Source: Syntrophus sp. (in: bacteria) (GTDB lineage Bacteria; Desulfobacterota; Syntrophia; Syntrophales; UBA8958). Taken from it: 43,932 bases of DNA. Numbering within the stretch: position 1 is the first letter of the stretch; each line of letters opens with the position of its first letter. The stretch covers positions 1 to 43,932 of the forward strand of contig DMAT01000275.1 in the NCBI GenBank assembly GCA_003451635.1, given 5' to 3'. The notes under the pieces were generated by a model. The model was not told the origin of the DNA, searched no databases, and was given only the letters and a program-made list of their open reading frames with translations. The translations under genes and the position numbers were made by a program. Positions 1-43,932 of the stretch are shown piece after piece.

Positions 1-83
1 ATCCCTGAACAAGGTATTTTACCAGTTCATGCTCCTTGTTCTTAACATGGAGCATGAACTGGTAAAATACCTTGTTCAGGGAT
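1..83. repeat. Perfect 35-bp inverted repeat at the window edge (arms 1-35 and 49-83, 13-nt spacer)
   Basis: ATCCCTGAACAAGGTATTTTACCAGTTCATGCTCC (1-35) is the exact reverse complement of 49-83. Read directly from the sequence. Confidence 0.95.
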
Positions 84-685
84 CAACGATTTCCAAAGGC
101 CGCGATCAAGCTTCCGTCAAAAGATTGTTCATGGATATATTACGGAATCTCAACGCCTTCATGGGTGATGTTTCGAACGTCGACGATGCCCTCCTAAATC
201 AATTGAAACAGCTTCGATCCTATGCCGAAGAATCCATATCCGCCCTTGAGACGCATCAGATCCTCAATGTTTTATCCCGGGAAAGTGACGGACCATATAT
301 TCTGCAGTTTCCCTTTGCTTTTCCCGAAGGGGTGCGCATGCAGGATATTTACATCGAGCGAGAAAATGAACAGGGAAAGGACGATGAAGGAAAGGGAGCG
401 TCGTTTAGAATGACTATTTATTTAGATCTTGATCAAATGGGCGAGATTGCCCTTGATGCGAGGTTTCAGGGTAAAAAGATAGATTGTGTCTTTCATTGTC
501 AAAATGAGGACATATCTCATTTTGTAGGAAATAATCTGGATGAACTGAAAGTAAAACTGGAGGGGGCAGGTTACGATGTGGGTGGGTTGCAATGTCTGGT
601 TGAAGAAAATGTTCATATAATGAGGCAGGAATATTTAGCTCGTCAGCCCTTCTATAACCGTTTAGCCCTCAATCTCTTTGCATGA
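2..685 (+). CDS. FliK-like flagellar hook-length control protein, C-terminal part (5'-partial; frame is open to the window start)
   Basis: The C-terminal segment RMTIYLDLDQMGEIALDARFQGKKIDCVFHCQNEDISHFVGNNLDELKVKLEGAGYDV fits the Flg_hook/FliK C-terminal pattern. The gene lies directly upstream of an FlhB-C paralog with an ATGA stop/start overlap. There is no stop between nt 2 and the first ATG at 29. The first ~45 nt may be artefactual because of the terminal palindrome. Confidence 0.55.
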   Translation, partial: SLNKVFYQFMLLVLNMEHELVKYLVQGSTISKGRDQASVKRLFMDILRNLNAFMGDVSNVDDALLNQLKQLRSYAEESISALETHQILNVLSRESDGPYILQFPFAFPEGVRMQDIYIERENEQGKDDEGKGASFRMTIYLDLDQMGEIALDARFQGKKIDCVFHCQNEDISHFVGNNLDELKVKLEGAGYDVGGLQCLVEENVHIMRQEYLARQPFYNRLALNLFA

Positions 686-987
686 GTGGGGAACGGATGA
701 AAAAACCGGGAAAACAGATTCTTGCCGCCGCCCTTCAGTATGATCAAGACAAGGACAAAGCTCCTAAAATTACGGCGAAAGGGAAAGGGCTTATTGCCGA
801 AAAAATTATCGAACTTGCCCGTGAAAATGGCATACCCATTCAACAAGACCCAGGTCTGGTACAAATCCTCTGTAAACTCGATATTGACGAGGAAATTCCC
901 GTAGAGCTTTACAGGGCTATCGCCGAACTGCTCGCCTTTGTCTATTCGATGAACGAGCGTAGCAAGGAGATGCCATCTAAGCTATAA
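682..987 (+). CDS. Stand-alone FlhB C-terminal-domain paralog (EscU/YscU/HrcU family, YlqH-like), no transmembrane part
   Basis: AAALQYDQDKDKAPKITAKGKGLIAEKIIELARENGIPIQQDPGLVQIL...IPVELYRAIAELLAFVY matches the FlhB_CC consensus (ALxYD..AP.V.AKG..A..I..A.e..iPi..d..L...L....eIP..ly.a.A..La.V). Only 101 aa, and no NPTH cleavage motif is present. Confidence 0.8.
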   Translation: MSGERMKKPGKQILAAALQYDQDKDKAPKITAKGKGLIAEKIIELARENGIPIQQDPGLVQILCKLDIDEEIPVELYRAIAELLAFVYSMNERSKEMPSKL

Positions 988-995
988 TTTTCAAC

Positions 996-1014
996 ATGGG
1001 AATATTTTTCCCAT
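996..1014. promoter_or_regulatory. Palindrome ATGGGAA-TATTT-TTCCCAT, about 115 nt upstream of the flgF sigma-54 promoter (candidate enhancer site, or a weak terminator hairpin)
   Basis: Perfect 7-bp arms read directly. Its position relative to the -24 element at 1119 is typical of enhancer-binding-protein sites. Confidence 0.35.
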
Positions 1015-1118
1015 TATTATATTCTCCATTACCTTAATCCAGCCACGCGGGGGGAGGAGATACGTGTGTTTTGAGGAGTTTGTTCAAAGAACAGCGTGAA
1101 GATGTTCATATGACCGGG

Positions 1119-1134
1119 TGGCATGTTCATTGCA
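1119..1134 (+). promoter_or_regulatory. Sigma-54 (-24/-12) promoter for flgF-flgG-flgA-flgH-flgI-flgJ
   Basis: TGGCAT-GTTCA-TTGCA matches TGGCAC-N5-TTGCW with correct GG/GC spacing. It lies 29 nt upstream of the ATG at 1163. Confidence 0.7.
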
Positions 1135-1162
1135 TATATTTCAAGTAAACGAAAGGTATTCC

Positions 1163-1873
1163 ATGGCAGGAGATATCAAGGACATTGCAAGTGCCGCCGA
1201 GCGGCTGGTGGTAAAATTAGAAAATGTCACCAACAATCTCGCCAATGCATCCACAATCGGTTTTAAGGAAGAGTATCTCCGGTCCATCTCCGAGAACGAT
1301 CTCCTGAATCAACAAGAAAATCAGGTGCCCGTTGACAGTCACAGCATAAACATGAGTCAGGGAATGATTCAGCAGACCGGGAATGCCCTGGATGTTGCTC
1401 TCGATGGGGACGGGTTTTTTGCCATACAGACCAAAGATGGAGAATTATATACCAGGAAAGGGAATTTTCACCTGAATAAAAACAGTGAAATTGTCACTTC
1501 TGCCGGTGAACCTGTTTTAGGCGATAGAGGCCCTATTGTAGCAAAAGGGAAAAATATAAATATTGATCAGCAGGGCTTGATAACTGTCGATGGCGGTCAG
1601 ATTGGAAAATTGAAAGTCGTCACGTTTGCCCAGCCAAAAATGCTGGAAAGAGCTGGAAATGGTGTTTTCAGCGCTCCAGCCGCGGCAGGTGTGAAGGTTA
1701 AAGATAATCCCCAAATTGTATCGAACTCGGTCGAACTATCAAATGTCAATGCAGTGCAGCAGATGGTTACGATGATTGAAATTCAGCGAACTATGGAAAC
1801 ATATCAAAAACTTATTCAAACAATCACAGAGCAAGACAAAATTTCGACAACTCGTGTCGGCAGACTCATGTAA
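1163..1873 (+). CDS. flgF: Flagellar basal-body rod protein FlgF
   Basis: N-terminal rod motif NNLANASTIGFK. DGDGFF, TRKGNF and C-terminal VELSNVN...MV.MIE.QR motifs are also present. Start set at ATG 1163 (GAAAGG SD) because the 1118 extension would contain the sigma-54 promoter. Confidence 0.85.
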   Translation: MAGDIKDIASAAERLVVKLENVTNNLANASTIGFKEEYLRSISENDLLNQQENQVPVDSHSINMSQGMIQQTGNALDVALDGDGFFAIQTKDGELYTRKGNFHLNKNSEIVTSAGEPVLGDRGPIVAKGKNINIDQQGLITVDGGQIGKLKVVTFAQPKMLERAGNGVFSAPAAAGVKVKDNPQIVSNSVELSNVNAVQQMVTMIEIQRTMETYQKLIQTITEQDKISTTRVGRLM

Positions 1874-1885
1874 AAGGAGGTCAAA

Positions 1886-2668
1886 ATGATCCGCTCGTTA
1901 TGGACGGCAGCAACAGTAATGAACGCACAATCTATGGAGCAGGATATCATTGCCAATAATCTGGCCAACGTCAACACGACAGGCTTCAAAAGATCTCGTG
2001 TGGATTTCCAGGATCTTATGTACCAAATTGGTTCTAAATCCGGAACAGAAACCACGGCCGGGGTAAGATTACCTACGGGCATTGAGGTTGGAATGGGCGT
2101 CAAGGTCGTATCTATACAGAAATTGTTTAATCAGGGAGATTTCCAGCAGACAGGCAACCAATTTGACTGGGCAATTGAAGGAGAAGGTTTCTTTCAACTG
2201 GATAACAATGGGCAGACCGTTTATTCGCGGGCAGGTAATTGGAAGATCGACAAGAATGGCATGCTCGTGAATTCCGACGGCCTGAAACTCCTCCCCAATG
2301 TGACAATACCTACGGCGGCAGTAACTTTTACTGTCGACAAAAGCGGCACCTGGTCGGCGACAGACAAAGCGGGGACAGTGATTTCTTCAGGTTCGCTCCA
2401 ACTGGCCAGATTTATCAATCCCGGCGGTTTGACTAGCTTGGGCAGAAATACATACGAAAAATCGGAAAGCTCCGGTGACCCGCAGCTTGGTACCCCCGGA
2501 GTAGAAGGCAACGGCACTATCGCTCAGTTCACTCTTGAAATGTCCAATGTCAGCGTCATTGAAGAAATGATAAAGATGATCGCTGGTCAACGGGCCTACG
2601 AAATCGATTCGAAGGCGGTGCAAACGGCGGACACGATGCTGTCACTCGTTGCTAATTTGAAGAGGTAA
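1886..2668 (+). CDS. flgG: Flagellar distal rod protein FlgG
   Basis: MIRSLWTAATVMNAQSMEQDIIANNLANVNTTGFKRSRVDFQDLMYQ plus C-terminal LEMSNVSVIEEMIKMIAGQRAYE are canonical FlgG. Strong SD AAGGAGG. Confidence 0.95.
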   Translation: MIRSLWTAATVMNAQSMEQDIIANNLANVNTTGFKRSRVDFQDLMYQIGSKSGTETTAGVRLPTGIEVGMGVKVVSIQKLFNQGDFQQTGNQFDWAIEGEGFFQLDNNGQTVYSRAGNWKIDKNGMLVNSDGLKLLPNVTIPTAAVTFTVDKSGTWSATDKAGTVISSGSLQLARFINPGGLTSLGRNTYEKSESSGDPQLGTPGVEGNGTIAQFTLEMSNVSVIEEMIKMIAGQRAYEIDSKAVQTADTMLSLVANLKR

Positions 2669-2672
2669 TGTC

Positions 2673-3404
2673 ATGAACAGGTTCCCCCATGTTAAACTTC
2701 TGCTTTTCCTTGCGTCTATGTCGATTTTGATAATCAATAATGCCCATGCAGGGATTCAAAAGGAAGTGAAGTTCACCCAGGGACGCATACACAATCTCGT
2801 TCAGGACTATATTGAAGAAAATATGCCCTGGTCGAAAGACGCCGTTCGCTTCGAGTTTGCTTCGCAAAGAGATGATATTGTGTTGCAGGGCGAAAAAATA
2901 TCCCACAGGATTGTAGAATTACACAATCAGGGCTACATAGGTGAGTCTCGATTTTCAGTCAAATACTATGATCGTAATACCTTCATCAGGGAGTCGATCG
3001 TCAGGGTTAAAATGGAAGTACAGAGAGATATCGTTGTTGCCAGCCGCAGTCTTTCTCGGGATATCCAGATTGGAGAGGCTGATGTCCATGTCGTTAAAAA
3101 ATGGGTAAGCCGTATGGCCCCCAACATTGTCAGTAATCCCAGGGAAGCGATCGGAAAAAGGCTTACGGTCGGCGCCGCTGCCAACGAGGAAATTCAAGCT
3201 GGCTATCTGAAAAGGCCAATTTTAATAAAAAGAGGGGCCCCCGTGCGGATCGTTTATGAAAGGGGTGCCTTATCCGTCAGCGCCCTGGGGTATTCCGAAG
3301 AGGACGGTGTGTCGGGCGGAATGGTACGAATCAAAAATGCGGCGTCAAAAAAGGCGGTACATGCCCGGGTTATCGATGATTCGAGTGTTGCCATAGAATT
3401 TTAG
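2673..3404 (+). CDS. flgA: Flagellar P-ring assembly chaperone FlgA
   Basis: Signal peptide. C-terminal pattern IKRGAPVRIVYERGALSVSALGYSEEDGVSGGMVRIKNAASKKAVHARV is typical of FlgA. Position between flgG and flgH. Confidence 0.8.
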   Translation: MNRFPHVKLLLFLASMSILIINNAHAGIQKEVKFTQGRIHNLVQDYIEENMPWSKDAVRFEFASQRDDIVLQGEKISHRIVELHNQGYIGESRFSVKYYDRNTFIRESIVRVKMEVQRDIVVASRSLSRDIQIGEADVHVVKKWVSRMAPNIVSNPREAIGKRLTVGAAANEEIQAGYLKRPILIKRGAPVRIVYERGALSVSALGYSEEDGVSGGMVRIKNAASKKAVHARVIDDSSVAIEF

Positions 3405-3413
3405 GTGATCATC

Positions 3414-4100
3414 ATGAAGAAAAAAATATTATTGGCCGCTATCCTGATACTCTGCACCGGTTGCGTTGAATCTGAACATGCGGTTAAGAAGGAGCCATTA
3501 ATAACCCAACTTCCCCAGCCGGCACAAGTAACCTCTGCCCCCGCGTCTCTCTGGCCCGGGGAAAGCAACAGAAATATGCTTTTTGCGGACAACAAGGCAC
3601 GATATTTAAATGATATCGTCACGATCGTAATTTCCGAGGCCTCTACAGGGTCCAATGATGCAAGCACCAACACAAGTAGGGCCACATCAACCAACGCCGG
3701 TATATCTGCCCTTTTTGGAATTGATACATCAATCATTAACAAGAATCCAAACATGGGGACATCCATATCGGTGGGAGGCGGATCTGCCAACAACATGAAA
3801 GGGCAGGGCGATACTTCCCGGAGTTCTAAGATGAATGCACAAATAGCGGGAAGGATCATTAAGGTATTTGATAACGGCAATATGGTAATCGAGGGTCGAA
3901 GGCAGGTAACAGTCAATGCCGAAGATCAATATATCGTGATTACCGGAATTATCCGTCCTGAAGATGTGACACCGGAAAACTTTGTTCACTCCCGTAATAT
4001 TTCCGATGCCCGGATAGTTTATACGGGGATGGGAGTCATTAACGACAAATCCCATCCCGGTTGGGGAACGAGGATTCTGGACTGGGTCTGGCCTTTTTAA
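3414..4100 (+). CDS. flgH: Flagellar L-ring lipoprotein FlgH
   Basis: MKKKILLAAILILCTGC lipoprotein-type signal. SLW...NRNMLFADNKARYLNDIVTIVISE and IAGRIIKVFDNGNMVIEG motifs. ATG 3414 has SD AGGTGA 5 nt upstream. GTG 3405 is the alternative start. Confidence 0.9.
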   Translation: MKKKILLAAILILCTGCVESEHAVKKEPLITQLPQPAQVTSAPASLWPGESNRNMLFADNKARYLNDIVTIVISEASTGSNDASTNTSRATSTNAGISALFGIDTSIINKNPNMGTSISVGGGSANNMKGQGDTSRSSKMNAQIAGRIIKVFDNGNMVIEGRRQVTVNAEDQYIVITGIIRPEDVTPENFVHSRNISDARIVYTGMGVINDKSHPGWGTRILDWVWPF

Positions 4101-4179
4101 TAAGATTATGAAGAACTCCACAAAAAACCCAGTTTCCTCCCTCCCTTCGCGGGAGGGTATTGAGGGGAGGGGTCACAAA

Positions 4180-5367
4180 ATGATAAAAAAAATAGCCTTG
4201 GTAATGATTTGTTTGCTTATGCTTGTCGAGCCTCTCTGGGCGGCTCGCATCAAGGACATTGCCGCTATTGGCGGTGTAAGAACAAACCAGCTCGTCGGGT
4301 ATGGTCTCGTAGTCGGCCTTATGGGTACGGGAGATGACGTAAAGAACGGTTTTACAAGAGAAACCATAGCAAACATGCTCAGTCGTCAGGGCCTTTCCAT
4401 ACGGTCAAGGGATCCGGCTACTCTCCTGGATCGGGATCTCAAGGCAAAAAATGTCGCCTCCGTTATGGTAACAGCCACATTGCCGGCTTTTGCCAAGAAT
4501 GGGACAAGGATTGACGCTCTTGTATCTTCTATGGGCGACGCCACGAGTATGCAGGGGGGAACGCTGATCATGACGCCCCTGCGGGCGCCGAACGGTGATA
4601 TCTATGCTGTTGCCCAGGGCGGTCTTGTCATCGGTGGTTTCAGCGCCGGCGGCGCCAACGCCTCTGCTATGAAAAATCAAACAAATGTCGGCGTCGTACC
4701 GAACGGAGCCCTTGTGGAAAAGGAGATTCCCTTCAGTCTTGAGGATGCAAAATCTTTAACGATCAATCTTTTTTATCCCGACTTCACCACCTCCAGGCAA
4801 ATGGCCCAGAGACTAAATACGATGATGAATATTCAGCTTGAAGCGCAAGCTAAAGATTCTGCCACCGTGGCAATCAAACTAAAAGATGCATATAAAAATA
4901 ATGTTATGGACATTATTTCGGAACTCGAAAATCTCGATGTCAGTATCTCCACGCCTGCCGTTGTCGTCATTAATGAAAAGACAGGAACCGTCGTCATGGG
5001 TGAGATGGTGAGGATTTCTACGGTAGCGGTCGCCCACGGGAATCTCACCATACAGATTAAGGAAACCCCGATTATTTCCCAACCACTGCCGTTTTCCCCA
5101 CAAGCAACGGCGGGTTCGACGCCGATGGTCAGCACTGGGAAGGATGGAACGATCGTCGCCCCCGGAGGTCAGACTGTTGTCGCAAAGGATACCAAATTAT
5201 CTGTGACGGAAGATAAGAAGCAACTGATGGTGGTTCCCAGAGGCGTCTCTATTCAGGAAGTTGTCCAGGCCTTAAATGCGATCGGCGTGACGCCGCGAGA
5301 TCTTATCTCGATTCTCCAGGCTATCAAGACGGCCGGTGCCCTTCAGGCCGATCTGCGGGTAATGTAG
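4180..5367 (+). CDS. flgI: Flagellar P-ring protein FlgI
   Basis: MIKKIALVMICLLMLVEPLWAARIKDIAAIGGVRTNQLVGYGLVVGLMGTGD is the canonical FlgI N-terminus with signal peptide. SD GAGGGGAGG precedes ATG 4180, and the 4108 extension is non-homologous. Confidence 0.9.
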   Translation: MIKKIALVMICLLMLVEPLWAARIKDIAAIGGVRTNQLVGYGLVVGLMGTGDDVKNGFTRETIANMLSRQGLSIRSRDPATLLDRDLKAKNVASVMVTATLPAFAKNGTRIDALVSSMGDATSMQGGTLIMTPLRAPNGDIYAVAQGGLVIGGFSAGGANASAMKNQTNVGVVPNGALVEKEIPFSLEDAKSLTINLFYPDFTTSRQMAQRLNTMMNIQLEAQAKDSATVAIKLKDAYKNNVMDIISELENLDVSISTPAVVVINEKTGTVVMGEMVRISTVAVAHGNLTIQIKETPIISQPLPFSPQATAGSTPMVSTGKDGTIVAPGGQTVVAKDTKLSVTEDKKQLMVVPRGVSIQEVVQALNAIGVTPRDLISILQAIKTAGALQADLRVM

Positions 5368-5379
5368 GAGGTGGAGCCT

Positions 5380-5709
5380 ATGGATATTGTGATAAACATT
5401 AAAGATTCAACGGCTGCGGGAAACGTTCAGGCCAAACCCTTGACGCTGAAGCAGATCGAAGATAACAAAAAACTAAAAAAGGCGTGCGCCGATTTCGAAG
5501 CAATTCTTACTTATAATCTTTTCAAAGCCATGAGAAAGACGATTCCAGCCGGAGGGGCCATCAACACAATCGCCGGGAAAGATACGTTTGATATGCTCAT
5601 GGACCAGAAGGTTGCAGAGGATCTTTCCAAGAAGAACGGCGGATTGGGGATTCAAAAAATATTGTATAACCAGCTTGTCATAAAGGCCAATAATAACAAT
5701 GGTCAATAA
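5380..5709 (+). CDS. flgJ: FlgJ-type rod-binding protein (N-terminal rod-binding domain only, no peptidoglycan hydrolase domain)
   Basis: ACADFEAILTYNLFKAMRKT...FDMLMDQKVAEDLSK is the Rod-binding motif. Only ~109 aa. AGGAGG SD lies 8 nt before ATG 5380. Confidence 0.75.
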   Translation: MDIVINIKDSTAAGNVQAKPLTLKQIEDNKKLKKACADFEAILTYNLFKAMRKTIPAGGAINTIAGKDTFDMLMDQKVAEDLSKKNGGLGIQKILYNQLVIKANNNNGQ

Positions 5710-5717
5710 ATATTGAT

Positions 5718-5745
5718 TAAAGTATTTTCCCATCGATACCGATAG
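5718..5745 (+). promoter_or_regulatory. Sigma-28 (FliA)-type promoter upstream of flgM
   Basis: TAAAG-N15-ACCGATAG compared with consensus TAAA-N15-GCCGATAA. Located in the flgJ-flgM gap. Confidence 0.65.
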
Positions 5746-5778
5746 TGATTGTGAAAGAGACATTGTGGGAGGCGGAAT

Positions 5779-6087
5779 ATGAAAATTACAGATAAGGGGA
5801 ATACGCCGATCAGCATCATTCAGCAGTACCAGAAGAATGAAGACCCCAAGGCAGCTGTGCATAAACAAGCGCCCCAACCTGAGGCGAATCCTGAGGAGAA
5901 GGTCAGTATTTCCAAGGAATCCAAAGATGCCGGGATGATGAGGGGAATTATAAGTAATCTTACTGATATCAGAGAAGACAAGGTCCAGGAACTGAAAACG
6001 CGGATTGAAAATGGGACCTATGAAGTGAAGTCTGAAGACATTGCCAGGAAGATCGTTGCCGAATCGCTAATTGACATATTTGCGTAG
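5779..6087 (+). CDS. flgM: Anti-sigma-28 factor FlgM
   Basis: Small (102 aa). KVSISKES segment and C-terminal KVQELKTRIENGTYEVKSEDIARKIV are typical of FlgM. Position before flgN-flgK. Confidence 0.8.
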   Translation: MKITDKGNTPISIIQQYQKNEDPKAAVHKQAPQPEANPEEKVSISKESKDAGMMRGIISNLTDIREDKVQELKTRIENGTYEVKSEDIARKIVAESLIDIFA

Positions 6088-6101
6088 CCTAAAAGGGTCA
6101 T

Positions 6102-6127
6102 CCGGGTGGGAAATATTTTCCGCCCGG
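6102..6127 (+). terminator. GC-rich hairpin after flgM (possible terminator). Its core GGAAA-TAT-TTTCC (6109-6121) is also a candidate enhancer site for the flgN sigma-54 promoter.
   Basis: CCGGGTGGGAA/TTTCCGCCCGG pairs over 11 bp (two G-U pairs). No clear U-tract follows, so terminator function is uncertain. Confidence 0.35.
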
Positions 6128-6248
6128 TTGCACTGAAAAGAACCTCTCTCACCTTAAGACAATCCAAATTCTGACCATACATCCTGTGAAGTAATATATA
6201 TACTAGTAAATATAATGACATGTATGATGCGTGGGCATGATTCATCAG

Positions 6249-6264
6249 TGGCATAACCTTTGCT
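6249..6264 (+). promoter_or_regulatory. Sigma-54 (-24/-12) promoter for flgN-flgK-flgL(-csrA-fliW)
   Basis: TGGCAT-AACCT-TTGCT is a good match to TGGCAC-N5-TTGCW. It lies 52 nt upstream of the flgN ATG. Confidence 0.7.
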
Positions 6265-6315
6265 ATCTCAAGTTACAAAGAACATTTTTCAACTACCTCT
6301 TCTGAAAGGACAGAT

Positions 6316-6822
6316 ATGAGTAAAACAGAGCTCCTCAATTCCCTTCTGGGCGTCATGGATGATGAAAGAGACAATTATGAGCTTCTCCTGGGAATCCTGG
6401 ACGATGAAAAAGAGGTGTTAATCCGGTCTAATCTTCAGGAGCTGATCGCAAGCAATACCCGTAAAGAAATGATCGTTAGAAAAAGTATGGTACTCGAAAG
6501 ATCAAGAAGAGATATATTAAGAGAAATTGGCGCCGCATTCAACATTCAGGACTCAAGGATCACGATGAGCCTGCTGATCAAGAGGGTGGAAGAGGCTCAA
6601 AAAGAGGAATTGGAAGCATTATGGAGCCGCCTTTCGAATCTTATCCAGGATGTACTCAAAAAAAACAAGGCAAATCAATCCTTGGCAGCCGCATCGGCAG
6701 GGTATGTAAATAGCTGGGCGCAGTTGCTGAAAAATCTGATGCATCCGGCGTCATCTTATGAGAGTACGGGAAAATTCGCAAATAACGCAAGCTATGGACG
6801 TATATTAAACAGCATAGGATAG
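6316..6822 (+). CDS. flgN: Flagellar export chaperone FlgN (for FlgK/FlgL)
   Basis: Helical 168-aa protein with an FlgN-like N-terminus (LL..L..E...Y..LL..L..E...L). Conserved position between flgM and flgK. Confidence 0.7.
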   Translation: MSKTELLNSLLGVMDDERDNYELLLGILDDEKEVLIRSNLQELIASNTRKEMIVRKSMVLERSRRDILREIGAAFNIQDSRITMSLLIKRVEEAQKEELEALWSRLSNLIQDVLKKNKANQSLAAASAGYVNSWAQLLKNLMHPASSYESTGKFANNASYGRILNSIG

Positions 6823-6826
6823 AATC

Positions 6827-8209
6827 ATGTCGCTAAGTGGTCTGTTACAAGTTTCAAGAAATGCCCTTGCCTCCTATCAGATGGCGATCGATGTGACGGG
6901 CGGTAATATCGCCAATGTCAGCACCCCCGGTTACAGTCGTCAGCGTCCTGTTCTCAGGGCAACAGGTGACGTACAGGGTGGGGCGACAAATACCCAGATG
7001 AGTGTCGAGGTTACGAAAGTTGACAGATTCTTTGATAGTTACCTGGAAGTGCAGATCGTGGATCAGCAACAGAAAGCAGGTTATAGCAAAACGGAAAGCA
7101 GTTTGCTGGGAAGAATAGAATTAATCTTTAATGAGGCTAAAGGCGCCGGGTTAAACGATGTTATGGGACGTTTTTGGGGGGCATGGGATGATCTGGCGAT
7201 CAATCCCGGCGGCCAGGTGGAGAGGGACGCCCTGGTTTCCGTATCGGAAGAACTTGCTTCCAGATTCAATACAATGGCTGCGGATCTGGAGGATATTAAA
7301 CAGGATGCGAATCTGAGTATTAAAGACACCATTTTGGAAATCAACAAATTGACAAGTAACATTGCCGATGTGAACAAGGCAATTACTGAAAGAGGGAATA
7401 TTAGTGGAGAATCAAACCGATTATTGGACGAGCGGTCGGAACTCTTAAAATCACTCAGTGAACTTATAGATTTGAACTATGTCGTTGACTCCAACGGCGC
7501 CCTGAATGTTTTCTTACCAAATGGCAAGCAGATAGTTACAGGAAACCTTGCCTGGGAGCTTGATTTTAGAAATGAACACGTTGTCTCTAAGCAATCACCC
7601 ACTGAGAGTATGGATGAAATCCTGTCTCAGGGAGACAAGGGAAAGCTTGCCGCCCTGCTTAATGTGCGGGACGATTATATTCCTAGTTATCAGGAGAAAC
7701 TGGATGATCTTGCCAAAGAGATCATTACCCAGGTGAATAATTTGCACAAAGAAGGTTATGACGCCTATCAGAATACAGGCAATGATTTCTTCGTCCCCGC
7801 CGGATCAGATAATATAGCCAAAAAGATGGCCGTGAAGACTGAAATTATCAATGATGTAAACAGGGTCGCCGCATCCGCGGTCGTTTCAGCCGGAAACGGC
7901 GAAATTGCCCGGGAAATATCAGCCATGAAAGATAAACTGCTCATGAACAGCGATACTGCAACCTTTGGCAGTTATTATGGATCCATGATTGGACAGATAG
8001 GGCGTGATGTTGCGGACGCAAATAGCAATGCCATACATCAGGATGCCATCCTTACCCAATTGGTCAGTCATCGCGATTCAGCGTCGGGTGTTTCTGTTGA
8101 CGAAGAGATGATGAACATACTTAAATATCAGATGGGATATAATGCCGCAGGGCGGCTTTGTCAGACGGTGAATGAGCTTTTAGATACGCTTATGAATCTG
8201 GGCAGATAA
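6827..8209 (+). CDS. flgK: Flagellar hook-associated protein 1 FlgK
   Basis: N-terminal ALASYQMAIDVTGGNIANVSTPGYSRQR and C-terminal SGVSVDEEMMNILKYQMGYNAAGRL are canonical FlgK. Confidence 0.9.
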   Translation: MSLSGLLQVSRNALASYQMAIDVTGGNIANVSTPGYSRQRPVLRATGDVQGGATNTQMSVEVTKVDRFFDSYLEVQIVDQQQKAGYSKTESSLLGRIELIFNEAKGAGLNDVMGRFWGAWDDLAINPGGQVERDALVSVSEELASRFNTMAADLEDIKQDANLSIKDTILEINKLTSNIADVNKAITERGNISGESNRLLDERSELLKSLSELIDLNYVVDSNGALNVFLPNGKQIVTGNLAWELDFRNEHVVSKQSPTESMDEILSQGDKGKLAALLNVRDDYIPSYQEKLDDLAKEIITQVNNLHKEGYDAYQNTGNDFFVPAGSDNIAKKMAVKTEIINDVNRVAASAVVSAGNGEIAREISAMKDKLLMNSDTATFGSYYGSMIGQIGRDVADANSNAIHQDAILTQLVSHRDSASGVSVDEEMMNILKYQMGYNAAGRLCQTVNELLDTLMNLGR

Positions 8210-8232
8210 AATATTTAATATAGGTGTGAGCC

Positions 8233-9429
8233 ATGGGTATCCGTATTACCGATAACGCGCAATTCAGTTCTGTCATCGATAATCTCTTTAACATCAGAAA
8301 GCAGTACCAGGATGTCATGGAGAAGCTTGCCAGTCAGAAGAATATTAACAAGATTTCTGATGACTCCCTCGGGATCACGAGAGTTCTTGGCTTTAAACAG
8401 ACAAATCAAGCCATAGGCCAATATCAGCGCAATATTGAAAACACCAATTCATGGCTGTCGGCGACGGAAGGAAAACTCAACAACGCAGATGAACTATTGA
8501 CGGAAGCACGGGCATTAGCCGTTTCCCAAACAACGGGAACGGCCAATGCAGACTCCAGGAAGATAGCGGCTCAGAAAGTTCAAGCTATTATGGACGAAAT
8601 GCTTTCTCTCGCGAATTCAAAGCTTGGTGACCGCTACTTATTTGCCGGTTCACGAAGTGATGTGAAGCCTTTTGAATCTACAGAATCCGCTCCGACAATA
8701 GATGCTCCAGTTGCCGGGAAGGAGAATGTCTATACCGGGACTGTCGCAGAGAGTGGTCCTTACACCGGGACCAGGAATAATGCTTACGTCCTGAAAATCG
8801 TTGATGGTGGCTTGAGGAGCGCAGCGACCTATAAAATATCTGATGACGGAGGCGAGACATGGGGTGCCGTAAGTGCGCCTGCAGATCTCGACAGTCCTGT
8901 CGATCTCGGTGATGGAGTTAAGCTGACTTTTGCCGCAGGCACATTTGCAGAAAACGATCTTTTTTATGTCAATGCCTATACTGCTGGCTATTACAAGGGA
9001 AACGACGGGGCGCTTAATGTTTCTATCAAAAAGGATTCTTCTGCAAATTACAACATCACCGGCGCGGAGGCGTTTACAGACAATGGAGGCGGCAGCGTCG
9101 ATGTATTCAAGGCACTGAAGAGTTTCAAGGATGCATTGGAAGGCAATAGCGTTGATGAAATATCCGCAGCAATTGGTGATATGAAAACGGCGCAGGATCA
9201 AGTTAATCTTTGTATTGCCAAGTGTGGTTCACGGGCAAACAGGATGGAAATGGCAAAAAACAACCTTTCGGAACTGCAGTTGAATATGACTTCCCTGATC
9301 TCGGCAACTGAAGACGCTGACATTGCGGAACTGGTAACCACATTTTCCATGAAAGAGGTCGCCTTGCAGGCGGCCTACGAAGTGGCGTCAAGAATTACGA
9401 GTAACTCCATTATTAACTTTCTTAAATAG
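8233..9429 (+). CDS. flgL: Flagellar hook-associated protein 3 FlgL, with an enlarged central domain
   Basis: Flagellin-like N-terminus (MGIRITDN...) and C-terminus (ATEDADIAELVTTFSMKEVALQAAYEVASRI). Follows flgK. 398 aa. Confidence 0.85.
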   Translation: MGIRITDNAQFSSVIDNLFNIRKQYQDVMEKLASQKNINKISDDSLGITRVLGFKQTNQAIGQYQRNIENTNSWLSATEGKLNNADELLTEARALAVSQTTGTANADSRKIAAQKVQAIMDEMLSLANSKLGDRYLFAGSRSDVKPFESTESAPTIDAPVAGKENVYTGTVAESGPYTGTRNNAYVLKIVDGGLRSAATYKISDDGGETWGAVSAPADLDSPVDLGDGVKLTFAAGTFAENDLFYVNAYTAGYYKGNDGALNVSIKKDSSANYNITGAEAFTDNGGGSVDVFKALKSFKDALEGNSVDEISAAIGDMKTAQDQVNLCIAKCGSRANRMEMAKNNLSELQLNMTSLISATEDADIAELVTTFSMKEVALQAAYEVASRITSNSIINFLK

Positions 9430-9447
9430 AGCAACTGGAGGTTAAAC

Positions 9448-9690
9448 ATGTTAATCCTGACAAGGAAGTTGGGAGAAGTTGTAGCTGTCGGGGACGATAT
9501 AAAGATCGTCATCGTGGACATCAAGGGGAAGCATGTTCGTATAGGGGTTGAAGCGCCAAGGCAAACAAAAATTTATCGCGAGGAATTATATCAGATAATT
9601 AGAGAACAAAACCAGGAATCAACTCAGAGTCATTCTATACAGATAGACGATATCTTGTCAAAATATAAGAATAAAATTGAAAAGACCTAA
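9448..9690 (+). CDS. csrA: Carbon storage regulator CsrA (flagellar-type, paired with FliW)
   Basis: MLILTRKLGEVVAVGDDIKIVIVDIKGKHVRIGVEAPRQTKIYREELY is the canonical CsrA sequence. SD GGAGG. Confidence 0.95.
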   Translation: MLILTRKLGEVVAVGDDIKIVIVDIKGKHVRIGVEAPRQTKIYREELYQIIREQNQESTQSHSIQIDDILSKYKNKIEKT

Positions 9691-9762
9691 ACATGCAATG
9701 ATTTAAGCGTAATGTGCATGACAGGTAAACGCTGCAAATGATTATGAAAAGGGGTATTCTAA

Positions 9763-10182
9763 ATGAAGATTAAAACAAGTCGTTTTGGCGAGATTGAGGT
9801 TGATGAGTTAAAAATCATCGAGATGAGGGGTGGAATCCTTGGTTATAACAGTTTGAAGAGATTTGTGATGATTGTTCACGAAGAGGGAAGCCCTTTTCAT
9901 TGGTTTCAATCCTTGGAAGACGGTTCAATCGCTTTCATTACGATGAACCCCTTCATCGCTAAATCAGACTATGAGCCTGAAATAGACGACCAGACGATTG
10001 AAATGCTGGAAGTAGAGAGAGAGGAAGATATTGAGCTCATGGCCATTCTAACCATCCGTTCAGAACCGGCAAAGATGACCGCAAATCTGCGCGCCCCTTT
10101 GGTGATAAACAAACAGAAAAAATTAGCAAGCCAGGTTGTTCTTGAGGACGAACAATACCCTGTGCGATATAATATTGCCTGA
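9763..10182 (+). CDS. fliW: Flagellar assembly factor FliW (CsrA antagonist / flagellin partner)
   Basis: MKIKTSRFGEIEVDE..II....GILGY...KRF......EGSPFHWFQSLED..IAF...NPF. and ANLRAPLVIN are FliW hallmarks. Adjacent to csrA. Confidence 0.9.
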   Translation: MKIKTSRFGEIEVDELKIIEMRGGILGYNSLKRFVMIVHEEGSPFHWFQSLEDGSIAFITMNPFIAKSDYEPEIDDQTIEMLEVEREEDIELMAILTIRSEPAKMTANLRAPLVINKQKKLASQVVLEDEQYPVRYNIA

Positions 10183-10234
10183 GTAAAGTTGTATCGCTGG
10201 TCTGTAGATGTTTTCTGAAAACATGAAACCTGCC

Positions 10235-10576
10235 TCAGGCCTGGGTGTTGAAGATGATACCAGTTATTTCTCTCATTTTGGCGTATAGATCCTGAATTTC
10301 TCTCGACGGTATTTCGCGGATCACCTCGCCGGTATCCTTGTCTGCGACGACGACGGCAATTTTGTCTCCATTTTCTCCATACGTGGAAAACTCAAGACTG
10401 ACGTTCATGCTGTTAATTTGCCGTTGCATTTCATGAACCATCTGTTTCATTCGTTCATTCTCTACAGAACGCTGCTCTTCTAACTTCATTGCCGTCCGAC
10501 CTTCCTTGGAACGGCCAAGAAGCGGCATTGCGTCGCCTTTCGAGACGCTTCCAGTATTTACGGCGCCGATATTCAC
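10235..10576 (-). CDS. flaG: Flagellar protein FlaG
   Basis: C-terminal LEFSTYGENGDKIAVVVADKDTGEVIREIPSREI matches the FlaG family. GTG start with GGGAGG SD. Confidence 0.8.
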   Translation of the reverse strand: MNIGAVNTGSVSKGDAMPLLGRSKEGRTAMKLEEQRSVENERMKQMVHEMQRQINSMNVSLEFSTYGENGDKIAVVVADKDTGEVIREIPSREIQDLYAKMREITGIIFNTQA

Positions 10577-10615
10577 CTTCCATCACCTCCCTATAATATT
10601 TATCCTTTAATCCTA

Positions 10616-10642
10616 CTATCGGCAACCTTAAGAAAAACTTGA
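10616..10642 (-). promoter_or_regulatory. Sigma-28-type promoter upstream of flaG
   Basis: The minus strand reads TCAAGTTT-N11-GCCGATAG (consensus TAAAGTTT-N11-GCCGATAA). It lies between the upstream ORF stop and the flaG start. Confidence 0.6.
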
Positions 10643-10655
10643 ATGTTTATGACAT

Positions 10656-11099
10656 TCATGTCCGTACGTCGAGAAACTTGGGTATCCCGAGGGTGTTATT
10701 GGCATACCCGGACATCACTTTATCTTGTTTGCTGATGGTTTGCAGATCTCCCTTTGCTAAATTGCATTTTAGAATCGCTATTGAATGACAATCTTTGTTG
10801 GCTTCGATGATTTTCTGTAAGGTCTTGTTCAGAGCGTTAGTAATTACCGCCCGTTCTTTACCGCCGCCGTCGTCGTCCCGATTAGTTTTATTCACTTCAT
10901 GATCCAGTCCGTTGACGAAGCGGATCATATCTTCACGTTGCATGGTCAGTTCTTCAACCCTGCCCATATCCTCTGCTTCAAAGGCATTTTTTAGCTGCAG
11001 GGTTGCTGACAGGAAATCGGCGTAAAACGTTAATTTTCTGCCGAGAACATTGTTAATGTCAACCTGAACATCTTTGTTGTTTAGAGGATGTTCAGGCAT
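10656..11099 (-). CDS. Putative flagellar export chaperone (FlgN/FliT-like helical protein)
   Basis: Helical ~147-aa ORF translationally coupled to fliS (TGATG overlap at 11099). Weak FlgN-like pattern (LTFYADFLSATLQLKNAFEAEDMGRVEELTMQRE). Assignment rests mainly on context. Confidence 0.45.
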   Translation of the reverse strand: MPEHPLNNKDVQVDINNVLGRKLTFYADFLSATLQLKNAFEAEDMGRVEELTMQREDMIRFVNGLDHEVNKTNRDDDGGGKERAVITNALNKTLQKIIEANKDCHSIAILKCNLAKGDLQTISKQDKVMSGYANNTLGIPKFLDVRT

Positions 11100-11554
11100 C
11101 ACGCGCTCCACGCCATGCGGCTGACCATGGCCGCATTATTTGTTTCATTCGGTATTAAAGCCGGCGAGAGACTGGCCATCACGGGCTTTCCTAAAGCGAG
11201 CTCTTGCCATGCCGACTCCAGTTCCTCGAGCATCCTGATTACATCATCAAAAACCGTCATATCCCTTTTGAGATCGGCATCGGTAAGGGACTGAGTCATG
11301 TAAAGATACAAAGCCCGCAGGTTCTTTGCGACTTCACCCCCCTTTTCCATATCCAGAGAGACGTTCAGTTCATGGATGATATCGAAGGCCTTCAACAGGG
11401 CTCTTCCTTTGGCTTCGTAATCAGATGCAATGTATGATTCACGGGCAAGTTTAAGGCTGCTGATCGCCCCTTCATAACACATGCGAACAAGTTTGATGGG
11501 ATCTGCAGACAGGAAATTCGCTTCCTGATAGGATCTTGTTACAGCTTCATACAT
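11099..11554 (-). CDS. fliS: Flagellin-specific export chaperone FliS
   Basis: YQEANFLSADPIKLVRMCYEGAISSLKLA......D...KG..L.KA..II.EL..SLD...GGEVA.NL..LY.YM is canonical FliS. Confidence 0.9.
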   Translation of the reverse strand: MYEAVTRSYQEANFLSADPIKLVRMCYEGAISSLKLARESYIASDYEAKGRALLKAFDIIHELNVSLDMEKGGEVAKNLRALYLYMTQSLTDADLKRDMTVFDDVIRMLEELESAWQELALGKPVMASLSPALIPNETNNAAMVSRMAWSA

Positions 11555-11618
11555 AATTGTTTATCCTCCTTTTCGATATATCATTCAAAAGTCGGGCGAC
11601 TTGTCGCCCGGCAAGGTG

Positions 11619-14600
11619 TTACGTCGTTCGCCAGGCCTTATCTGCAGAGTTGAGCTGCCCGGCGAGCCAGTTGCTTTGGCTCTGGATCTTCTGGAGGGCC
11701 AGTTCCATCTTCACGAAACGGCTTATCATCTGTTCCCGTTTTCGGTTTAGCCGTGCCTCCATGTCATCCATTTGCGTCTGGAATCTGTCGATGTTGTTCT
11801 GTAGGGACTTCTGTTTGTCGGTTACATATCCCTCAAAGGAATCGGTGATACTGAACAGCGCCCGGTCATACAATTCGGCCACGCCTAGTGTCAGCTTCAG
11901 AGTTCCCGCATCAAAACCGCCACCCGTCGTCCCCGTATATTTTACAGACAAGCCGTCAACATTGGCGTCTTTCCTGTCGCCGGTCAGAACCTGACCCGCG
12001 CCCGTAGCTGATTCTCCGTTGATGGTCCCCGCCACGTCCACGCCGTTATCGACCGCCTGGTCGCCGCCGGTCCAGAGCAGATTGTTCTGCTGGTGGATGG
12101 TGAAACTGTTCCCTGTCCCGTAGTTGTTATGGGACATAACCAGGTGGTTTCCCGTATCAGCGGAAGCCGTTATGGACATAGCATAGCGCCCCTTCCGTCC
12201 GCCCGGGTTGGTGGTCAGCACCGTTCCGAAATCGAGGTCGTGGGCCTGGGTGTAGTCGAACGACAAGGCAACACTGCTGGACCCCGGCGTTTTGTCGGTA
12301 ATCACGATTTTCCCGGAGGCGTCAATTGCTGCCGTGACCTGACTGCCGAACGCTGTCTCAACGGCGCTCAGCAACCCCTGGACAGAATCGGTGGCCGCCT
12401 GGGAAATCGTATACGAGCCGCTGATACTGGCGCCATTGCGGGCGGTTCCGGAAAAAGAAATTACGTCGTTATCAGCCAGGCTTGCGGAAACACCGCCGCT
12501 GTCGTAGATGCTGTTCCACTTTGTGGAAGCGTTGATCTTCGATGTATGACCGGAATCGGAGTAAAGCTCCTCGGCACCGGTCAGAGCCTGAGTATAGACC
12601 GTCGCCAACTCGCTGTTGATGGAATTGGCGATCTGGGTCATGGTCATTGAGCTTGTCAGGCTGATGGTAGCGGTGCTCGTACCGGCGCTAATTGTCAGCG
12701 TTTCATTGCCGCTCAGGCTGGTGTTGTCTGACGCCGCTGAGGTATTTTTCGTCGCCGCCGAAGTGATATTTACCGCGTACTCTCCATACTTTGTATTGAT
12801 CCCGTGGGAGAGATACGCCAATGACCCGGTACTGACCTGCGCATTGGCTGTAAAAAGTTTCTGTACATCGTTGAAATTTGTTGTCAGGTAGCCGCGGAGC
12901 TTGCTGTCGTCAACAGAGAGTTTTCCTTCCCGATTCACGCTGATGCCGACCAACCCCAGGGTCGAATAATCGGAGGCGACGCCCCAGACATTCCCGCTCA
13001 GGATTGACGTAAGGTCAGATTTTACGGACGAGAGCGTCCCGTCCGCGAAGAGGATGCCGCCTGCCTTCTTTTTTGTCTCGTCATATGTATTCTGAGTGCG
13101 GATGTAGGAGGAGACATTGTTGTAACTCGTGACGAAAGTATTGATCTTATCCATCAAGGTGTCCATGTCGCGGCCGATGTTAAGGGTGATGGTTGTTCCC
13201 GCATCCGCCTTGAGCAGATCGATGGTAACACCGGTCAGGATGTCGTCGATCGTATTCTTAGAGCGGGTGACCGTCACGCCGTCAACCGATACGGAGGCGT
13301 CCGCCGCGGCGACGATCTGCCGTTTCCGGAGCGATACGGCGCTGCCCAAATCGCCATTGGCATCGAATTTCAGGGTATCGTCTGTCGTTCCCCCGGAATT
13401 TTTTACCCCCATCTTGACAGATAGCGTACTCGCTCCGGACGTATTGTCTACAACCGTAATCTTTCCGTCCCCGGTGATGGATGCGGTAACGTTGCCGAAC
13501 AAAGACTGTATCTTTGTCAGGAGTTCGCCAACGGTTTTCGTATCGGAAAGGGTGAACGTGTTATCGGACACGGCGCCGCCGCCGCTTGTCTTTGCGCCTT
13601 CAAGGAGGATATAATCATCTGACGCCCAGTTGGTGTAACCGTCGATATCTTTGATCAGGGTGTCGGCCGTTATGACCGCCCCGGCGGCGGTATTGGCAAC
13701 ATCTCCGCTCACACCGCTCACATCGGAAACGCCGCCTTTGATCGTCCCCAGCGTTTCCAGGATATTGTTCTTATCCGTATATGTATTGGCGGCGCCGGCC
13801 ACCATGAGCCGGTAATAGGTTTTGTTGTCCTCCGTTTCGGTGGTGATGGTTGCCGTCAAGCCGGCAAGGGTTAATTTGGCTTGCAGGCTGCTCAGGCTGT
13901 CAGTACTGAGGTCAATGGCCCCAACGGCTTGTCCGTTAATGACAATATCCCCGGCGCCGGATGTTTGGGCGCTGGTCAGACCGAGGAGCGACTGAATTGA
14001 AACCGTTGTGCTTGTGAAGCGATCCGTCCTGTCCCCGCCGGCGAGATGATTTTTTGCGGTTCGACTGGTGTCGGCAAAACCTAACTTATTGAGGATATCA
14101 GCTCCACCGCCGTTCTTAAGGCTGATCCCGGTGGCTCCCGTCGAGTCGCTGGTGAGGATGAGCCTGTTGTCGCCTGTTCCATAGCTGATCAGACCGGCAG
14201 TGACGCCCGTGGGGCTGGAGCCGGAGTTGGCGCTGTTAATTCTGTCTTTCAAACTTACCAGCGTATCTGTTGAGTCAATGGTGATAATTGCGCCGTTAAT
14301 CAGCAAATCCCCGACGTAACCGGCGCCGAGGGCGCTTGATGTACTCGCAAAGGAGGACGATGATAGTTTCTGGGCTGCAGCCAGAGCGTTAACCTTCAGG
14401 GTGTAGGATCCTACAGAGGCTGTCGTCGAGGTCGTAACCGCGAGGAGATCGGCGGCCTTGACGGTGCTGCTGTCGCTGCTCATAACCGCTCTGAAAACAC
14501 CGAAATCTTCGGCATCCTTAAGATTGCCTGCGGCGGTTTTCAAGGCCAGCAGCTTGGTGTTGAAGGACTGCCATTCGGTCAGTTTCGATGTATAAGCTGT

Positions 14601-14717
14601 TTTTTTGTTTGAGACAATATCCACGCTTTTGTGTTCGACGGCAATGATCTGAGTTATCATCGACTGCCAGTCGATTCCGCTGGACAGGCCGCTTACCATA
14701 CTTGTGCTCGAGGCCAT
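11619..14717 (-). CDS. fliD: Flagellar filament cap protein FliD, greatly expanded (1032 aa)
   Basis: The N-terminus GLSSGIDWQSMITQIIAVEHKSVDIVSNKK..Y..KL..WQ.F matches FliD_N. FliD_C-like VSVDGVTVTRSKNTIDDILTGVTIDLLK...FVTSYNNV is present. Terminal coiled coil QNNIDRFQTQMDDMEARLNRKREQMISRFVKMELALQKIQSQ. SD GAGGAG. Confidence 0.9.
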   Translation of the reverse strand: MASSTSMVSGLSSGIDWQSMITQIIAVEHKSVDIVSNKKTAYTSKLTEWQSFNTKLLALKTAAGNLKDAEDFGVFRAVMSSDSSTVKAADLLAVTTSTTASVGSYTLKVNALAAAQKLSSSSFASTSSALGAGYVGDLLINGAIITIDSTDTLVSLKDRINSANSGSSPTGVTAGLISYGTGDNRLILTSDSTGATGISLKNGGGADILNKLGFADTSRTAKNHLAGGDRTDRFTSTTVSIQSLLGLTSAQTSGAGDIVINGQAVGAIDLSTDSLSSLQAKLTLAGLTATITTETEDNKTYYRLMVAGAANTYTDKNNILETLGTIKGGVSDVSGVSGDVANTAAGAVITADTLIKDIDGYTNWASDDYILLEGAKTSGGGAVSDNTFTLSDTKTVGELLTKIQSLFGNVTASITGDGKITVVDNTSGASTLSVKMGVKNSGGTTDDTLKFDANGDLGSAVSLRKRQIVAAADASVSVDGVTVTRSKNTIDDILTGVTIDLLKADAGTTITLNIGRDMDTLMDKINTFVTSYNNVSSYIRTQNTYDETKKKAGGILFADGTLSSVKSDLTSILSGNVWGVASDYSTLGLVGISVNREGKLSVDDSKLRGYLTTNFNDVQKLFTANAQVSTGSLAYLSHGINTKYGEYAVNITSAATKNTSAASDNTSLSGNETLTISAGTSTATISLTSSMTMTQIANSINSELATVYTQALTGAEELYSDSGHTSKINASTKWNSIYDSGGVSASLADNDVISFSGTARNGASISGSYTISQAATDSVQGLLSAVETAFGSQVTAAIDASGKIVITDKTPGSSSVALSFDYTQAHDLDFGTVLTTNPGGRKGRYAMSITASADTGNHLVMSHNNYGTGNSFTIHQQNNLLWTGGDQAVDNGVDVAGTINGESATGAGQVLTGDRKDANVDGLSVKYTGTTGGGFDAGTLKLTLGVAELYDRALFSITDSFEGYVTDKQKSLQNNIDRFQTQMDDMEARLNRKREQMISRFVKMELALQKIQSQSNWLAGQLNSADKAWRTT

Positions 14718-14764
14718 GCTGTTTCTCCTCTGATTCAGTAACGAAAGAGTTTCTTTTACTAACT

Positions 14765-14792
14765 ACATCGGAAATTATTTCCCGATACTTAA
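14765..14792 (-). promoter_or_regulatory. Sigma-28-type promoter upstream of fliD
   Basis: The minus strand reads TTAAG-N15-TCCGATGT. It lies between the flagellin terminator and the fliD start. The spacer contains the palindrome GGAAATAATTTCC. Confidence 0.5.
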
Positions 14793-14833
14793 AGATTATT
14801 ATCAATTATTAACATCAAAGCAAGAGTTCTGCC

Positions 14834-14863
14834 AAAAAAAACCCCGTATCGAAAGATACGGGG
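14834..14863 (-). terminator. Rho-independent terminator after the flagellin gene
   Basis: The minus strand reads CCCCGTATC-TTTC-GATACGGGG followed by TTTTTTTT. It starts 28 nt after the flagellin stop. Confidence 0.85.
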
Positions 14864-14890
14864 TTTCTGATGAAAGGGTTTAAGATTAGG

Positions 14891-16018
14891 TTACTTGAAC
14901 AACGACAGTACACCCTGGGAAGCCATGTTGGCCTGGGCCAGCATGGAGGTGCCGGCCTGGACGAGAATCTGGTTCTTGGTAAAGGTTGTCATTTCCGCAG
15001 CCATATCGACATCGCGAATAACCGATTCAGAGGCCGAGAAGTTCTCGAGGGTAGAGGCCAGGTTGCCGGCCGCATAACCCAGGCGATTCTGATAGGCGCC
15101 GACATCGCCGCGAACACTGGCGAGTTTGTCGATAGCATCGTCGATATCGCTCATTTTCGCCAAGGCGCCGGCAGTGGTGCTGATATCATTGGCCGCGACG
15201 CCCGAACCGGTGTCTTTCAGTGCTGCCGTGTTGAGATCTCCCAGGCTGATGTTCAACTGGGAATTGGAATCCTCCTCATAACCGACCTGGAATTTTTTGG
15301 AAGTGGTACCGTTGTCCAGGATGGTCTGTGTACCGGCCACGCCGGCGCCGATATTAGCAGTAGTCGCTGCCGCCGTCGTCTTGAAGCTGATGTTAAATTT
15401 ATCAAAATTCATCGTGGTGCTGGCCGCGATGGTTTTGGTTTGGGACACGCCGCCGCTTGTCATCGTTAACGTGCCATCCGTTGCAGAGTAAGTGACTACG
15501 TAGGCAGCCGAGGCGGCATTCGCCACGTTGATGTCGTAGATATTACCCGCTGTATCGATGGTTGAATTGGCCGCATCTACGGTGCTGCCGCCTGTGAAGG
15601 AGCCATTTACGAGGGCAGTCCCGGCATATTTCGTCGAGTACGCGATCCTGTCGATTTCAAGGACGAGAGTGTTATACTCCGTGCTCAGTTTGGCAATGTC
15701 CGCACCGACATTGGCCGATGAGGCCTGGGTGGCCAGTTCCTTCATACGGGTAAGAATGTCGCCGACACTGCTCATGGCGCCTTCCGCCGTCTGCAGAAGC
15801 GAGTTGGCCTCGGAAATATTCCTCTGGGCAACCTTGACACTGGCGATATCCGCCCGGAAGGCCTGAGAAATAGCCAGACCAGCGGCGTCGTCCTTGGCGG
15901 AGTTGATCCGATAGCCTGAGGAGAGTCTTTCCAGTGACTTACTCATGCCGGCGTCGGAAATAGCCAAGTTTCTCTGTGCATTCATTGCCGCGATGTTGTT
16001 TTGAATTCTGAATCCCAT
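14891..16018 (-). CDS. fliC: Flagellin
   Basis: MGFRIQNNIAAMNAQRNLAISDAGMSKSLERLSSGYRINSAKDDAAGLAISQ and C-terminal RDVDMAAEMTTFTKNQILVQAGTSMLAQAN are canonical. The central domain is Ser/Thr/Ala-rich. Confidence 0.95.
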   Translation of the reverse strand: MGFRIQNNIAAMNAQRNLAISDAGMSKSLERLSSGYRINSAKDDAAGLAISQAFRADIASVKVAQRNISEANSLLQTAEGAMSSVGDILTRMKELATQASSANVGADIAKLSTEYNTLVLEIDRIAYSTKYAGTALVNGSFTGGSTVDAANSTIDTAGNIYDINVANAASAAYVVTYSATDGTLTMTSGGVSQTKTIAASTTMNFDKFNISFKTTAAATTANIGAGVAGTQTILDNGTTSKKFQVGYEEDSNSQLNISLGDLNTAALKDTGSGVAANDISTTAGALAKMSDIDDAIDKLASVRGDVGAYQNRLGYAAGNLASTLENFSASESVIRDVDMAAEMTTFTKNQILVQAGTSMLAQANMASQGVLSLFK

Positions 16019-16026
16019 GATTTGTA

Positions 16027-16076
16027 TCCTCCTTGATTTTGTTTTCCTTGCGGAATTATTCCAGCATCCTTGCCGG
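16027..16076 (-). promoter_or_regulatory. Three CsrA-type binding motifs (CAAGGA) in the flagellin 5' leader, one overlapping the SD
   Basis: The minus strand reads CCGGCAAGGAUGCUGG (16061-16076; GGA in a hairpin loop, close to the SELEX consensus RUACARGGAUGU). It also reads CGCAAGGAAAA (motif 16045-16050) and AUCAAGGAGGAU (motif 16030-16035, overlapping SD GGAGGA). Confidence 0.65.
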
Positions 16077-16184
16077 AGTTATTATCTGATTATGATTATT
16101 TGACCGTATTTCATTTATCTCGTTTTCGGTCACCTTTGCCGCAACTCCCTTCACCTCCTCCCTTCATCGTTTGTGCTCTATCAT

Positions 16185-16200
16185 TGCGAGGGCCATGCCA
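16185..16200 (-). promoter_or_regulatory. Sigma-54-type promoter about 165 nt upstream of the flagellin start
   Basis: The minus strand reads TTGGCAT-GGCCC-TCGCA, with correct GG/GC spacing and one mismatch in the -12 element. It has the same TGGCAT form as the flgF and flgN promoters. Confidence 0.5.
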
Positions 16201-16296
16201 AAATTAAAAACTCAACAATAACGGATATTTATAATTTTATAGAACATTATAATTTGGGAAAGGGGAAATTATTTCCTGTTTCTCGCTTTGATCTTA

Positions 16297-16324
16297 CTAT
16301 CGGCAGGAGGAGGTTGTAACTTAA
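16297..16324 (-). promoter_or_regulatory. Sigma-28-type promoter about 280 nt upstream of the flagellin start
   Basis: The minus strand reads TTAAG-N15-GCCGATAG. Confidence 0.6.
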
Positions 16325-16419
16325 ATGTCCAGGGATATTATTTTGAAAACTTTGTGGCTTCGCCTTTGGAGATGAAAGCGGGAATTGGCGTAGACAATGA
16401 ACTCACGGCCAATCCGTAT

Positions 16420-19269
16420 TTATGTTGATGCAGTTGTTTTATGTTCCGAGCCTTGTAGCAAGCGGTCGAACTTGGCAGGATCGAATAGGGTAGGGGCGAT
16501 CTGAAGGGCAATCTGGAGGGCAATCTCTGCGAAAGACCATTGGCGGTGAAGACAAAATAATTCGGCAACATCATAGATGATCTGCCCCAAATCGTCTAAA
16601 GTCTCGATGGTGCGCCTGGAATTCAACCCCACGATAACATTTAGCGATTCTAAGGATCGAATCAATTCATCCGTGGCTTCCATCCGCCAGTACAGGCTGA
16701 CCTGTAAAAGCCTCTTTTCAATCTGTTCCTCCGCTGTAAGTCCCTCATCAGCGGCTTTTTGCAGGCAATCGGCGGCAGTTTTCAGATCGCCCTCTTTCAG
16801 GAAAGATTTGCCGATATCCATATAAAGCTCTTTATGCTCCTCCAGTAGAGACGGGACTGAGTCGACACTCAGACCCGCTTGATAGGCAATCTTTACCCAT
16901 GGCAAAGCCTTGTCAACCATTTGTTGACTGAAATAGAAGCGGCAGATGTTCTCGGCCTTCTGCGGGCTTTTGCCTGCATCTTCAAAAGACTTCATAAAGA
17001 GGGACTCGGCTGATTCAAAATCTTTTTCCAAAAAGTGGATTAATGCCAAACCGAAGTAGATTTCATTCCTTTTGGAAAAACTGTGACAGTAAAAACTCCC
17101 GAAGACCAATGGGTCTTTTTCAAAGGCGTTATAGATGCGAAGATAGCGCTCCGACATTACTCTGCATAGGTCCGTCGCCTTTTTACGGAAATAAATGGCG
17201 GCAAGGAGATGACACATATCCATATGCATGGGAAATGAATCAAGGGCCTCCAGGCAGATACGTTCCGCATCATCGATTCTGTCCAGGGAGTGGTATCCCT
17301 GTGCTACGGAATAGAAGACGGTCATGAAAAATCCGGTCTTAAGTTGCTTGCGGCGCATGATTTCCAGAGCCATTTCACCATACTCGACGGCCTTGTCAAA
17401 CTCGCGGTGCATCGAATAAGATGCGGATAATTGATAGATACTATAGACATCCTCCGGATCTCTCGCCAGGGTCTCCTGTAAAAGAGTTGTCGTCCGGATG
17501 TGCTTCGCTTCCATTTGTTCTGCAGAGAGATCATAACCGTAGTGGCGGATGCGAATTTCACCGTAGGCTTCCACACCGTGAGCCTGCAACTGGTTGTGGA
17601 CTTTCCGAACATAGGTCATCCCCATATGATTGCGGAACAGCCGGATCAGATAAAAGACGCCGTGGACGGAACCGTCCTTTTTTACGTCGTAAAAACGGCA
17701 GTGAAAATAATCTGCCTTCCCTCCCCGGACGGTGTCCTTCAGTATGTATCCGTCTTCCGGAAACAGCTCTTCGTCGGCGTCCAGTTGAAAGATCCAGTCG
17801 CCGGTGGCATAGGAGAGCGACTGATTCCGGTGTTTGCTGAAGTCGTTTTCCCAGGGATGATGATAAACACGAGCGCCGTAGCTTGCAGCGATTTCAATGG
17901 TTCTGTCCGTTGAACCGGTATCGACGATAATGATCTCATCAACATATTTACTGACGCTCTTCAGACAGCGCTCCAGGCAGGCTTCTTCATTCTTCACAAT
18001 CATACAAAGGGAAATCGTGGGTATCCTTGCTTCGTTCTTTCGTTCTTTAAGAATAGACGGCGCCTTCCCCTTGCGCCGACCCGCTGCACCGGCTATTTTT
18101 AGCCATAGCTGTGCTTTTTCATCTCTCTGGTGTTTAAGATAGAAACGGCTGATATCCTCCGCCATGCCTATCTCTTTTCCCGTATCTTCATAGCCTTTGC
18201 GGAAGAAATCGTCTGCCCCGTCAATGTCGCCTCCCTGAAAATGAATGCAGGCCAAGCCGAAATAGATTTTATGCCGCAAGGTGAAGCTGTGGCAGTAAGT
18301 GTTTCCCATGAGGGAGGGATTTCGTTTCAGTGTCTCATGTACCTCAAGGAAGCTCAGGCACATCTTCCGTGATTCTTCATAATCCTGCTTTTCAAAATAT
18401 ATGGAGGCCAGGAGATGATAAACATCAAGGTGATTGGGATAGATCGCGAGGGCCTCCCGGCAGAGACGTTCCACTTCTTCAAGACGGTTAAGGGCGTAAT
18501 AGGCTTGGGCGATAGTGTGGAAAGCGGTCAAAAAATAATCGTTATTCATGCATTTATGCCGTCTTAGTTCGAGGACCTTTTCGCCGTATTCGATGACCTT
18601 CTCAGGCTCCCGGTGCATGGAATAAGATGTGGCTAACTGATAGAGGCAGTAGGCGTCTTCAGGATCTGCGGCAAGCATCTCCTTGAGCAGTGTTGTGGTG
18701 CGGAGATGCTTGGCCTCCATAGCCTCAGGCGAGAGATCGTATCCGTAGTGTTTAACCCGGATATCGCTGTAAGCCTCCCTGCCACTTGTGAGGAGTTGGT
18801 TATGGACTTTCCGGGCATAGGTCATTCCCATGCCGTTACGGAAGAGGCGGACCAGGTAGAAAACTCCGTGGATGGAACTATCCTTATTTATATCGTGAAA
18901 TCGGCAATGGTAAAAATCGGCCTTATCCTGCCGGATGATTTTCCGCAGGCGCGGCCCGTCTCCGGCAAAGAGTTCCTCGTCGGCGTCCAATTGTAATATC
19001 CATTTACCTTTCGCGTAACTCAGGGATTGATTGCGGTGCTTGCTGAAGTCTTTTTCCCAGGGGTGATGATAGATCCGGGCGCCGTAGCTTTCAGCGATCC
19101 CAACAGTGCCGTCCGTTGAACCCGTATCGACGATAATGATCTCATCGACGTAATTGCAGACACTCTCCAGGCAGCGCCCCAGGCAAGCCTCCTCGTTCTT
19201 CACAATCATGCACAGCGAGATTGATTGGTGCTTTTGGTTGGAGGGCCTACTTTTGGGTATTTTCTTCAT
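16420..19269 (-). CDS. Tandemly duplicated GT2 glycosyltransferase-TPR protein (two GT2-TPR modules in one 949-aa ORF); putative flagellin glycosyltransferase
   Basis: ISLCMIVKNEEACL..CL.SV..YVDEIIIVDTGSTD.T..IA.SYGAR.YHHPWE.DFSKHRNQSLSYA.G.WI.QLDADEELF occurs twice, 402 codons apart. Each copy is followed by TPR-like helical repeats. The gene lies immediately upstream of flagellin. Confidence 0.8.
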   Translation of the reverse strand: MKKIPKSRPSNQKHQSISLCMIVKNEEACLGRCLESVCNYVDEIIIVDTGSTDGTVGIAESYGARIYHHPWEKDFSKHRNQSLSYAKGKWILQLDADEELFAGDGPRLRKIIRQDKADFYHCRFHDINKDSSIHGVFYLVRLFRNGMGMTYARKVHNQLLTSGREAYSDIRVKHYGYDLSPEAMEAKHLRTTTLLKEMLAADPEDAYCLYQLATSYSMHREPEKVIEYGEKVLELRRHKCMNNDYFLTAFHTIAQAYYALNRLEEVERLCREALAIYPNHLDVYHLLASIYFEKQDYEESRKMCLSFLEVHETLKRNPSLMGNTYCHSFTLRHKIYFGLACIHFQGGDIDGADDFFRKGYEDTGKEIGMAEDISRFYLKHQRDEKAQLWLKIAGAAGRRKGKAPSILKERKNEARIPTISLCMIVKNEEACLERCLKSVSKYVDEIIIVDTGSTDRTIEIAASYGARVYHHPWENDFSKHRNQSLSYATGDWIFQLDADEELFPEDGYILKDTVRGGKADYFHCRFYDVKKDGSVHGVFYLIRLFRNHMGMTYVRKVHNQLQAHGVEAYGEIRIRHYGYDLSAEQMEAKHIRTTTLLQETLARDPEDVYSIYQLSASYSMHREFDKAVEYGEMALEIMRRKQLKTGFFMTVFYSVAQGYHSLDRIDDAERICLEALDSFPMHMDMCHLLAAIYFRKKATDLCRVMSERYLRIYNAFEKDPLVFGSFYCHSFSKRNEIYFGLALIHFLEKDFESAESLFMKSFEDAGKSPQKAENICRFYFSQQMVDKALPWVKIAYQAGLSVDSVPSLLEEHKELYMDIGKSFLKEGDLKTAADCLQKAADEGLTAEEQIEKRLLQVSLYWRMEATDELIRSLESLNVIVGLNSRRTIETLDDLGQIIYDVAELFCLHRQWSFAEIALQIALQIAPTLFDPAKFDRLLQGSEHKTTAST

Positions 19270-19278
19270 TCACAGGAC

Positions 19279-20202
19279 TCATATTGTCAGCGACAGGGGA
19301 GTATGATTTATGTAGTTTATCCCGAGATGGTCGCATTCAATGCACAAAGGTTGACTTATTTTCTGCTGTTGGATTTCTTCCAGGGACATATTGAATATCT
19401 TTCCAAGGGAATAACTTTGTGAATTTCGGCCCACGCCGCAGCATAGCAAGACTTCGCAATTTTCGTTGATGCTGAGAAAATCATTTTGGGGGCAATCGTA
19501 ATGAAGAGGCTTGTTATTAAGGACATCACTGTAATAATAAGTAAGCAATTCGCTCGTTGCGTCTTTTAATGTTTCGTAGGGCATCTTGTTTGTCAGGTAG
19601 TCTCTGAACATGTTGTAATCATTAAAATAAGCGGCAGAATAAGAGATGGGTACGTTGAGTGATTCTGCAAATTGCTTTGCCAAAAACACCTCCCAGATGT
19701 TGAATTGATATAGGTGATACGCGATAAAGAATTTGTTTGTTAAAAAGCCGTTTTCTGAATAACGGTTAATGAGGTTGACCATATTCGATTTAATTTTTTC
19801 AAAGTTGAACCCGTGAATACGATCGTAAGATTGCTGGCTGAAACCGGACATGGAAATTATAGCTTGTGACAGGTTTTTGAGTTCCCGGGCATTCAGATAA
19901 ACCGGAAATGAAGCATTTGTACTGAAGGAATAACACAAATCATGATCAAGCAAAATTTCGATAATATCTTTGATTCGGGGATGCAATAAAGGCTCTCCCC
20001 ACTGGTAAAGTGAAATTAAAGTCTGATGTCCAATTATATGATTATCAAGTAAATACCGTATGGCCCGTTCAAAATCACTGATTCCGATAAAGCTTGCCTG
20101 TTTTCTGTGAAATCGTCCGGAAATGCTTTTCTTACCATTTGCACAGTATTTACAGTTTGCGTTACATATCCCGGAGATTTCGAAATAGAGTCTTTTATAC
20201 AT
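19279..20202 (-). CDS. Radical SAM protein with C-terminal SPASM/twitch-like Cys cluster
   Basis: CNANCKYC (CxxxCxxC) at the N-terminus. C-terminal CPQNDFLSINENCEVLLCC and CIEC motifs. Confidence 0.75.
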   Translation of the reverse strand: MYKRLYFEISGICNANCKYCANGKKSISGRFHRKQASFIGISDFERAIRYLLDNHIIGHQTLISLYQWGEPLLHPRIKDIIEILLDHDLCYSFSTNASFPVYLNARELKNLSQAIISMSGFSQQSYDRIHGFNFEKIKSNMVNLINRYSENGFLTNKFFIAYHLYQFNIWEVFLAKQFAESLNVPISYSAAYFNDYNMFRDYLTNKMPYETLKDATSELLTYYYSDVLNNKPLHYDCPQNDFLSINENCEVLLCCGVGRNSQSYSLGKIFNMSLEEIQQQKISQPLCIECDHLGINYINHTPLSLTI

Positions 20203-20254
20203 CCTTTATCCACCTGTCTTTGATAAATTCTTCACGATTATAAAATCAAGCCTT

Positions 20255-21166
20255 TCAGGAGGCCTCGTTCACGGTTTCCATTATGTTCATATCCGCCTTA
20301 TCCCTGTGCAATCGCTTCAAAGGAACATCGCACCGAGAACAACGCTCAAGATCATTTATTCGGCCCTTGTTCATAAGCGCACGCGCATCCCTGAATACGT
20401 CGCCGTTAAAGATGTCGACAGGATCCTCGTCAAAGGCGCTACCAAGTTTGTAAAAGGATGCATCAACGTCAATACAGCAAAACTGAATCTTCCCGGAGGC
20501 ATTGATAGTGATGCGGTCGAATATGTAAGGACAGGAAACGCTTTTGGGGATAATGCATTCCGCATCCGCCCAATTATGTCTGGGAAAACGCAGCACCATG
20601 TCCCCTCTTGTCAAAGTGAGATATTGAGACCAGTAATCTGTGTATTCCTGCCATTCATCTTCGTTCAATTCCTGTTCGATCATCCTGACACATATTGTCG
20701 TGGCATATTTTCCTTCGTTGCGAAGCCGTATGAACATCTGGATATTATCGATAACCCGCTGGAAGGACAATCCCTGCCTGATTTGCTCAAACCGATCTTT
20801 CCTCAGGCTATCGATACTGAATATGACGATGTCTATCCCCGTGTCCAAAAGCTTGGATGCACGCCGCTTATCGAGCATGCCGCCATTTGTGGGCAGGCTT
20901 ACTTGACGGAAGCCGGCATCTTTGGCTACCCCTATTTTCACAAAGACATTCGGGTCGAGGATGGCCTCACCCAAGCCCACGATGTTCAGATACTCAATGC
21001 TTTCTCTGTATGGAATCAGCTTGTTTACAATATTGACAAACATTTCCTGTGACATGAGTTGAGGACGTTGGGAGGACGAATGAATAGAGCACATTATGCA
21101 TGAGGCATTGCAGATCCCATGCACTGTTTCAATATCAATAATGGAAGGAGTAATCATATCATTCAT
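20255..21166 (-). CDS. Radical SAM / SPASM-domain protein
   Basis: CNASCIMC (CxxxCxxC). C-terminal CPYIFDRITINASGKIQFCC (Cx12Gx4C) and CSRC motifs. Confidence 0.8.
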   Translation of the reverse strand: MNDMITPSIIDIETVHGICNASCIMCSIHSSSQRPQLMSQEMFVNIVNKLIPYRESIEYLNIVGLGEAILDPNVFVKIGVAKDAGFRQVSLPTNGGMLDKRRASKLLDTGIDIVIFSIDSLRKDRFEQIRQGLSFQRVIDNIQMFIRLRNEGKYATTICVRMIEQELNEDEWQEYTDYWSQYLTLTRGDMVLRFPRHNWADAECIIPKSVSCPYIFDRITINASGKIQFCCIDVDASFYKLGSAFDEDPVDIFNGDVFRDARALMNKGRINDLERCSRCDVPLKRLHRDKADMNIMETVNEAS

Positions 21167-21212
21167 TGGAATATATTTTCCTGATCAACAGTGTTGCCTC
21201 ATAGTCAGGGCC

Positions 21213-21962
21213 TTATTTTATACATCGCAGGTAACCGCCCGGATTGCAGGTGAGTAGTAATTTTCTGTCATAGTAATTGTCGATGATGAAGCGGTCAGTC
21301 TCCTTCAAGAAAGACTCCAAGGCAGTTTTCGGGTTGTTTCCCGGCCCCCAGGGTCGCGGCCTGTGATCTTGGGGCGGAATATCTTCGACGATGGTATCAC
21401 CGCAGATCATGTAGTGCCCCTTGCCGACGAAGGCTGAGTAGAGGCGAAGTTCGGCAAGGACATGGTCGTGGCTGTGATAGGAATCGAGAATCACGAGAAC
21501 CTCACGGCAATCCTTAATGATGGACCGGATATGGGCAATGGTGTCAGATTCAACGGAAGAGCCGGCAATGAGATCGATTTTATTGGATAATTCACCATGA
21601 CTACTCAGCCTGGCCTTGAGGTCATCGGGGATGTATATGTCAACTCCGATGACTCTTTCCCCACCTAATACCGTAAGCAGAGTTGAGCAAAAAAGGAGCG
21701 ATCCACCCCATGCGACGCCGAGTTCAACGACATATTTTGGACGTGTATGGTAAATAATATCCTGGAGGGCAAACATGTCCTGTGGTAGATTCAGGATTGG
21801 TTCACCGAACCAGTTCGTCTGGTGAACCCAGTGATATTTGTCGGCGTCAATGACCAGATCTCTGGCCCTCTTAACAAGTCCCTCGTCCTGGCACATGGCC
21901 AGAGCTGATTCTGTGCGCAGATCCTCGAATTCTTCCCTGTTCAGCATCTTTTTTTCAGTCAT
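21213..21962 (-). CDS. CmcI/cephalosporin-hydroxylase-family SAM-dependent methyltransferase (sugar O-methyltransferase-like)
   Basis: W.HQTNWFGEPILNLPQDMFALQDIIYHTRPKYVVELGVAWGGSLLF...VILDSYHSHDHVLAELRLY is typical of the CmcI family. Confidence 0.7.
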   Translation of the reverse strand: MTEKKMLNREEFEDLRTESALAMCQDEGLVKRARDLVIDADKYHWVHQTNWFGEPILNLPQDMFALQDIIYHTRPKYVVELGVAWGGSLLFCSTLLTVLGGERVIGVDIYIPDDLKARLSSHGELSNKIDLIAGSSVESDTIAHIRSIIKDCREVLVILDSYHSHDHVLAELRLYSAFVGKGHYMICGDTIVEDIPPQDHRPRPWGPGNNPKTALESFLKETDRFIIDNYYDRKLLLTCNPGGYLRCIK

Positions 21963-22899
21963 GGTAACCTCCAGCGCCTTGCAGCAGGCCTATGGTTTCG
22001 GTTATGTTCTTCTCAATGGAACCGGTAAAGGCAAAACCAAGATCCCGGAAACGTCGGCTTGAGACGGTATATGACAATTGGTTCATGATTTCTGTATCCA
22101 CATAATCGATCGTGACTTCACCCACCTTTGGTCTGATCCAGGAGATGACGTCGTTGACAGTCAGGTTCTCCGTTACGACGTTGTAGACGCGACCATCGAA
22201 ACAGCGCTTGTCGAGAAGGAAAAAGAGGGCATTCATAGCATCGTTGATGGAAAGATAGGGACGTTTCTGGTGCAGGGCCGTCCGCCAGACCGTGAGGGGC
22301 TGTCCCAGAACGGCCTGCCAGCAAAATTTGTTGGCAGCCGTATGAAACCGCATCCCCGGCGAGATGCCAACAATCGTCCCGAAGCGGCAGGTCACGAAGC
22401 TCAGGCTATTTACCGCCGCCATATCTTTCAGGAGACGCTCTTCCCGAAGCTTGGTTTCCGCATAGGGACTCTGTGGCTTCAGCTCTCCCTCATCGCAATC
22501 CTCATCAACAATTGACTTCTGGGTGCCATAGACGCTGGTGGAGGATAAATGGATCATGGGGATTCCCAGGAGAACGCAACTGTCGGCTACTCTTTTAGTG
22601 GTGTTGTAATTCACATGTTCAATCTTTTCCCTGATCTGGAAGCTTCCCGCGGCGTCGGTAATAGCGGCGAGGTGGATGACCGCATCGACACCGGTCATGA
22701 TGGATGGCAGGTCAAGCTCAAGAACATCTCCTTCAATAAAGCGGTAAATGCACTCACCGGGAAGGTTAAACAATGAGGTGTATCGTTGGGTGCACAGGTT
22801 GTCGATCAAGACGAGTTCCGACGACGGAAAATGGTAGGGAAACTCCCTGATCAGCCTTGATCCGATATGTCCCAACGGGCCTGTGACAAGTATCTTCAT
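21955..22899 (-). CDS. NAD-dependent sugar epimerase/dehydratase/reductase (extended SDR)
   Basis: MKILVTGPLGHIGSRL Rossmann motif and YAETK (YxxxK) catalytic motif. Confidence 0.8.
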   Translation of the reverse strand: MKILVTGPLGHIGSRLIREFPYHFPSSELVLIDNLCTQRYTSLFNLPGECIYRFIEGDVLELDLPSIMTGVDAVIHLAAITDAAGSFQIREKIEHVNYNTTKRVADSCVLLGIPMIHLSSTSVYGTQKSIVDEDCDEGELKPQSPYAETKLREERLLKDMAAVNSLSFVTCRFGTIVGISPGMRFHTAANKFCWQAVLGQPLTVWRTALHQKRPYLSINDAMNALFFLLDKRCFDGRVYNVVTENLTVNDVISWIRPKVGEVTIDYVDTEIMNQLSYTVSSRRFRDLGFAFTGSIEKNITETIGLLQGAGGYHD

Positions 22900-22903
22900 G
22901 ATA

Positions 22904-23914
22904 TCACCTTAGGTATTTTTCCAGACAGGTCTCATAATACCCTTTTGTCATCAAAAGTCCGGTTTTCAGATCGGTCATAGGCTTCCAGTTGACAAGGGAT
23001 TTTATCTTCTTGTTGCTGATAACGGCGTCGCCGATCTCCAAAGGTTTTCTGTCTTTCGGCCACTCGACTAATTTGACTTTGCCTGCTCCGATATGCCTTA
23101 TTGTGGCCTTGGCGATGTCCGCGACACTGAAATGTTCGTCGCCGACGGCGAAGATTGTCTCGTTATTTGTCTTTTCAGTCTGAGACGACATAATTAAGGC
23201 GGCAACCACGTCATCGACAAAAATGGAGTTTCTTTTCTGTGCACCGTCGCCGAAAACAGTTATTGTCTTGTTCTGAAGTGCGAGGCCAATGAAGTAGTTG
23301 TTAAAAGTGAAATCGCTGCTGTGGATGCTCGCCCGGGGGCCGAATGTGTTGGAGATCCTTATGACGGTTGCCCTCAAGCCATAGATATTCGCATAGATCA
23401 GGACATATTTCTCAGCAACGGTTTTGTTTGCGGAGTAGATATCAGTCGGGAATTCAGGGTGATTCTCATCGGCGGGTTGATAGTGGAGCTTTCCCAACTG
23501 GGTGCTGGTTCCCAGATGGATAAATTTCGCCTCCCGGTTGAAACGTCGGATGGCCTCCAGTTGGTTGATGACGGCACGGCTGTTCACGTCAAGGTTCATC
23601 CAGGGTTCACGGATGGAAAAGGGATGAGAGGTGGAGGCGGCGCAGTTGAAGATAATATCCTTTTCAAAAATTTGCTCAGACAGCCGATCCATGTTTAAGA
23701 TGTCATAGTGACAAAGTTGGACATAGTCTCTGATGTCGTGGATATTAAATAGATTTCCTCCTGAGCTGGGGTCCATGCAGTCATAAATGGTGACCTCGGC
23801 GCCTAGCTCCAGGCACTTGTGGGTGAGATTGCTGCCGATGAATCCGAGACCGCCGGTAATAAGAACCCTCTGGCCGCGCAAGGATGGAAGTTTAATGCTA
23901 TGGTATTTATTCAT
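22904..23914 (-). CDS. NAD-dependent sugar epimerase/dehydratase (extended SDR)
   Basis: VLITGGLGFIGSNL Rossmann motif and YSANK (YxxxK). Confidence 0.8.
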   Translation of the reverse strand: MNKYHSIKLPSLRGQRVLITGGLGFIGSNLTHKCLELGAEVTIYDCMDPSSGGNLFNIHDIRDYVQLCHYDILNMDRLSEQIFEKDIIFNCAASTSHPFSIREPWMNLDVNSRAVINQLEAIRRFNREAKFIHLGTSTQLGKLHYQPADENHPEFPTDIYSANKTVAEKYVLIYANIYGLRATVIRISNTFGPRASIHSSDFTFNNYFIGLALQNKTITVFGDGAQKRNSIFVDDVVAALIMSSQTEKTNNETIFAVGDEHFSVADIAKATIRHIGAGKVKLVEWPKDRKPLEIGDAVISNKKIKSLVNWKPMTDLKTGLLMTKGYYETCLEKYLR

Positions 23915-23925
23915 TTATTCCTCAC

Positions 23926-25065
23926 TTATTTCTTAAAGATTCGTCGGACTCCCTCGCAAACCCGATCGATCTGTGATTCCGTCATAATCAAGGCGCCGGG
24001 AAGATTGATCCCACGGTCGCAGATGTCATAGGCTGTGAGGTTTCGCGGACTATATATTGCCTCTTTACCAGGGTAGGCGGGAAGGGATGACAACGGGTAG
24101 AAAAATGGCCGGGTGGGCAGTCCAAGTTCCTGTAGCCTTTCCATTGCCTTTATCTTGTCCATATTGTAGCTTTTGCCGATAAGGAGTCCGGTGATCCAGA
24201 CGCTGTTGAATCCTCCTTCCGGTTCGGCATTGAGTTGAATATCCTCTATATCCGAGAGCCGCTCCTTGTAGCTTTCAAATATCCAGCGCTTTTTTGCGAT
24301 TAGTTCATCAATTCGCTGGAACTGGGCATATCCCATGGCCGCCTGGAGGTTGAAGGGCATGTATTTGTAAGTCACCTCGTAATTAAAATAGGCCGGGCCG
24401 TCGGGCCGACGCCCGTGATCCCTCAGGAAGCGACAGCGCTCATGGAGTTTATCGTCGTCAAGAATCAGCATGCCACCTTCGCCTGTCACCACGGTTTTCG
24501 TGCGGTGAAAACTGTACACGCTGGCAATACCGAAGTTCCCCGCCCTTTTCCCTTTGTATTTGGATCCAAGGGCCTCAGCCGCGTCTTCAATCATAGGGAT
24601 GCCGTAGTGGTCCGTAATAGCCATGAGTTCGTCCATAAGGGGCATATTGCCGAAAAGATCGACGGGAATTACAGCCTTTGTCTTCGGGGTGATATTCCTC
24701 TCCAGAGACTGTGGATCCATGCACCAATGAACCGGATCGATATCACAAAAAATGGGGATGGCCCGCAGATAAGAGACCGGTGCGGCTGTGGCAATCCAGG
24801 TGCACTCGGGAACAATGACTTCGTCGCCGTCTTCGATACCCAGAGCAGTCAGAAGCAGATGAATCGCCGTCGTGCAATTTGGCGTCATGATACCGTAACG
24901 TCGATTGTGATAGGCGGCGAATTCCCTCTCAAAGGTTTCTACGTACCCGTAATTGTACCACCCGTTTCGCATGCAATCCTCAACAACGCGAATTTCATGC
25001 TCTGTAATCCACGGTCCGGACATAAAAATAGGTTCTGTTGGCATTTTTTCTTTTCTCTCGGCCAT
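23926..25065 (-). CDS. DegT/DnrJ/EryC1/StrS-family PLP sugar aminotransferase
   Basis: DegT-family architecture (..VIVPECTWIATAAPV...IPVDLFGN...IEDAAEALGSKYKGK..G.FG.ASVYSFHRTKTVVTGEGGM). Start set at MAERK (GAGGG SD). The longest ORF starts at 25095. Confidence 0.8.
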   Translation of the reverse strand: MAERKEKMPTEPIFMSGPWITEHEIRVVEDCMRNGWYNYGYVETFEREFAAYHNRRYGIMTPNCTTAIHLLLTALGIEDGDEVIVPECTWIATAAPVSYLRAIPIFCDIDPVHWCMDPQSLERNITPKTKAVIPVDLFGNMPLMDELMAITDHYGIPMIEDAAEALGSKYKGKRAGNFGIASVYSFHRTKTVVTGEGGMLILDDDKLHERCRFLRDHGRRPDGPAYFNYEVTYKYMPFNLQAAMGYAQFQRIDELIAKKRWIFESYKERLSDIEDIQLNAEPEGGFNSVWITGLLIGKSYNMDKIKAMERLQELGLPTRPFFYPLSSLPAYPGKEAIYSPRNLTAYDICDRGINLPGALIMTESQIDRVCEGVRRIFKK

Positions 25066-25070
25066 TCTTT

Positions 25071-25865
25071 TTAGTTTACCCTCTGCCAGATCCACATCTT
25101 CGGCGCTCCCATATTTCCCATATCCTGGGGTAAGCGATACGCCAAGAGGTTAATCTCCGAGTCATATCTCATATCTTCCGGTTTTAAGCCCTGATCTGTG
25201 GCGATCTTTGCGTAGATTACCCTGCTTAAGAAATAATAGGTTGAGGCCATCGGCCTGGGTTCTTCCACCAGTCTGAATTCTTCTGTCTCCCAAGTCGCAA
25301 TTACTTCTTCGTCAAGAAAAAGATTATGCCAGGGGACGGGAATAGGATCGAGATCCACTCTGCTTCTCAAGTCGTTCAAGGAGTCAAGGCCCTGGCGCGA
25401 GTCTTCGATCATGAGGTAGTAACCACCAGGTAACACTTGTGACATGATTTCGGTAAAGGCCTGCAATTGATCCTTTGCAGTAGTAAGATTCACAAGGCAA
25501 CGTTGACTCAGGGCGTAATTGAATAGCCCCGTATCACACAGTCCGCCGGGAATCTGAGCCGCTTTGAACAGCACTTCTTCCCCCAAACCGGCGTCATTCT
25601 TCTGCTTATTGGCCAAATTAATGGTTTCAACAGAGAAATCGACGCCAGTCCCAGTGCATCCCCTTTTTTGGGCCAAAGTGATGAGGGTCTTACCGTTTCC
25701 ACAACCGACATCCAGGACGCTGGAGTTAGGTTTTATCCTGTCAAGGATGGCCGCTGTTTCCAGATCCTTAAGAATAAAATCATTTGAACCCGATGTGTGG
25801 CCGAGGCGCGCCCGGGAATCCCAGAATGCCCTGATGCTGTCCTGCGAATCGCTCATGTTCCCCAT
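25071..25865 (-). CDS. Class I SAM-dependent methyltransferase
   Basis: Motif I VLDVGCGNGKTL. Embedded in the sugar-modification operon. Confidence 0.75.
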   Translation of the reverse strand: MGNMSDSQDSIRAFWDSRARLGHTSGSNDFILKDLETAAILDRIKPNSSVLDVGCGNGKTLITLAQKRGCTGTGVDFSVETINLANKQKNDAGLGEEVLFKAAQIPGGLCDTGLFNYALSQRCLVNLTTAKDQLQAFTEIMSQVLPGGYYLMIEDSRQGLDSLNDLRSRVDLDPIPVPWHNLFLDEEVIATWETEEFRLVEEPRPMASTYYFLSRVIYAKIATDQGLKPEDMRYDSEINLLAYRLPQDMGNMGAPKMWIWQRVN

Positions 25866-25898
25866 CCTTTTACCTACCCTTCATCGGCTTATCGCCTA

Positions 25899-26357
25899 TT
25901 ATTGAATGTCCGGACCTTTGAGCCAGTCGTATCCGATGGCCGGGTCATCATGAGGAATTCTCCCCTCTTCATCTGGGTTATAGATTTGTGATGTGATATA
26001 TAGGAGATGGGCCGGGCCTTGGATGCACTTACAGCCATGAGCCACCCCCGGCGGTATCATAACAGCTGTTGCCGGTTGATGGTCACCCATGAAAAATGCC
26101 ATGGTCTTCCCGTAAGTCGGAGACCCTTTTCTTGCGTCATGCAATGCCGTCTTCAAGACACCGCAGACTATATACCACCAGTCTATCTGGGTCTTGTGGA
26201 TATGCCAAGCCTTGGTAACGCCTGCATACATCAGAGAATGGCTCCATTGACCGAACCCGGCGGCAAAAAAATCATCGGTATGGCGAATTATTTCCCGGAA
26301 GAAACCCCGCTCGTCGGTGTGAGTGACCAATTTCTTGAAGATGACGCCTTCAATCAT
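25899..26357 (-). CDS. RmlC-like cupin (NDP-4-keto-6-deoxyhexose 3,5-epimerase family)
   Basis: [53 protein letters not shown] and [20 protein letters not shown] follow the RmlC pattern. Confidence 0.7.
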
Positions 26358-27462
26358 TGTATCTCTCCCAAAATTCCCGGATTGACGCCACTATCGAGTG
26401 AAGCTCTGTCTCCTCCAGTTCCGGATATATGGGCAGTGAGAGGATCTCGGCAGCCACTTTTTCTGTCTCTTCCATGCCGTCTCCGCAACGAAGACGGCAA
26501 TGGTAGGCTGGTTGCAAATGGATCGGAACAGGATAATGGATAAGGGCCCCGATGCCATGTTCCGCAAGAAAGGACCGCAGAGCGTCTCTTCTTGGCGTTC
26601 TTGCAACATAGAGATGAAAAACGTGACTTCCCTGGGGATGGGTTTTCGGCAGCACCAGGTTCATATCAGCGAGGAGCCGGCTGTATTGATCGGCGATTTT
26701 TTTACGGCGGATATTATCATCATCCAGGGTTGGGAGCTTTACCCGCAAAATAGCCGCCTGGATCTCGTCGAGGCGCGAGTTCCCCCCTGGAATGGAACTG
26801 ATATATCGTTCGGCCCATCCGTATTCCCTGAGCAGTCGGCAGCGCCCGGCAAGATCCTTATCGCTTGTCGTCACCATGCCCCCGTCTCCACAGGCGCCAA
26901 GGTTCTTAGTCGGGTAAAAGCTGAAACAGGCTATATCTCCCCAAGTGCCGACGGGTCTTCCCCGGTAAGTCGCCCCGTGGGCCTGGGCGCAATCTTCTAT
27001 GACGCGGAGTCCCCGGGGGCGGGCGATATCCAGGATGGCCGCCAGGTCTGCGGGCTGTCCGTAAAGATGCACGGGGATAACTGCCTTGGTTCGGGGCCCG
27101 ATGGCGGATAACAGTTTGAGCGGAGCCATCGTGAAATAGTCCGGCTCGATATCCACCAGGACGGGGACGGCCCCGGCCGCTTCGATGGCCGCCACCGTGG
27201 CCACGGCCGTATGGGATACGGTAATTACTTCATCACCCGCACCAATGCCGCAGGCTTTTAAGGCCATCTGGATTGCCTCCGTACCGCTTCCCACACCGAT
27301 ACCGTGGGTGCAGCCGATGTATGCGGCAAATTCACTTTCAAAAGCGGCAACCTCTTTCCCCAGGATATACCAGCCTCTTTCCATGACATTCCTGACGGCG
27401 ACGTCGATGGCTTCTTTGCGTGCGTGATACGAGGCGAGGGGATTACTGGCTGGTATCATCAC
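26350..27462 (-). CDS. DegT/DnrJ/EryC1/StrS-family PLP sugar aminotransferase (second copy)
   Basis: [48 protein letters not shown]...[10 protein letters not shown]...[11 protein letters not shown]...[10 protein letters not shown]....[25 protein letters not shown]. Confidence 0.85.
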
Positions 27463-28676
27463 GGGATGTGAACCTCAGGCACATAAAGTATCCATTTGCC
27501 GCCGGCGGCTGTGAATGCTTGCTCCTTGGCCATAATCTCTTCAGCATGATTCCAGCCGAAGAGAACTGCATAATCGGGATAACGGGCCTTAAACTCCTCG
27601 TAAGGACGGATGGGGATATGAACTCCAGGACTGTATTTCCCCTGTTTGATCGGGGTGGTGTCGCTGATATATTCCAGAAGATCCGGCGTGATGCCACAGA
27701 AGTTCGTTACAGTTGTGCTCTTTGACGTCGCGGCGTAGGCGGCAACCCGTTTCCCTTGCCGTTTCAGGTCTTTTAAAAGGGCGATGAGGTCTTGCCGGGA
27801 TTTCTCCACATGACTGCGAAAAATTTTGTAGGTTTCCCTATGATCCAACTTTTGCGTCCTTTCCCTTTCGTCCAACTTCCGGACGGCCGCGGAGACTGGA
27901 TAGGCGCTACGGTGGGAAATGACATACCGCATCGATCCGCCATGGACGTTCTGCGGCTGAACATCGACAACGTCCATGTCATATTGAGAAAATAGATAAC
28001 GTACGGATGCAAGAGAGAAATAGAAAGCATGCTCGTCGTATATCTGATCATAAGATGTCTTCTCGATGATATCTCCCAGATAGGGATCTTCAAAAATAAC
28101 AAATCCTTCCGGTTTCATAAGGATCTTGATCCCAGCGATGACGGAGTGAAGGTAAGGGATGTGACACATTACATTAGCCCCGAGAAACACATCGGCCTGA
28201 CCATGAAGATCCACGATTTCCCTGGCTAGTGTTTCATCAAAGAAACGGCAGATCGTCTGTACGCCATTTTCTCTGGCGACGGCGGCTACATTCGCCGATG
28301 GCTCGATGCCAAGATGCCGAATGCCCGCCTTGGCGAAGTGTTGAAGCATGATCCCGTCATTACTGCCGACTTCCACGACAAAGGGGTCGTTTTTCCCCAG
28401 GTATCTTTCTCGCGCGAGTAGAGCGAGGGACTCAAAGTGATCGGCCATCCGTGCCGAGGTAGAGGAAAAGAAGGCGTAATTTTCATGGAACATCCGCTCA
28501 CGGTCAACCAGTTCGGTGAGTTGTACCATCTTGCAGCCATCACAGAAACCAACGTTGAGTTCAAAAAAATATTCTTCAGAAAACTGCTCAGCCGTAAGAA
28601 AACCATTCGCGATCGGCATCCTGCCGAAGGATATGAAGGGGCTTATGTTCTTATTGCAGACGAGACATTGTGTCAT
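27459..28676 (-). CDS. NDP-hexose C-methyltransferase-like enzyme (Zn-ribbon + class I SAM MTase + C-methyltransferase C-terminal domain)
   Basis: N-terminal [24 protein letters not shown]...CDGC Zn-binding motif, then VVEVGSNDG MTase motif. The architecture resembles TylCIII-type sugar C3-methyltransferases. ATG 28676 overlaps the upstream stop (ATGA). Confidence 0.7.
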
Positions 28677-31000
28677 GATTTGGCCTCCTGCCGGTATTTC
28701 ATATCTTTTATGACAACTCGGGACATTCTTTCGGCATCGGCTATACATTTTTTGTAAGTGTCATGGAGATGCCCATTATCGGGGAATAAAAAAATGGCTT
28801 CCCTGATACGTTTTAGAACATCAGTAATGTTAAAATATTCCAGATACTTAGATTCTTTGCGTATACCGTCATCATAAGACCGACTGTCCCATGTAAAATA
28901 ATAGACGTCTTTTTTGACAAGCTGCATAAGGCGCTCAATTTCATTATCTAATTGTTGCTTCCATCGTATCCTGAAACAATGAACAATTTCATTAGTCAAT
29001 GCCTCTTTTCGTTCTGGAGCGATTATCGAATGATTTATCAATTCGCAGTGTGCATATGTAAATCTGCAGAAAGGAAGGGAAAGTCCCTCTTCAAGGGTCA
29101 CGGGATCATTCGAGTAGAGGATTTCGGCATAATGTTGAGCCATGGTTACATCATATTTCCTTGTAAGTATCCGGATGAATAGGGCATCATCAATTTGGAT
29201 GATCTTGCCTAACAAAGCTATTTCGGCAAGAAAGAGATTGTCGTGGGCATAGGCATTCTTTACGCGCATCGAGCGCGTTTTCCGCACGTAGCGATTCCTG
29301 AAGAGTCCATAGATGGCATTACACATCTGCAATTCCCGGATAACATGGACAAATCTTTCACAGGGATCATCCTGATCCGCCTTCACCGAGTCGTTTCCTA
29401 TGCCTAAGTATTCGTAATCTTTGTTAAATACTTTAGATCGCGGATAAACCAAAGCTATGGATTCCTCCTTGTCCCTCTCCATCCACTCCATACACTTGCT
29501 GATGCAAGACTTTTCCAACCGGTCATCGTAGGAAGCCCACATAAAAAACGGAGACGGCGCCAGTTCAATCATGCGTTGAAAAATATGACAGCCAAGGTAA
29601 TCAATTCTATCATCTGTCGGTAGGTATTTCACTCGACGATCCATCTTCTGGTAATTAGTGCATACTTCCCGGACAAAGGGATCGGATCCATGATCGGATA
29701 CCATCAATTCGATATCTGTGTAATCCTGGGATAGGATGGACTCGATTGCATCGGCCAGCATGGCGCCGCCGCTGTAAAGAGGCAGGCCAATTGTAACGAC
29801 AGGCCGTTTCTTAATGTGGCCTTTCTGCTGCGTTGACCTTTGCCGTGCATTTCCAGTCTTATCGTTCACGTATCCGTATTTTAATGCATATTTCCAGCAT
29901 GATTGTTCAATGGTCTGTCTGAACTCGTGCGACCACTCGCTCACCGCAGGGAAGCGGCCATAATTATTGGCATTCCTTTTAACTTTGATTACCTCCGAAA
30001 CGCGGGAGGAAGAAAAACCCTTTAAATTAAGAAAATCAAACAACTTACGGATGGTCCGGACGTTGCCAAAGAGATCTTCAAAGTGAAGAACCATAAACCT
30101 GTCTTGATCAAGGTTTTCCGTTACCTTTTCAATGAGGTTATTGAACTCATTCCATAGCCAGCAGATTTTATCTGCCTGGCTCTTCTTCTTCCATTGGATA
30201 TAAGTATCGGTATCCTTTGATGGAGTAAATCGATATGTATCATCTCCATGACCGTGATAAAAGTTTTGGAAAAGGGCAGAGCGGGTAAAGGTAAGAGGAT
30301 CACGCACAAGAATGACGAATTTGGCTTTAGGAATTGTCTCTGCTAAGACATCAGAAAAGGCGGTAATGGCCGGCGATGTTTCTCCAAAGACAAAGCCATC
30401 TTTTGATGTTTGCTGAATAAGGGGATAATGATAATTGGATAAAAATTCCTTCTTATCGATCCTGTTCCAGAATGCCTCCAAAGACCCCTGTCCCACCTCT
30501 GGCCGGGACGTGTGGAATGACCTGACGTTTTCTGCGGTGTTTATTACTTCATTCAAGGTTTTGCTGCCGCAGCGACCGGAAGAAAGAACGAAGAAAGATT
30601 CTGCATTAAGAACTTCTGATGGCACGGTCCGATTCTTCCCTTGGCAGATCTGTTTTTTGATATCCTCCAGAAATAATCCAAGTTCATGATCCTGGGTAAC
30701 CTTTGCCATTGCCATTTCCATGTACGGAATAAACTGAGACGCCTCGCCTTGTTTATTTAACAAATCGTATAAATTCATCAGTCCATCTTTATGTACAGGA
30801 TCAATAGACAGGATTTTTTTGAAAATATCTTGGGCAAGATCATTCTGTCCCTCATAAAACAGAATAACGGCAAGGTTGTTGAGACCCTCCAAGTGATAAG
30901 GATTAATTGTTATGATAGACAAGAAACAACCCTTCGCTTCTTGCAAATTGCCTTCAATGTAAAGCTTCTTACCGCTTATGATTAAATCTTCGATATTCAT
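28673..31000 (-). CDS. Three-domain protein: N-terminal TPR, central sulfotransferase-like domain, C-terminal GT2 glycosyltransferase
   Basis: TPR (YIEGNLQEAKGCFLSIITINPYHLEGLNNLAVILFYEGQNDLAQDIFKKILSIDP). Sulfotransferase-like 5'-PSB loop FFVLSSGRCGSKT and 3'-PB motif FVILVRDPLTFTRSA. GT2 motifs VVTIGLPLYSGGAMLADAIESILSQDYTDIELMVSDHGSD and a YDD motif. Confidence 0.65.
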   Translation of the reverse strand: MNIEDLIISGKKLYIEGNLQEAKGCFLSIITINPYHLEGLNNLAVILFYEGQNDLAQDIFKKILSIDPVHKDGLMNLYDLLNKQGEASQFIPYMEMAMAKVTQDHELGLFLEDIKKQICQGKNRTVPSEVLNAESFFVLSSGRCGSKTLNEVINTAENVRSFHTSRPEVGQGSLEAFWNRIDKKEFLSNYHYPLIQQTSKDGFVFGETSPAITAFSDVLAETIPKAKFVILVRDPLTFTRSALFQNFYHGHGDDTYRFTPSKDTDTYIQWKKKSQADKICWLWNEFNNLIEKVTENLDQDRFMVLHFEDLFGNVRTIRKLFDFLNLKGFSSSRVSEVIKVKRNANNYGRFPAVSEWSHEFRQTIEQSCWKYALKYGYVNDKTGNARQRSTQQKGHIKKRPVVTIGLPLYSGGAMLADAIESILSQDYTDIELMVSDHGSDPFVREVCTNYQKMDRRVKYLPTDDRIDYLGCHIFQRMIELAPSPFFMWASYDDRLEKSCISKCMEWMERDKEESIALVYPRSKVFNKDYEYLGIGNDSVKADQDDPCERFVHVIRELQMCNAIYGLFRNRYVRKTRSMRVKNAYAHDNLFLAEIALLGKIIQIDDALFIRILTRKYDVTMAQHYAEILYSNDPVTLEEGLSLPFCRFTYAHCELINHSIIAPERKEALTNEIVHCFRIRWKQQLDNEIERLMQLVKKDVYYFTWDSRSYDDGIRKESKYLEYFNITDVLKRIREAIFLFPDNGHLHDTYKKCIADAERMSRVVIKDMKYRQEAKS

Positions 31001-31020
31001 ATCAACTCTCGTTGACCAAG

Positions 31021-32613
31021 CTATGCAGAAATCAGACCAGCGGGAGTTTTCTTGAAGCTCTTTTTACATGCCGGACACCGGAATAATTTTGCAAGCTTTT
31101 CGCCGCAGATGCAGGCCCAGCCAATTTGTTTGGCCGGATTGCCGACCATCAGGGCGTGATCGAGAACATCTTTAGTAATCACAGCCCCAGCGCCAACGAA
31201 TGCATAGTTACCGATGGTATGGCCGCAGACGATGGTGCAGTTTGCTCCCAAGGTCGCGCCTTTTTTGACGAGGGTAGGGCGTACCTGGTCCATCTTGGAG
31301 AATTTGGCGCGGGGGTTATGGATATTTGTAAAGACCATGGAGGGTCCGCAGAAGACGCCGTCTTCCAAGGTGACGCCTTTGTAAACACTGACGTTGTTCT
31401 GGATCTTGCAGCCATCGCCGATATTGACATCAGGTCCGATGACGACATTCTGACCGATGTTGCATTGCTCACCGATGGTGGTTCCGGACAAAACGTGGGA
31501 GAAGTGCCAGATATTAGCTCCCTTGCCGATACGAACACCGTCATCGATAATTGCCGTCTCGTGAACAAAGGCGTCTTTGGGTGGCGAGAATTTGACGGTT
31601 TTAGGTGTTGACCCGACGGAAATGGGGACGTCCTTTTCCTTCATGGATTTCTGACTCAACTCCAAAACATGAAGGACCCGCAGGCCTTCCTCGCCGGAGG
31701 TGAAGGGTTGCTGTCCGGTTGTAATCGCTCCGATAAAAGCCCGGCATTCCGCCTTCAATGGTTCTTCCCATTGATCGGAAAGACTGACGGCGATGGCCGC
31801 GGCCTTTTCCGCAATGGGCAGCCCGTCTTTCCAATTGATGATATGTGGATATAGAACAAGTTTTTCATCGACATCTTGGGTATCGTCAAAGACCAGCATT
31901 CCCTGGCTTCCCACGACGACAAGACGCTGCTCCTTATAAGGATTCAGCCAGCTCACGAAGATGTGAGCGCCGATTCCCGAGGGAAACTTGAGGTTCGTCA
32001 TAGTGACGTCGGCGATGGAGGCATGGAGAAAATTACTGCCCACGGCGTCCACATAAGAGGGATCTTCACCGACGATGCTGAGGATCAGGGATATGTCATG
32101 GGGGGCAAAGGACCATAGGATGTTCTCTTCCCGTCGTATTTTGCCAAGACTGAGGCGGCGGGAATAGATATACTGAAGACGGCCGATCTTTCCATCAGCA
32201 ATCATCTTCTTCAGTCTGACGACCCCCTGGTGATAATGAAGAATATGACCGACGAAAAGTATTTTCCCGGCAACACGGGCCTTGGCGACTAATTGGCGGC
32301 CCTCGTCATAGGTGACGGCCAGGGGCTTCTCGACGAAAACGTGTTTTCCGGCTTCAAGGGCCTGGGCAGCAAGAGCGAAATGGGTAACCGCCGGCGTGGC
32401 GATGACCACCGCCGTGATGGATGGATCATTAAGCGCGCCGTCAAGCTGACCGATGCAGGGAACATCGGGGTAATCTTTGCGCATTTGGACTTGTATTTGA
32501 CCGTCCCCATCGCAAATGGTTTTTAAAACTCCTAATTGATGGAAATTCCGTACAAGGTTTTTCCCCCAGTAACCGGCGCCGATTACGGAAATCTTTATAT
32601 TGCTTTTTTTCAT
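31021..32613 (-). CDS. Fusion of Gfo/Idh/MocA oxidoreductase (WbpB-like) and left-handed beta-helix acyl/acetyltransferase (WbpD-like), with a C-terminal Cys4 ribbon
   Basis: N-terminus [13 protein letters not shown]...VVIATP...H......[15 protein letters not shown]-terminal half carries hexapeptide repeats [64 protein letters not shown]. Tail [18 protein letters not shown]. Confidence 0.75.
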
Positions 32614-32702
32614 ATGGTGTTTTTTATCCTCCTTTATATAGGTTACCCATTATCAGAAAAGAAGATATGTGGCAATTCAATCTGATATCATATGTTTGCT
32701 AG

Positions 32703-34598
32703 TTATTGACCATATTTTGAGTTTATCGATTGAATATGTTTTTTTGCGAGTATGCTGCCCGGATCGATGGAAATCGCTTTATGAAAATAATGAAGTGCCT
32801 GTGAGGAATCACCCAGGTGCAGGCTTATTTCGCCCAGGGTGATCAGGGCGGGAATAATATCACCGCTATTTGCTATTTCCATTTTTAAGCAGTCAATTGC
32901 ATTATTATATTTGCCGAATTTCAAAAATATAATTGCCTTCTGAATGTTTACTTTTTTAAATGCCGGCGCGAGTTGCAGGGTCTTGTCGAAATGCTCCAAT
33001 GCCTCGGCATGGTTTCCAAGGACGCTGTGGACAAGCCCGAAGGTATAGCGAATTGCCGGATGATTTATGATTGTGTCGGATGCGGTTTGCAGGATTCTCA
33101 GGGCCTCATGATCTTCATTTCGCCGCAGCAGGATACCGACCAGATTGTTGTATGCCCCTACATGAGAATTAGTCCGCTTGATGGTTTCACGGTAGGCATC
33201 TTCTGCCTCAGTCATTCTGCCCGCCTTTTCCAGGGCCATGGCTTTCAAAAAGAATGACTCCGAATTATCCGAAGAAATGCGCAGGCCTGTAGAGGTAACT
33301 TCCATCGCCGTTTGCGGTTCAAGTCCCAGCGATTGACTTTTGCTATTACCGGCAACATCGTGGGCAGGTTGTTCGTGCGATGCTGCGGCGACACTCTGCG
33401 CCTCGATCGAAGGAGGGGAGAGACGGTGTGCCTCTTCCATATATAAGCGGGCGCGATCGGGGTGGCCGGCCTCAGAGAGACTGATTCCTGCCTGGCGGCA
33501 GAGGAATGCCTTGTCGGGCGCGATTTCAAGGGCCCGGGCGTAAAGAATTTCCGCACCTTCCGGATCTCCCAAGCCTAGCTTCGCCATCCCCATCCAGCAG
33601 CAGATCTTCCATTCCTCGCTGTAGGTGGCAATCTCCACCATGTCCAGGCCGATTTCATGGTTCCGGTAGCGTTCGAGGGCTTCCCGGTACCTGTTTCCGG
33701 ACTCGATTATTCCGGACCAGTCCTTTTTCATAAGGCTGATCAACGTCTGGCTGGCGAAAATATCGATGTGACCTCCATAGCGGTCCAGGGCCTGCCGGCA
33801 GATTATTTCGGCCTCATCATTGCGTTGCAGTTGAATGTATGAGCGGGCGGCCGTGTAGTAGGCCTTCAAATACTGTTTGTGGGTGATCTGCTGCGCCTCT
33901 ACCAGTTCAATTGTGGTCAGGGACTCCCGGAGCGCCTCCTCGTTCTTGTTCATCGACGCGAAAGAGTTGCTGAGATAGAGATGGGCCAGGGCGTTTTCGG
34001 GATTCTCTACGATCTGTTTTTGCAGGAGTGTCGCCGTACGTTCGAACTTCTTCCGGGCCGCTTCGGGTCCCTGGTCGTAACCGTAGTGGATGATGCGTCC
34101 CAGTGAGGCCGCGTGGTTTTTGAAACCCAGGAGATAGTTGTGGACGATACCCTCATAGCGGATTCGTCCGTTCGATCGAAAGATCCTGATCGAGTCAAGG
34201 CAGACGGTTTCTTTCCCCTCATTGCAACTGTTTTCCACCTGCAAGGACAGCGCCTCGATCCCCTGCTTTTCGGCTAGAGCGACTTCCTCACGCAGGCTTC
34301 GCTGTGAAGAAGGCCGATATTGCTCGTCGGCGTCGATGATGAAGATCCAGCGCCCCTTGGCGTAGGAGATGGACTGGTTACGGTGGAGGCTGAAATCGTC
34401 CTGCCAGGGGTGGTGATAGATGCGGGATCTGAAGCTTTTTGCGATCTCTACGGTACGATCAGTCGAACCGGTGTCGACGATGATGATCTCGTCAACGTGG
34501 TCAACGACACTTTTTAGGCAGCTCCCGATGAAGGCTTCTTCATTCTTGACGATCATGCAGACAGAGAGGGTAGGTGGCTTACCTTTTTTCAATTTCAA
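32703..34598 (-). CDS. GT2 glycosyltransferase-TPR protein (third copy of the module in 16420-19269)
   Basis: LSVCMIVKNEEAFIGSCLKSVVDHVDEIIIVDTGSTDRTVEIAKSFRSRIYHHPWQDDFSLHRNQSISYAKGRWIFIIDADEQY followed by a long TPR region. Confidence 0.8.
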   Translation of the reverse strand: MKLKKGKPPTLSVCMIVKNEEAFIGSCLKSVVDHVDEIIIVDTGSTDRTVEIAKSFRSRIYHHPWQDDFSLHRNQSISYAKGRWIFIIDADEQYRPSSQRSLREEVALAEKQGIEALSLQVENSCNEGKETVCLDSIRIFRSNGRIRYEGIVHNYLLGFKNHAASLGRIIHYGYDQGPEAARKKFERTATLLQKQIVENPENALAHLYLSNSFASMNKNEEALRESLTTIELVEAQQITHKQYLKAYYTAARSYIQLQRNDEAEIICRQALDRYGGHIDIFASQTLISLMKKDWSGIIESGNRYREALERYRNHEIGLDMVEIATYSEEWKICCWMGMAKLGLGDPEGAEILYARALEIAPDKAFLCRQAGISLSEAGHPDRARLYMEEAHRLSPPSIEAQSVAAASHEQPAHDVAGNSKSQSLGLEPQTAMEVTSTGLRISSDNSESFFLKAMALEKAGRMTEAEDAYRETIKRTNSHVGAYNNLVGILLRRNEDHEALRILQTASDTIINHPAIRYTFGLVHSVLGNHAEALEHFDKTLQLAPAFKKVNIQKAIIFLKFGKYNNAIDCLKMEIANSGDIIPALITLGEISLHLGDSSQALHYFHKAISIDPGSILAKKHIQSINSKYGQ

Positions 34599-34634
34599 TT
34601 TTCCATTTACTAGACTGTATGTATTGTCGCTATG

Positions 34635-35384
34635 CTATTCTGCAGCGTTCTGTTTCCGAACGTAGGACAGCAGGGCCTTCCCCTCCGCAAATTCCGGATT
34701 GATATCCAGCCCCTGTAATATCGCCTCTTCAGCATCCTGCCATTCTTTCCTTTCAAGGTAGGCCCGGGCGATGTTGTAATACAATCCCTCATCCTCAGGA
34801 TGAAAGACAAGGGCTTTACGAAACTCGGCAATGGCGTCGTTGATATTTCCCGCTTTTCGATATGCAATGCCCTTGGTGTTGCAAAGCTGCAAAATCAGAT
34901 AATTCATTTCCGTATCTTCGCCAAGAATTGCCTTGGCTTTTGCGAAAGCGCCGTTATCGATAAATTCCTTGGCCTTTTGGACCAGCATTTCATGTGCAGA
35001 TTCGCTTGCGTCATTGTTTACGGTAGCATCGTCAATATCTTGACGTATCGATTCCTCCAATTGCGATGAAATCTCTTCTTCTTCAACCTGTAGGATTTGC
35101 TTTAAAAAATCCAGGGCGGTTTTAGCATCGTTATCACGAAAAGTTACAGGACCATACATCTCTTTAAAGGCCTTCGAGGCGGCCAGGTCTTGCTGAAAAA
35201 CGTTGATGTCGTTATTTAATTGCTTCTGATCGGCAGGGAGCATTTTGGTATGCATTGTTTTTTCCAAAACCTCTTTAAAACAATGAAGGCAGGAATAGAC
35301 ATTTTGCCGTTTTAGGTGCCGCTTTGCCTCGTCCAGCTTTTTTTGGATGACAGCGGCGTCTTCCCTTTTCAGTGGTTCTGCCAT
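34635..35384 (-). CDS. TPR-repeat protein, first gene of the minus-strand island
   Basis: C-terminal TPR motifs (GIAYRKAGNINDAIAEFRKALVFHPEDEGLYYNIARAYLERKEWQDAEEAILQGLDINPE). Function unknown. Confidence 0.6.
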   Translation of the reverse strand: MAEPLKREDAAVIQKKLDEAKRHLKRQNVYSCLHCFKEVLEKTMHTKMLPADQKQLNNDINVFQQDLAASKAFKEMYGPVTFRDNDAKTALDFLKQILQVEEEEISSQLEESIRQDIDDATVNNDASESAHEMLVQKAKEFIDNGAFAKAKAILGEDTEMNYLILQLCNTKGIAYRKAGNINDAIAEFRKALVFHPEDEGLYYNIARAYLERKEWQDAEEAILQGLDINPEFAEGKALLSYVRKQNAAE

Positions 35385-35516
35385 GGTTTCTCCTTTCTAA
35401 AAGTACCAATGCAAGGATGCGTCATAATAAATCTGTGTGATATTGAAGGATCTCAAATATTTATGACGCGTTTCAACTTATTCATAAGGCGTGCCAAATA
35501 TTAAATAATTAAATAT

Positions 35517-35543
35517 TTAAGTTTTTGGAAATTATTCCGATAA
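35517..35543 (+). promoter_or_regulatory. Sigma-28-type promoter upstream of the 70-aa ORF and the HD-GYP regulator gene
   Basis: TTAAGTTT-N11-TCCGATAA compared with consensus TAAAGTTT-N11-GCCGATAA. It ends 44 nt before ATG 35587. Confidence 0.65.
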
Positions 35544-35586
35544 ATAGTTCAGACGAGGAATACTCATAGGAAGGCGGTGCGTTTAT

Positions 35587-35799
35587 ATGACGATATTGGC
35601 TAATCAGGTAGATGGCGTCATTAAAGCATACAACAAACAGTATAAGCACAGATTCAGCATTGATAATGGCTCAGAGACTTCTCAAAGGGACAGGTATGCC
35701 GACGTGGTGACGCTTTCCAGGTTCGAAGATGTCAGAGGCGATGTTGAAGCGCAGATGACTTACAGTCTTGTTGATATCCTGAAAAAACAGAGTAGATAA
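35587..35799 (+). CDS. Small hypothetical protein (70 aa) behind a sigma-28-type promoter
   Basis: AGGAAGG SD 12 nt upstream of the ATG. I recognise no family. It lies in a genuine intergenic gap with its own promoter. Confidence 0.5.
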   Translation: MTILANQVDGVIKAYNKQYKHRFSIDNGSETSQRDRYADVVTLSRFEDVRGDVEAQMTYSLVDILKKQSR

Positions 35800-35831
35800 A
35801 ATCATCACATGAAAATGAGAGATTATAGCAA

Positions 35832-37328
35832 ATGGTCCATGCCTTCGGAATTGACAATATTAGTCCATACAAGAAGAAAATACTCGTCGTAGACGATTAT
35901 GTGCCTACGCGGCAGATGATCGTGGACGCCCTGTCCGACAGTGGCTACCAGACGATCAAAGAAGCGGGAAACGGAAGAGAGGCCCTCGGTTTTTTCAGGA
36001 ATGAGCATTATGACCTGGTTATAAGCGATGTGATGATGCCCCAGATGGGGGGCATGGAATTGCTTCAACACCTGAAAGAAATCAAGCCTGATACCGCCGT
36101 GATTATGATAACCGCCCAGCCGGAGGTGGAGCTCACCGTTTCCGCTCTCAAAAAGGGAGCCGTTGATTTCCTGAAAAAACCATTCAATATAGAAGATTTG
36201 ATGTACAAAGTTCATGTATATCTTCAGGAAATCAATATCACCACCCCCCAGTCCTACCAAAGCGACCTGCTTTTAAAGCAGATAGAAGAAAAAACAAACG
36301 AATTATCAATACATAGTTATATTTATGACTCTGTTGAGAATATAGAAGGAAATCATGATGAAATATTTGAGAAATTGGCGACAACAGCCATGCGGGTTGT
36401 CGATGGCGAAGAGTGCTTTCTCCTGATTTATGACGATGAAACAAAGGAATTTCATGCCCGGGTATCAAAGAGCCTGAACAATTCTTTCAATTCAAAGTTG
36501 ACCATTCTCTCTCTCAAGTATCTATACCATCAGGTTGTCGAAAAAGGTGACGCCCTGATGATTCACTCTCAAGACCACCCGTTCGTAGCCCCTTCGCTGA
36601 TCTGTTCGCCCCTGATGATAAGGGATAAGACATTTGGCGTTTTGAGTATCAGAAAAAAGAAGGACCGGGGGCCTTTTGCCCAGAAAGATCTTAATTATCT
36701 CGTTAGCCTCTGTAAAAGGGCATCTTTGAACCTTGAGAACAAGATGCTCTACGAGAGCCTCTACGTGAATGTTCTTGACACCTTTAAGGCTCTGATCGCC
36801 TCTATTCAGGTTCGGGATCAGTACACGGAAGATCATTCGTTACGGGTAACGAAGCTTGCTGTTCGTGTCGCCCGGGAAATGGGATGTTCAAGTGGTGAAA
36901 TAGAGTCGATGAAGATAGCGGGCTCGCTTCACGACCTTGGGAAGGTGGCAATACCCGATAATGTGCTCCTTAAGCCGGACCGCCTTACCAATGAAGAATA
37001 TGAGATCATCAAGCAGCATCCGGACACAGGGGAAAGAATTCTCAAGCCCGTCGCCATTTTTGAGCGAGAGCGCACCATTATCCGACACCACCACGAACGT
37101 TGGGACGGGAGTGGCTACCCTGCAGGTTTATCAGGGGAAGACATTCCGCTCCTCGCAAGGATTCTTGCCATGACTGATACCTTTGACGCGATTACCAACA
37201 ATCGCCCCTATCGACAGGCCCAGAGCGTAGAAACAGCGATAGAGGAAATCAAAAATAATCGGGGCACCCAGTTCGATCCCCTCGTGACGGACCACTTCCT
37301 GATAATTCTGAGAAAGTCGCAAATCTAA
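35832..37328 (+). CDS. Response regulator with REC, GAF-like and HD-GYP domains (predicted c-di-GMP phosphodiesterase, RpfG type)
   Basis: REC: KKILVVDDYVPTRQMI...DLVISDVMMPQMGGMELL...ITA...KPF. HD-GYP: HSLRV..LA..VA...G......AG.LHDLGKVAIPD..L.KP..L...E...I..HP..G..IL and HHERWDGSGYP, then DTFDAITNNRPYR. Confidence 0.9.
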   Translation: MVHAFGIDNISPYKKKILVVDDYVPTRQMIVDALSDSGYQTIKEAGNGREALGFFRNEHYDLVISDVMMPQMGGMELLQHLKEIKPDTAVIMITAQPEVELTVSALKKGAVDFLKKPFNIEDLMYKVHVYLQEINITTPQSYQSDLLLKQIEEKTNELSIHSYIYDSVENIEGNHDEIFEKLATTAMRVVDGEECFLLIYDDETKEFHARVSKSLNNSFNSKLTILSLKYLYHQVVEKGDALMIHSQDHPFVAPSLICSPLMIRDKTFGVLSIRKKKDRGPFAQKDLNYLVSLCKRASLNLENKMLYESLYVNVLDTFKALIASIQVRDQYTEDHSLRVTKLAVRVAREMGCSSGEIESMKIAGSLHDLGKVAIPDNVLLKPDRLTNEEYEIIKQHPDTGERILKPVAIFERERTIIRHHHERWDGSGYPAGLSGEDIPLLARILAMTDTFDAITNNRPYRQAQSVETAIEEIKNNRGTQFDPLVTDHFLIILRKSQI

Positions 37329-37366
37329 GATTCACTCCGCTCCACTTTACTCTTCATATTCCAGCC

Positions 37367-37382
37367 TGGCACAATAATTGTA
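37367..37382 (+). promoter_or_regulatory. Weak sigma-54-like element upstream of the SLT gene
   Basis: TGGCAC-AATAA-TTGTA has a perfect -24 element, but the -12 element reads GT instead of GC. Confidence 0.3.
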
Positions 37383-37406
37383 TATCCAAAGCCAGACATT
37401 TCCCCT

Positions 37407-38183
37407 TTGGAGGATTCTGTGCATATAGCAGGAAAAACCGGACAAGTGGTCAGAACGGAAGAGATGAATAATTTCCGAAAGGATTATTTTGATCTGGAGA
37501 AGTCAAAGCGTCAATCCATCTTTAATCAGATGATCAGTGATATTGGTCGTTGCCAGGAAATAGGTTTTATGAGGAGCGAAAACGCGGCGCCATCTCGTGA
37601 GGAAATCAAGAAGCTCATTGAAGTTATGCAGTTGAAACTATACGACTATATTGCCCGGCTCGACTCCGAATCGGAAGGAAACGACCGCTTCACCCTGCCC
37701 ACGCTGCTCATGGCTGGGAATCCTTCCATGAGAAACAAGGAAAATATCACAGCGTCAAAAAATGAACATGTAAATATTAATACCGGATCAGAGAAAACAA
37801 GGCCCGGTCTTGACGAAATAATTCAACAGGCGTCGGAAAAATATGGAGTGGACGAAAATCTCATTCACAGTGTCGTCAAGATGGAAAGTAATTACAACCC
37901 CGCAGCCACATCACCCAAGGGGGCCATGGGGCTCATGCAATTAATGCCCGGAACGGCAAAGGACCTTGATGTCCAAAGGCCCTACGATCCTGAAGAGAAT
38001 ATTATGGGGGGGACGCGTTACCTCAAAGGGCTGCTGGATCGTTATCATGGCGATGTCTCCCTGAGCCTGGCGGCTTACAACTGGGGGATGGGAAACGTCG
38101 AAAAACGACTCGAAAAAATGCCCCTGGAAACAAAAAATTACGTCACCAGGGTCATGCAGCATTATCAGAACGCCAAAGGGTAA
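37407..38183 (+). CDS. Soluble lytic transglycosylase (SLT/GH23 domain) protein
   Basis: C-terminal [36 protein letters not shown]...[27 protein letters not shown] carries the E-S, GLMQ and AYNxG motifs of family 1 lytic transglycosylases. The start is uncertain (TTG 37407, GTG 37419 or ATG 37464). Confidence 0.8.
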
Positions 38184-39498
38184 TCCCATTAACCTTCATC
38201 CAGTCAGATAGATCATTAAGGGATCGTTGTGCGTACTCTTTGCCCCGCTCTCTTTTCTTAATCCTTTTCTCTAAGGGACGAAAAATACCGTGATTGACAT
38301 TCATGGGCTGGAATTCATTCTTCACCGGCGTGGTAATAAAGCGGATCAGGGCCCCCAGGGCCGTTGTGTCCGGCGGCGGCAGCAACTCCTTGTCTTCGAG
38401 AAGGCGTGAGACGCTGAGTCCGGAAAAAAGTCCCATGGCGGCGGATTCCACATAGCCCTCTACGCCTGCCAACTGGCCTGCGAAAAATAACGAGGGGTGG
38501 GAGCGGAGTTGAAGGCGTTCATTGAGGAGGGCAGGGGAATGGATGAAGGTGTTGCGGTGAATGCTTCCGTAGCGGGCAAATTCCGCATTCTCCAGGCCGG
38601 GTATCATTCTGAAAATGCGACGCTGTTCCGGCCAAGTTAATTTGGTCTGGAAGCCGACCATATTGAGGAGGGTTCCGGACTGGTCTTCCTTACGCAGTTG
38701 GACCACGGCATGAGCTTGTCGGCCGGTCCGCGGGTCCGTCAGGCCGACAGGTTTCATGGGACCAAAAAGCAAGGTAAGATCTCCACGCTCGGCCAGGATT
38801 TCTATGGGAAGACATCCTTCAAAATAGCGAGGTTTTTCGAAGTCCCGGAGGGGGACCTTGTCGGCCTTGAGCACTGCCTCCCGAAAGGTGGTATAGGTTG
38901 GTTCATCGAGGGGACAGTTGAGGTAATCTCCTTCTCCTTCCTGATAGCGGGATGCCCAGAACGTCTTGGCCGCGTCGATGGAATCGGCGGTCACAATGGG
39001 CGAGATGGCGTCATAAAAGTAGAGATAGTCGCTACCGGTGAGGATCTGTATCTCCCTGGCAAAAGCCTCGGACGTGAGGGGTCCCGTTGCGATCACGACC
39101 GGGCCGGTACGGGGAATTTCCACAACCTCCTGATGGATCAGCCGAAAGCGATCGCCAAAGCTCGACAGCTTATCCTGAATATATTCCGAAAACCGACGGC
39201 GGTCCACGGCCAGGGACTTGCCCGCCGGAACCGCGGTTTTGTCCGCCCCTTCCATAAAGAGCGATCCCAGACAGCGCAACTCCTGTTTCAGGAGACCGAC
39301 AGCGCTTTCCAGGGCATTGGAGCGCAGGGAATTGCTGCAGACCAGTTCGGAAAGGAGGGGCGAGGCATGGGCCGGGGAAAAGCGTTCCGGTTTCATCTCA
39401 TACATGTTAACACGGCATCCCCGGTTCAGCAACTGCCATGCCGCTTCACACCCGGCGAGCCCTCCGCCGATGACGATTACCTCGCGATCAACCATCAT
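38152..39498 (-). CDS. trmFO: Methylenetetrahydrofolate--tRNA-(uracil-5-)-methyltransferase TrmFO (Gid)
   Basis: [17 protein letters not shown]...EMKP...SPAH....[11 protein letters not shown]......AVGLLK.E and FFAGQ..GVEGY.ES...G are TrmFO hallmarks. Follows topA as in many genomes. Confidence 0.9.
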
Positions 39499-41905
39499 TT
39501 AGCGTCAGGTCAGCCTTATAGCGGCAATCCTTGCGGAGGCACTGCTTTACCTCCCCGGCTTTGGTTCGCTTCTCCACAAGGAAGGGGGCGCCGCACTGGG
39601 GACAAGGTTCAGGGAGAGGTCGATACCACATGGCGAATTTGCAGGTTGGGTATTTAGTGCATCCAAAGAACGTTTTGCCGGTTTTCGCACGCCTTTCGGA
39701 AATGAATCCGGCACAGCCCTCTTCCGGACATGGGACGCCAAGATGAACGTTAAGGATGGCTTTGCATTCCGGATAGCCGGTGCAACCGAGGAACTTGCCG
39801 AAACGTCCCTCCTTGTGAGCCATGGGTTTCCCGCATTTTTCACACATGGTATCGGTGATAATCATCTCCGCTTTCGGACGGTCGCTTCCGTCACCCGCCG
39901 TAATTTTAAGCGTGTTTTTACACTCCGGATAGCCTGAGCAGGCCATAAACTTTCCGAATCTTCCCGCTTTGAGTACCATGGTTTTTCCGCATTTTTCACA
40001 GTTGACATCAGGCGCGGTCTTATCATCCGCAGTCCCCTGACCGTTCCCTTCCTCAGGGAGATTCATGGTGTTTTTACAGGTAGGATAATTGGTACATGCG
40101 ATAAAACGGCCGTTCTTTCCCCATTTGATGGACATGGGGCTCCCGCATTTCTCGCAGATCATGTCGGTGGGAATCCCCTTGCCTTTAAGGCTCTTCATGT
40201 TATCTGCCGCCGCTTTAAGTTCCCTTGAAAAGTCCTCATAAAAGTCCTTGAGGGTATCGATGCGATCTGTCTTCCCTTCCTCGATTAGATCCAGACGGCT
40301 TTCCAGAGAGGCAGTGAAGGTCACGTCGAGGATCTTGGGGAAGTTTTCAACCAGTAAACCTGTTACCAGCATTCCCAGATCCGTAGGACGGAATTTACCT
40401 TTTTCCATAAGCACGTATTCCCGGTCCTGAATGGTGCTGAGGATTGTTGCATAGGTGCTGGGACGTCCGATTCCTTTCTCTTCGAGCTCCCGAACGAGAG
40501 AAGCCTCGGAGAATCTGGGGGGAGGCTGGGTAAATTTTTGTTCGGGGGTCAAGGCAAGAAGGTGTAAAATCTCGCCTACAGCCAGGTCGGGAAGGATCTT
40601 TCCCAATTCTTCGTCCGGATCAGCGCCGTTGTCTTCTTTCCCTTCCCGATACACCTCCGTATAGCCCGAAAATTTCATGATGGAACCCTGGGCGCGGAAG
40701 AGACAGGAACCGGCCGTTATTTCAATTACGGTCTGATCGAAGACAGCCGGGGACATCTGACTGGCAATAAAGCGGTTCCAGATCAATAGATACAGTTTGA
40801 ACTGATCGGGGCTAAGATATTGTTTGATATCACCGGGACGGTAGAGCATCGAAGAGGGTCTGACTGCCTCATGGGCGTCCTGGGCAGAGGCGCTGTTCTT
40901 GAATAAACGAGGTTTGGGAGGGAGATATGACGGATCATAGGCGGTCTGGATATATTTCCTGACTTCTTGCAGCGCCTCCTCAGAAATACGCATGGAGTCC
41001 GTTCGCATATATGTGATGAGCCCTACCGATCCTTCAACCCCCAATTCAATCCCTTCGTAGAGTTGTTGTGCCACACTCATCGTTTTCTTGGCGGAAAAAC
41101 GCAGCCAGCGGGAGGCTTCTTGCTGGAGTTTGCTCGTTGTAAAGGGCGGCAAGGGGGAGCGCTTGAGTTCCTTCTTGTCCACCTTGGCGACGACAAAATC
41201 CTGTCGGCCCAGTTCTTCAAGCACCTGGGCTGATTGCTCACCATTGGTCACCTTTGCTTTTTTATTGTCTATTTTTGTCAGTTTGGCGTCAAAGACCGGT
41301 GGCTTGTTTCCCTCCAAAGAGGCGGAAATAGTCCAGAATTCCTCGGAGATGAAACCGTTGATCTCGTTTTCCCGATCGACGACGATTCTTACCGCGACGG
41401 ATTGAACACGTCCGGCGCTAAGCCCCCGCCTGACCTTGTCCCAGAGGAGAGGGCTTATCTTGTACCCCACAAGACGGTCCAGTGTCCGCCGTGTCTGCTG
41501 GGCCTCGTACTTCGGAAGGTTGAGTTCGAGGGGGTTTCTGATCGCCTCGAGGACGGTATTTTTCGTAAGATCGTTGAAAAGGGCGCGATGGAGGATCTTA
41601 TTCTTCCCGTTGATTTCCTGGGCGACGTGCCAGGCAATCGCCTCGCCTTCCCGATCCGGGTCGGGGGCCAGATAAATGTGTTCGGCCTTCTGAGCGGCTT
41701 TCTTTATCTCTGCCATGACTTTCTTCTTGCTGTCCACAACATTGTAACTCGGCTCAAAGCCATTATCAACATCAATCCCCAGAGTACTCTTGGGCAGGTC
41801 CTTTACATGACCCATGGTTGCGAGGACATCAAAATCCGTGCCGAGAAATTTTTTTATCGTTTTTACTTTGGTTGGCGACTCCACAATTACTAAAGAACGG
41901 GACAT
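39488..41905 (-). CDS. topA: DNA topoisomerase I with multiple C-terminal Zn-ribbon repeats
   Basis: LVIVESPTKVKTIKKFLG Toprim start. LITYMRTDS active-site region. Repeated C.KCG..M......G.F..C..YP.CK fingers at the C-terminus. Confidence 0.95.
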   Translation of the reverse strand: MSRSLVIVESPTKVKTIKKFLGTDFDVLATMGHVKDLPKSTLGIDVDNGFEPSYNVVDSKKKVMAEIKKAAQKAEHIYLAPDPDREGEAIAWHVAQEINGKNKILHRALFNDLTKNTVLEAIRNPLELNLPKYEAQQTRRTLDRLVGYKISPLLWDKVRRGLSAGRVQSVAVRIVVDRENEINGFISEEFWTISASLEGNKPPVFDAKLTKIDNKKAKVTNGEQSAQVLEELGRQDFVVAKVDKKELKRSPLPPFTTSKLQQEASRWLRFSAKKTMSVAQQLYEGIELGVEGSVGLITYMRTDSMRISEEALQEVRKYIQTAYDPSYLPPKPRLFKNSASAQDAHEAVRPSSMLYRPGDIKQYLSPDQFKLYLLIWNRFIASQMSPAVFDQTVIEITAGSCLFRAQGSIMKFSGYTEVYREGKEDNGADPDEELGKILPDLAVGEILHLLALTPEQKFTQPPPRFSEASLVRELEEKGIGRPSTYATILSTIQDREYVLMEKGKFRPTDLGMLVTGLLVENFPKILDVTFTASLESRLDLIEEGKTDRIDTLKDFYEDFSRELKAAADNMKSLKGKGIPTDMICEKCGSPMSIKWGKNGRFIACTNYPTCKNTMNLPEEGNGQGTADDKTAPDVNCEKCGKTMVLKAGRFGKFMACSGYPECKNTLKITAGDGSDRPKAEMIITDTMCEKCGKPMAHKEGRFGKFLGCTGYPECKAILNVHLGVPCPEEGCAGFISERRAKTGKTFFGCTKYPTCKFAMWYRPLPEPCPQCGAPFLVEKRTKAGEVKQCLRKDCRYKADLTLNDG

Positions 41906-41909
41906 AAAT

Positions 41910-43121
41910 TCACTCCTGAAGAATATACGTTTTCCCCGGCATTTGCCGGATTAGGCCCCTGAGTTCGAGATGCAAAAGCAGGGAAAGTATCTCCGAGGCT
42001 GACATGCCGGTAACGGCAATGAGATCATCAACGGGACGAGGTCGGAAAGACAGGCTATTTATTAGCATTTGCTCTTTCTCACCGAGGATTGCATGACGAG
42101 CATCACGATGCCGACGGGGTCCGTTGGAGGGGGCGTCGGAGAGGCCATCGAGGTGCGCATCTGAGGAAAGATCGGTGAGAACGGCAGGCAAGGCCGCTTT
42201 TACGGACATTGACTCACCAGGAGAAGTCTGCGGTCCGATTTCCGCAAGAATATCTTCGACATTTTCGACGAGTTTTGCCCCTTCCTTGATGAGACGGTTT
42301 GTTCCCCGCGAGCCTGCCTCATCGATACTGCCAGGTACGGCAAAGACCTCTCTCCCTTGTTCAAGGGCGATTCTTGCCGTAATGAGGGAACCGCTTCTTT
42401 CGGTTGCCTCAACAACCACAACCCCCAGTGACATCCCGCTGATGATTCGGTTCCGAGCGGGAAAATTAGGAGCGTTGGGTCGCGTGCCGAATGAATATTC
42501 CGAAACGACGGCGCCGCATTCGGATATTTCGTGGCAGAGGGATTCATTCTCCGGAGGATAGATGACATCCAGACCGGAGCCTAAAACAGCAACAGTTTTT
42601 CCTTTGACAGACAATGCGCCCCTGTGCGCCGACGTGTCGATACCTTTGGCCATACCGCTCACAATGGCGACTCCGCTCAGGGCCAGTTCCCGGCAGAGTC
42701 TTTCCGTTGTATATTTGCCGTAGGCGCTGGCCTTTCTTGAGCCGACCACGGCAACAGAGACGTCGAGCCCACGCAGCTCGCCCTTTACATAGAGAAGAAC
42801 CGGACAATCGTAAATGTGGCGGAGGCGCTGCGGAAAAAGGACATCATGACAGGTAAGGATGGAGACATTCATCCGTATGGCCTTTTCAAGTTCCCCATCA
42901 ACATGATCCCACTGTTTGAAGTCTTTGATACGGCGCGCTGTTTTTGGACCGATGACCGGTATGGTCTCAAGCAGGTGCAATGGGGCCTTAAAAACATGTT
43001 CCGGCGTCCCGAAGCTCTGTAACAGGCCCTTGATGCCAATGTTTCCAAGTCCCTCGACGAGCTTCAAGGCCAGCCAATATTTGAGATCATCAGTTATGGT
43101 TGTCATAGTTGCAGTAGTCAT
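41910..43121 (-). CDS. dprA: DNA-processing protein DprA (Smf)
   Basis: VAVVGSRKASAYG......L...LA..GV.IVSGMAKGIDT.AH.GAL...G.TVAVLG.GLD.IYP.EN and ARNRIISGMS.GVVVVEA...SGSLITA are the canonical DprA core. Confidence 0.9.
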   Translation of the reverse strand: MTTATMTTITDDLKYWLALKLVEGLGNIGIKGLLQSFGTPEHVFKAPLHLLETIPVIGPKTARRIKDFKQWDHVDGELEKAIRMNVSILTCHDVLFPQRLRHIYDCPVLLYVKGELRGLDVSVAVVGSRKASAYGKYTTERLCRELALSGVAIVSGMAKGIDTSAHRGALSVKGKTVAVLGSGLDVIYPPENESLCHEISECGAVVSEYSFGTRPNAPNFPARNRIISGMSLGVVVVEATERSGSLITARIALEQGREVFAVPGSIDEAGSRGTNRLIKEGAKLVENVEDILAEIGPQTSPGESMSVKAALPAVLTDLSSDAHLDGLSDAPSNGPRRHRDARHAILGEKEQMLINSLSFRPRPVDDLIAVTGMSASEILSLLLHLELRGLIRQMPGKTYILQE

Positions 43122-43303
43122 AAAAAAAGTGGCGAAGGATATATCTCATCCCGAGGGCTGTCAAGGAATTTAACGAAAGGAATTTAACAATGACGGGGTG
43201 ATCGATAACGAGCCATCCTGTAGGAAATAAATAATTATTGTCAGGGGAGTTGATTTCGGTTACATAGCACGCATTAATCAGAGAAGGACCCAAGGGCAGA
43301 AAT

Positions 43304-43932
43304 ATGTTTCGAAAATCTCTTTGGATATGCTTGATATTAACTATGGTGGCCCTAGAGCCTGTTGCACCGGAACAATGCCGGGGGGAGGCGATTATTATCC
43401 ATCCGGAATCCATCTCCCTGGGAGATATTGGGGCCGGGAAGATAAAGAAAGGAATGGTCACCATTACCTATGCCGATTCGGATCGGAAATCATGGTCGGC
43501 AGAGGTTAGCGAGGGTTGGATATGCAAATCGGGACGGCCTTTGGCGGGGATATTCGAACATACCCGACCATTACAGCTCAAAATGTCCATGAAATCTTCT
43601 TTGGCCCCGGCGGGAGAAGACAACAATCACAATGGCCTGTACACCGTTGTCCTCAACCTTGAAGTCGATAACAAACGAGTTGTTTACCATAAGAAACTTG
43701 CCGGCGGCAATCACCGGGAAGGGGTCGTTTTAAATGTCGGGGGGGAAATAAAGGTTATTGAACTTTCTTTTCATGTAATGGAATATCCAATGGAACCAGT
43801 CTTGTCTGTTTCACCCCTCCGGCTCGATTTTGGAACCCTGGGACAAGGACAGAAAATTATCAAGAAGATTGAGATCACAAACAGGGGCAGGCAGGCCTTG
43901 AAGTGGAAGGTAAATCAAAAGGACCATCCTCG
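43304..43932 (+). CDS. Secreted hypothetical protein, 3'-partial (runs off the window end; absent from the supplied ORF track)
   Basis: My own translation from ATG 43304 is open for 209 codons to the window end. It begins MFRKSLWICLILTMVALEPVAPEQ (signal-peptide-like). Later it reads SVSPLRLDFGTLGQGQKIIKKIEITNRGRQALKW, which looks like an Ig-like/ASH-type beta-sandwich repeat. Confidence 0.55.
   Translation, partial: MFRKSLWICLILTMVALEPVAPEQCRGEAIIIHPESISLGDIGAGKIKKGMVTITYADSDRKSWSAEVSEGWICKSGRPLAGIFEHTRPLQLKMSMKSSLAPAGEDNNHNGLYTVVLNLEVDNKRVVYHKKLAGGNHREGVVLNVGGEIKVIELSFHVMEYPMEPVLSVSPLRLDFGTLGQGQKIIKKIEITNRGRQALKWKVNQKDHP

Follow-up and report, generated by a model that had tools for sequence, protein, structure and literature searches.

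What is made by a block of 15 genes that immediately precedes the flagellin genes of an uncultured Syntrophales bacterium (record 'Syntrophus sp.'), and to which acceptor is the product attached? We analyzed the whole stretch of DNA that carries this block, 43,932 nucleotides in length (the window), and its gene content suggests that the block is likely a flagellin glycosylation island. The island comprises 15 tightly packed co-directional ORFs on the minus strand (16420-35384). It is set within the flagellar regulon, immediately 5' of fliC-fliD-fliS, and the flagellin, FliD and FliS genes follow directly downstream in the same direction. The coordinates, strand and order of these genes, as claimed in an earlier note on this DNA, were confirmed on the sequence, as were all four overlapping stop/start codons that it listed, which read ATGA (28673-28676), ATGACTGA (21955-21962), ATGATTGA (26350-26357) and GTGA (27459-27462). 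The remaining intergenic gaps within the island are 4-89 bp. The arrangement is not due to chance, because three independent metagenome contigs carry the identical gene order, and variants of it occur in other Syntrophales. Every domain call of the earlier note was upheld by Pfam (Table 1).

Table 1. Features of the island and of the adjoining flagellar genes (positions in the window)
Feature	Description	Coordinates	Strand	Basis
g01	TPR-only protein, 249 aa; frame gene	34635..35384	-	Pfam TPR_2, TPR_1, TPR_19
g02	GT2 + TPR protein, 631 aa; frame gene	32703..34598	-	Pfam Glycos_transf_2 1.6e-23 + many TPR matches
g03	GFO/IDH/MocA dehydrogenase + hexapeptide N-acetyltransferase (WlbB/WbpD-like) fusion, 530 aa; frame gene	31021..32613	-	Pfam
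g04-g14	Replaceable cassette inside the conserved frame, 11.9 kb	19236..31128	-	DNA synteny break vs L086
g04	TPR - sulfotransferase - GT2 - helical domain fusion, 775 aa	28673..31000	-	Pfam Sulfotransfer_1/_3 + GT2
g05	NDP-sugar C-methyltransferase, 405 aa	27459..28676	-	Pfam Methyltransf_13 + Methyltransf_14
g06	DegT aminotransferase, sugar C3-aminotransferase type, 370 aa	26350..27462	-	Pfam DegT 5e-118
g07	Short RmlC-like cupin, 152 aa	25899..26357	-	Pfam dTDP_sugar_isom 4.2e-23
g08	Class I SAM methyltransferase, 264 aa	25071..25865	-	Pfam Methyltransf_25, _31, _11
g09	DegT aminotransferase, C4 type, 389 aa	23926..25095	-	Pfam DegT 2.2e-101
g10	Extended SDR, epimerase/reductase-like, 336 aa	22904..23914	-	Pfam Epimerase + GDP_Man_Dehyd
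g11	Extended SDR, epimerase/reductase-like, 314 aa	21955..22899	-	Pfam Epimerase 1.5e-32
g12	CmcI / rhamnosyl O-methyltransferase family protein, 249 aa	21213..21962	-	Pfam RMNT_CmcI 7.7e-63
g13	Small radical SAM/SPASM enzyme, 303 aa	20255..21166	-	Pfam Radical_SAM + SPASM (clear)
g14	Second small radical SAM protein, 307 aa	19279..20202	-	Pfam Radical_SAM 1.1e-8, marginal SPASM 0.0097
g15	Two tandem GT2+TPR modules, 949 aa; frame gene, immediately 5' of fliC	16420..19269	-	Pfam GT2 x2 + TPR
fliC upstream region	Candidate promoters: sigma-28-like 16298-16324; sigma-54-like 16185-16200	16019..16419	-	Motif scans
fliC	Flagellin, 375 aa; presumed acceptor	14891..16018	-	Pfam Flagellin_N + Flagellin_C
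fliD	Filament cap protein, unusually long, 1032 aa	11619..14717	-	Pfam FliD_N + FliD_C
fliS	Flagellin chaperone	11099..11554	-	Pfam FliS 2.8e-36

A sigma-28- or sigma-54-like motif precedes each of fliC, fliD, flgN and flgF. Motifs of both types lie in the 401 bp between the last island gene and fliC, thus fliC has promoter candidates of its own; these are consensus matches only (one match vs 0 expected in one scan; three in the window vs 0.15 expected in another). The same motif scan upstream of the island found none. Given this motif-less start and the separate upstream region of fliC, co-regulation of the island with the flagellar genes cannot be taken for granted, which counts against the flagellin reading.

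The island was compared with related contigs. DNA synteny with contig L086, from a close relative, ends at position 31129 of the window and restarts at 19235; the flanks and frame are 84-90% identical at the DNA level, and the insert is different, the cassette being replaced by 3.6 kb that encode one 1080-aa TPR-GT-methyltransferase protein. Variants of the cassette are present in L089 and L092 from other Syntrophales, and other cargos in L088, L004, L005 and L011. By this comparison, the 19-kb island is composed of a conserved four-gene frame (g01, g02, g03 and g15) and an exchangeable 11.9-kb cassette, and such a hypervariable insert is typical of flagellin glycosylation islands. The flagellins of the window and L086 share 91-94% identity in their termini and 66% in the central domain, where Ser and Thr make up 26% of residues in the window. 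Comparison of gene neighborhoods, proposed in the earlier note as a check, thus found the fliC linkage kept in relatives while the cargo changes.

The frame carries the enzymes that may act on flagellin. Among solved structures (PDB), the best match of both g02 and g15 is GmaR (8.2e-30 and 6.8e-32, over about 190 residues), followed by the peptide glycosyltransferase SunS (1.3e-25 and 2.6e-19, respectively). DADE motifs are found at residue 89 of g02, and at residues 95 and 497 of g15. GmaR of Listeria monocytogenes, a GT-then-TPR protein whose flagellin O-glycosyltransferase activity is backed by experiment, puts GlcNAc on flagellin in the cytoplasm (PMC9638930), and it has the same order of an N-terminal GT-A/GT2 catalytic domain and a TPR domain as g02 and g15. 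We therefore consider g02 and g15 to be candidate GmaR-like flagellin O-glycosyltransferases, as the earlier note had suggested for its TPR-bearing GT2 enzymes. The counterparts of g01, g02 and g03 in L086 are 94%, 81% and 89% identical (g02 being called with 617 aa on contig L001). A 241-aa TPR protein occupies the g01 position in L092; g01 may possibly serve as a flagellin-binding adaptor. Orthologs of g15 directly precede fliC in five related contigs (L004, L005, L011, L086 and L088), which also have a giant fliD.

The GT2-TPR family includes at least 7908 members. With the g15 profile we surveyed 79 loci in species-representative genomes of many phyla, including loci of Paenibacillus, Clostridium and other Firmicutes. 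The sample was drawn from the best 80 among at least 587 pattern-selected matches, with no matched control. The fliC, fliD or fliS genes are located at most 10 kb away in 40 of the 79 loci; among the loci of at least 18 kb, the fraction is 31/49. The most conserved neighbor of g15 homologs is fliC, which in most cases directly follows them in the same orientation (median distance 1.26 kb in the 38 loci with a fliC match, with the same strand in 30). Judged by gene neighborhood, the family appears to be flagellin-linked across many phyla. No flagellar gene was detected within 10 kb in about half of the surveyed loci, therefore family membership alone is no proof of a flagellin target.

These last loci also bear on an alternative, which we consider unlikely, that the system mainly glycosylates targets other than flagellin, such as the FliD cap, hook-associated proteins, pilins or a wider range of proteins, with the fliC adjacency reflecting a shared surface role. 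TPR domains can recognize many partners, and the long FliD, with 25% Ser+Thr, is equally large (916-1053 aa) in relatives that bear GT2-TPR genes; glycosylation of this giant FliD would be pure speculation. However, the closest characterized homolog, GmaR, acts on flagellin, and fliC is the neighbor that g15 homologs conserve best, mostly just downstream and co-directional.

Flagellin thus remaining the preferred acceptor, the cassette and g03 point to the sugar that it may receive. The C-terminal half of g03 matches WlbB (3mqg, 1.3e-63) and the N-terminal half generic GFO enzymes (7bvj, 3.3e-17), while the top NCBIfam match of g03, UDP-GlcNAc 3-dehydrogenase, is under cut-off. The g05 protein resembles TcaB9/KijD1 over its full length at ~1e-133 (KijD1 3.2e-135, TcaB9 3.9e-133), followed by mycarose 3-C-methyltransferase (5.7e-82). 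The C3 aminotransferases DesV (2oga, 3.9e-104), QdtB (9e-92) and WbpE (1e-73) group with g06, and g09 matches perosamine synthetase (2e-65) and ArnB (4e-45). TcaB9/KijD1, WlbB/WbpD and WbpE/QdtB/DesV function in the biosynthesis of antibiotic deoxysugars or of O-antigen. By Pfam, the island has neither the tetronitrose/kijanose 2,3-dehydratase nor the WbpA and WbpI enzymes that lead to ManNAc3NAcA; therefore, neither route is present as such. The g07 cupin is probably an NDP-ketosugar epimerase (RmlC 2.5e-16, NovW 1.7e-8, EvaD-type 1.8e-7). Among the SDRs, g10 (UXS and GalE, both ~1e-27) has GTSTQ and Y160xxxK and lacks the TDE/TSE triad, and g11 has SSTSV and Y146xxxK. The place of g08 in L089 and L092 is taken by acetyltransferase (LbH) and NUDIX genes, and homologs of g12 are present in flagellin islands L004, L011, L089, L092 and L093. 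These strong matches to sugar-nucleotide enzymes argue for a sugar role of the cassette, and the gene content points to a deoxyhexose-type sugar with a C-methyl branch, amino groups, further methyl groups and possibly sulfate, much as the earlier note had envisaged.

The sulfotransferase and radical SAM genes are less conventional members of the cassette. Both Sulfotransfer_3 (39.7 bits) and Sulfotransfer_1 (33.2 bits) match g04 over their cut-offs, its AF2 model has four domains (pLDDT 79), and its PAPS-binding PAPS-loop residues do not vary across 25 homologs. The g04 architecture is common to ~40 clusters, and in flagellin loci of Syntrophales and Desulfobacterales the TPR-sulfotransferase-GT2 gene is accompanied by genes for C-methyltransferase, DegT and CmcI proteins. 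The CxxxCxxC motif is located at residues 19-26 of g13 and 13-20 of g14, which are 20% identical to each other; g14 also has a C-terminal Cys pattern. The g13 family has at least 100 cluster representatives at E<=1e-30. The g14 gene has low GC (0.38) and is not kept in the cassette of relatives, where only a ~230-bp remnant is found (L089 and L092).

Peptide maturation is the best-known role of SPASM enzymes, and it can be speculated that g13, g14 and/or the sulfotransferase domain modify the flagellin protein itself, adding to glycosylation a non-glycan modification such as residue epimerization, oxidation, cross-linking or tyrosine sulfation. The fold matches of g13 indeed include SkfB, EpeE, SuiB and anSME, but the sugar-acting BlsE, BtrN and DesII match equally well, and the fold search does not discriminate between the two kinds of relatives. 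For g04, the fold search gave GT-A fold matches and human tyrosylprotein sulfotransferase 1 (TPST1), the sole sulfotransferase in its top 50, and its TPR domain suggests contact with a protein. Members of the g13 family are, however, fused to an RmlC-like cupin (P0162) or a GT2 domain (P0203), g13 lies amid sugar-nucleotide enzyme genes and is co-inherited with them, and flagellin has no Cys for thioether chemistry. We thus regard modification of the polypeptide as improbable and favor action of these enzymes on the sugar.

Profile searches of the window ORFs gave no match to NeuB, CMP-sugar synthetase, Maf or NTP_transferase, and a PseI-type synthase is likewise absent from the island, in agreement with the earlier note. 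The HMM search revealed no canonical pse/leg genes in the window, the LegC-like match of g09 (271 bits) being under the cut-off of 420. Motif reading of the island SDRs identified no canonical 4,6-dehydratase. As the island has neither a nucleotidyltransferase nor a recognizable 4,6-dehydratase, the precursors are probably made elsewhere in the genome. Since O-antigen clusters, too, commonly contain DegT, SDR, RmlC-like, CmcI and WlbB-like families, the island could instead be a locus for O-antigen, capsule or exopolysaccharide that adjoins the flagellin genes by chance. This reading is highly improbable: by Pfam, the island has no flippase, polymerase, ABC transporter, initiating phosphoglycosyltransferase or chain-length regulator, no membrane span is predicted in its proteins (no 19-residue window with a Kyte-Doolittle mean >1.84), all four of its transferase modules are fused to TPR domains, and the linkage to fliC persists across relatives with variable cargo. 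The absence of membrane spans fits cytoplasmic protein glycosylation.

Among known systems, GmaR uses a housekeeping donor to add a single simple sugar, and its C-terminal domain is an anti-repressor of MogR, whereas the island has three such modules (two of them fused) and a large dedicated sugar-tailoring cargo; MogR was not found in the window. The TPR domain of Caulobacter FlmG is necessary and sufficient for flagellin binding (PMC7591256). FlmG and Maf-1 share with the island the principle of a flagellin-binding TPR domain that offers its partner to the catalytic domain of the same protein. However, FlmG is built with a GT-B domain, the fold of Maf is different again, and the donors of both are CMP-nonulosonic acids (pseudaminic/legionaminic acid), for which the island lacks NeuB/PseI, CMP-transferase and Maf. 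Closer in type are the islands of Clostridium (PMC13317340) and Geobacillus (PMC5109656), where a variable gene block adjoins the flagellin genes; Firmicutes islands without nonulosonic acid genes likewise combine TPR-bearing GT2 transferases with deoxyhexose or aminosugar pathways, and in Clostridium islands with deoxyhexose-type sugars the combination of GT2 domains and TPR repeats has already been used to pick out candidate flagellin glycosyltransferases (PMC13317340). The present host lineage, a strictly anaerobic syntroph clade, differs from the hosts of these islands. In the description available for Pseudomonas syringae, flagellin carries a non-nonulosonate oligosaccharide of deoxyhexoses and a modified 4-amino-4,6-dideoxyhexose, and the viosamine island has aminotransferase, acyltransferase and methyltransferase genes near the flagellin genes (PMC3927599). 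Compared by that description only, fgt1/fgt2 and the viosamine island represent other transferases and another gene set, and the description mentions neither a C-methyl branch nor sulfate nor any step by a radical SAM enzyme. In the flagellin glycosylation literature that we searched, no C-methyltransferase, sulfotransferase or radical SAM enzyme is mentioned in such an island. The earlier view of an undescribed, non-canonical system thus holds for the lack of a nonulosonic acid/Maf route and is not supported for the general island type, which is known from GmaR homology and the published GT2+TPR criterion; the GmaR-homologous GT2 domains, the large family to which they belong and the non-nonulosonate flagellin glycans known, for example, from P. 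syringae (PMC3927599) speak against that framing.

In the proposed mechanism, soluble enzymes would tailor nucleotide sugars in the cytoplasm, starting from UDP-GlcNAc and/or an NDP-4-keto-6-deoxyhexose provided by housekeeping genes beyond the window. The cassette would set the strain-specific sugar chemistry through TcaB9/KijD1-like C-methylation, C3 and C4 amination, epimerization, keto-reduction or epimerization by the two SDRs, O- and/or N-methylation by the methyltransferases, and one or two radical SAM steps on the sugar. TPR domains would hold the GmaR-like GT2 domains of g02 and both halves of g15 on flagellin, and these modules would attach the first sugar(s) to Ser/Thr residues in its central domain before flagellin is secreted by the flagellar type III route. 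The g04 protein, with its different GT-A domain, own TPR and sulfotransferase domain, would extend the glycan and probably sulfate it. The sugar product of the cassette is probably new, its exact structure not being derivable from sequence. The locus would therefore represent a known general type of flagellin glycosylation island, but one with a swappable cassette of unusual enzymes.

NCBI lists the 43.9-kb contig as part of a metagenome-assembled genome of 'Syntrophus sp.', and the organism is known from metagenomes only. The left third of the window carries, on the plus strand, fliK-like, flhB-C-like, flgF, flgG, flgA, flgH, flgI, rod-binding protein, flgM, flgN, flgK, flgL, csrA and fliW genes; flaG, a 151-aa ORF, fliS, fliD and the gene for a 375-aa flagellin (fliC) lie on the minus strand. 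Directly upstream of the flagellin gene, and on its strand, are the 15 ORFs of the island (g01-g15). Past the island, a response regulator-GAF-HD-GYP gene is divergent and is followed by SLT, trmFO, topA and dprA. The coordinates and orientation that the earlier note had assigned to the island genes are all correct, as are its four stop/start overlaps (listed in the table), and Pfam recovered each domain that it had named. The rest of the intergenic gaps within the island are 4-89 bp, and the island gene order is repeated on three independent metagenome contigs. Base composition was examined for a horizontal-transfer signal and shows no clear one: island GC equals window GC (0.484), and only g14 (0.38) and g04 (0.42) deviate.

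Several features outside the island were also noted. The 151-aa ORF has no Pfam or NCBIfam match; the gene at its position in a related contig (L005) gives a faint FliT match, and the ORF may encode a divergent FliT-like chaperone. The HD-GYP protein is likely a c-di-GMP phosphodiesterase. Both its gene and the conserved 70-aa ORF that precedes it are retained in the related contigs L001 and L086; L005 has a similar regulator next to its flagellin locus. A 101-aa ORF directly after the fliK-like gene matches the C-terminal part of FlhB only (Bac_export_2, profile positions 261-335).

Features of the window and of related contigs, with family assignments of the island enzymes
Feature	Contig	Position	Strand	Description
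FlhB-C-like ORF	window	682-987	+	101 aa
Sigma-54-like motif	window	1119-1134	+	start of annotated flgF ORF
Sigma-54-like motif	window	6249-6264	+	upstream of flgN
151-aa ORF	window	10656-11111	-	between fliS and flaG
FliD	window	11619-14717	-	1032 aa; large insertion between FliD_N and FliD_C, and a further extension
Sigma-54-like motif, looser pattern	window	14819-14834	-	upstream of fliD
Sigma-54-like motif	window	16185-16200	-	upstream of fliC
Sigma-28-like motif	window	16298-16324	-	upstream of fliC
Island	window	16420-35384	-	g01-g15
Cassette	window	19236-31128	-	g04-g14
g14	window	19279-20202	-	radical SAM enzyme
Stop/start overlap	window	21955-21962	-	ATGACTGA
Stop/start overlap	window	26350-26357	-	ATGATTGA
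Stop/start overlap	window	27459-27462	-	GTGA
Stop/start overlap	window	28673-28676	-	ATGA
g04	window	28673-31000	-	TPR-sulfotransferase-GT2 fusion
70-aa ORF	window	35587-35799	+	upstream of HD-GYP gene
Response regulator-GAF-HD-GYP	window	35832-37328	+	flanks island
g03, N-terminal half	window		-	generic GFO dehydrogenase; top NCBIfam name UDP-GlcNAc 3-dehydrogenase, under cut-off
g03, C-terminal half	window		-	WlbB/WbpD-type N-acetyltransferase (WlbB 1.3e-63)
g05	window		-	full-length homologue of sugar C3-methyltransferases, residues 2-404 (PDB search: KijD1 3.2e-135, TcaB9 3.9e-133)
g06	window		-	groups with C3 aminotransferases DesV, QdtB, WbpE
g07	window		-	short RmlC-family cupin; NovW and EvaD-type epimerases also matched
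g09	window		-	groups with C4 aminotransferases perosamine synthetase, ArnB
g10, g11	window		-	extended SDRs; YxxxK present; Thr-Asp/Ser-Glu triad of 4,6-dehydratases not seen by eye
g12	window		-	CmcI/rhamnosyl O-methyltransferase family
1080-aa protein	L086	6652-9894		TPR repeats, Glyco_trans_1_2-like domain, two class I methyltransferase domains
ISL3-family transposase	L092	8030-9255		between TPR-only gene and sulfotransferase-GT2 gene, adjoining cassette
Match to g14 3' end	L089	10903-11133		stretch of ~230 bp
Match to g14 3' end	L092	21274-21512		stretch of ~230 bp

Judged by its gene content, the locus is a predicted flagellin glycosylation island driven by GmaR-like GT2-TPR transferases, a kind already known. 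It is characterized by (i) adjacency to flagellin, with 401 bp between its end and fliC and with flg, fli, flaG, fliW and csrA genes flanking; (ii) four GT2 modules together with nucleotide-sugar-tailoring genes, namely two for DegT aminotransferases, two for SDRs and those for a cupin, a C-methyltransferase, further methyltransferases and an acetyltransferase; and (iii) variable content, since L086 keeps the flanks and a frame of four genes (g01, TPR; g02, GT2-TPR; g03, dehydrogenase-acetyltransferase fusion; g15, double GT2-TPR) and swaps the cassette between them, and other cargos are found in L004, L005, L011 and L088.

The g15 family is very large (at least 7908 matches). In five related contigs (L004, L005, L011, L086 and L088), a g15 homologue lies directly upstream of fliC, a giant fliD and fliS. 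Scanning species-representative genomes with a profile yielded 79 loci from Planctomycetota, Zixibacteria, Ignavibacteria, Chloroflexi, Actinobacteria, Firmicutes, Proteobacteria and other phyla; fliC, fliD or fliS occurs within 10 kb in 40 of them, and in 31 of the 49 that are at least 18 kb long, fractions that are indicative only, as just the best 80 of at least 587 pattern-selected matches were sampled. As a rough estimate, about 1% of random genes would have a flagellin gene within 10 kb. Among the 38 loci that bear fliC, the median distance is 1.26 kb, and the two genes are within 3 kb in 27 loci and on the same strand in 30.

For g02 and for the second module of g15, the best PDB match by phmmer is GmaR (22ao; 8.2e-30 and 6.8e-32, respectively), in an alignment of about 190 residues (about 8-197 against 8-200). 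The two g15 modules are paralogues of each other and match the same homologues. TPR families follow every GT2 domain in the two proteins (Pfam), and a DxD-type motif, DAD(E), is kept in all three modules (g02 residue 89; g15 residues 95 and 497); D92, A93, D94, E95 and E96 are invariant among 19 homologues, and the C-terminal ~150 residues of g15 are also conserved across homologues. GmaR is the Listeria enzyme that adds GlcNAc to flagellin, with the glycosyltransferase preceding the TPR region (PMC9638930); g02 and g15 share this domain order and a homologous GT-A (GT2) domain. GmaR also has a C-terminal anti-repressor domain that binds MogR; no MogR-like gene was noticed within the window. 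The flagellin transferase FlmG differs in catalytic fold, and its TPR domain binds flagellins by itself (PMC7591256). A 2026 survey of Clostridium islands nominates flagellin glycosyltransferases by 'GT2 domains with TPR repeats' (PMC13317340). We propose g02 and g15 as candidate GmaR-type GT2-TPR flagellin O-glycosyltransferases, their target being predicted from genomic linkage. The next-best PDB match of their catalytic domains is the peptide S-glycosyltransferase SunS. A glycocin/SunS system was rejected, as the window revealed no Cys-containing precursor, C39-peptidase ABC exporter or thiol-disulfide oxidoreductases, the SunS NCBIfam score is 169 bits against a cut-off of 350, and GmaR matches better.

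Other known routes were discarded as well. In the 38 ORFs scanned, neither a NeuB/PseI/LegI-type synthase nor a cytidylyltransferase (CMP-nonulosonate synthetase) nor Maf has a Pfam or NCBIfam match, which rejects the canonical Pse/Leg plus Maf route. The earlier note had seen no such genes and no sugar nucleotidyltransferase, and the latter is likewise unmatched among the window ORFs. It had allowed for overlooked canonical pse/leg genes; across all substantial ORFs, the same profiles gave only far-subthreshold scores, LegC-like for g09 (271 bits vs a 420 cut-off) and LegB for g10 (119 vs 475). A Wzx/Wzy- or ABC-dependent polysaccharide locus is contradicted by the lack of initiating phosphoglycosyltransferase, flippase/polymerase and ABC exporter domains and of membrane proteins.

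A membrane-span-type hydrophobic stretch was found in none of the 15 island proteins (maximum 19-residue hydropathy 1.84, in Rossmann-type segments only), and Pfam revealed no export or lipid-carrier enzymes in the island, which is compatible with a protein being modified in the cytoplasm ahead of its export. Serine and threonine make up 26% of the flagellin central domain and 25% of FliD, compared with about 10% in the island enzymes. The central domain is 66% identical between the window and L086, and the termini 91-94%; stronger divergence of the central domain is usual for flagellins. The window FliD is unusually long; in the relatives, FliD proteins encoded next to GT2-TPR genes have 916-1053 aa.

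Promoter motifs do not support co-regulation of the island with the flagellar genes. The sigma-28-like motif upstream of fliC is a single match with 0 expected, and the sigma-54-like pattern TGGCAY-N5-TYGCW has three matches in the window with 0.15 expected; the patterns that match fliC, flgN, flgF and, in a looser form, fliD give none upstream of the island.

The frame is conserved in the close relative L086, in which g01, g02, g03, g15 and fliC have 94, 81, 89, 77 and 81% identity to the window, respectively. The DNA aligns at 84-90% identity over window positions 37402-31129 and 19235-14189, and in place of the 11.9 kb between them, the entire cassette, L086 has 3.6 kb with the gene for a single 1080-aa protein. 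This protein has an unusual all-in-one architecture. Two other Syntrophales contigs (L089 and L092) carry a variant of the window cassette at 66-79% DNA identity, in the order TPR-sulfotransferase-GT2, C-methyltransferase, DegT, a 152-aa cupin, acetyltransferase plus NUDIX (in the place of the methyltransferase g08), DegT, two SDRs, CmcI and one radical SAM enzyme. The ISL3-family transposase in the L092 island is consistent with cassette mobility. Other relatives have quite different cargos ahead of the transferase-flagellin pair: L088 has B12-radical SAM, HldE-like and nucleotidyltransferase genes, and L005 has one for a pyruvyl transferase. Hypervariable content inside conserved flanks is a hallmark of flagellin glycosylation islands.

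Within the cassette, g05 contains Methyltransf_13, Methyltransf_23 and Methyltransf_14 and is a TcaB9/KijD1/TylC3 family member, with the Zn-binding N-domain, the SAM-binding domain and the C-terminal sugar-binding domain. We found no 2,3-dehydratase, FdtA-family 3,4-ketoisomerase, nucleotidyltransferase or canonical 4,6-dehydratase in the island; given the absence of the first three, no textbook pathway is complete. With key enzymes missing from the island, none of the tetronitrose/kijanose, Qui3N/Fuc3N, noviose and ManNAc3NAcA pathways is assignable. The WbpA/B/E/D/I route to UDP-2,3-diacetamido-2,3-dideoxy-mannuronic acid was rejected for want of a WbpA- or WbpI-type gene (Pfam); of this enzyme set, the acetyltransferase is clear, a C3-type aminotransferase is plausible and the 3-dehydrogenase is a generic GFO match only. 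A Desulfobacterales locus (L093) has a nucleotidyltransferase, a dehydratase-like SDR and a full-length RmlC beside its C-methyltransferase, which suggests that the window cassette takes NDP-4-keto-6-deoxyhexose from housekeeping genes. UDP-GlcNAc could serve as the feed for g03. The sugar product of the cassette cannot be named from sequence.

The g04 protein scores above the Pfam cut-offs for Sulfotransfer_3 and Sulfotransfer_1. Its AlphaFold model (pLDDT 79) has four domains: TPR (1-119), a high-confidence sulfotransferase-like domain (128-375), GT-A (~400-610) and a helical tail. Across 25 homologues, the residues of the phosphosulfate-binding loop (FFVLSxGxCGTxT) and of the LVRxP motif show little or no variation. 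The architecture occurs in about 40 sequence clusters from Syntrophales and Desulfobacterales, and in flagellin loci the fusion gene is accompanied by genes for a C-methyltransferase, DegT and CmcI. As the GT-A domain is more like SpsA, TarP and chondroitin polymerase than like GmaR, g04 more likely extends the glycan. The acceptor of the sulfate could also be a protein residue instead of a sugar: the fold search is dominated by the GT-A and TPR parts, and the sole sulfotransferase among its top 50 matches is human tyrosylprotein sulfotransferase 1 (TPST1; E 1.3e-6).

Both radical SAM proteins, g13 and g14, have the CxxxCxxC motif and C-terminal cysteines, at a mutual identity of only 20%. The g13 family consists of ~300-residue proteins; at E<=1e-30 it has at least 100 cluster representatives. 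No NCBIfam family passes its cut-off for g13, g14 or any family member tested. A PDB sequence search with the radical SAM enzymes gave only a weak BlsE match, and Foldseek with the AF2 model matched BlsE, MoaA, BtrN, SkfB, EpeE, SuiB, viperin and DesII all at ~1e-9, sugar- and peptide-acting enzymes alike. Only gene fusions are informative on the role: family members are fused to an RmlC-like cupin (P0162, 514 aa) or to a GT2 domain (P0203, 590 aa). These fusions point to a role in tailoring sugar nucleotides and not in maturing peptides. The flagellin islands of L011 and L088 contain other radical SAM genes. The g14 gene has markedly low GC (0.38 vs 0.48) and is missing from the otherwise homologous L089 and L092 cassettes, in which a stretch matching its 3' end remains; this pattern indicates a recent gain in the window or loss in L089/L092.

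The earlier note had called the island an undescribed system. Its observation was accurate, but the claim was overstated, GmaR-like GT2-TPR islands being already known. The novelty lies in four points: the lineage, the transferase with tandem modules, the organisation as frame plus cassette, and the cassette chemistry. For the last, comprising the C-methyltransferase, the sulfotransferase-GT2 fusion and the small radical SAM/SPASM enzymes, the evidence of novelty is weak, because the flagellin-glycosylation literature searched, in which none of the three is mentioned, gives incomplete coverage. It can be speculated, as a joint reading that we consider unlikely to hold in full, that the cassette makes a C-methyl-branched, aminated, methylated deoxyhexose on flagellin, a chemistry undescribed on any flagellum; that an uncharacterised family of small radical SAM/SPASM sugar-nucleotide enzymes makes part of it; that a single TPR-sulfotransferase-GT2 enzyme transfers it and sulfates it on the protein; and that the module is swapped as a unit between Syntrophales and Desulfobacterales strains, with selection by phages or by partner recognition in syntrophic consortia as a possible driver.

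Flagellin glycans affect filament assembly, surface charge, phage susceptibility and recognition by other organisms, and to our knowledge almost all that is known of them comes from pathogens and nonulosonic acids. What this locus shows is that in strictly anaerobic syntrophs, too, GmaR-like GT2-TPR transferases are the anchors of highly variable flagellin islands. As the principle in general was known before, the gain is incremental. Three testable items emerge: the TPR-sulfotransferase-GT2 fusion, which is recurrent, a TcaB9-like C-methyltransferase that lies outside antibiotic pathways, and a ~300-residue radical SAM/SPASM family (that of g13) tied to sugar-nucleotide enzymes through gene fusion. 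If confirmed, these would provide new sugar chemistry and enzymes for glyco-engineering.

Follow-up and report, generated by a model that had tools for sequence, protein, structure and literature searches.

The 43,932-nt stretch of DNA analysed here (the window) contains a gene, located within a putative flagellin O-glycosylation island, whose 775-aa product joins an N-terminal TPR-like module, a central sulfotransferase domain and a GT2 glycosyltransferase domain (28673..31000; this and all features below are on the minus strand). As a flagellin-directed bifunctional enzyme it would both add a sugar and sulfate the glycan, a reading to which we give roughly even chances. The fusion predicts sulfated flagellar sugars in bacteria of the Syntrophales type, which have been documented so far for archaeal filaments only. 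The fuller proposal, in which flagellins of the Syntrophales and Desulfobacterales carry an O-linked glycan with sulfate esters, made by a single TPR-docked polypeptide that both glycosylates and sulfates, stands at somewhat less than an even chance.

The open reading frame is a real gene encoding a triple-domain protein. It starts with ATG, with a GAGAG ribosome-binding site ~7 nt upstream, and the start position is common to this gene and its homologues. Independent assemblies yield at least 27 full-length homologues with the same architecture, and the fusion is thus not an assembly artefact. The protein contains TPR-like helices (aa 3–119), the sulfotransferase domain (aa 128–374), a linker (aa 380–397), a GT2 domain of the GT-A type (aa 398–611) and a helical C-terminus, and the full-length AF2 model has a pLDDT of 79. 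The flexible linker (29810..29863) has pLDDT values below 50 in this model and is poorly conserved and variable in length among the homologues. A preliminary description, made from the letters alone, had called the three domains, and profiles and predicted structure support all of them; the motifs that it quoted, SSGRCGSKT (aa 140–148), VRDPLTFTRS (aa 232–241), LPLYSGG, SDHGSD and SYDD, are all found. Its author was not aware of a described enzyme of this type; the family is indeed uncharacterised, but it is not unseen, as public databases already list members with automatically given names ('sulfotransferase', 'TPR protein', 'glycosyltransferase' and the like).

The central domain (29879..30619) matches Sulfotransfer_3 (PF13469; aa 161–327, 39.7 bits with a gathering cut-off of 27) and Sulfotransfer_1 (PF00685; aa 136–338, 33.2 bits with a cut-off of 22). 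For a domain-only AF2 model (pLDDT 91.2, pTM 0.88), Foldseek places nothing but PAPS sulfotransferases among the top 50 PDB matches, with TM-scores of 0.5–0.6 among the matches and TPST1 as the best (E = 2.5e-8). A family profile compared with PDB sequences recovers sulfotransferases only (CurM ST, 4.5e-7; TPST1, 2e-5; OLS ST, 2e-5), and the PSB and PB motifs align residue for residue. The Sulfotransfer_1/3 profile check and the structure prediction therefore both place the domain among the sulfotransferases, and the Pfam scores, Foldseek and profile search give no sign of a non-sulfotransferase P-loop fold, a finding that the preliminary description had named as fatal to its proposal. No kinase or NTPase family or fold is found among the Pfam, Foldseek PDB or PDB-profile matches. 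Assignment to the P-loop NTPases or kinases through 'GSKT' is likewise rejected, as the spacing is G142-xx-G145-x-K147-T148 and not GxxxxGK[ST]. On these profiles and models the central domain is predicted to have a genuine PAPS-type sulfotransferase fold, with sulfotransferase activity also predicted.

Conservation was counted in a wider set of 64 relatives, down to ~30% identity, and in the 27 full-length family members. The putative 5′-phosphosulfate-binding loop SSGRCGSKT (30557..30583) aligns with CurM 'LSSPRSGST' and TPST1 'RSGTT', and S140 (63/64), G142 (63/64), G145 (62/64) and T148 (59/64) are strongly conserved. The putative 3′-phosphate-binding motif KFVILVRDPLTFTRS (aa 227–241; 30278..30322) aligns with CurM 'KYIYLVRHPYSVIES' and TPST1 'KFLLMVRDGRASVHS'; it has the R-x-P-x5-S pattern, with R233 in all 64 relatives and P235 and S241 in 63 each, and R233 and S241 fall on the equivalent Arg and Ser in CurM ST and TPST1. 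Outside these pattern positions, E207 (61/64), W356 (63/64) and K227 are also near-invariant. That R233, S241, E207, T148 and W356 hardly vary down to ~30% identity points to purifying selection at the cofactor site. By functional alignment, the residues of interest for mutation are R143 and T148 in the 5′ loop and R233 and S241 in the 3′ motif. The K of the GSKT loop, which was previously put forward for mutation, is not a Walker-A lysine, and K147 is Lys in only 9 of the 64 relatives.

Other features of the domain count against catalysis, and raise the alternative that it is dead or regulatory (PAP/nucleotide-binding or a scaffold) and that the protein is a plain GT2 flagellin glycosyltransferase. 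R143 aligns with the catalytic Arg/Lys of the 5′ loop and is Arg in 49 of the wider set (Asn in 10), but in only 14 of the full-length members, being replaced in the other 13 (Asn in 9, Leu in 2, Cys in 1, Gln in 1); this residue may not be needed here, or else some members of the family are inactive. The position of the TPST catalytic Glu corresponds to T164 in the profile alignment, leaving only candidates for the general base: H163, which is adjacent to T164 and is His in 54/64, and E207, at a position resembling His108 of SULT. The sulfotransferase domain also evolves faster than the GT2 domain (33–50% versus 57–64% identity across loci), and no genes for PAPS synthesis (cysC, cysDN or sat) are present within the window. 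However, the near-invariance of R233, S241, T148, E207, K227 and W356 is unexpected for a decaying site, R143 is retained in the protein described here, and the domain is found as a separate unit in a wide range of fusions, the same subfamily being joined elsewhere to acyltransferase, GT1 plus FkbM-methyltransferase, and GSCFA domains. A dead or purely regulatory domain is unlikely.

The proposed sulfation of a glycan has also to be weighed against TPST-like sulfation of the flagellin polypeptide itself, at Tyr, Ser or Thr residues, with the TPR module presenting the substrate. TPST1 and TPST2 are the best structural matches, TPST1 is also among the profile matches, and the flagellin contains 10 Tyr residues, four of them in the exposed central region. 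The substitution of the TPST catalytic Glu speaks against this, and TM-scores of 0.5–0.6 are obtained alike for carbohydrate sulfotransferases (3-OST, NDST) and CurM ST, so the fold cannot tell substrates apart. As the glycosyltransferase fusion, together with the other sugar-tailoring fusions in relatives, points to a carbohydrate acceptor, we consider polypeptide sulfation improbable. The solved Sulfotransfer_3-type enzymes CurM ST (4gbm), OLS ST (4gox), TPST1/2 (5wri, 3ap1) and Stf1/Stf9 resemble the central domain in fold and in both cofactor motifs, but identities are 11–17%, the catalytic Glu position of TPST and CurM is not kept, and their acceptors differ (peptide Tyr, acyl-ACP beta-hydroxyl and glycolipid).

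The GT2 domain (29168..29809) is better conserved than any other part of the protein. It matches Glycos_transf_2 (PF00535; aa 404–529, 39.5 bits with a cut-off of 23.3), phmmer relates it to K4 chondroitin polymerase (K4CP; 1.4e-8) and SpsA, and its Foldseek matches include SpsA, TarP, TarS and K4CP. A DxD-type metal/nucleotide-sugar motif, S490-Y491-D492-D493 (29522..29533), aligns with DSDD of K4CP. Asp residues D440, D492 and D493 are invariant in all 27 full-length members, as are H586 and D587; D436 is Asp in 24 and Asn in three, and His437 takes the place of the second Asp in the usual 'DDGS'. The domain is therefore assigned on profiles and structural matches to GT2 with a GT-A fold, and glycosyl transfer is predicted.

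The N-terminal module (aa 1–119; 30644..31000) is TPR-like, with about 3.5 repeats. Single-repeat TPR_1/2/8 matches at aa 38–68 fall slightly below threshold (~23 bits with cut-offs of 26–28), TPR Pfam matches are present in precomputed annotation of the homologues, and the AF2 model has seven antiparallel paired helices, from residues 3–15 through 105–119, with pLDDT of ~90. In FlmG, a modular flagellin O-glycosyltransferase of Caulobacter crescentus, binding to flagellins requires the N-terminal TPR domain, which by itself also suffices (PMC7591256). As predicted for the 775-aa protein, FlmG is soluble and cytoplasmic, with an N-terminal TPR domain (TPR-like in the 775-aa protein), a C-terminal glycosyltransferase and flagellar and sugar genes nearby (PMC7591256). 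Compared by domain type, FlmG is a GT-B enzyme that transfers pseudaminic acid, whereas the 775-aa protein is of the GT-A/GT2 type, has a sulfotransferase inserted between TPR and glycosyltransferase, and is associated with a sugar pathway that is not that of a nonulosonic acid. GmaR of Listeria monocytogenes and its kin are cytoplasmic GT2-TPR proteins that act on flagellin, with the GT2 domain N-terminal, the TPRs C-terminal and no sulfotransferase. Two such GT2-TPR proteins, of 631 aa and 949 aa, are encoded in the window; relative to this type, the 775-aa protein has its domains the other way round, and its GT2 domain is divergent (39.5 bits versus 84–173 for the neighbours).

The gene is part of a 16-gene glycosylation operon (16420..35384), in which neighbouring genes overlap or lie no more than 89 nt apart. 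The operon encodes a TPR protein, a GT2-TPR protein, a GFO/IDH/MocA-acetyltransferase fusion, the 775-aa protein, a C-methyltransferase, two DegT aminotransferases, an RmlC-like cupin, methyltransferases, two SDR dehydratase/epimerases, a CmcI-like methyltransferase, two radical SAM enzymes and the 949-aa double GT2-TPR protein; no neighbour of the 775-aa gene reaches an NCBIfam equivalog cut-off. The 775-aa gene overlaps the downstream NDP-hexose C-methyltransferase gene (Methyltransf_13/14; 27459..28676) in an ATGA stop/start (28673..28676), and a GGAGG Shine-Dalgarno sequence sits inside the 3′ end of the 775-aa gene. The 19-kb operon is directly upstream of flagellin, fliD and fliS, all within a 35-kb flagellar region, and the flagellar genes in the window are fliK-C, flgF/G/A/H/I, flgJ-N, flgM, flgN, flgK/L, csrA, fliW, flaG, fliS, fliD and flagellin. 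The flagellin, which is the presumed acceptor, has 375 aa with Flagellin_N and Flagellin_C matches (14891..16018) and a central region with 27% Ser+Thr; downstream of it are fliD (1032 aa) and fliS (11099..14717). No convincing transmembrane segment is predicted in the 16 island proteins, and Pfam reveals no flippase (Wzx), polymerase (Wzy), lipid-carrier or oligosaccharyltransferase genes in the island, the pathway thus appearing to be of a soluble, cytoplasmic type.

Because the island is predicted to make a heavily rearranged sugar, with radical SAM enzymes included, and because CurM ST and OLS ST are the best sequence-profile matches, sulfation could be transient, as it is with those two enzymes, converting a hydroxyl to a leaving group for elimination or substitution during sugar biosynthesis and leaving a mature glycan free of sulfate. 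The CurM and OLS matches come down to generic cofactor motifs plus a helix in common, though, and a thioesterase-like or other known elimination partner is absent. We also know of no precedent for transient sulfation in NDP-sugar pathways, and regard this as very improbable.

About 40 homologues retain the fusion, mostly in Syntrophales and Desulfobacterales. Besides the full-length homologues, relatives are encoded at 17 further metagenome loci, several of them truncated by contig ends. Wherever a related locus extends far enough, the next gene downstream is the C-methyltransferase, accompanied by DegT sugar genes. In a Syntrophales MAG (L007) with a 49% identical copy, the order of target, sugar genes, GT2-TPR, flagellin and fliD recurs, and in a Desulfobacterales MAG (L013) flagellin and GT2-TPR genes lie ~9 kb away from a 1251-aa relative. 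The flagellin context claimed in the preliminary description is thus borne out by the flagellar genes in the window and by synteny. Direct flagellin adjacency is seen in three loci only (the window, L007 and L013), the 10-kb flanks elsewhere ending before the expected flagellin position; further loci adjoin che operons or share the window's flanking SLT and RR-GAF-HD genes.

The same neighbourhoods bear on whether the enzyme, active as proposed, has an acceptor other than flagellin, such as a nucleotide-sugar intermediate, FliD or another exported flagellar protein, or a surface glycoconjugate whose genes lie beside the flagellar cluster by chance. Its steadiest neighbours are sugar-biosynthesis genes (C-methyltransferase, DegT and the RmlC-like cupin) and not flagellin, the fliD gene also adjoins, and at one locus (L014) flagellar genes are absent for 10 kb around, which counts against flagellin as acceptor. 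But the island is beside a flagellin gene in three independent loci and does not contain the lipid-carrier, flippase and polymerase genes that a cell-surface polysaccharide would need, and TPR-glycosyltransferase fusion is a hallmark of flagellin glycosyltransferases such as FlmG (PMC7591256). We therefore consider a different acceptor unlikely.

For the preferred bifunctional enzyme, the analysis shows the domain identities, folds, conserved motifs, operon structure and synteny, while catalysis by either domain, the acceptor, which reaction comes first and the TPR role are inferred. The 775-aa protein would be a soluble cytoplasmic tailoring enzyme with two catalytic domains per chain. Island enzymes would provide one or more NDP-activated, aminated, C-/O-methylated and acetylated 6-deoxyhexoses, and the TPR module would dock the enzyme on flagellin, or on a flagellin-glycosyltransferase assembly, prior to export. 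The inverting GT-A domain, with a D492-D493 metal site and the invariant H586-D587, would add one sugar, probably a C-methylated amino sugar from the translationally coupled downstream genes. The sulfotransferase domain, tethered by the ~18-residue linker, would take sulfate from PAPS and place it on the same glycan, at a hydroxyl or an amino group, with the 5′-phosphosulfate held by R143 and T148, the 3′-phosphate by R233 and S241, and H163 or E207 acting as base. The product would be a sulfated flagellar glycan with negative charge.

The glycans on flagellin influence how filaments assemble, their surface charge, recognition by phages and predators, and detection by the immune system. In bacteria they are known to contain nonulosonic acids, sugars with methyl or acetamidino groups, and phospho- and sulfonated peptidyl groups. 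To our knowledge sulfate esters are not among these constituents, and no report of a sulfated glycan on bacterial flagellin was found in the literature searched. NodH, Stf0 and LpsS carry out PAPS-dependent sulfation of bacterial glycoconjugates (lipo-chitooligosaccharide, trehalose and LPS), but by description these are stand-alone enzymes with no glycosyltransferase fusion and no flagellar link. The earlier view that sulfation of flagellar glycans is not established thus stands for bacterial flagellin but not for Archaea, as Halobacterium salinarum archaellins bear a sulfated N-glycan for which the sulfotransferases Agl30 and Agl31 (VNG1056C and VNG1057C) have been identified (PMC11980604). 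Agl30 and Agl31 similarly sulfate sugars of a glycan on a motility filament, which is also found on the S-layer (PMC11980604); compared by description, they differ in being archaeal, separate single-function proteins that act on an N-linked, lipid-carrier glycan of a non-homologous filament. If the proposal is true, no sulfated glycan would have been known on a bacterial flagellin before, and bacterial protein glycosylation would gain its first characterised fusion of a glycosyltransferase with a sulfotransferase; confirmation in syntrophic anaerobes would establish a new bacterial post-glycosylation modification parallel to that of haloarchaeal archaella. A compact enzyme that glycosylates and sulfates, with its own protein-targeting module, would be of interest to glycoengineering, and because the prediction names the gene, residues and mass shift it is directly testable.

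The C-terminal region (aa 616–775; 28676..29155) has no match in a Pfam search and is helical in the AF2 model. It contains several residues that are invariant in all 27 full-length members (H623, C645, H651, C652 and C675), as is C560 within the GT2 domain.

The window is a flagellar region. The genes fliK-C, flgF, flgG, flgA, flgH, flgI, rod-binding FlgJ-N, flgM, flgN, flgK, flgL, csrA and fliW lie on the (+) strand, and flaG and fliS on the (-) strand together with genes encoding a 375-aa flagellin (14891-16018) and the filament cap protein FliD (11619-14717). FliD has 1032 aa, far above the usual 420-700 aa; the homologue in a related Syntrophales MAG (L007) aligns over ~930 residues with 47% identity, and the extension is therefore conserved. 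No Pfam family matches the 151-aa ORF that separates flaG from fliS (10656-11111, (-)); judged by where it lies, it may encode a flagellar chaperone, FliT-like or of another kind.

A 16-gene glycosylation island (16420-35384, (-)) borders the upstream side of the flagellin gene on the same strand; its genes overlap or are separated by gaps of ≤89 nt. This synteny supports the flagellin context given in the preliminary description. Its order begins with genes for a small TPR protein, a 631-aa GT2-TPR protein, a GFO/IDH/MocA-hexapeptide acyltransferase fusion, and the 775-aa protein that is the subject here (the target). An NDP-hexose C-methyltransferase, a DegT aminotransferase, an RmlC-like cupin, a methyltransferase and a second DegT aminotransferase follow, and the last genes encode two SDR dehydratase/epimerases, a CmcI-like methyltransferase, two radical SAM enzymes and a 949-aa double GT2-TPR protein. 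None of the island proteins has a convincing transmembrane segment and the island contains no flippase, polymerase or oligosaccharyltransferase; the pattern is that of cytoplasmic flagellin O-glycosylation and not of a lipid-linked polysaccharide pathway. Serine and threonine make up 27% of the central region of the flagellin. NCBIfam searches gave no sugar identity, all neighbors of the target scoring below equivalog cut-offs.

The 949-aa protein (16420-19269, (-)), encoded directly upstream of flagellin, has TPR repeats after each of its two GT2 domains. It is probably the primary glycosyltransferase of flagellin, and is also kept in four related loci (L003, L008, L020, L022). The two radical SAM genes (19279-21166, (-)), one with a SPASM domain, lie between the CmcI-like methyltransferase and large GT2-TPR genes, and the SPASM protein shares 72-80% identity with its relatives. 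The acyltransferase fusion (530 aa; 31021-32613, (-)) joins a sugar 3-dehydrogenase-like domain to a hexapeptide N-acetyltransferase and looks like a WbpB/WbpD-type pair of steps in a single chain. It ends in an 18-residue CxxC...CxxC tail, and its gene is missing from the corresponding position in many related loci. Flanking the island are a response regulator-GAF-HD(-GYP-like) gene and an SLT lytic transglycosylase gene (35832-38183, (+)), which are syntenic with it in metagenome loci L005, L020-L022 and L026-L028, suggesting a conserved regulatory or motility neighborhood.

The target ORF lies exactly where first described (28673..31000, (-); 775 aa); it starts with ATG, shortly after a GAGAG ribosome-binding site. 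Its TGA stop overlaps the C-methyltransferase ATG (ATGA, 28673-28676) and a GGAGG lies within its 3′ end, which implies translational coupling of the two genes. Pfam assigns Sulfotransfer_3 to residues 161-327 (39.7 bits, cut-off 27), Sulfotransfer_1 to residues 136-338 (33.2 bits, cut-off 22) and Glycos_transf_2 to residues 404-529 (39.5 bits, cut-off 23.3); several TPR models match residues 38-68 at ~23 bits, slightly below single-repeat cut-offs. The full-length AlphaFold2 model (pLDDT 79) has seven paired, TPR-like helices (aa 3-119), an alpha/beta domain (aa 128-374), a disordered linker (aa 380-397), a GT-A domain (aa 402-611) and a helical C-terminal region (aa 620-775). All of the motifs quoted in the preliminary description are present, and its observation of a three-domain protein is confirmed; its interpretation, a sulfated flagellar glycan, is partly supported.

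All of the computational tests run identify the central domain as a predicted sulfotransferase (ST). A domain-only model built from 64 sequences is of high confidence (pLDDT 91.2, pTM 0.88), and PAPS-dependent sulfotransferases account for all of its best 50 fold matches in the PDB, including TPST1/2, the CurM and OLS ST domains, 3-OSTs, NDST1, Stf1/Stf9 and cytosolic SULTs (lowest E-value 2.5e-8; TM-scores 0.5-0.6). The single domain sequence has no significant phmmer match among PDB sequences, with a weak 3′-PB match to SgdX2 only; an 18-member family profile was required, and this matches only sulfotransferases (CurM ST, 4.5e-7; OLS ST, 2e-5; TPST1, 2e-5). The profile aligns FFVLSSGRCGSKTL of the target with 'IFILSSPRSGSTLL' of CurM and 'RSGTTLM' of TPST1, and KFVILVRDPLTFTRS with 'KYIYLVRHPYSVIES' of CurM and 'KFLLMVRDGRASVHS' of TPST1. 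Across 64 relatives with identities down to ~30%, R233 is conserved in all 64, S241, P235 and W356 in 63 each, E207 in 61 and T148 in 59; position 227 is lysine in 59 and arginine in the remaining five. The sulfotransferase-like assignment is thus borne out by Pfam scores, fold, profile and motif alignment, and since the matches are to sulfotransferases only and the cofactor-motif residues are conserved, neither profile search nor predicted structure indicates some other P-loop fold. A Walker-A or kinase reading of 'GSKT' is ruled out because its lysine (K147) is kept in only 9 of the 64 relatives.

The likeness to TPST and CurM brings two other roles into consideration. Direct sulfation of flagellin residues in the manner of TPST is improbable, and a transient, activating sulfation of the CurM type is very improbable. 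Two caveats attach to the sulfotransferase assignment itself. The catalytic glutamate position of TPST and CurM is occupied by T164 in the target, leaving the general base unassigned, with H163 and E207 as candidates. R143, which aligns with the catalytic arginine or lysine, is arginine in the target but in only 14 of the 27 full-length family members, nine having asparagine. A sulfotransferase-like domain without catalytic activity would accommodate this variability, and we consider it unlikely beside the near-invariance of R233, S241, T148, E207, K227 and W356.

The GT2 assignment made earlier is supported by Pfam, phmmer, Foldseek and invariant residues. In phmmer searches the domain matches the GT-A domain of K4 chondroitin polymerase (K4CP; 1.4e-8) and also SpsA, with S-Y-D492-D493 aligned to the K4CP DSDD motif, and Foldseek with the full-length model recovers SpsA, TarP, TarS and K4CP. 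D440, D492, D493, H586 and D587 are invariant (27/27), and GT2 is the best-conserved part of the target, with 57-64% identity across loci versus 33-50% for ST. The C-terminal helical region (aa 616-775; 28676-29155, (-)) has no family match; H623, C645, H651, C652 and C675 are invariant within it and, together with C560 of GT2, may form a metal site.

Among 5.8 billion proteins searched there were 67 relatives, with only automatic names among the family's cluster members. Approximately 27 have the full-length TPR-ST-GT2 architecture, share 41-74% identity with the target and come from Syntrophales or Syntrophus MAGs where named; ~10 are longer (1100-1260 aa) with the same ST-GT2 core, from Desulfobacterales and others. 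The organism of the window thus most likely belongs to the Syntrophales. GCA_035685925.1 and GCA_013375395.1 are examples of MAGs with the gene. Wherever there is sufficient sequence, the target is followed directly by C-methyltransferase, DegT and usually RmlC-like genes, with CmcI-like and GT2-TPR genes farther downstream; upstream are a small TPR protein and a che operon, or SLT and RR-GAF-HD genes of the type in the window. Two other genomes directly show flagellin adjacency: L007 (49% identical copy) has target, sugar genes, GT2-TPR, flagellin and fliD in order, and L013 (a Desulfobacterales MAG with a 1251-aa form) has flagellin and GT2-TPR genes ~9 kb away. For most of the remaining loci, the 10 kb of flanking sequence reach only as far as the GT2-TPR gene, ~3 kb short of the flagellin position in the window. 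An acceptor other than flagellin is unlikely, though slightly less so than an inactive ST domain; one locus (L014) has no flagellar gene within 10 kb of the target homologue.

In three further islands (L010, L011, L012) the sugar genes are kept with no sulfotransferase or ST-GT2 fusion within the sequence covered, and the sulfotransferase, with its fusion, therefore looks like an optional tailoring module. Two of these have a stand-alone GT2 gene right after the CmcI-like gene (L010, 10820-11431; L012, 531-1130), with products 24-25% identical to the target GT2.

The target groups functionally with the cytoplasmic flagellin TPR-glycosyltransferases, FlmG and GmaR-type GT2-TPR proteins. Caulobacter FlmG needs its N-terminal TPR to bind flagellin, and that TPR suffices for the binding (PMC7591256). 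Unlike these enzymes, the target carries an embedded sulfotransferase, which is its novelty. As the most likely mechanism, we propose that the island would produce a heavily tailored NDP-6-deoxy-amino-hexose, that the TPR module would dock on flagellin ahead of export, that the GT-A domain would add one sugar, and that the flexibly tethered ST domain would move sulfate from PAPS to the same glycan. As a whole we hold this mechanism to be about evenly poised between right and wrong, and the finding to be a well-founded prediction open to direct testing.

The earlier view of flagellar glycan sulfation as an unestablished modification holds for Bacteria only. In Archaea, sulfated glycans are an established decoration of motility filaments: the archaellins of Halobacterium salinarum bear an N-linked tetrasaccharide that is sulfated, and its sulfotransferases, Agl30 and Agl31, became known in 2025 (PMC11980604). 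Literature outside subscription journals, including reviews, gave only archaeal cases for sulfate esters on flagellin or sulfotransferases in flagellar glycosylation islands, and contained no description of a sulfotransferase-glycosyltransferase fusion like the target. An Alteromonas paper deals with O-chain sulfotransferases, not flagellin. In one preprint, TPR proteins that have sulfotransferase domains are briefly noted beside flagellar clusters and left out of the analysis.

The ST subfamily comprises 525 representative clusters at E ≤ 1e-10 among 1.84 billion. Elsewhere it is fused to GSCFA, hexapeptide acyltransferase, or GT1 plus FkbM-methyltransferase domains, which suggests a broader repertoire of modular enzymes for glycan tailoring. 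Four proteins with such fusions (P0040, P0051, P0062 and P0066) are 1000-1350 aa long and have an unannotated region of ~400 aa ahead of the ST domain.
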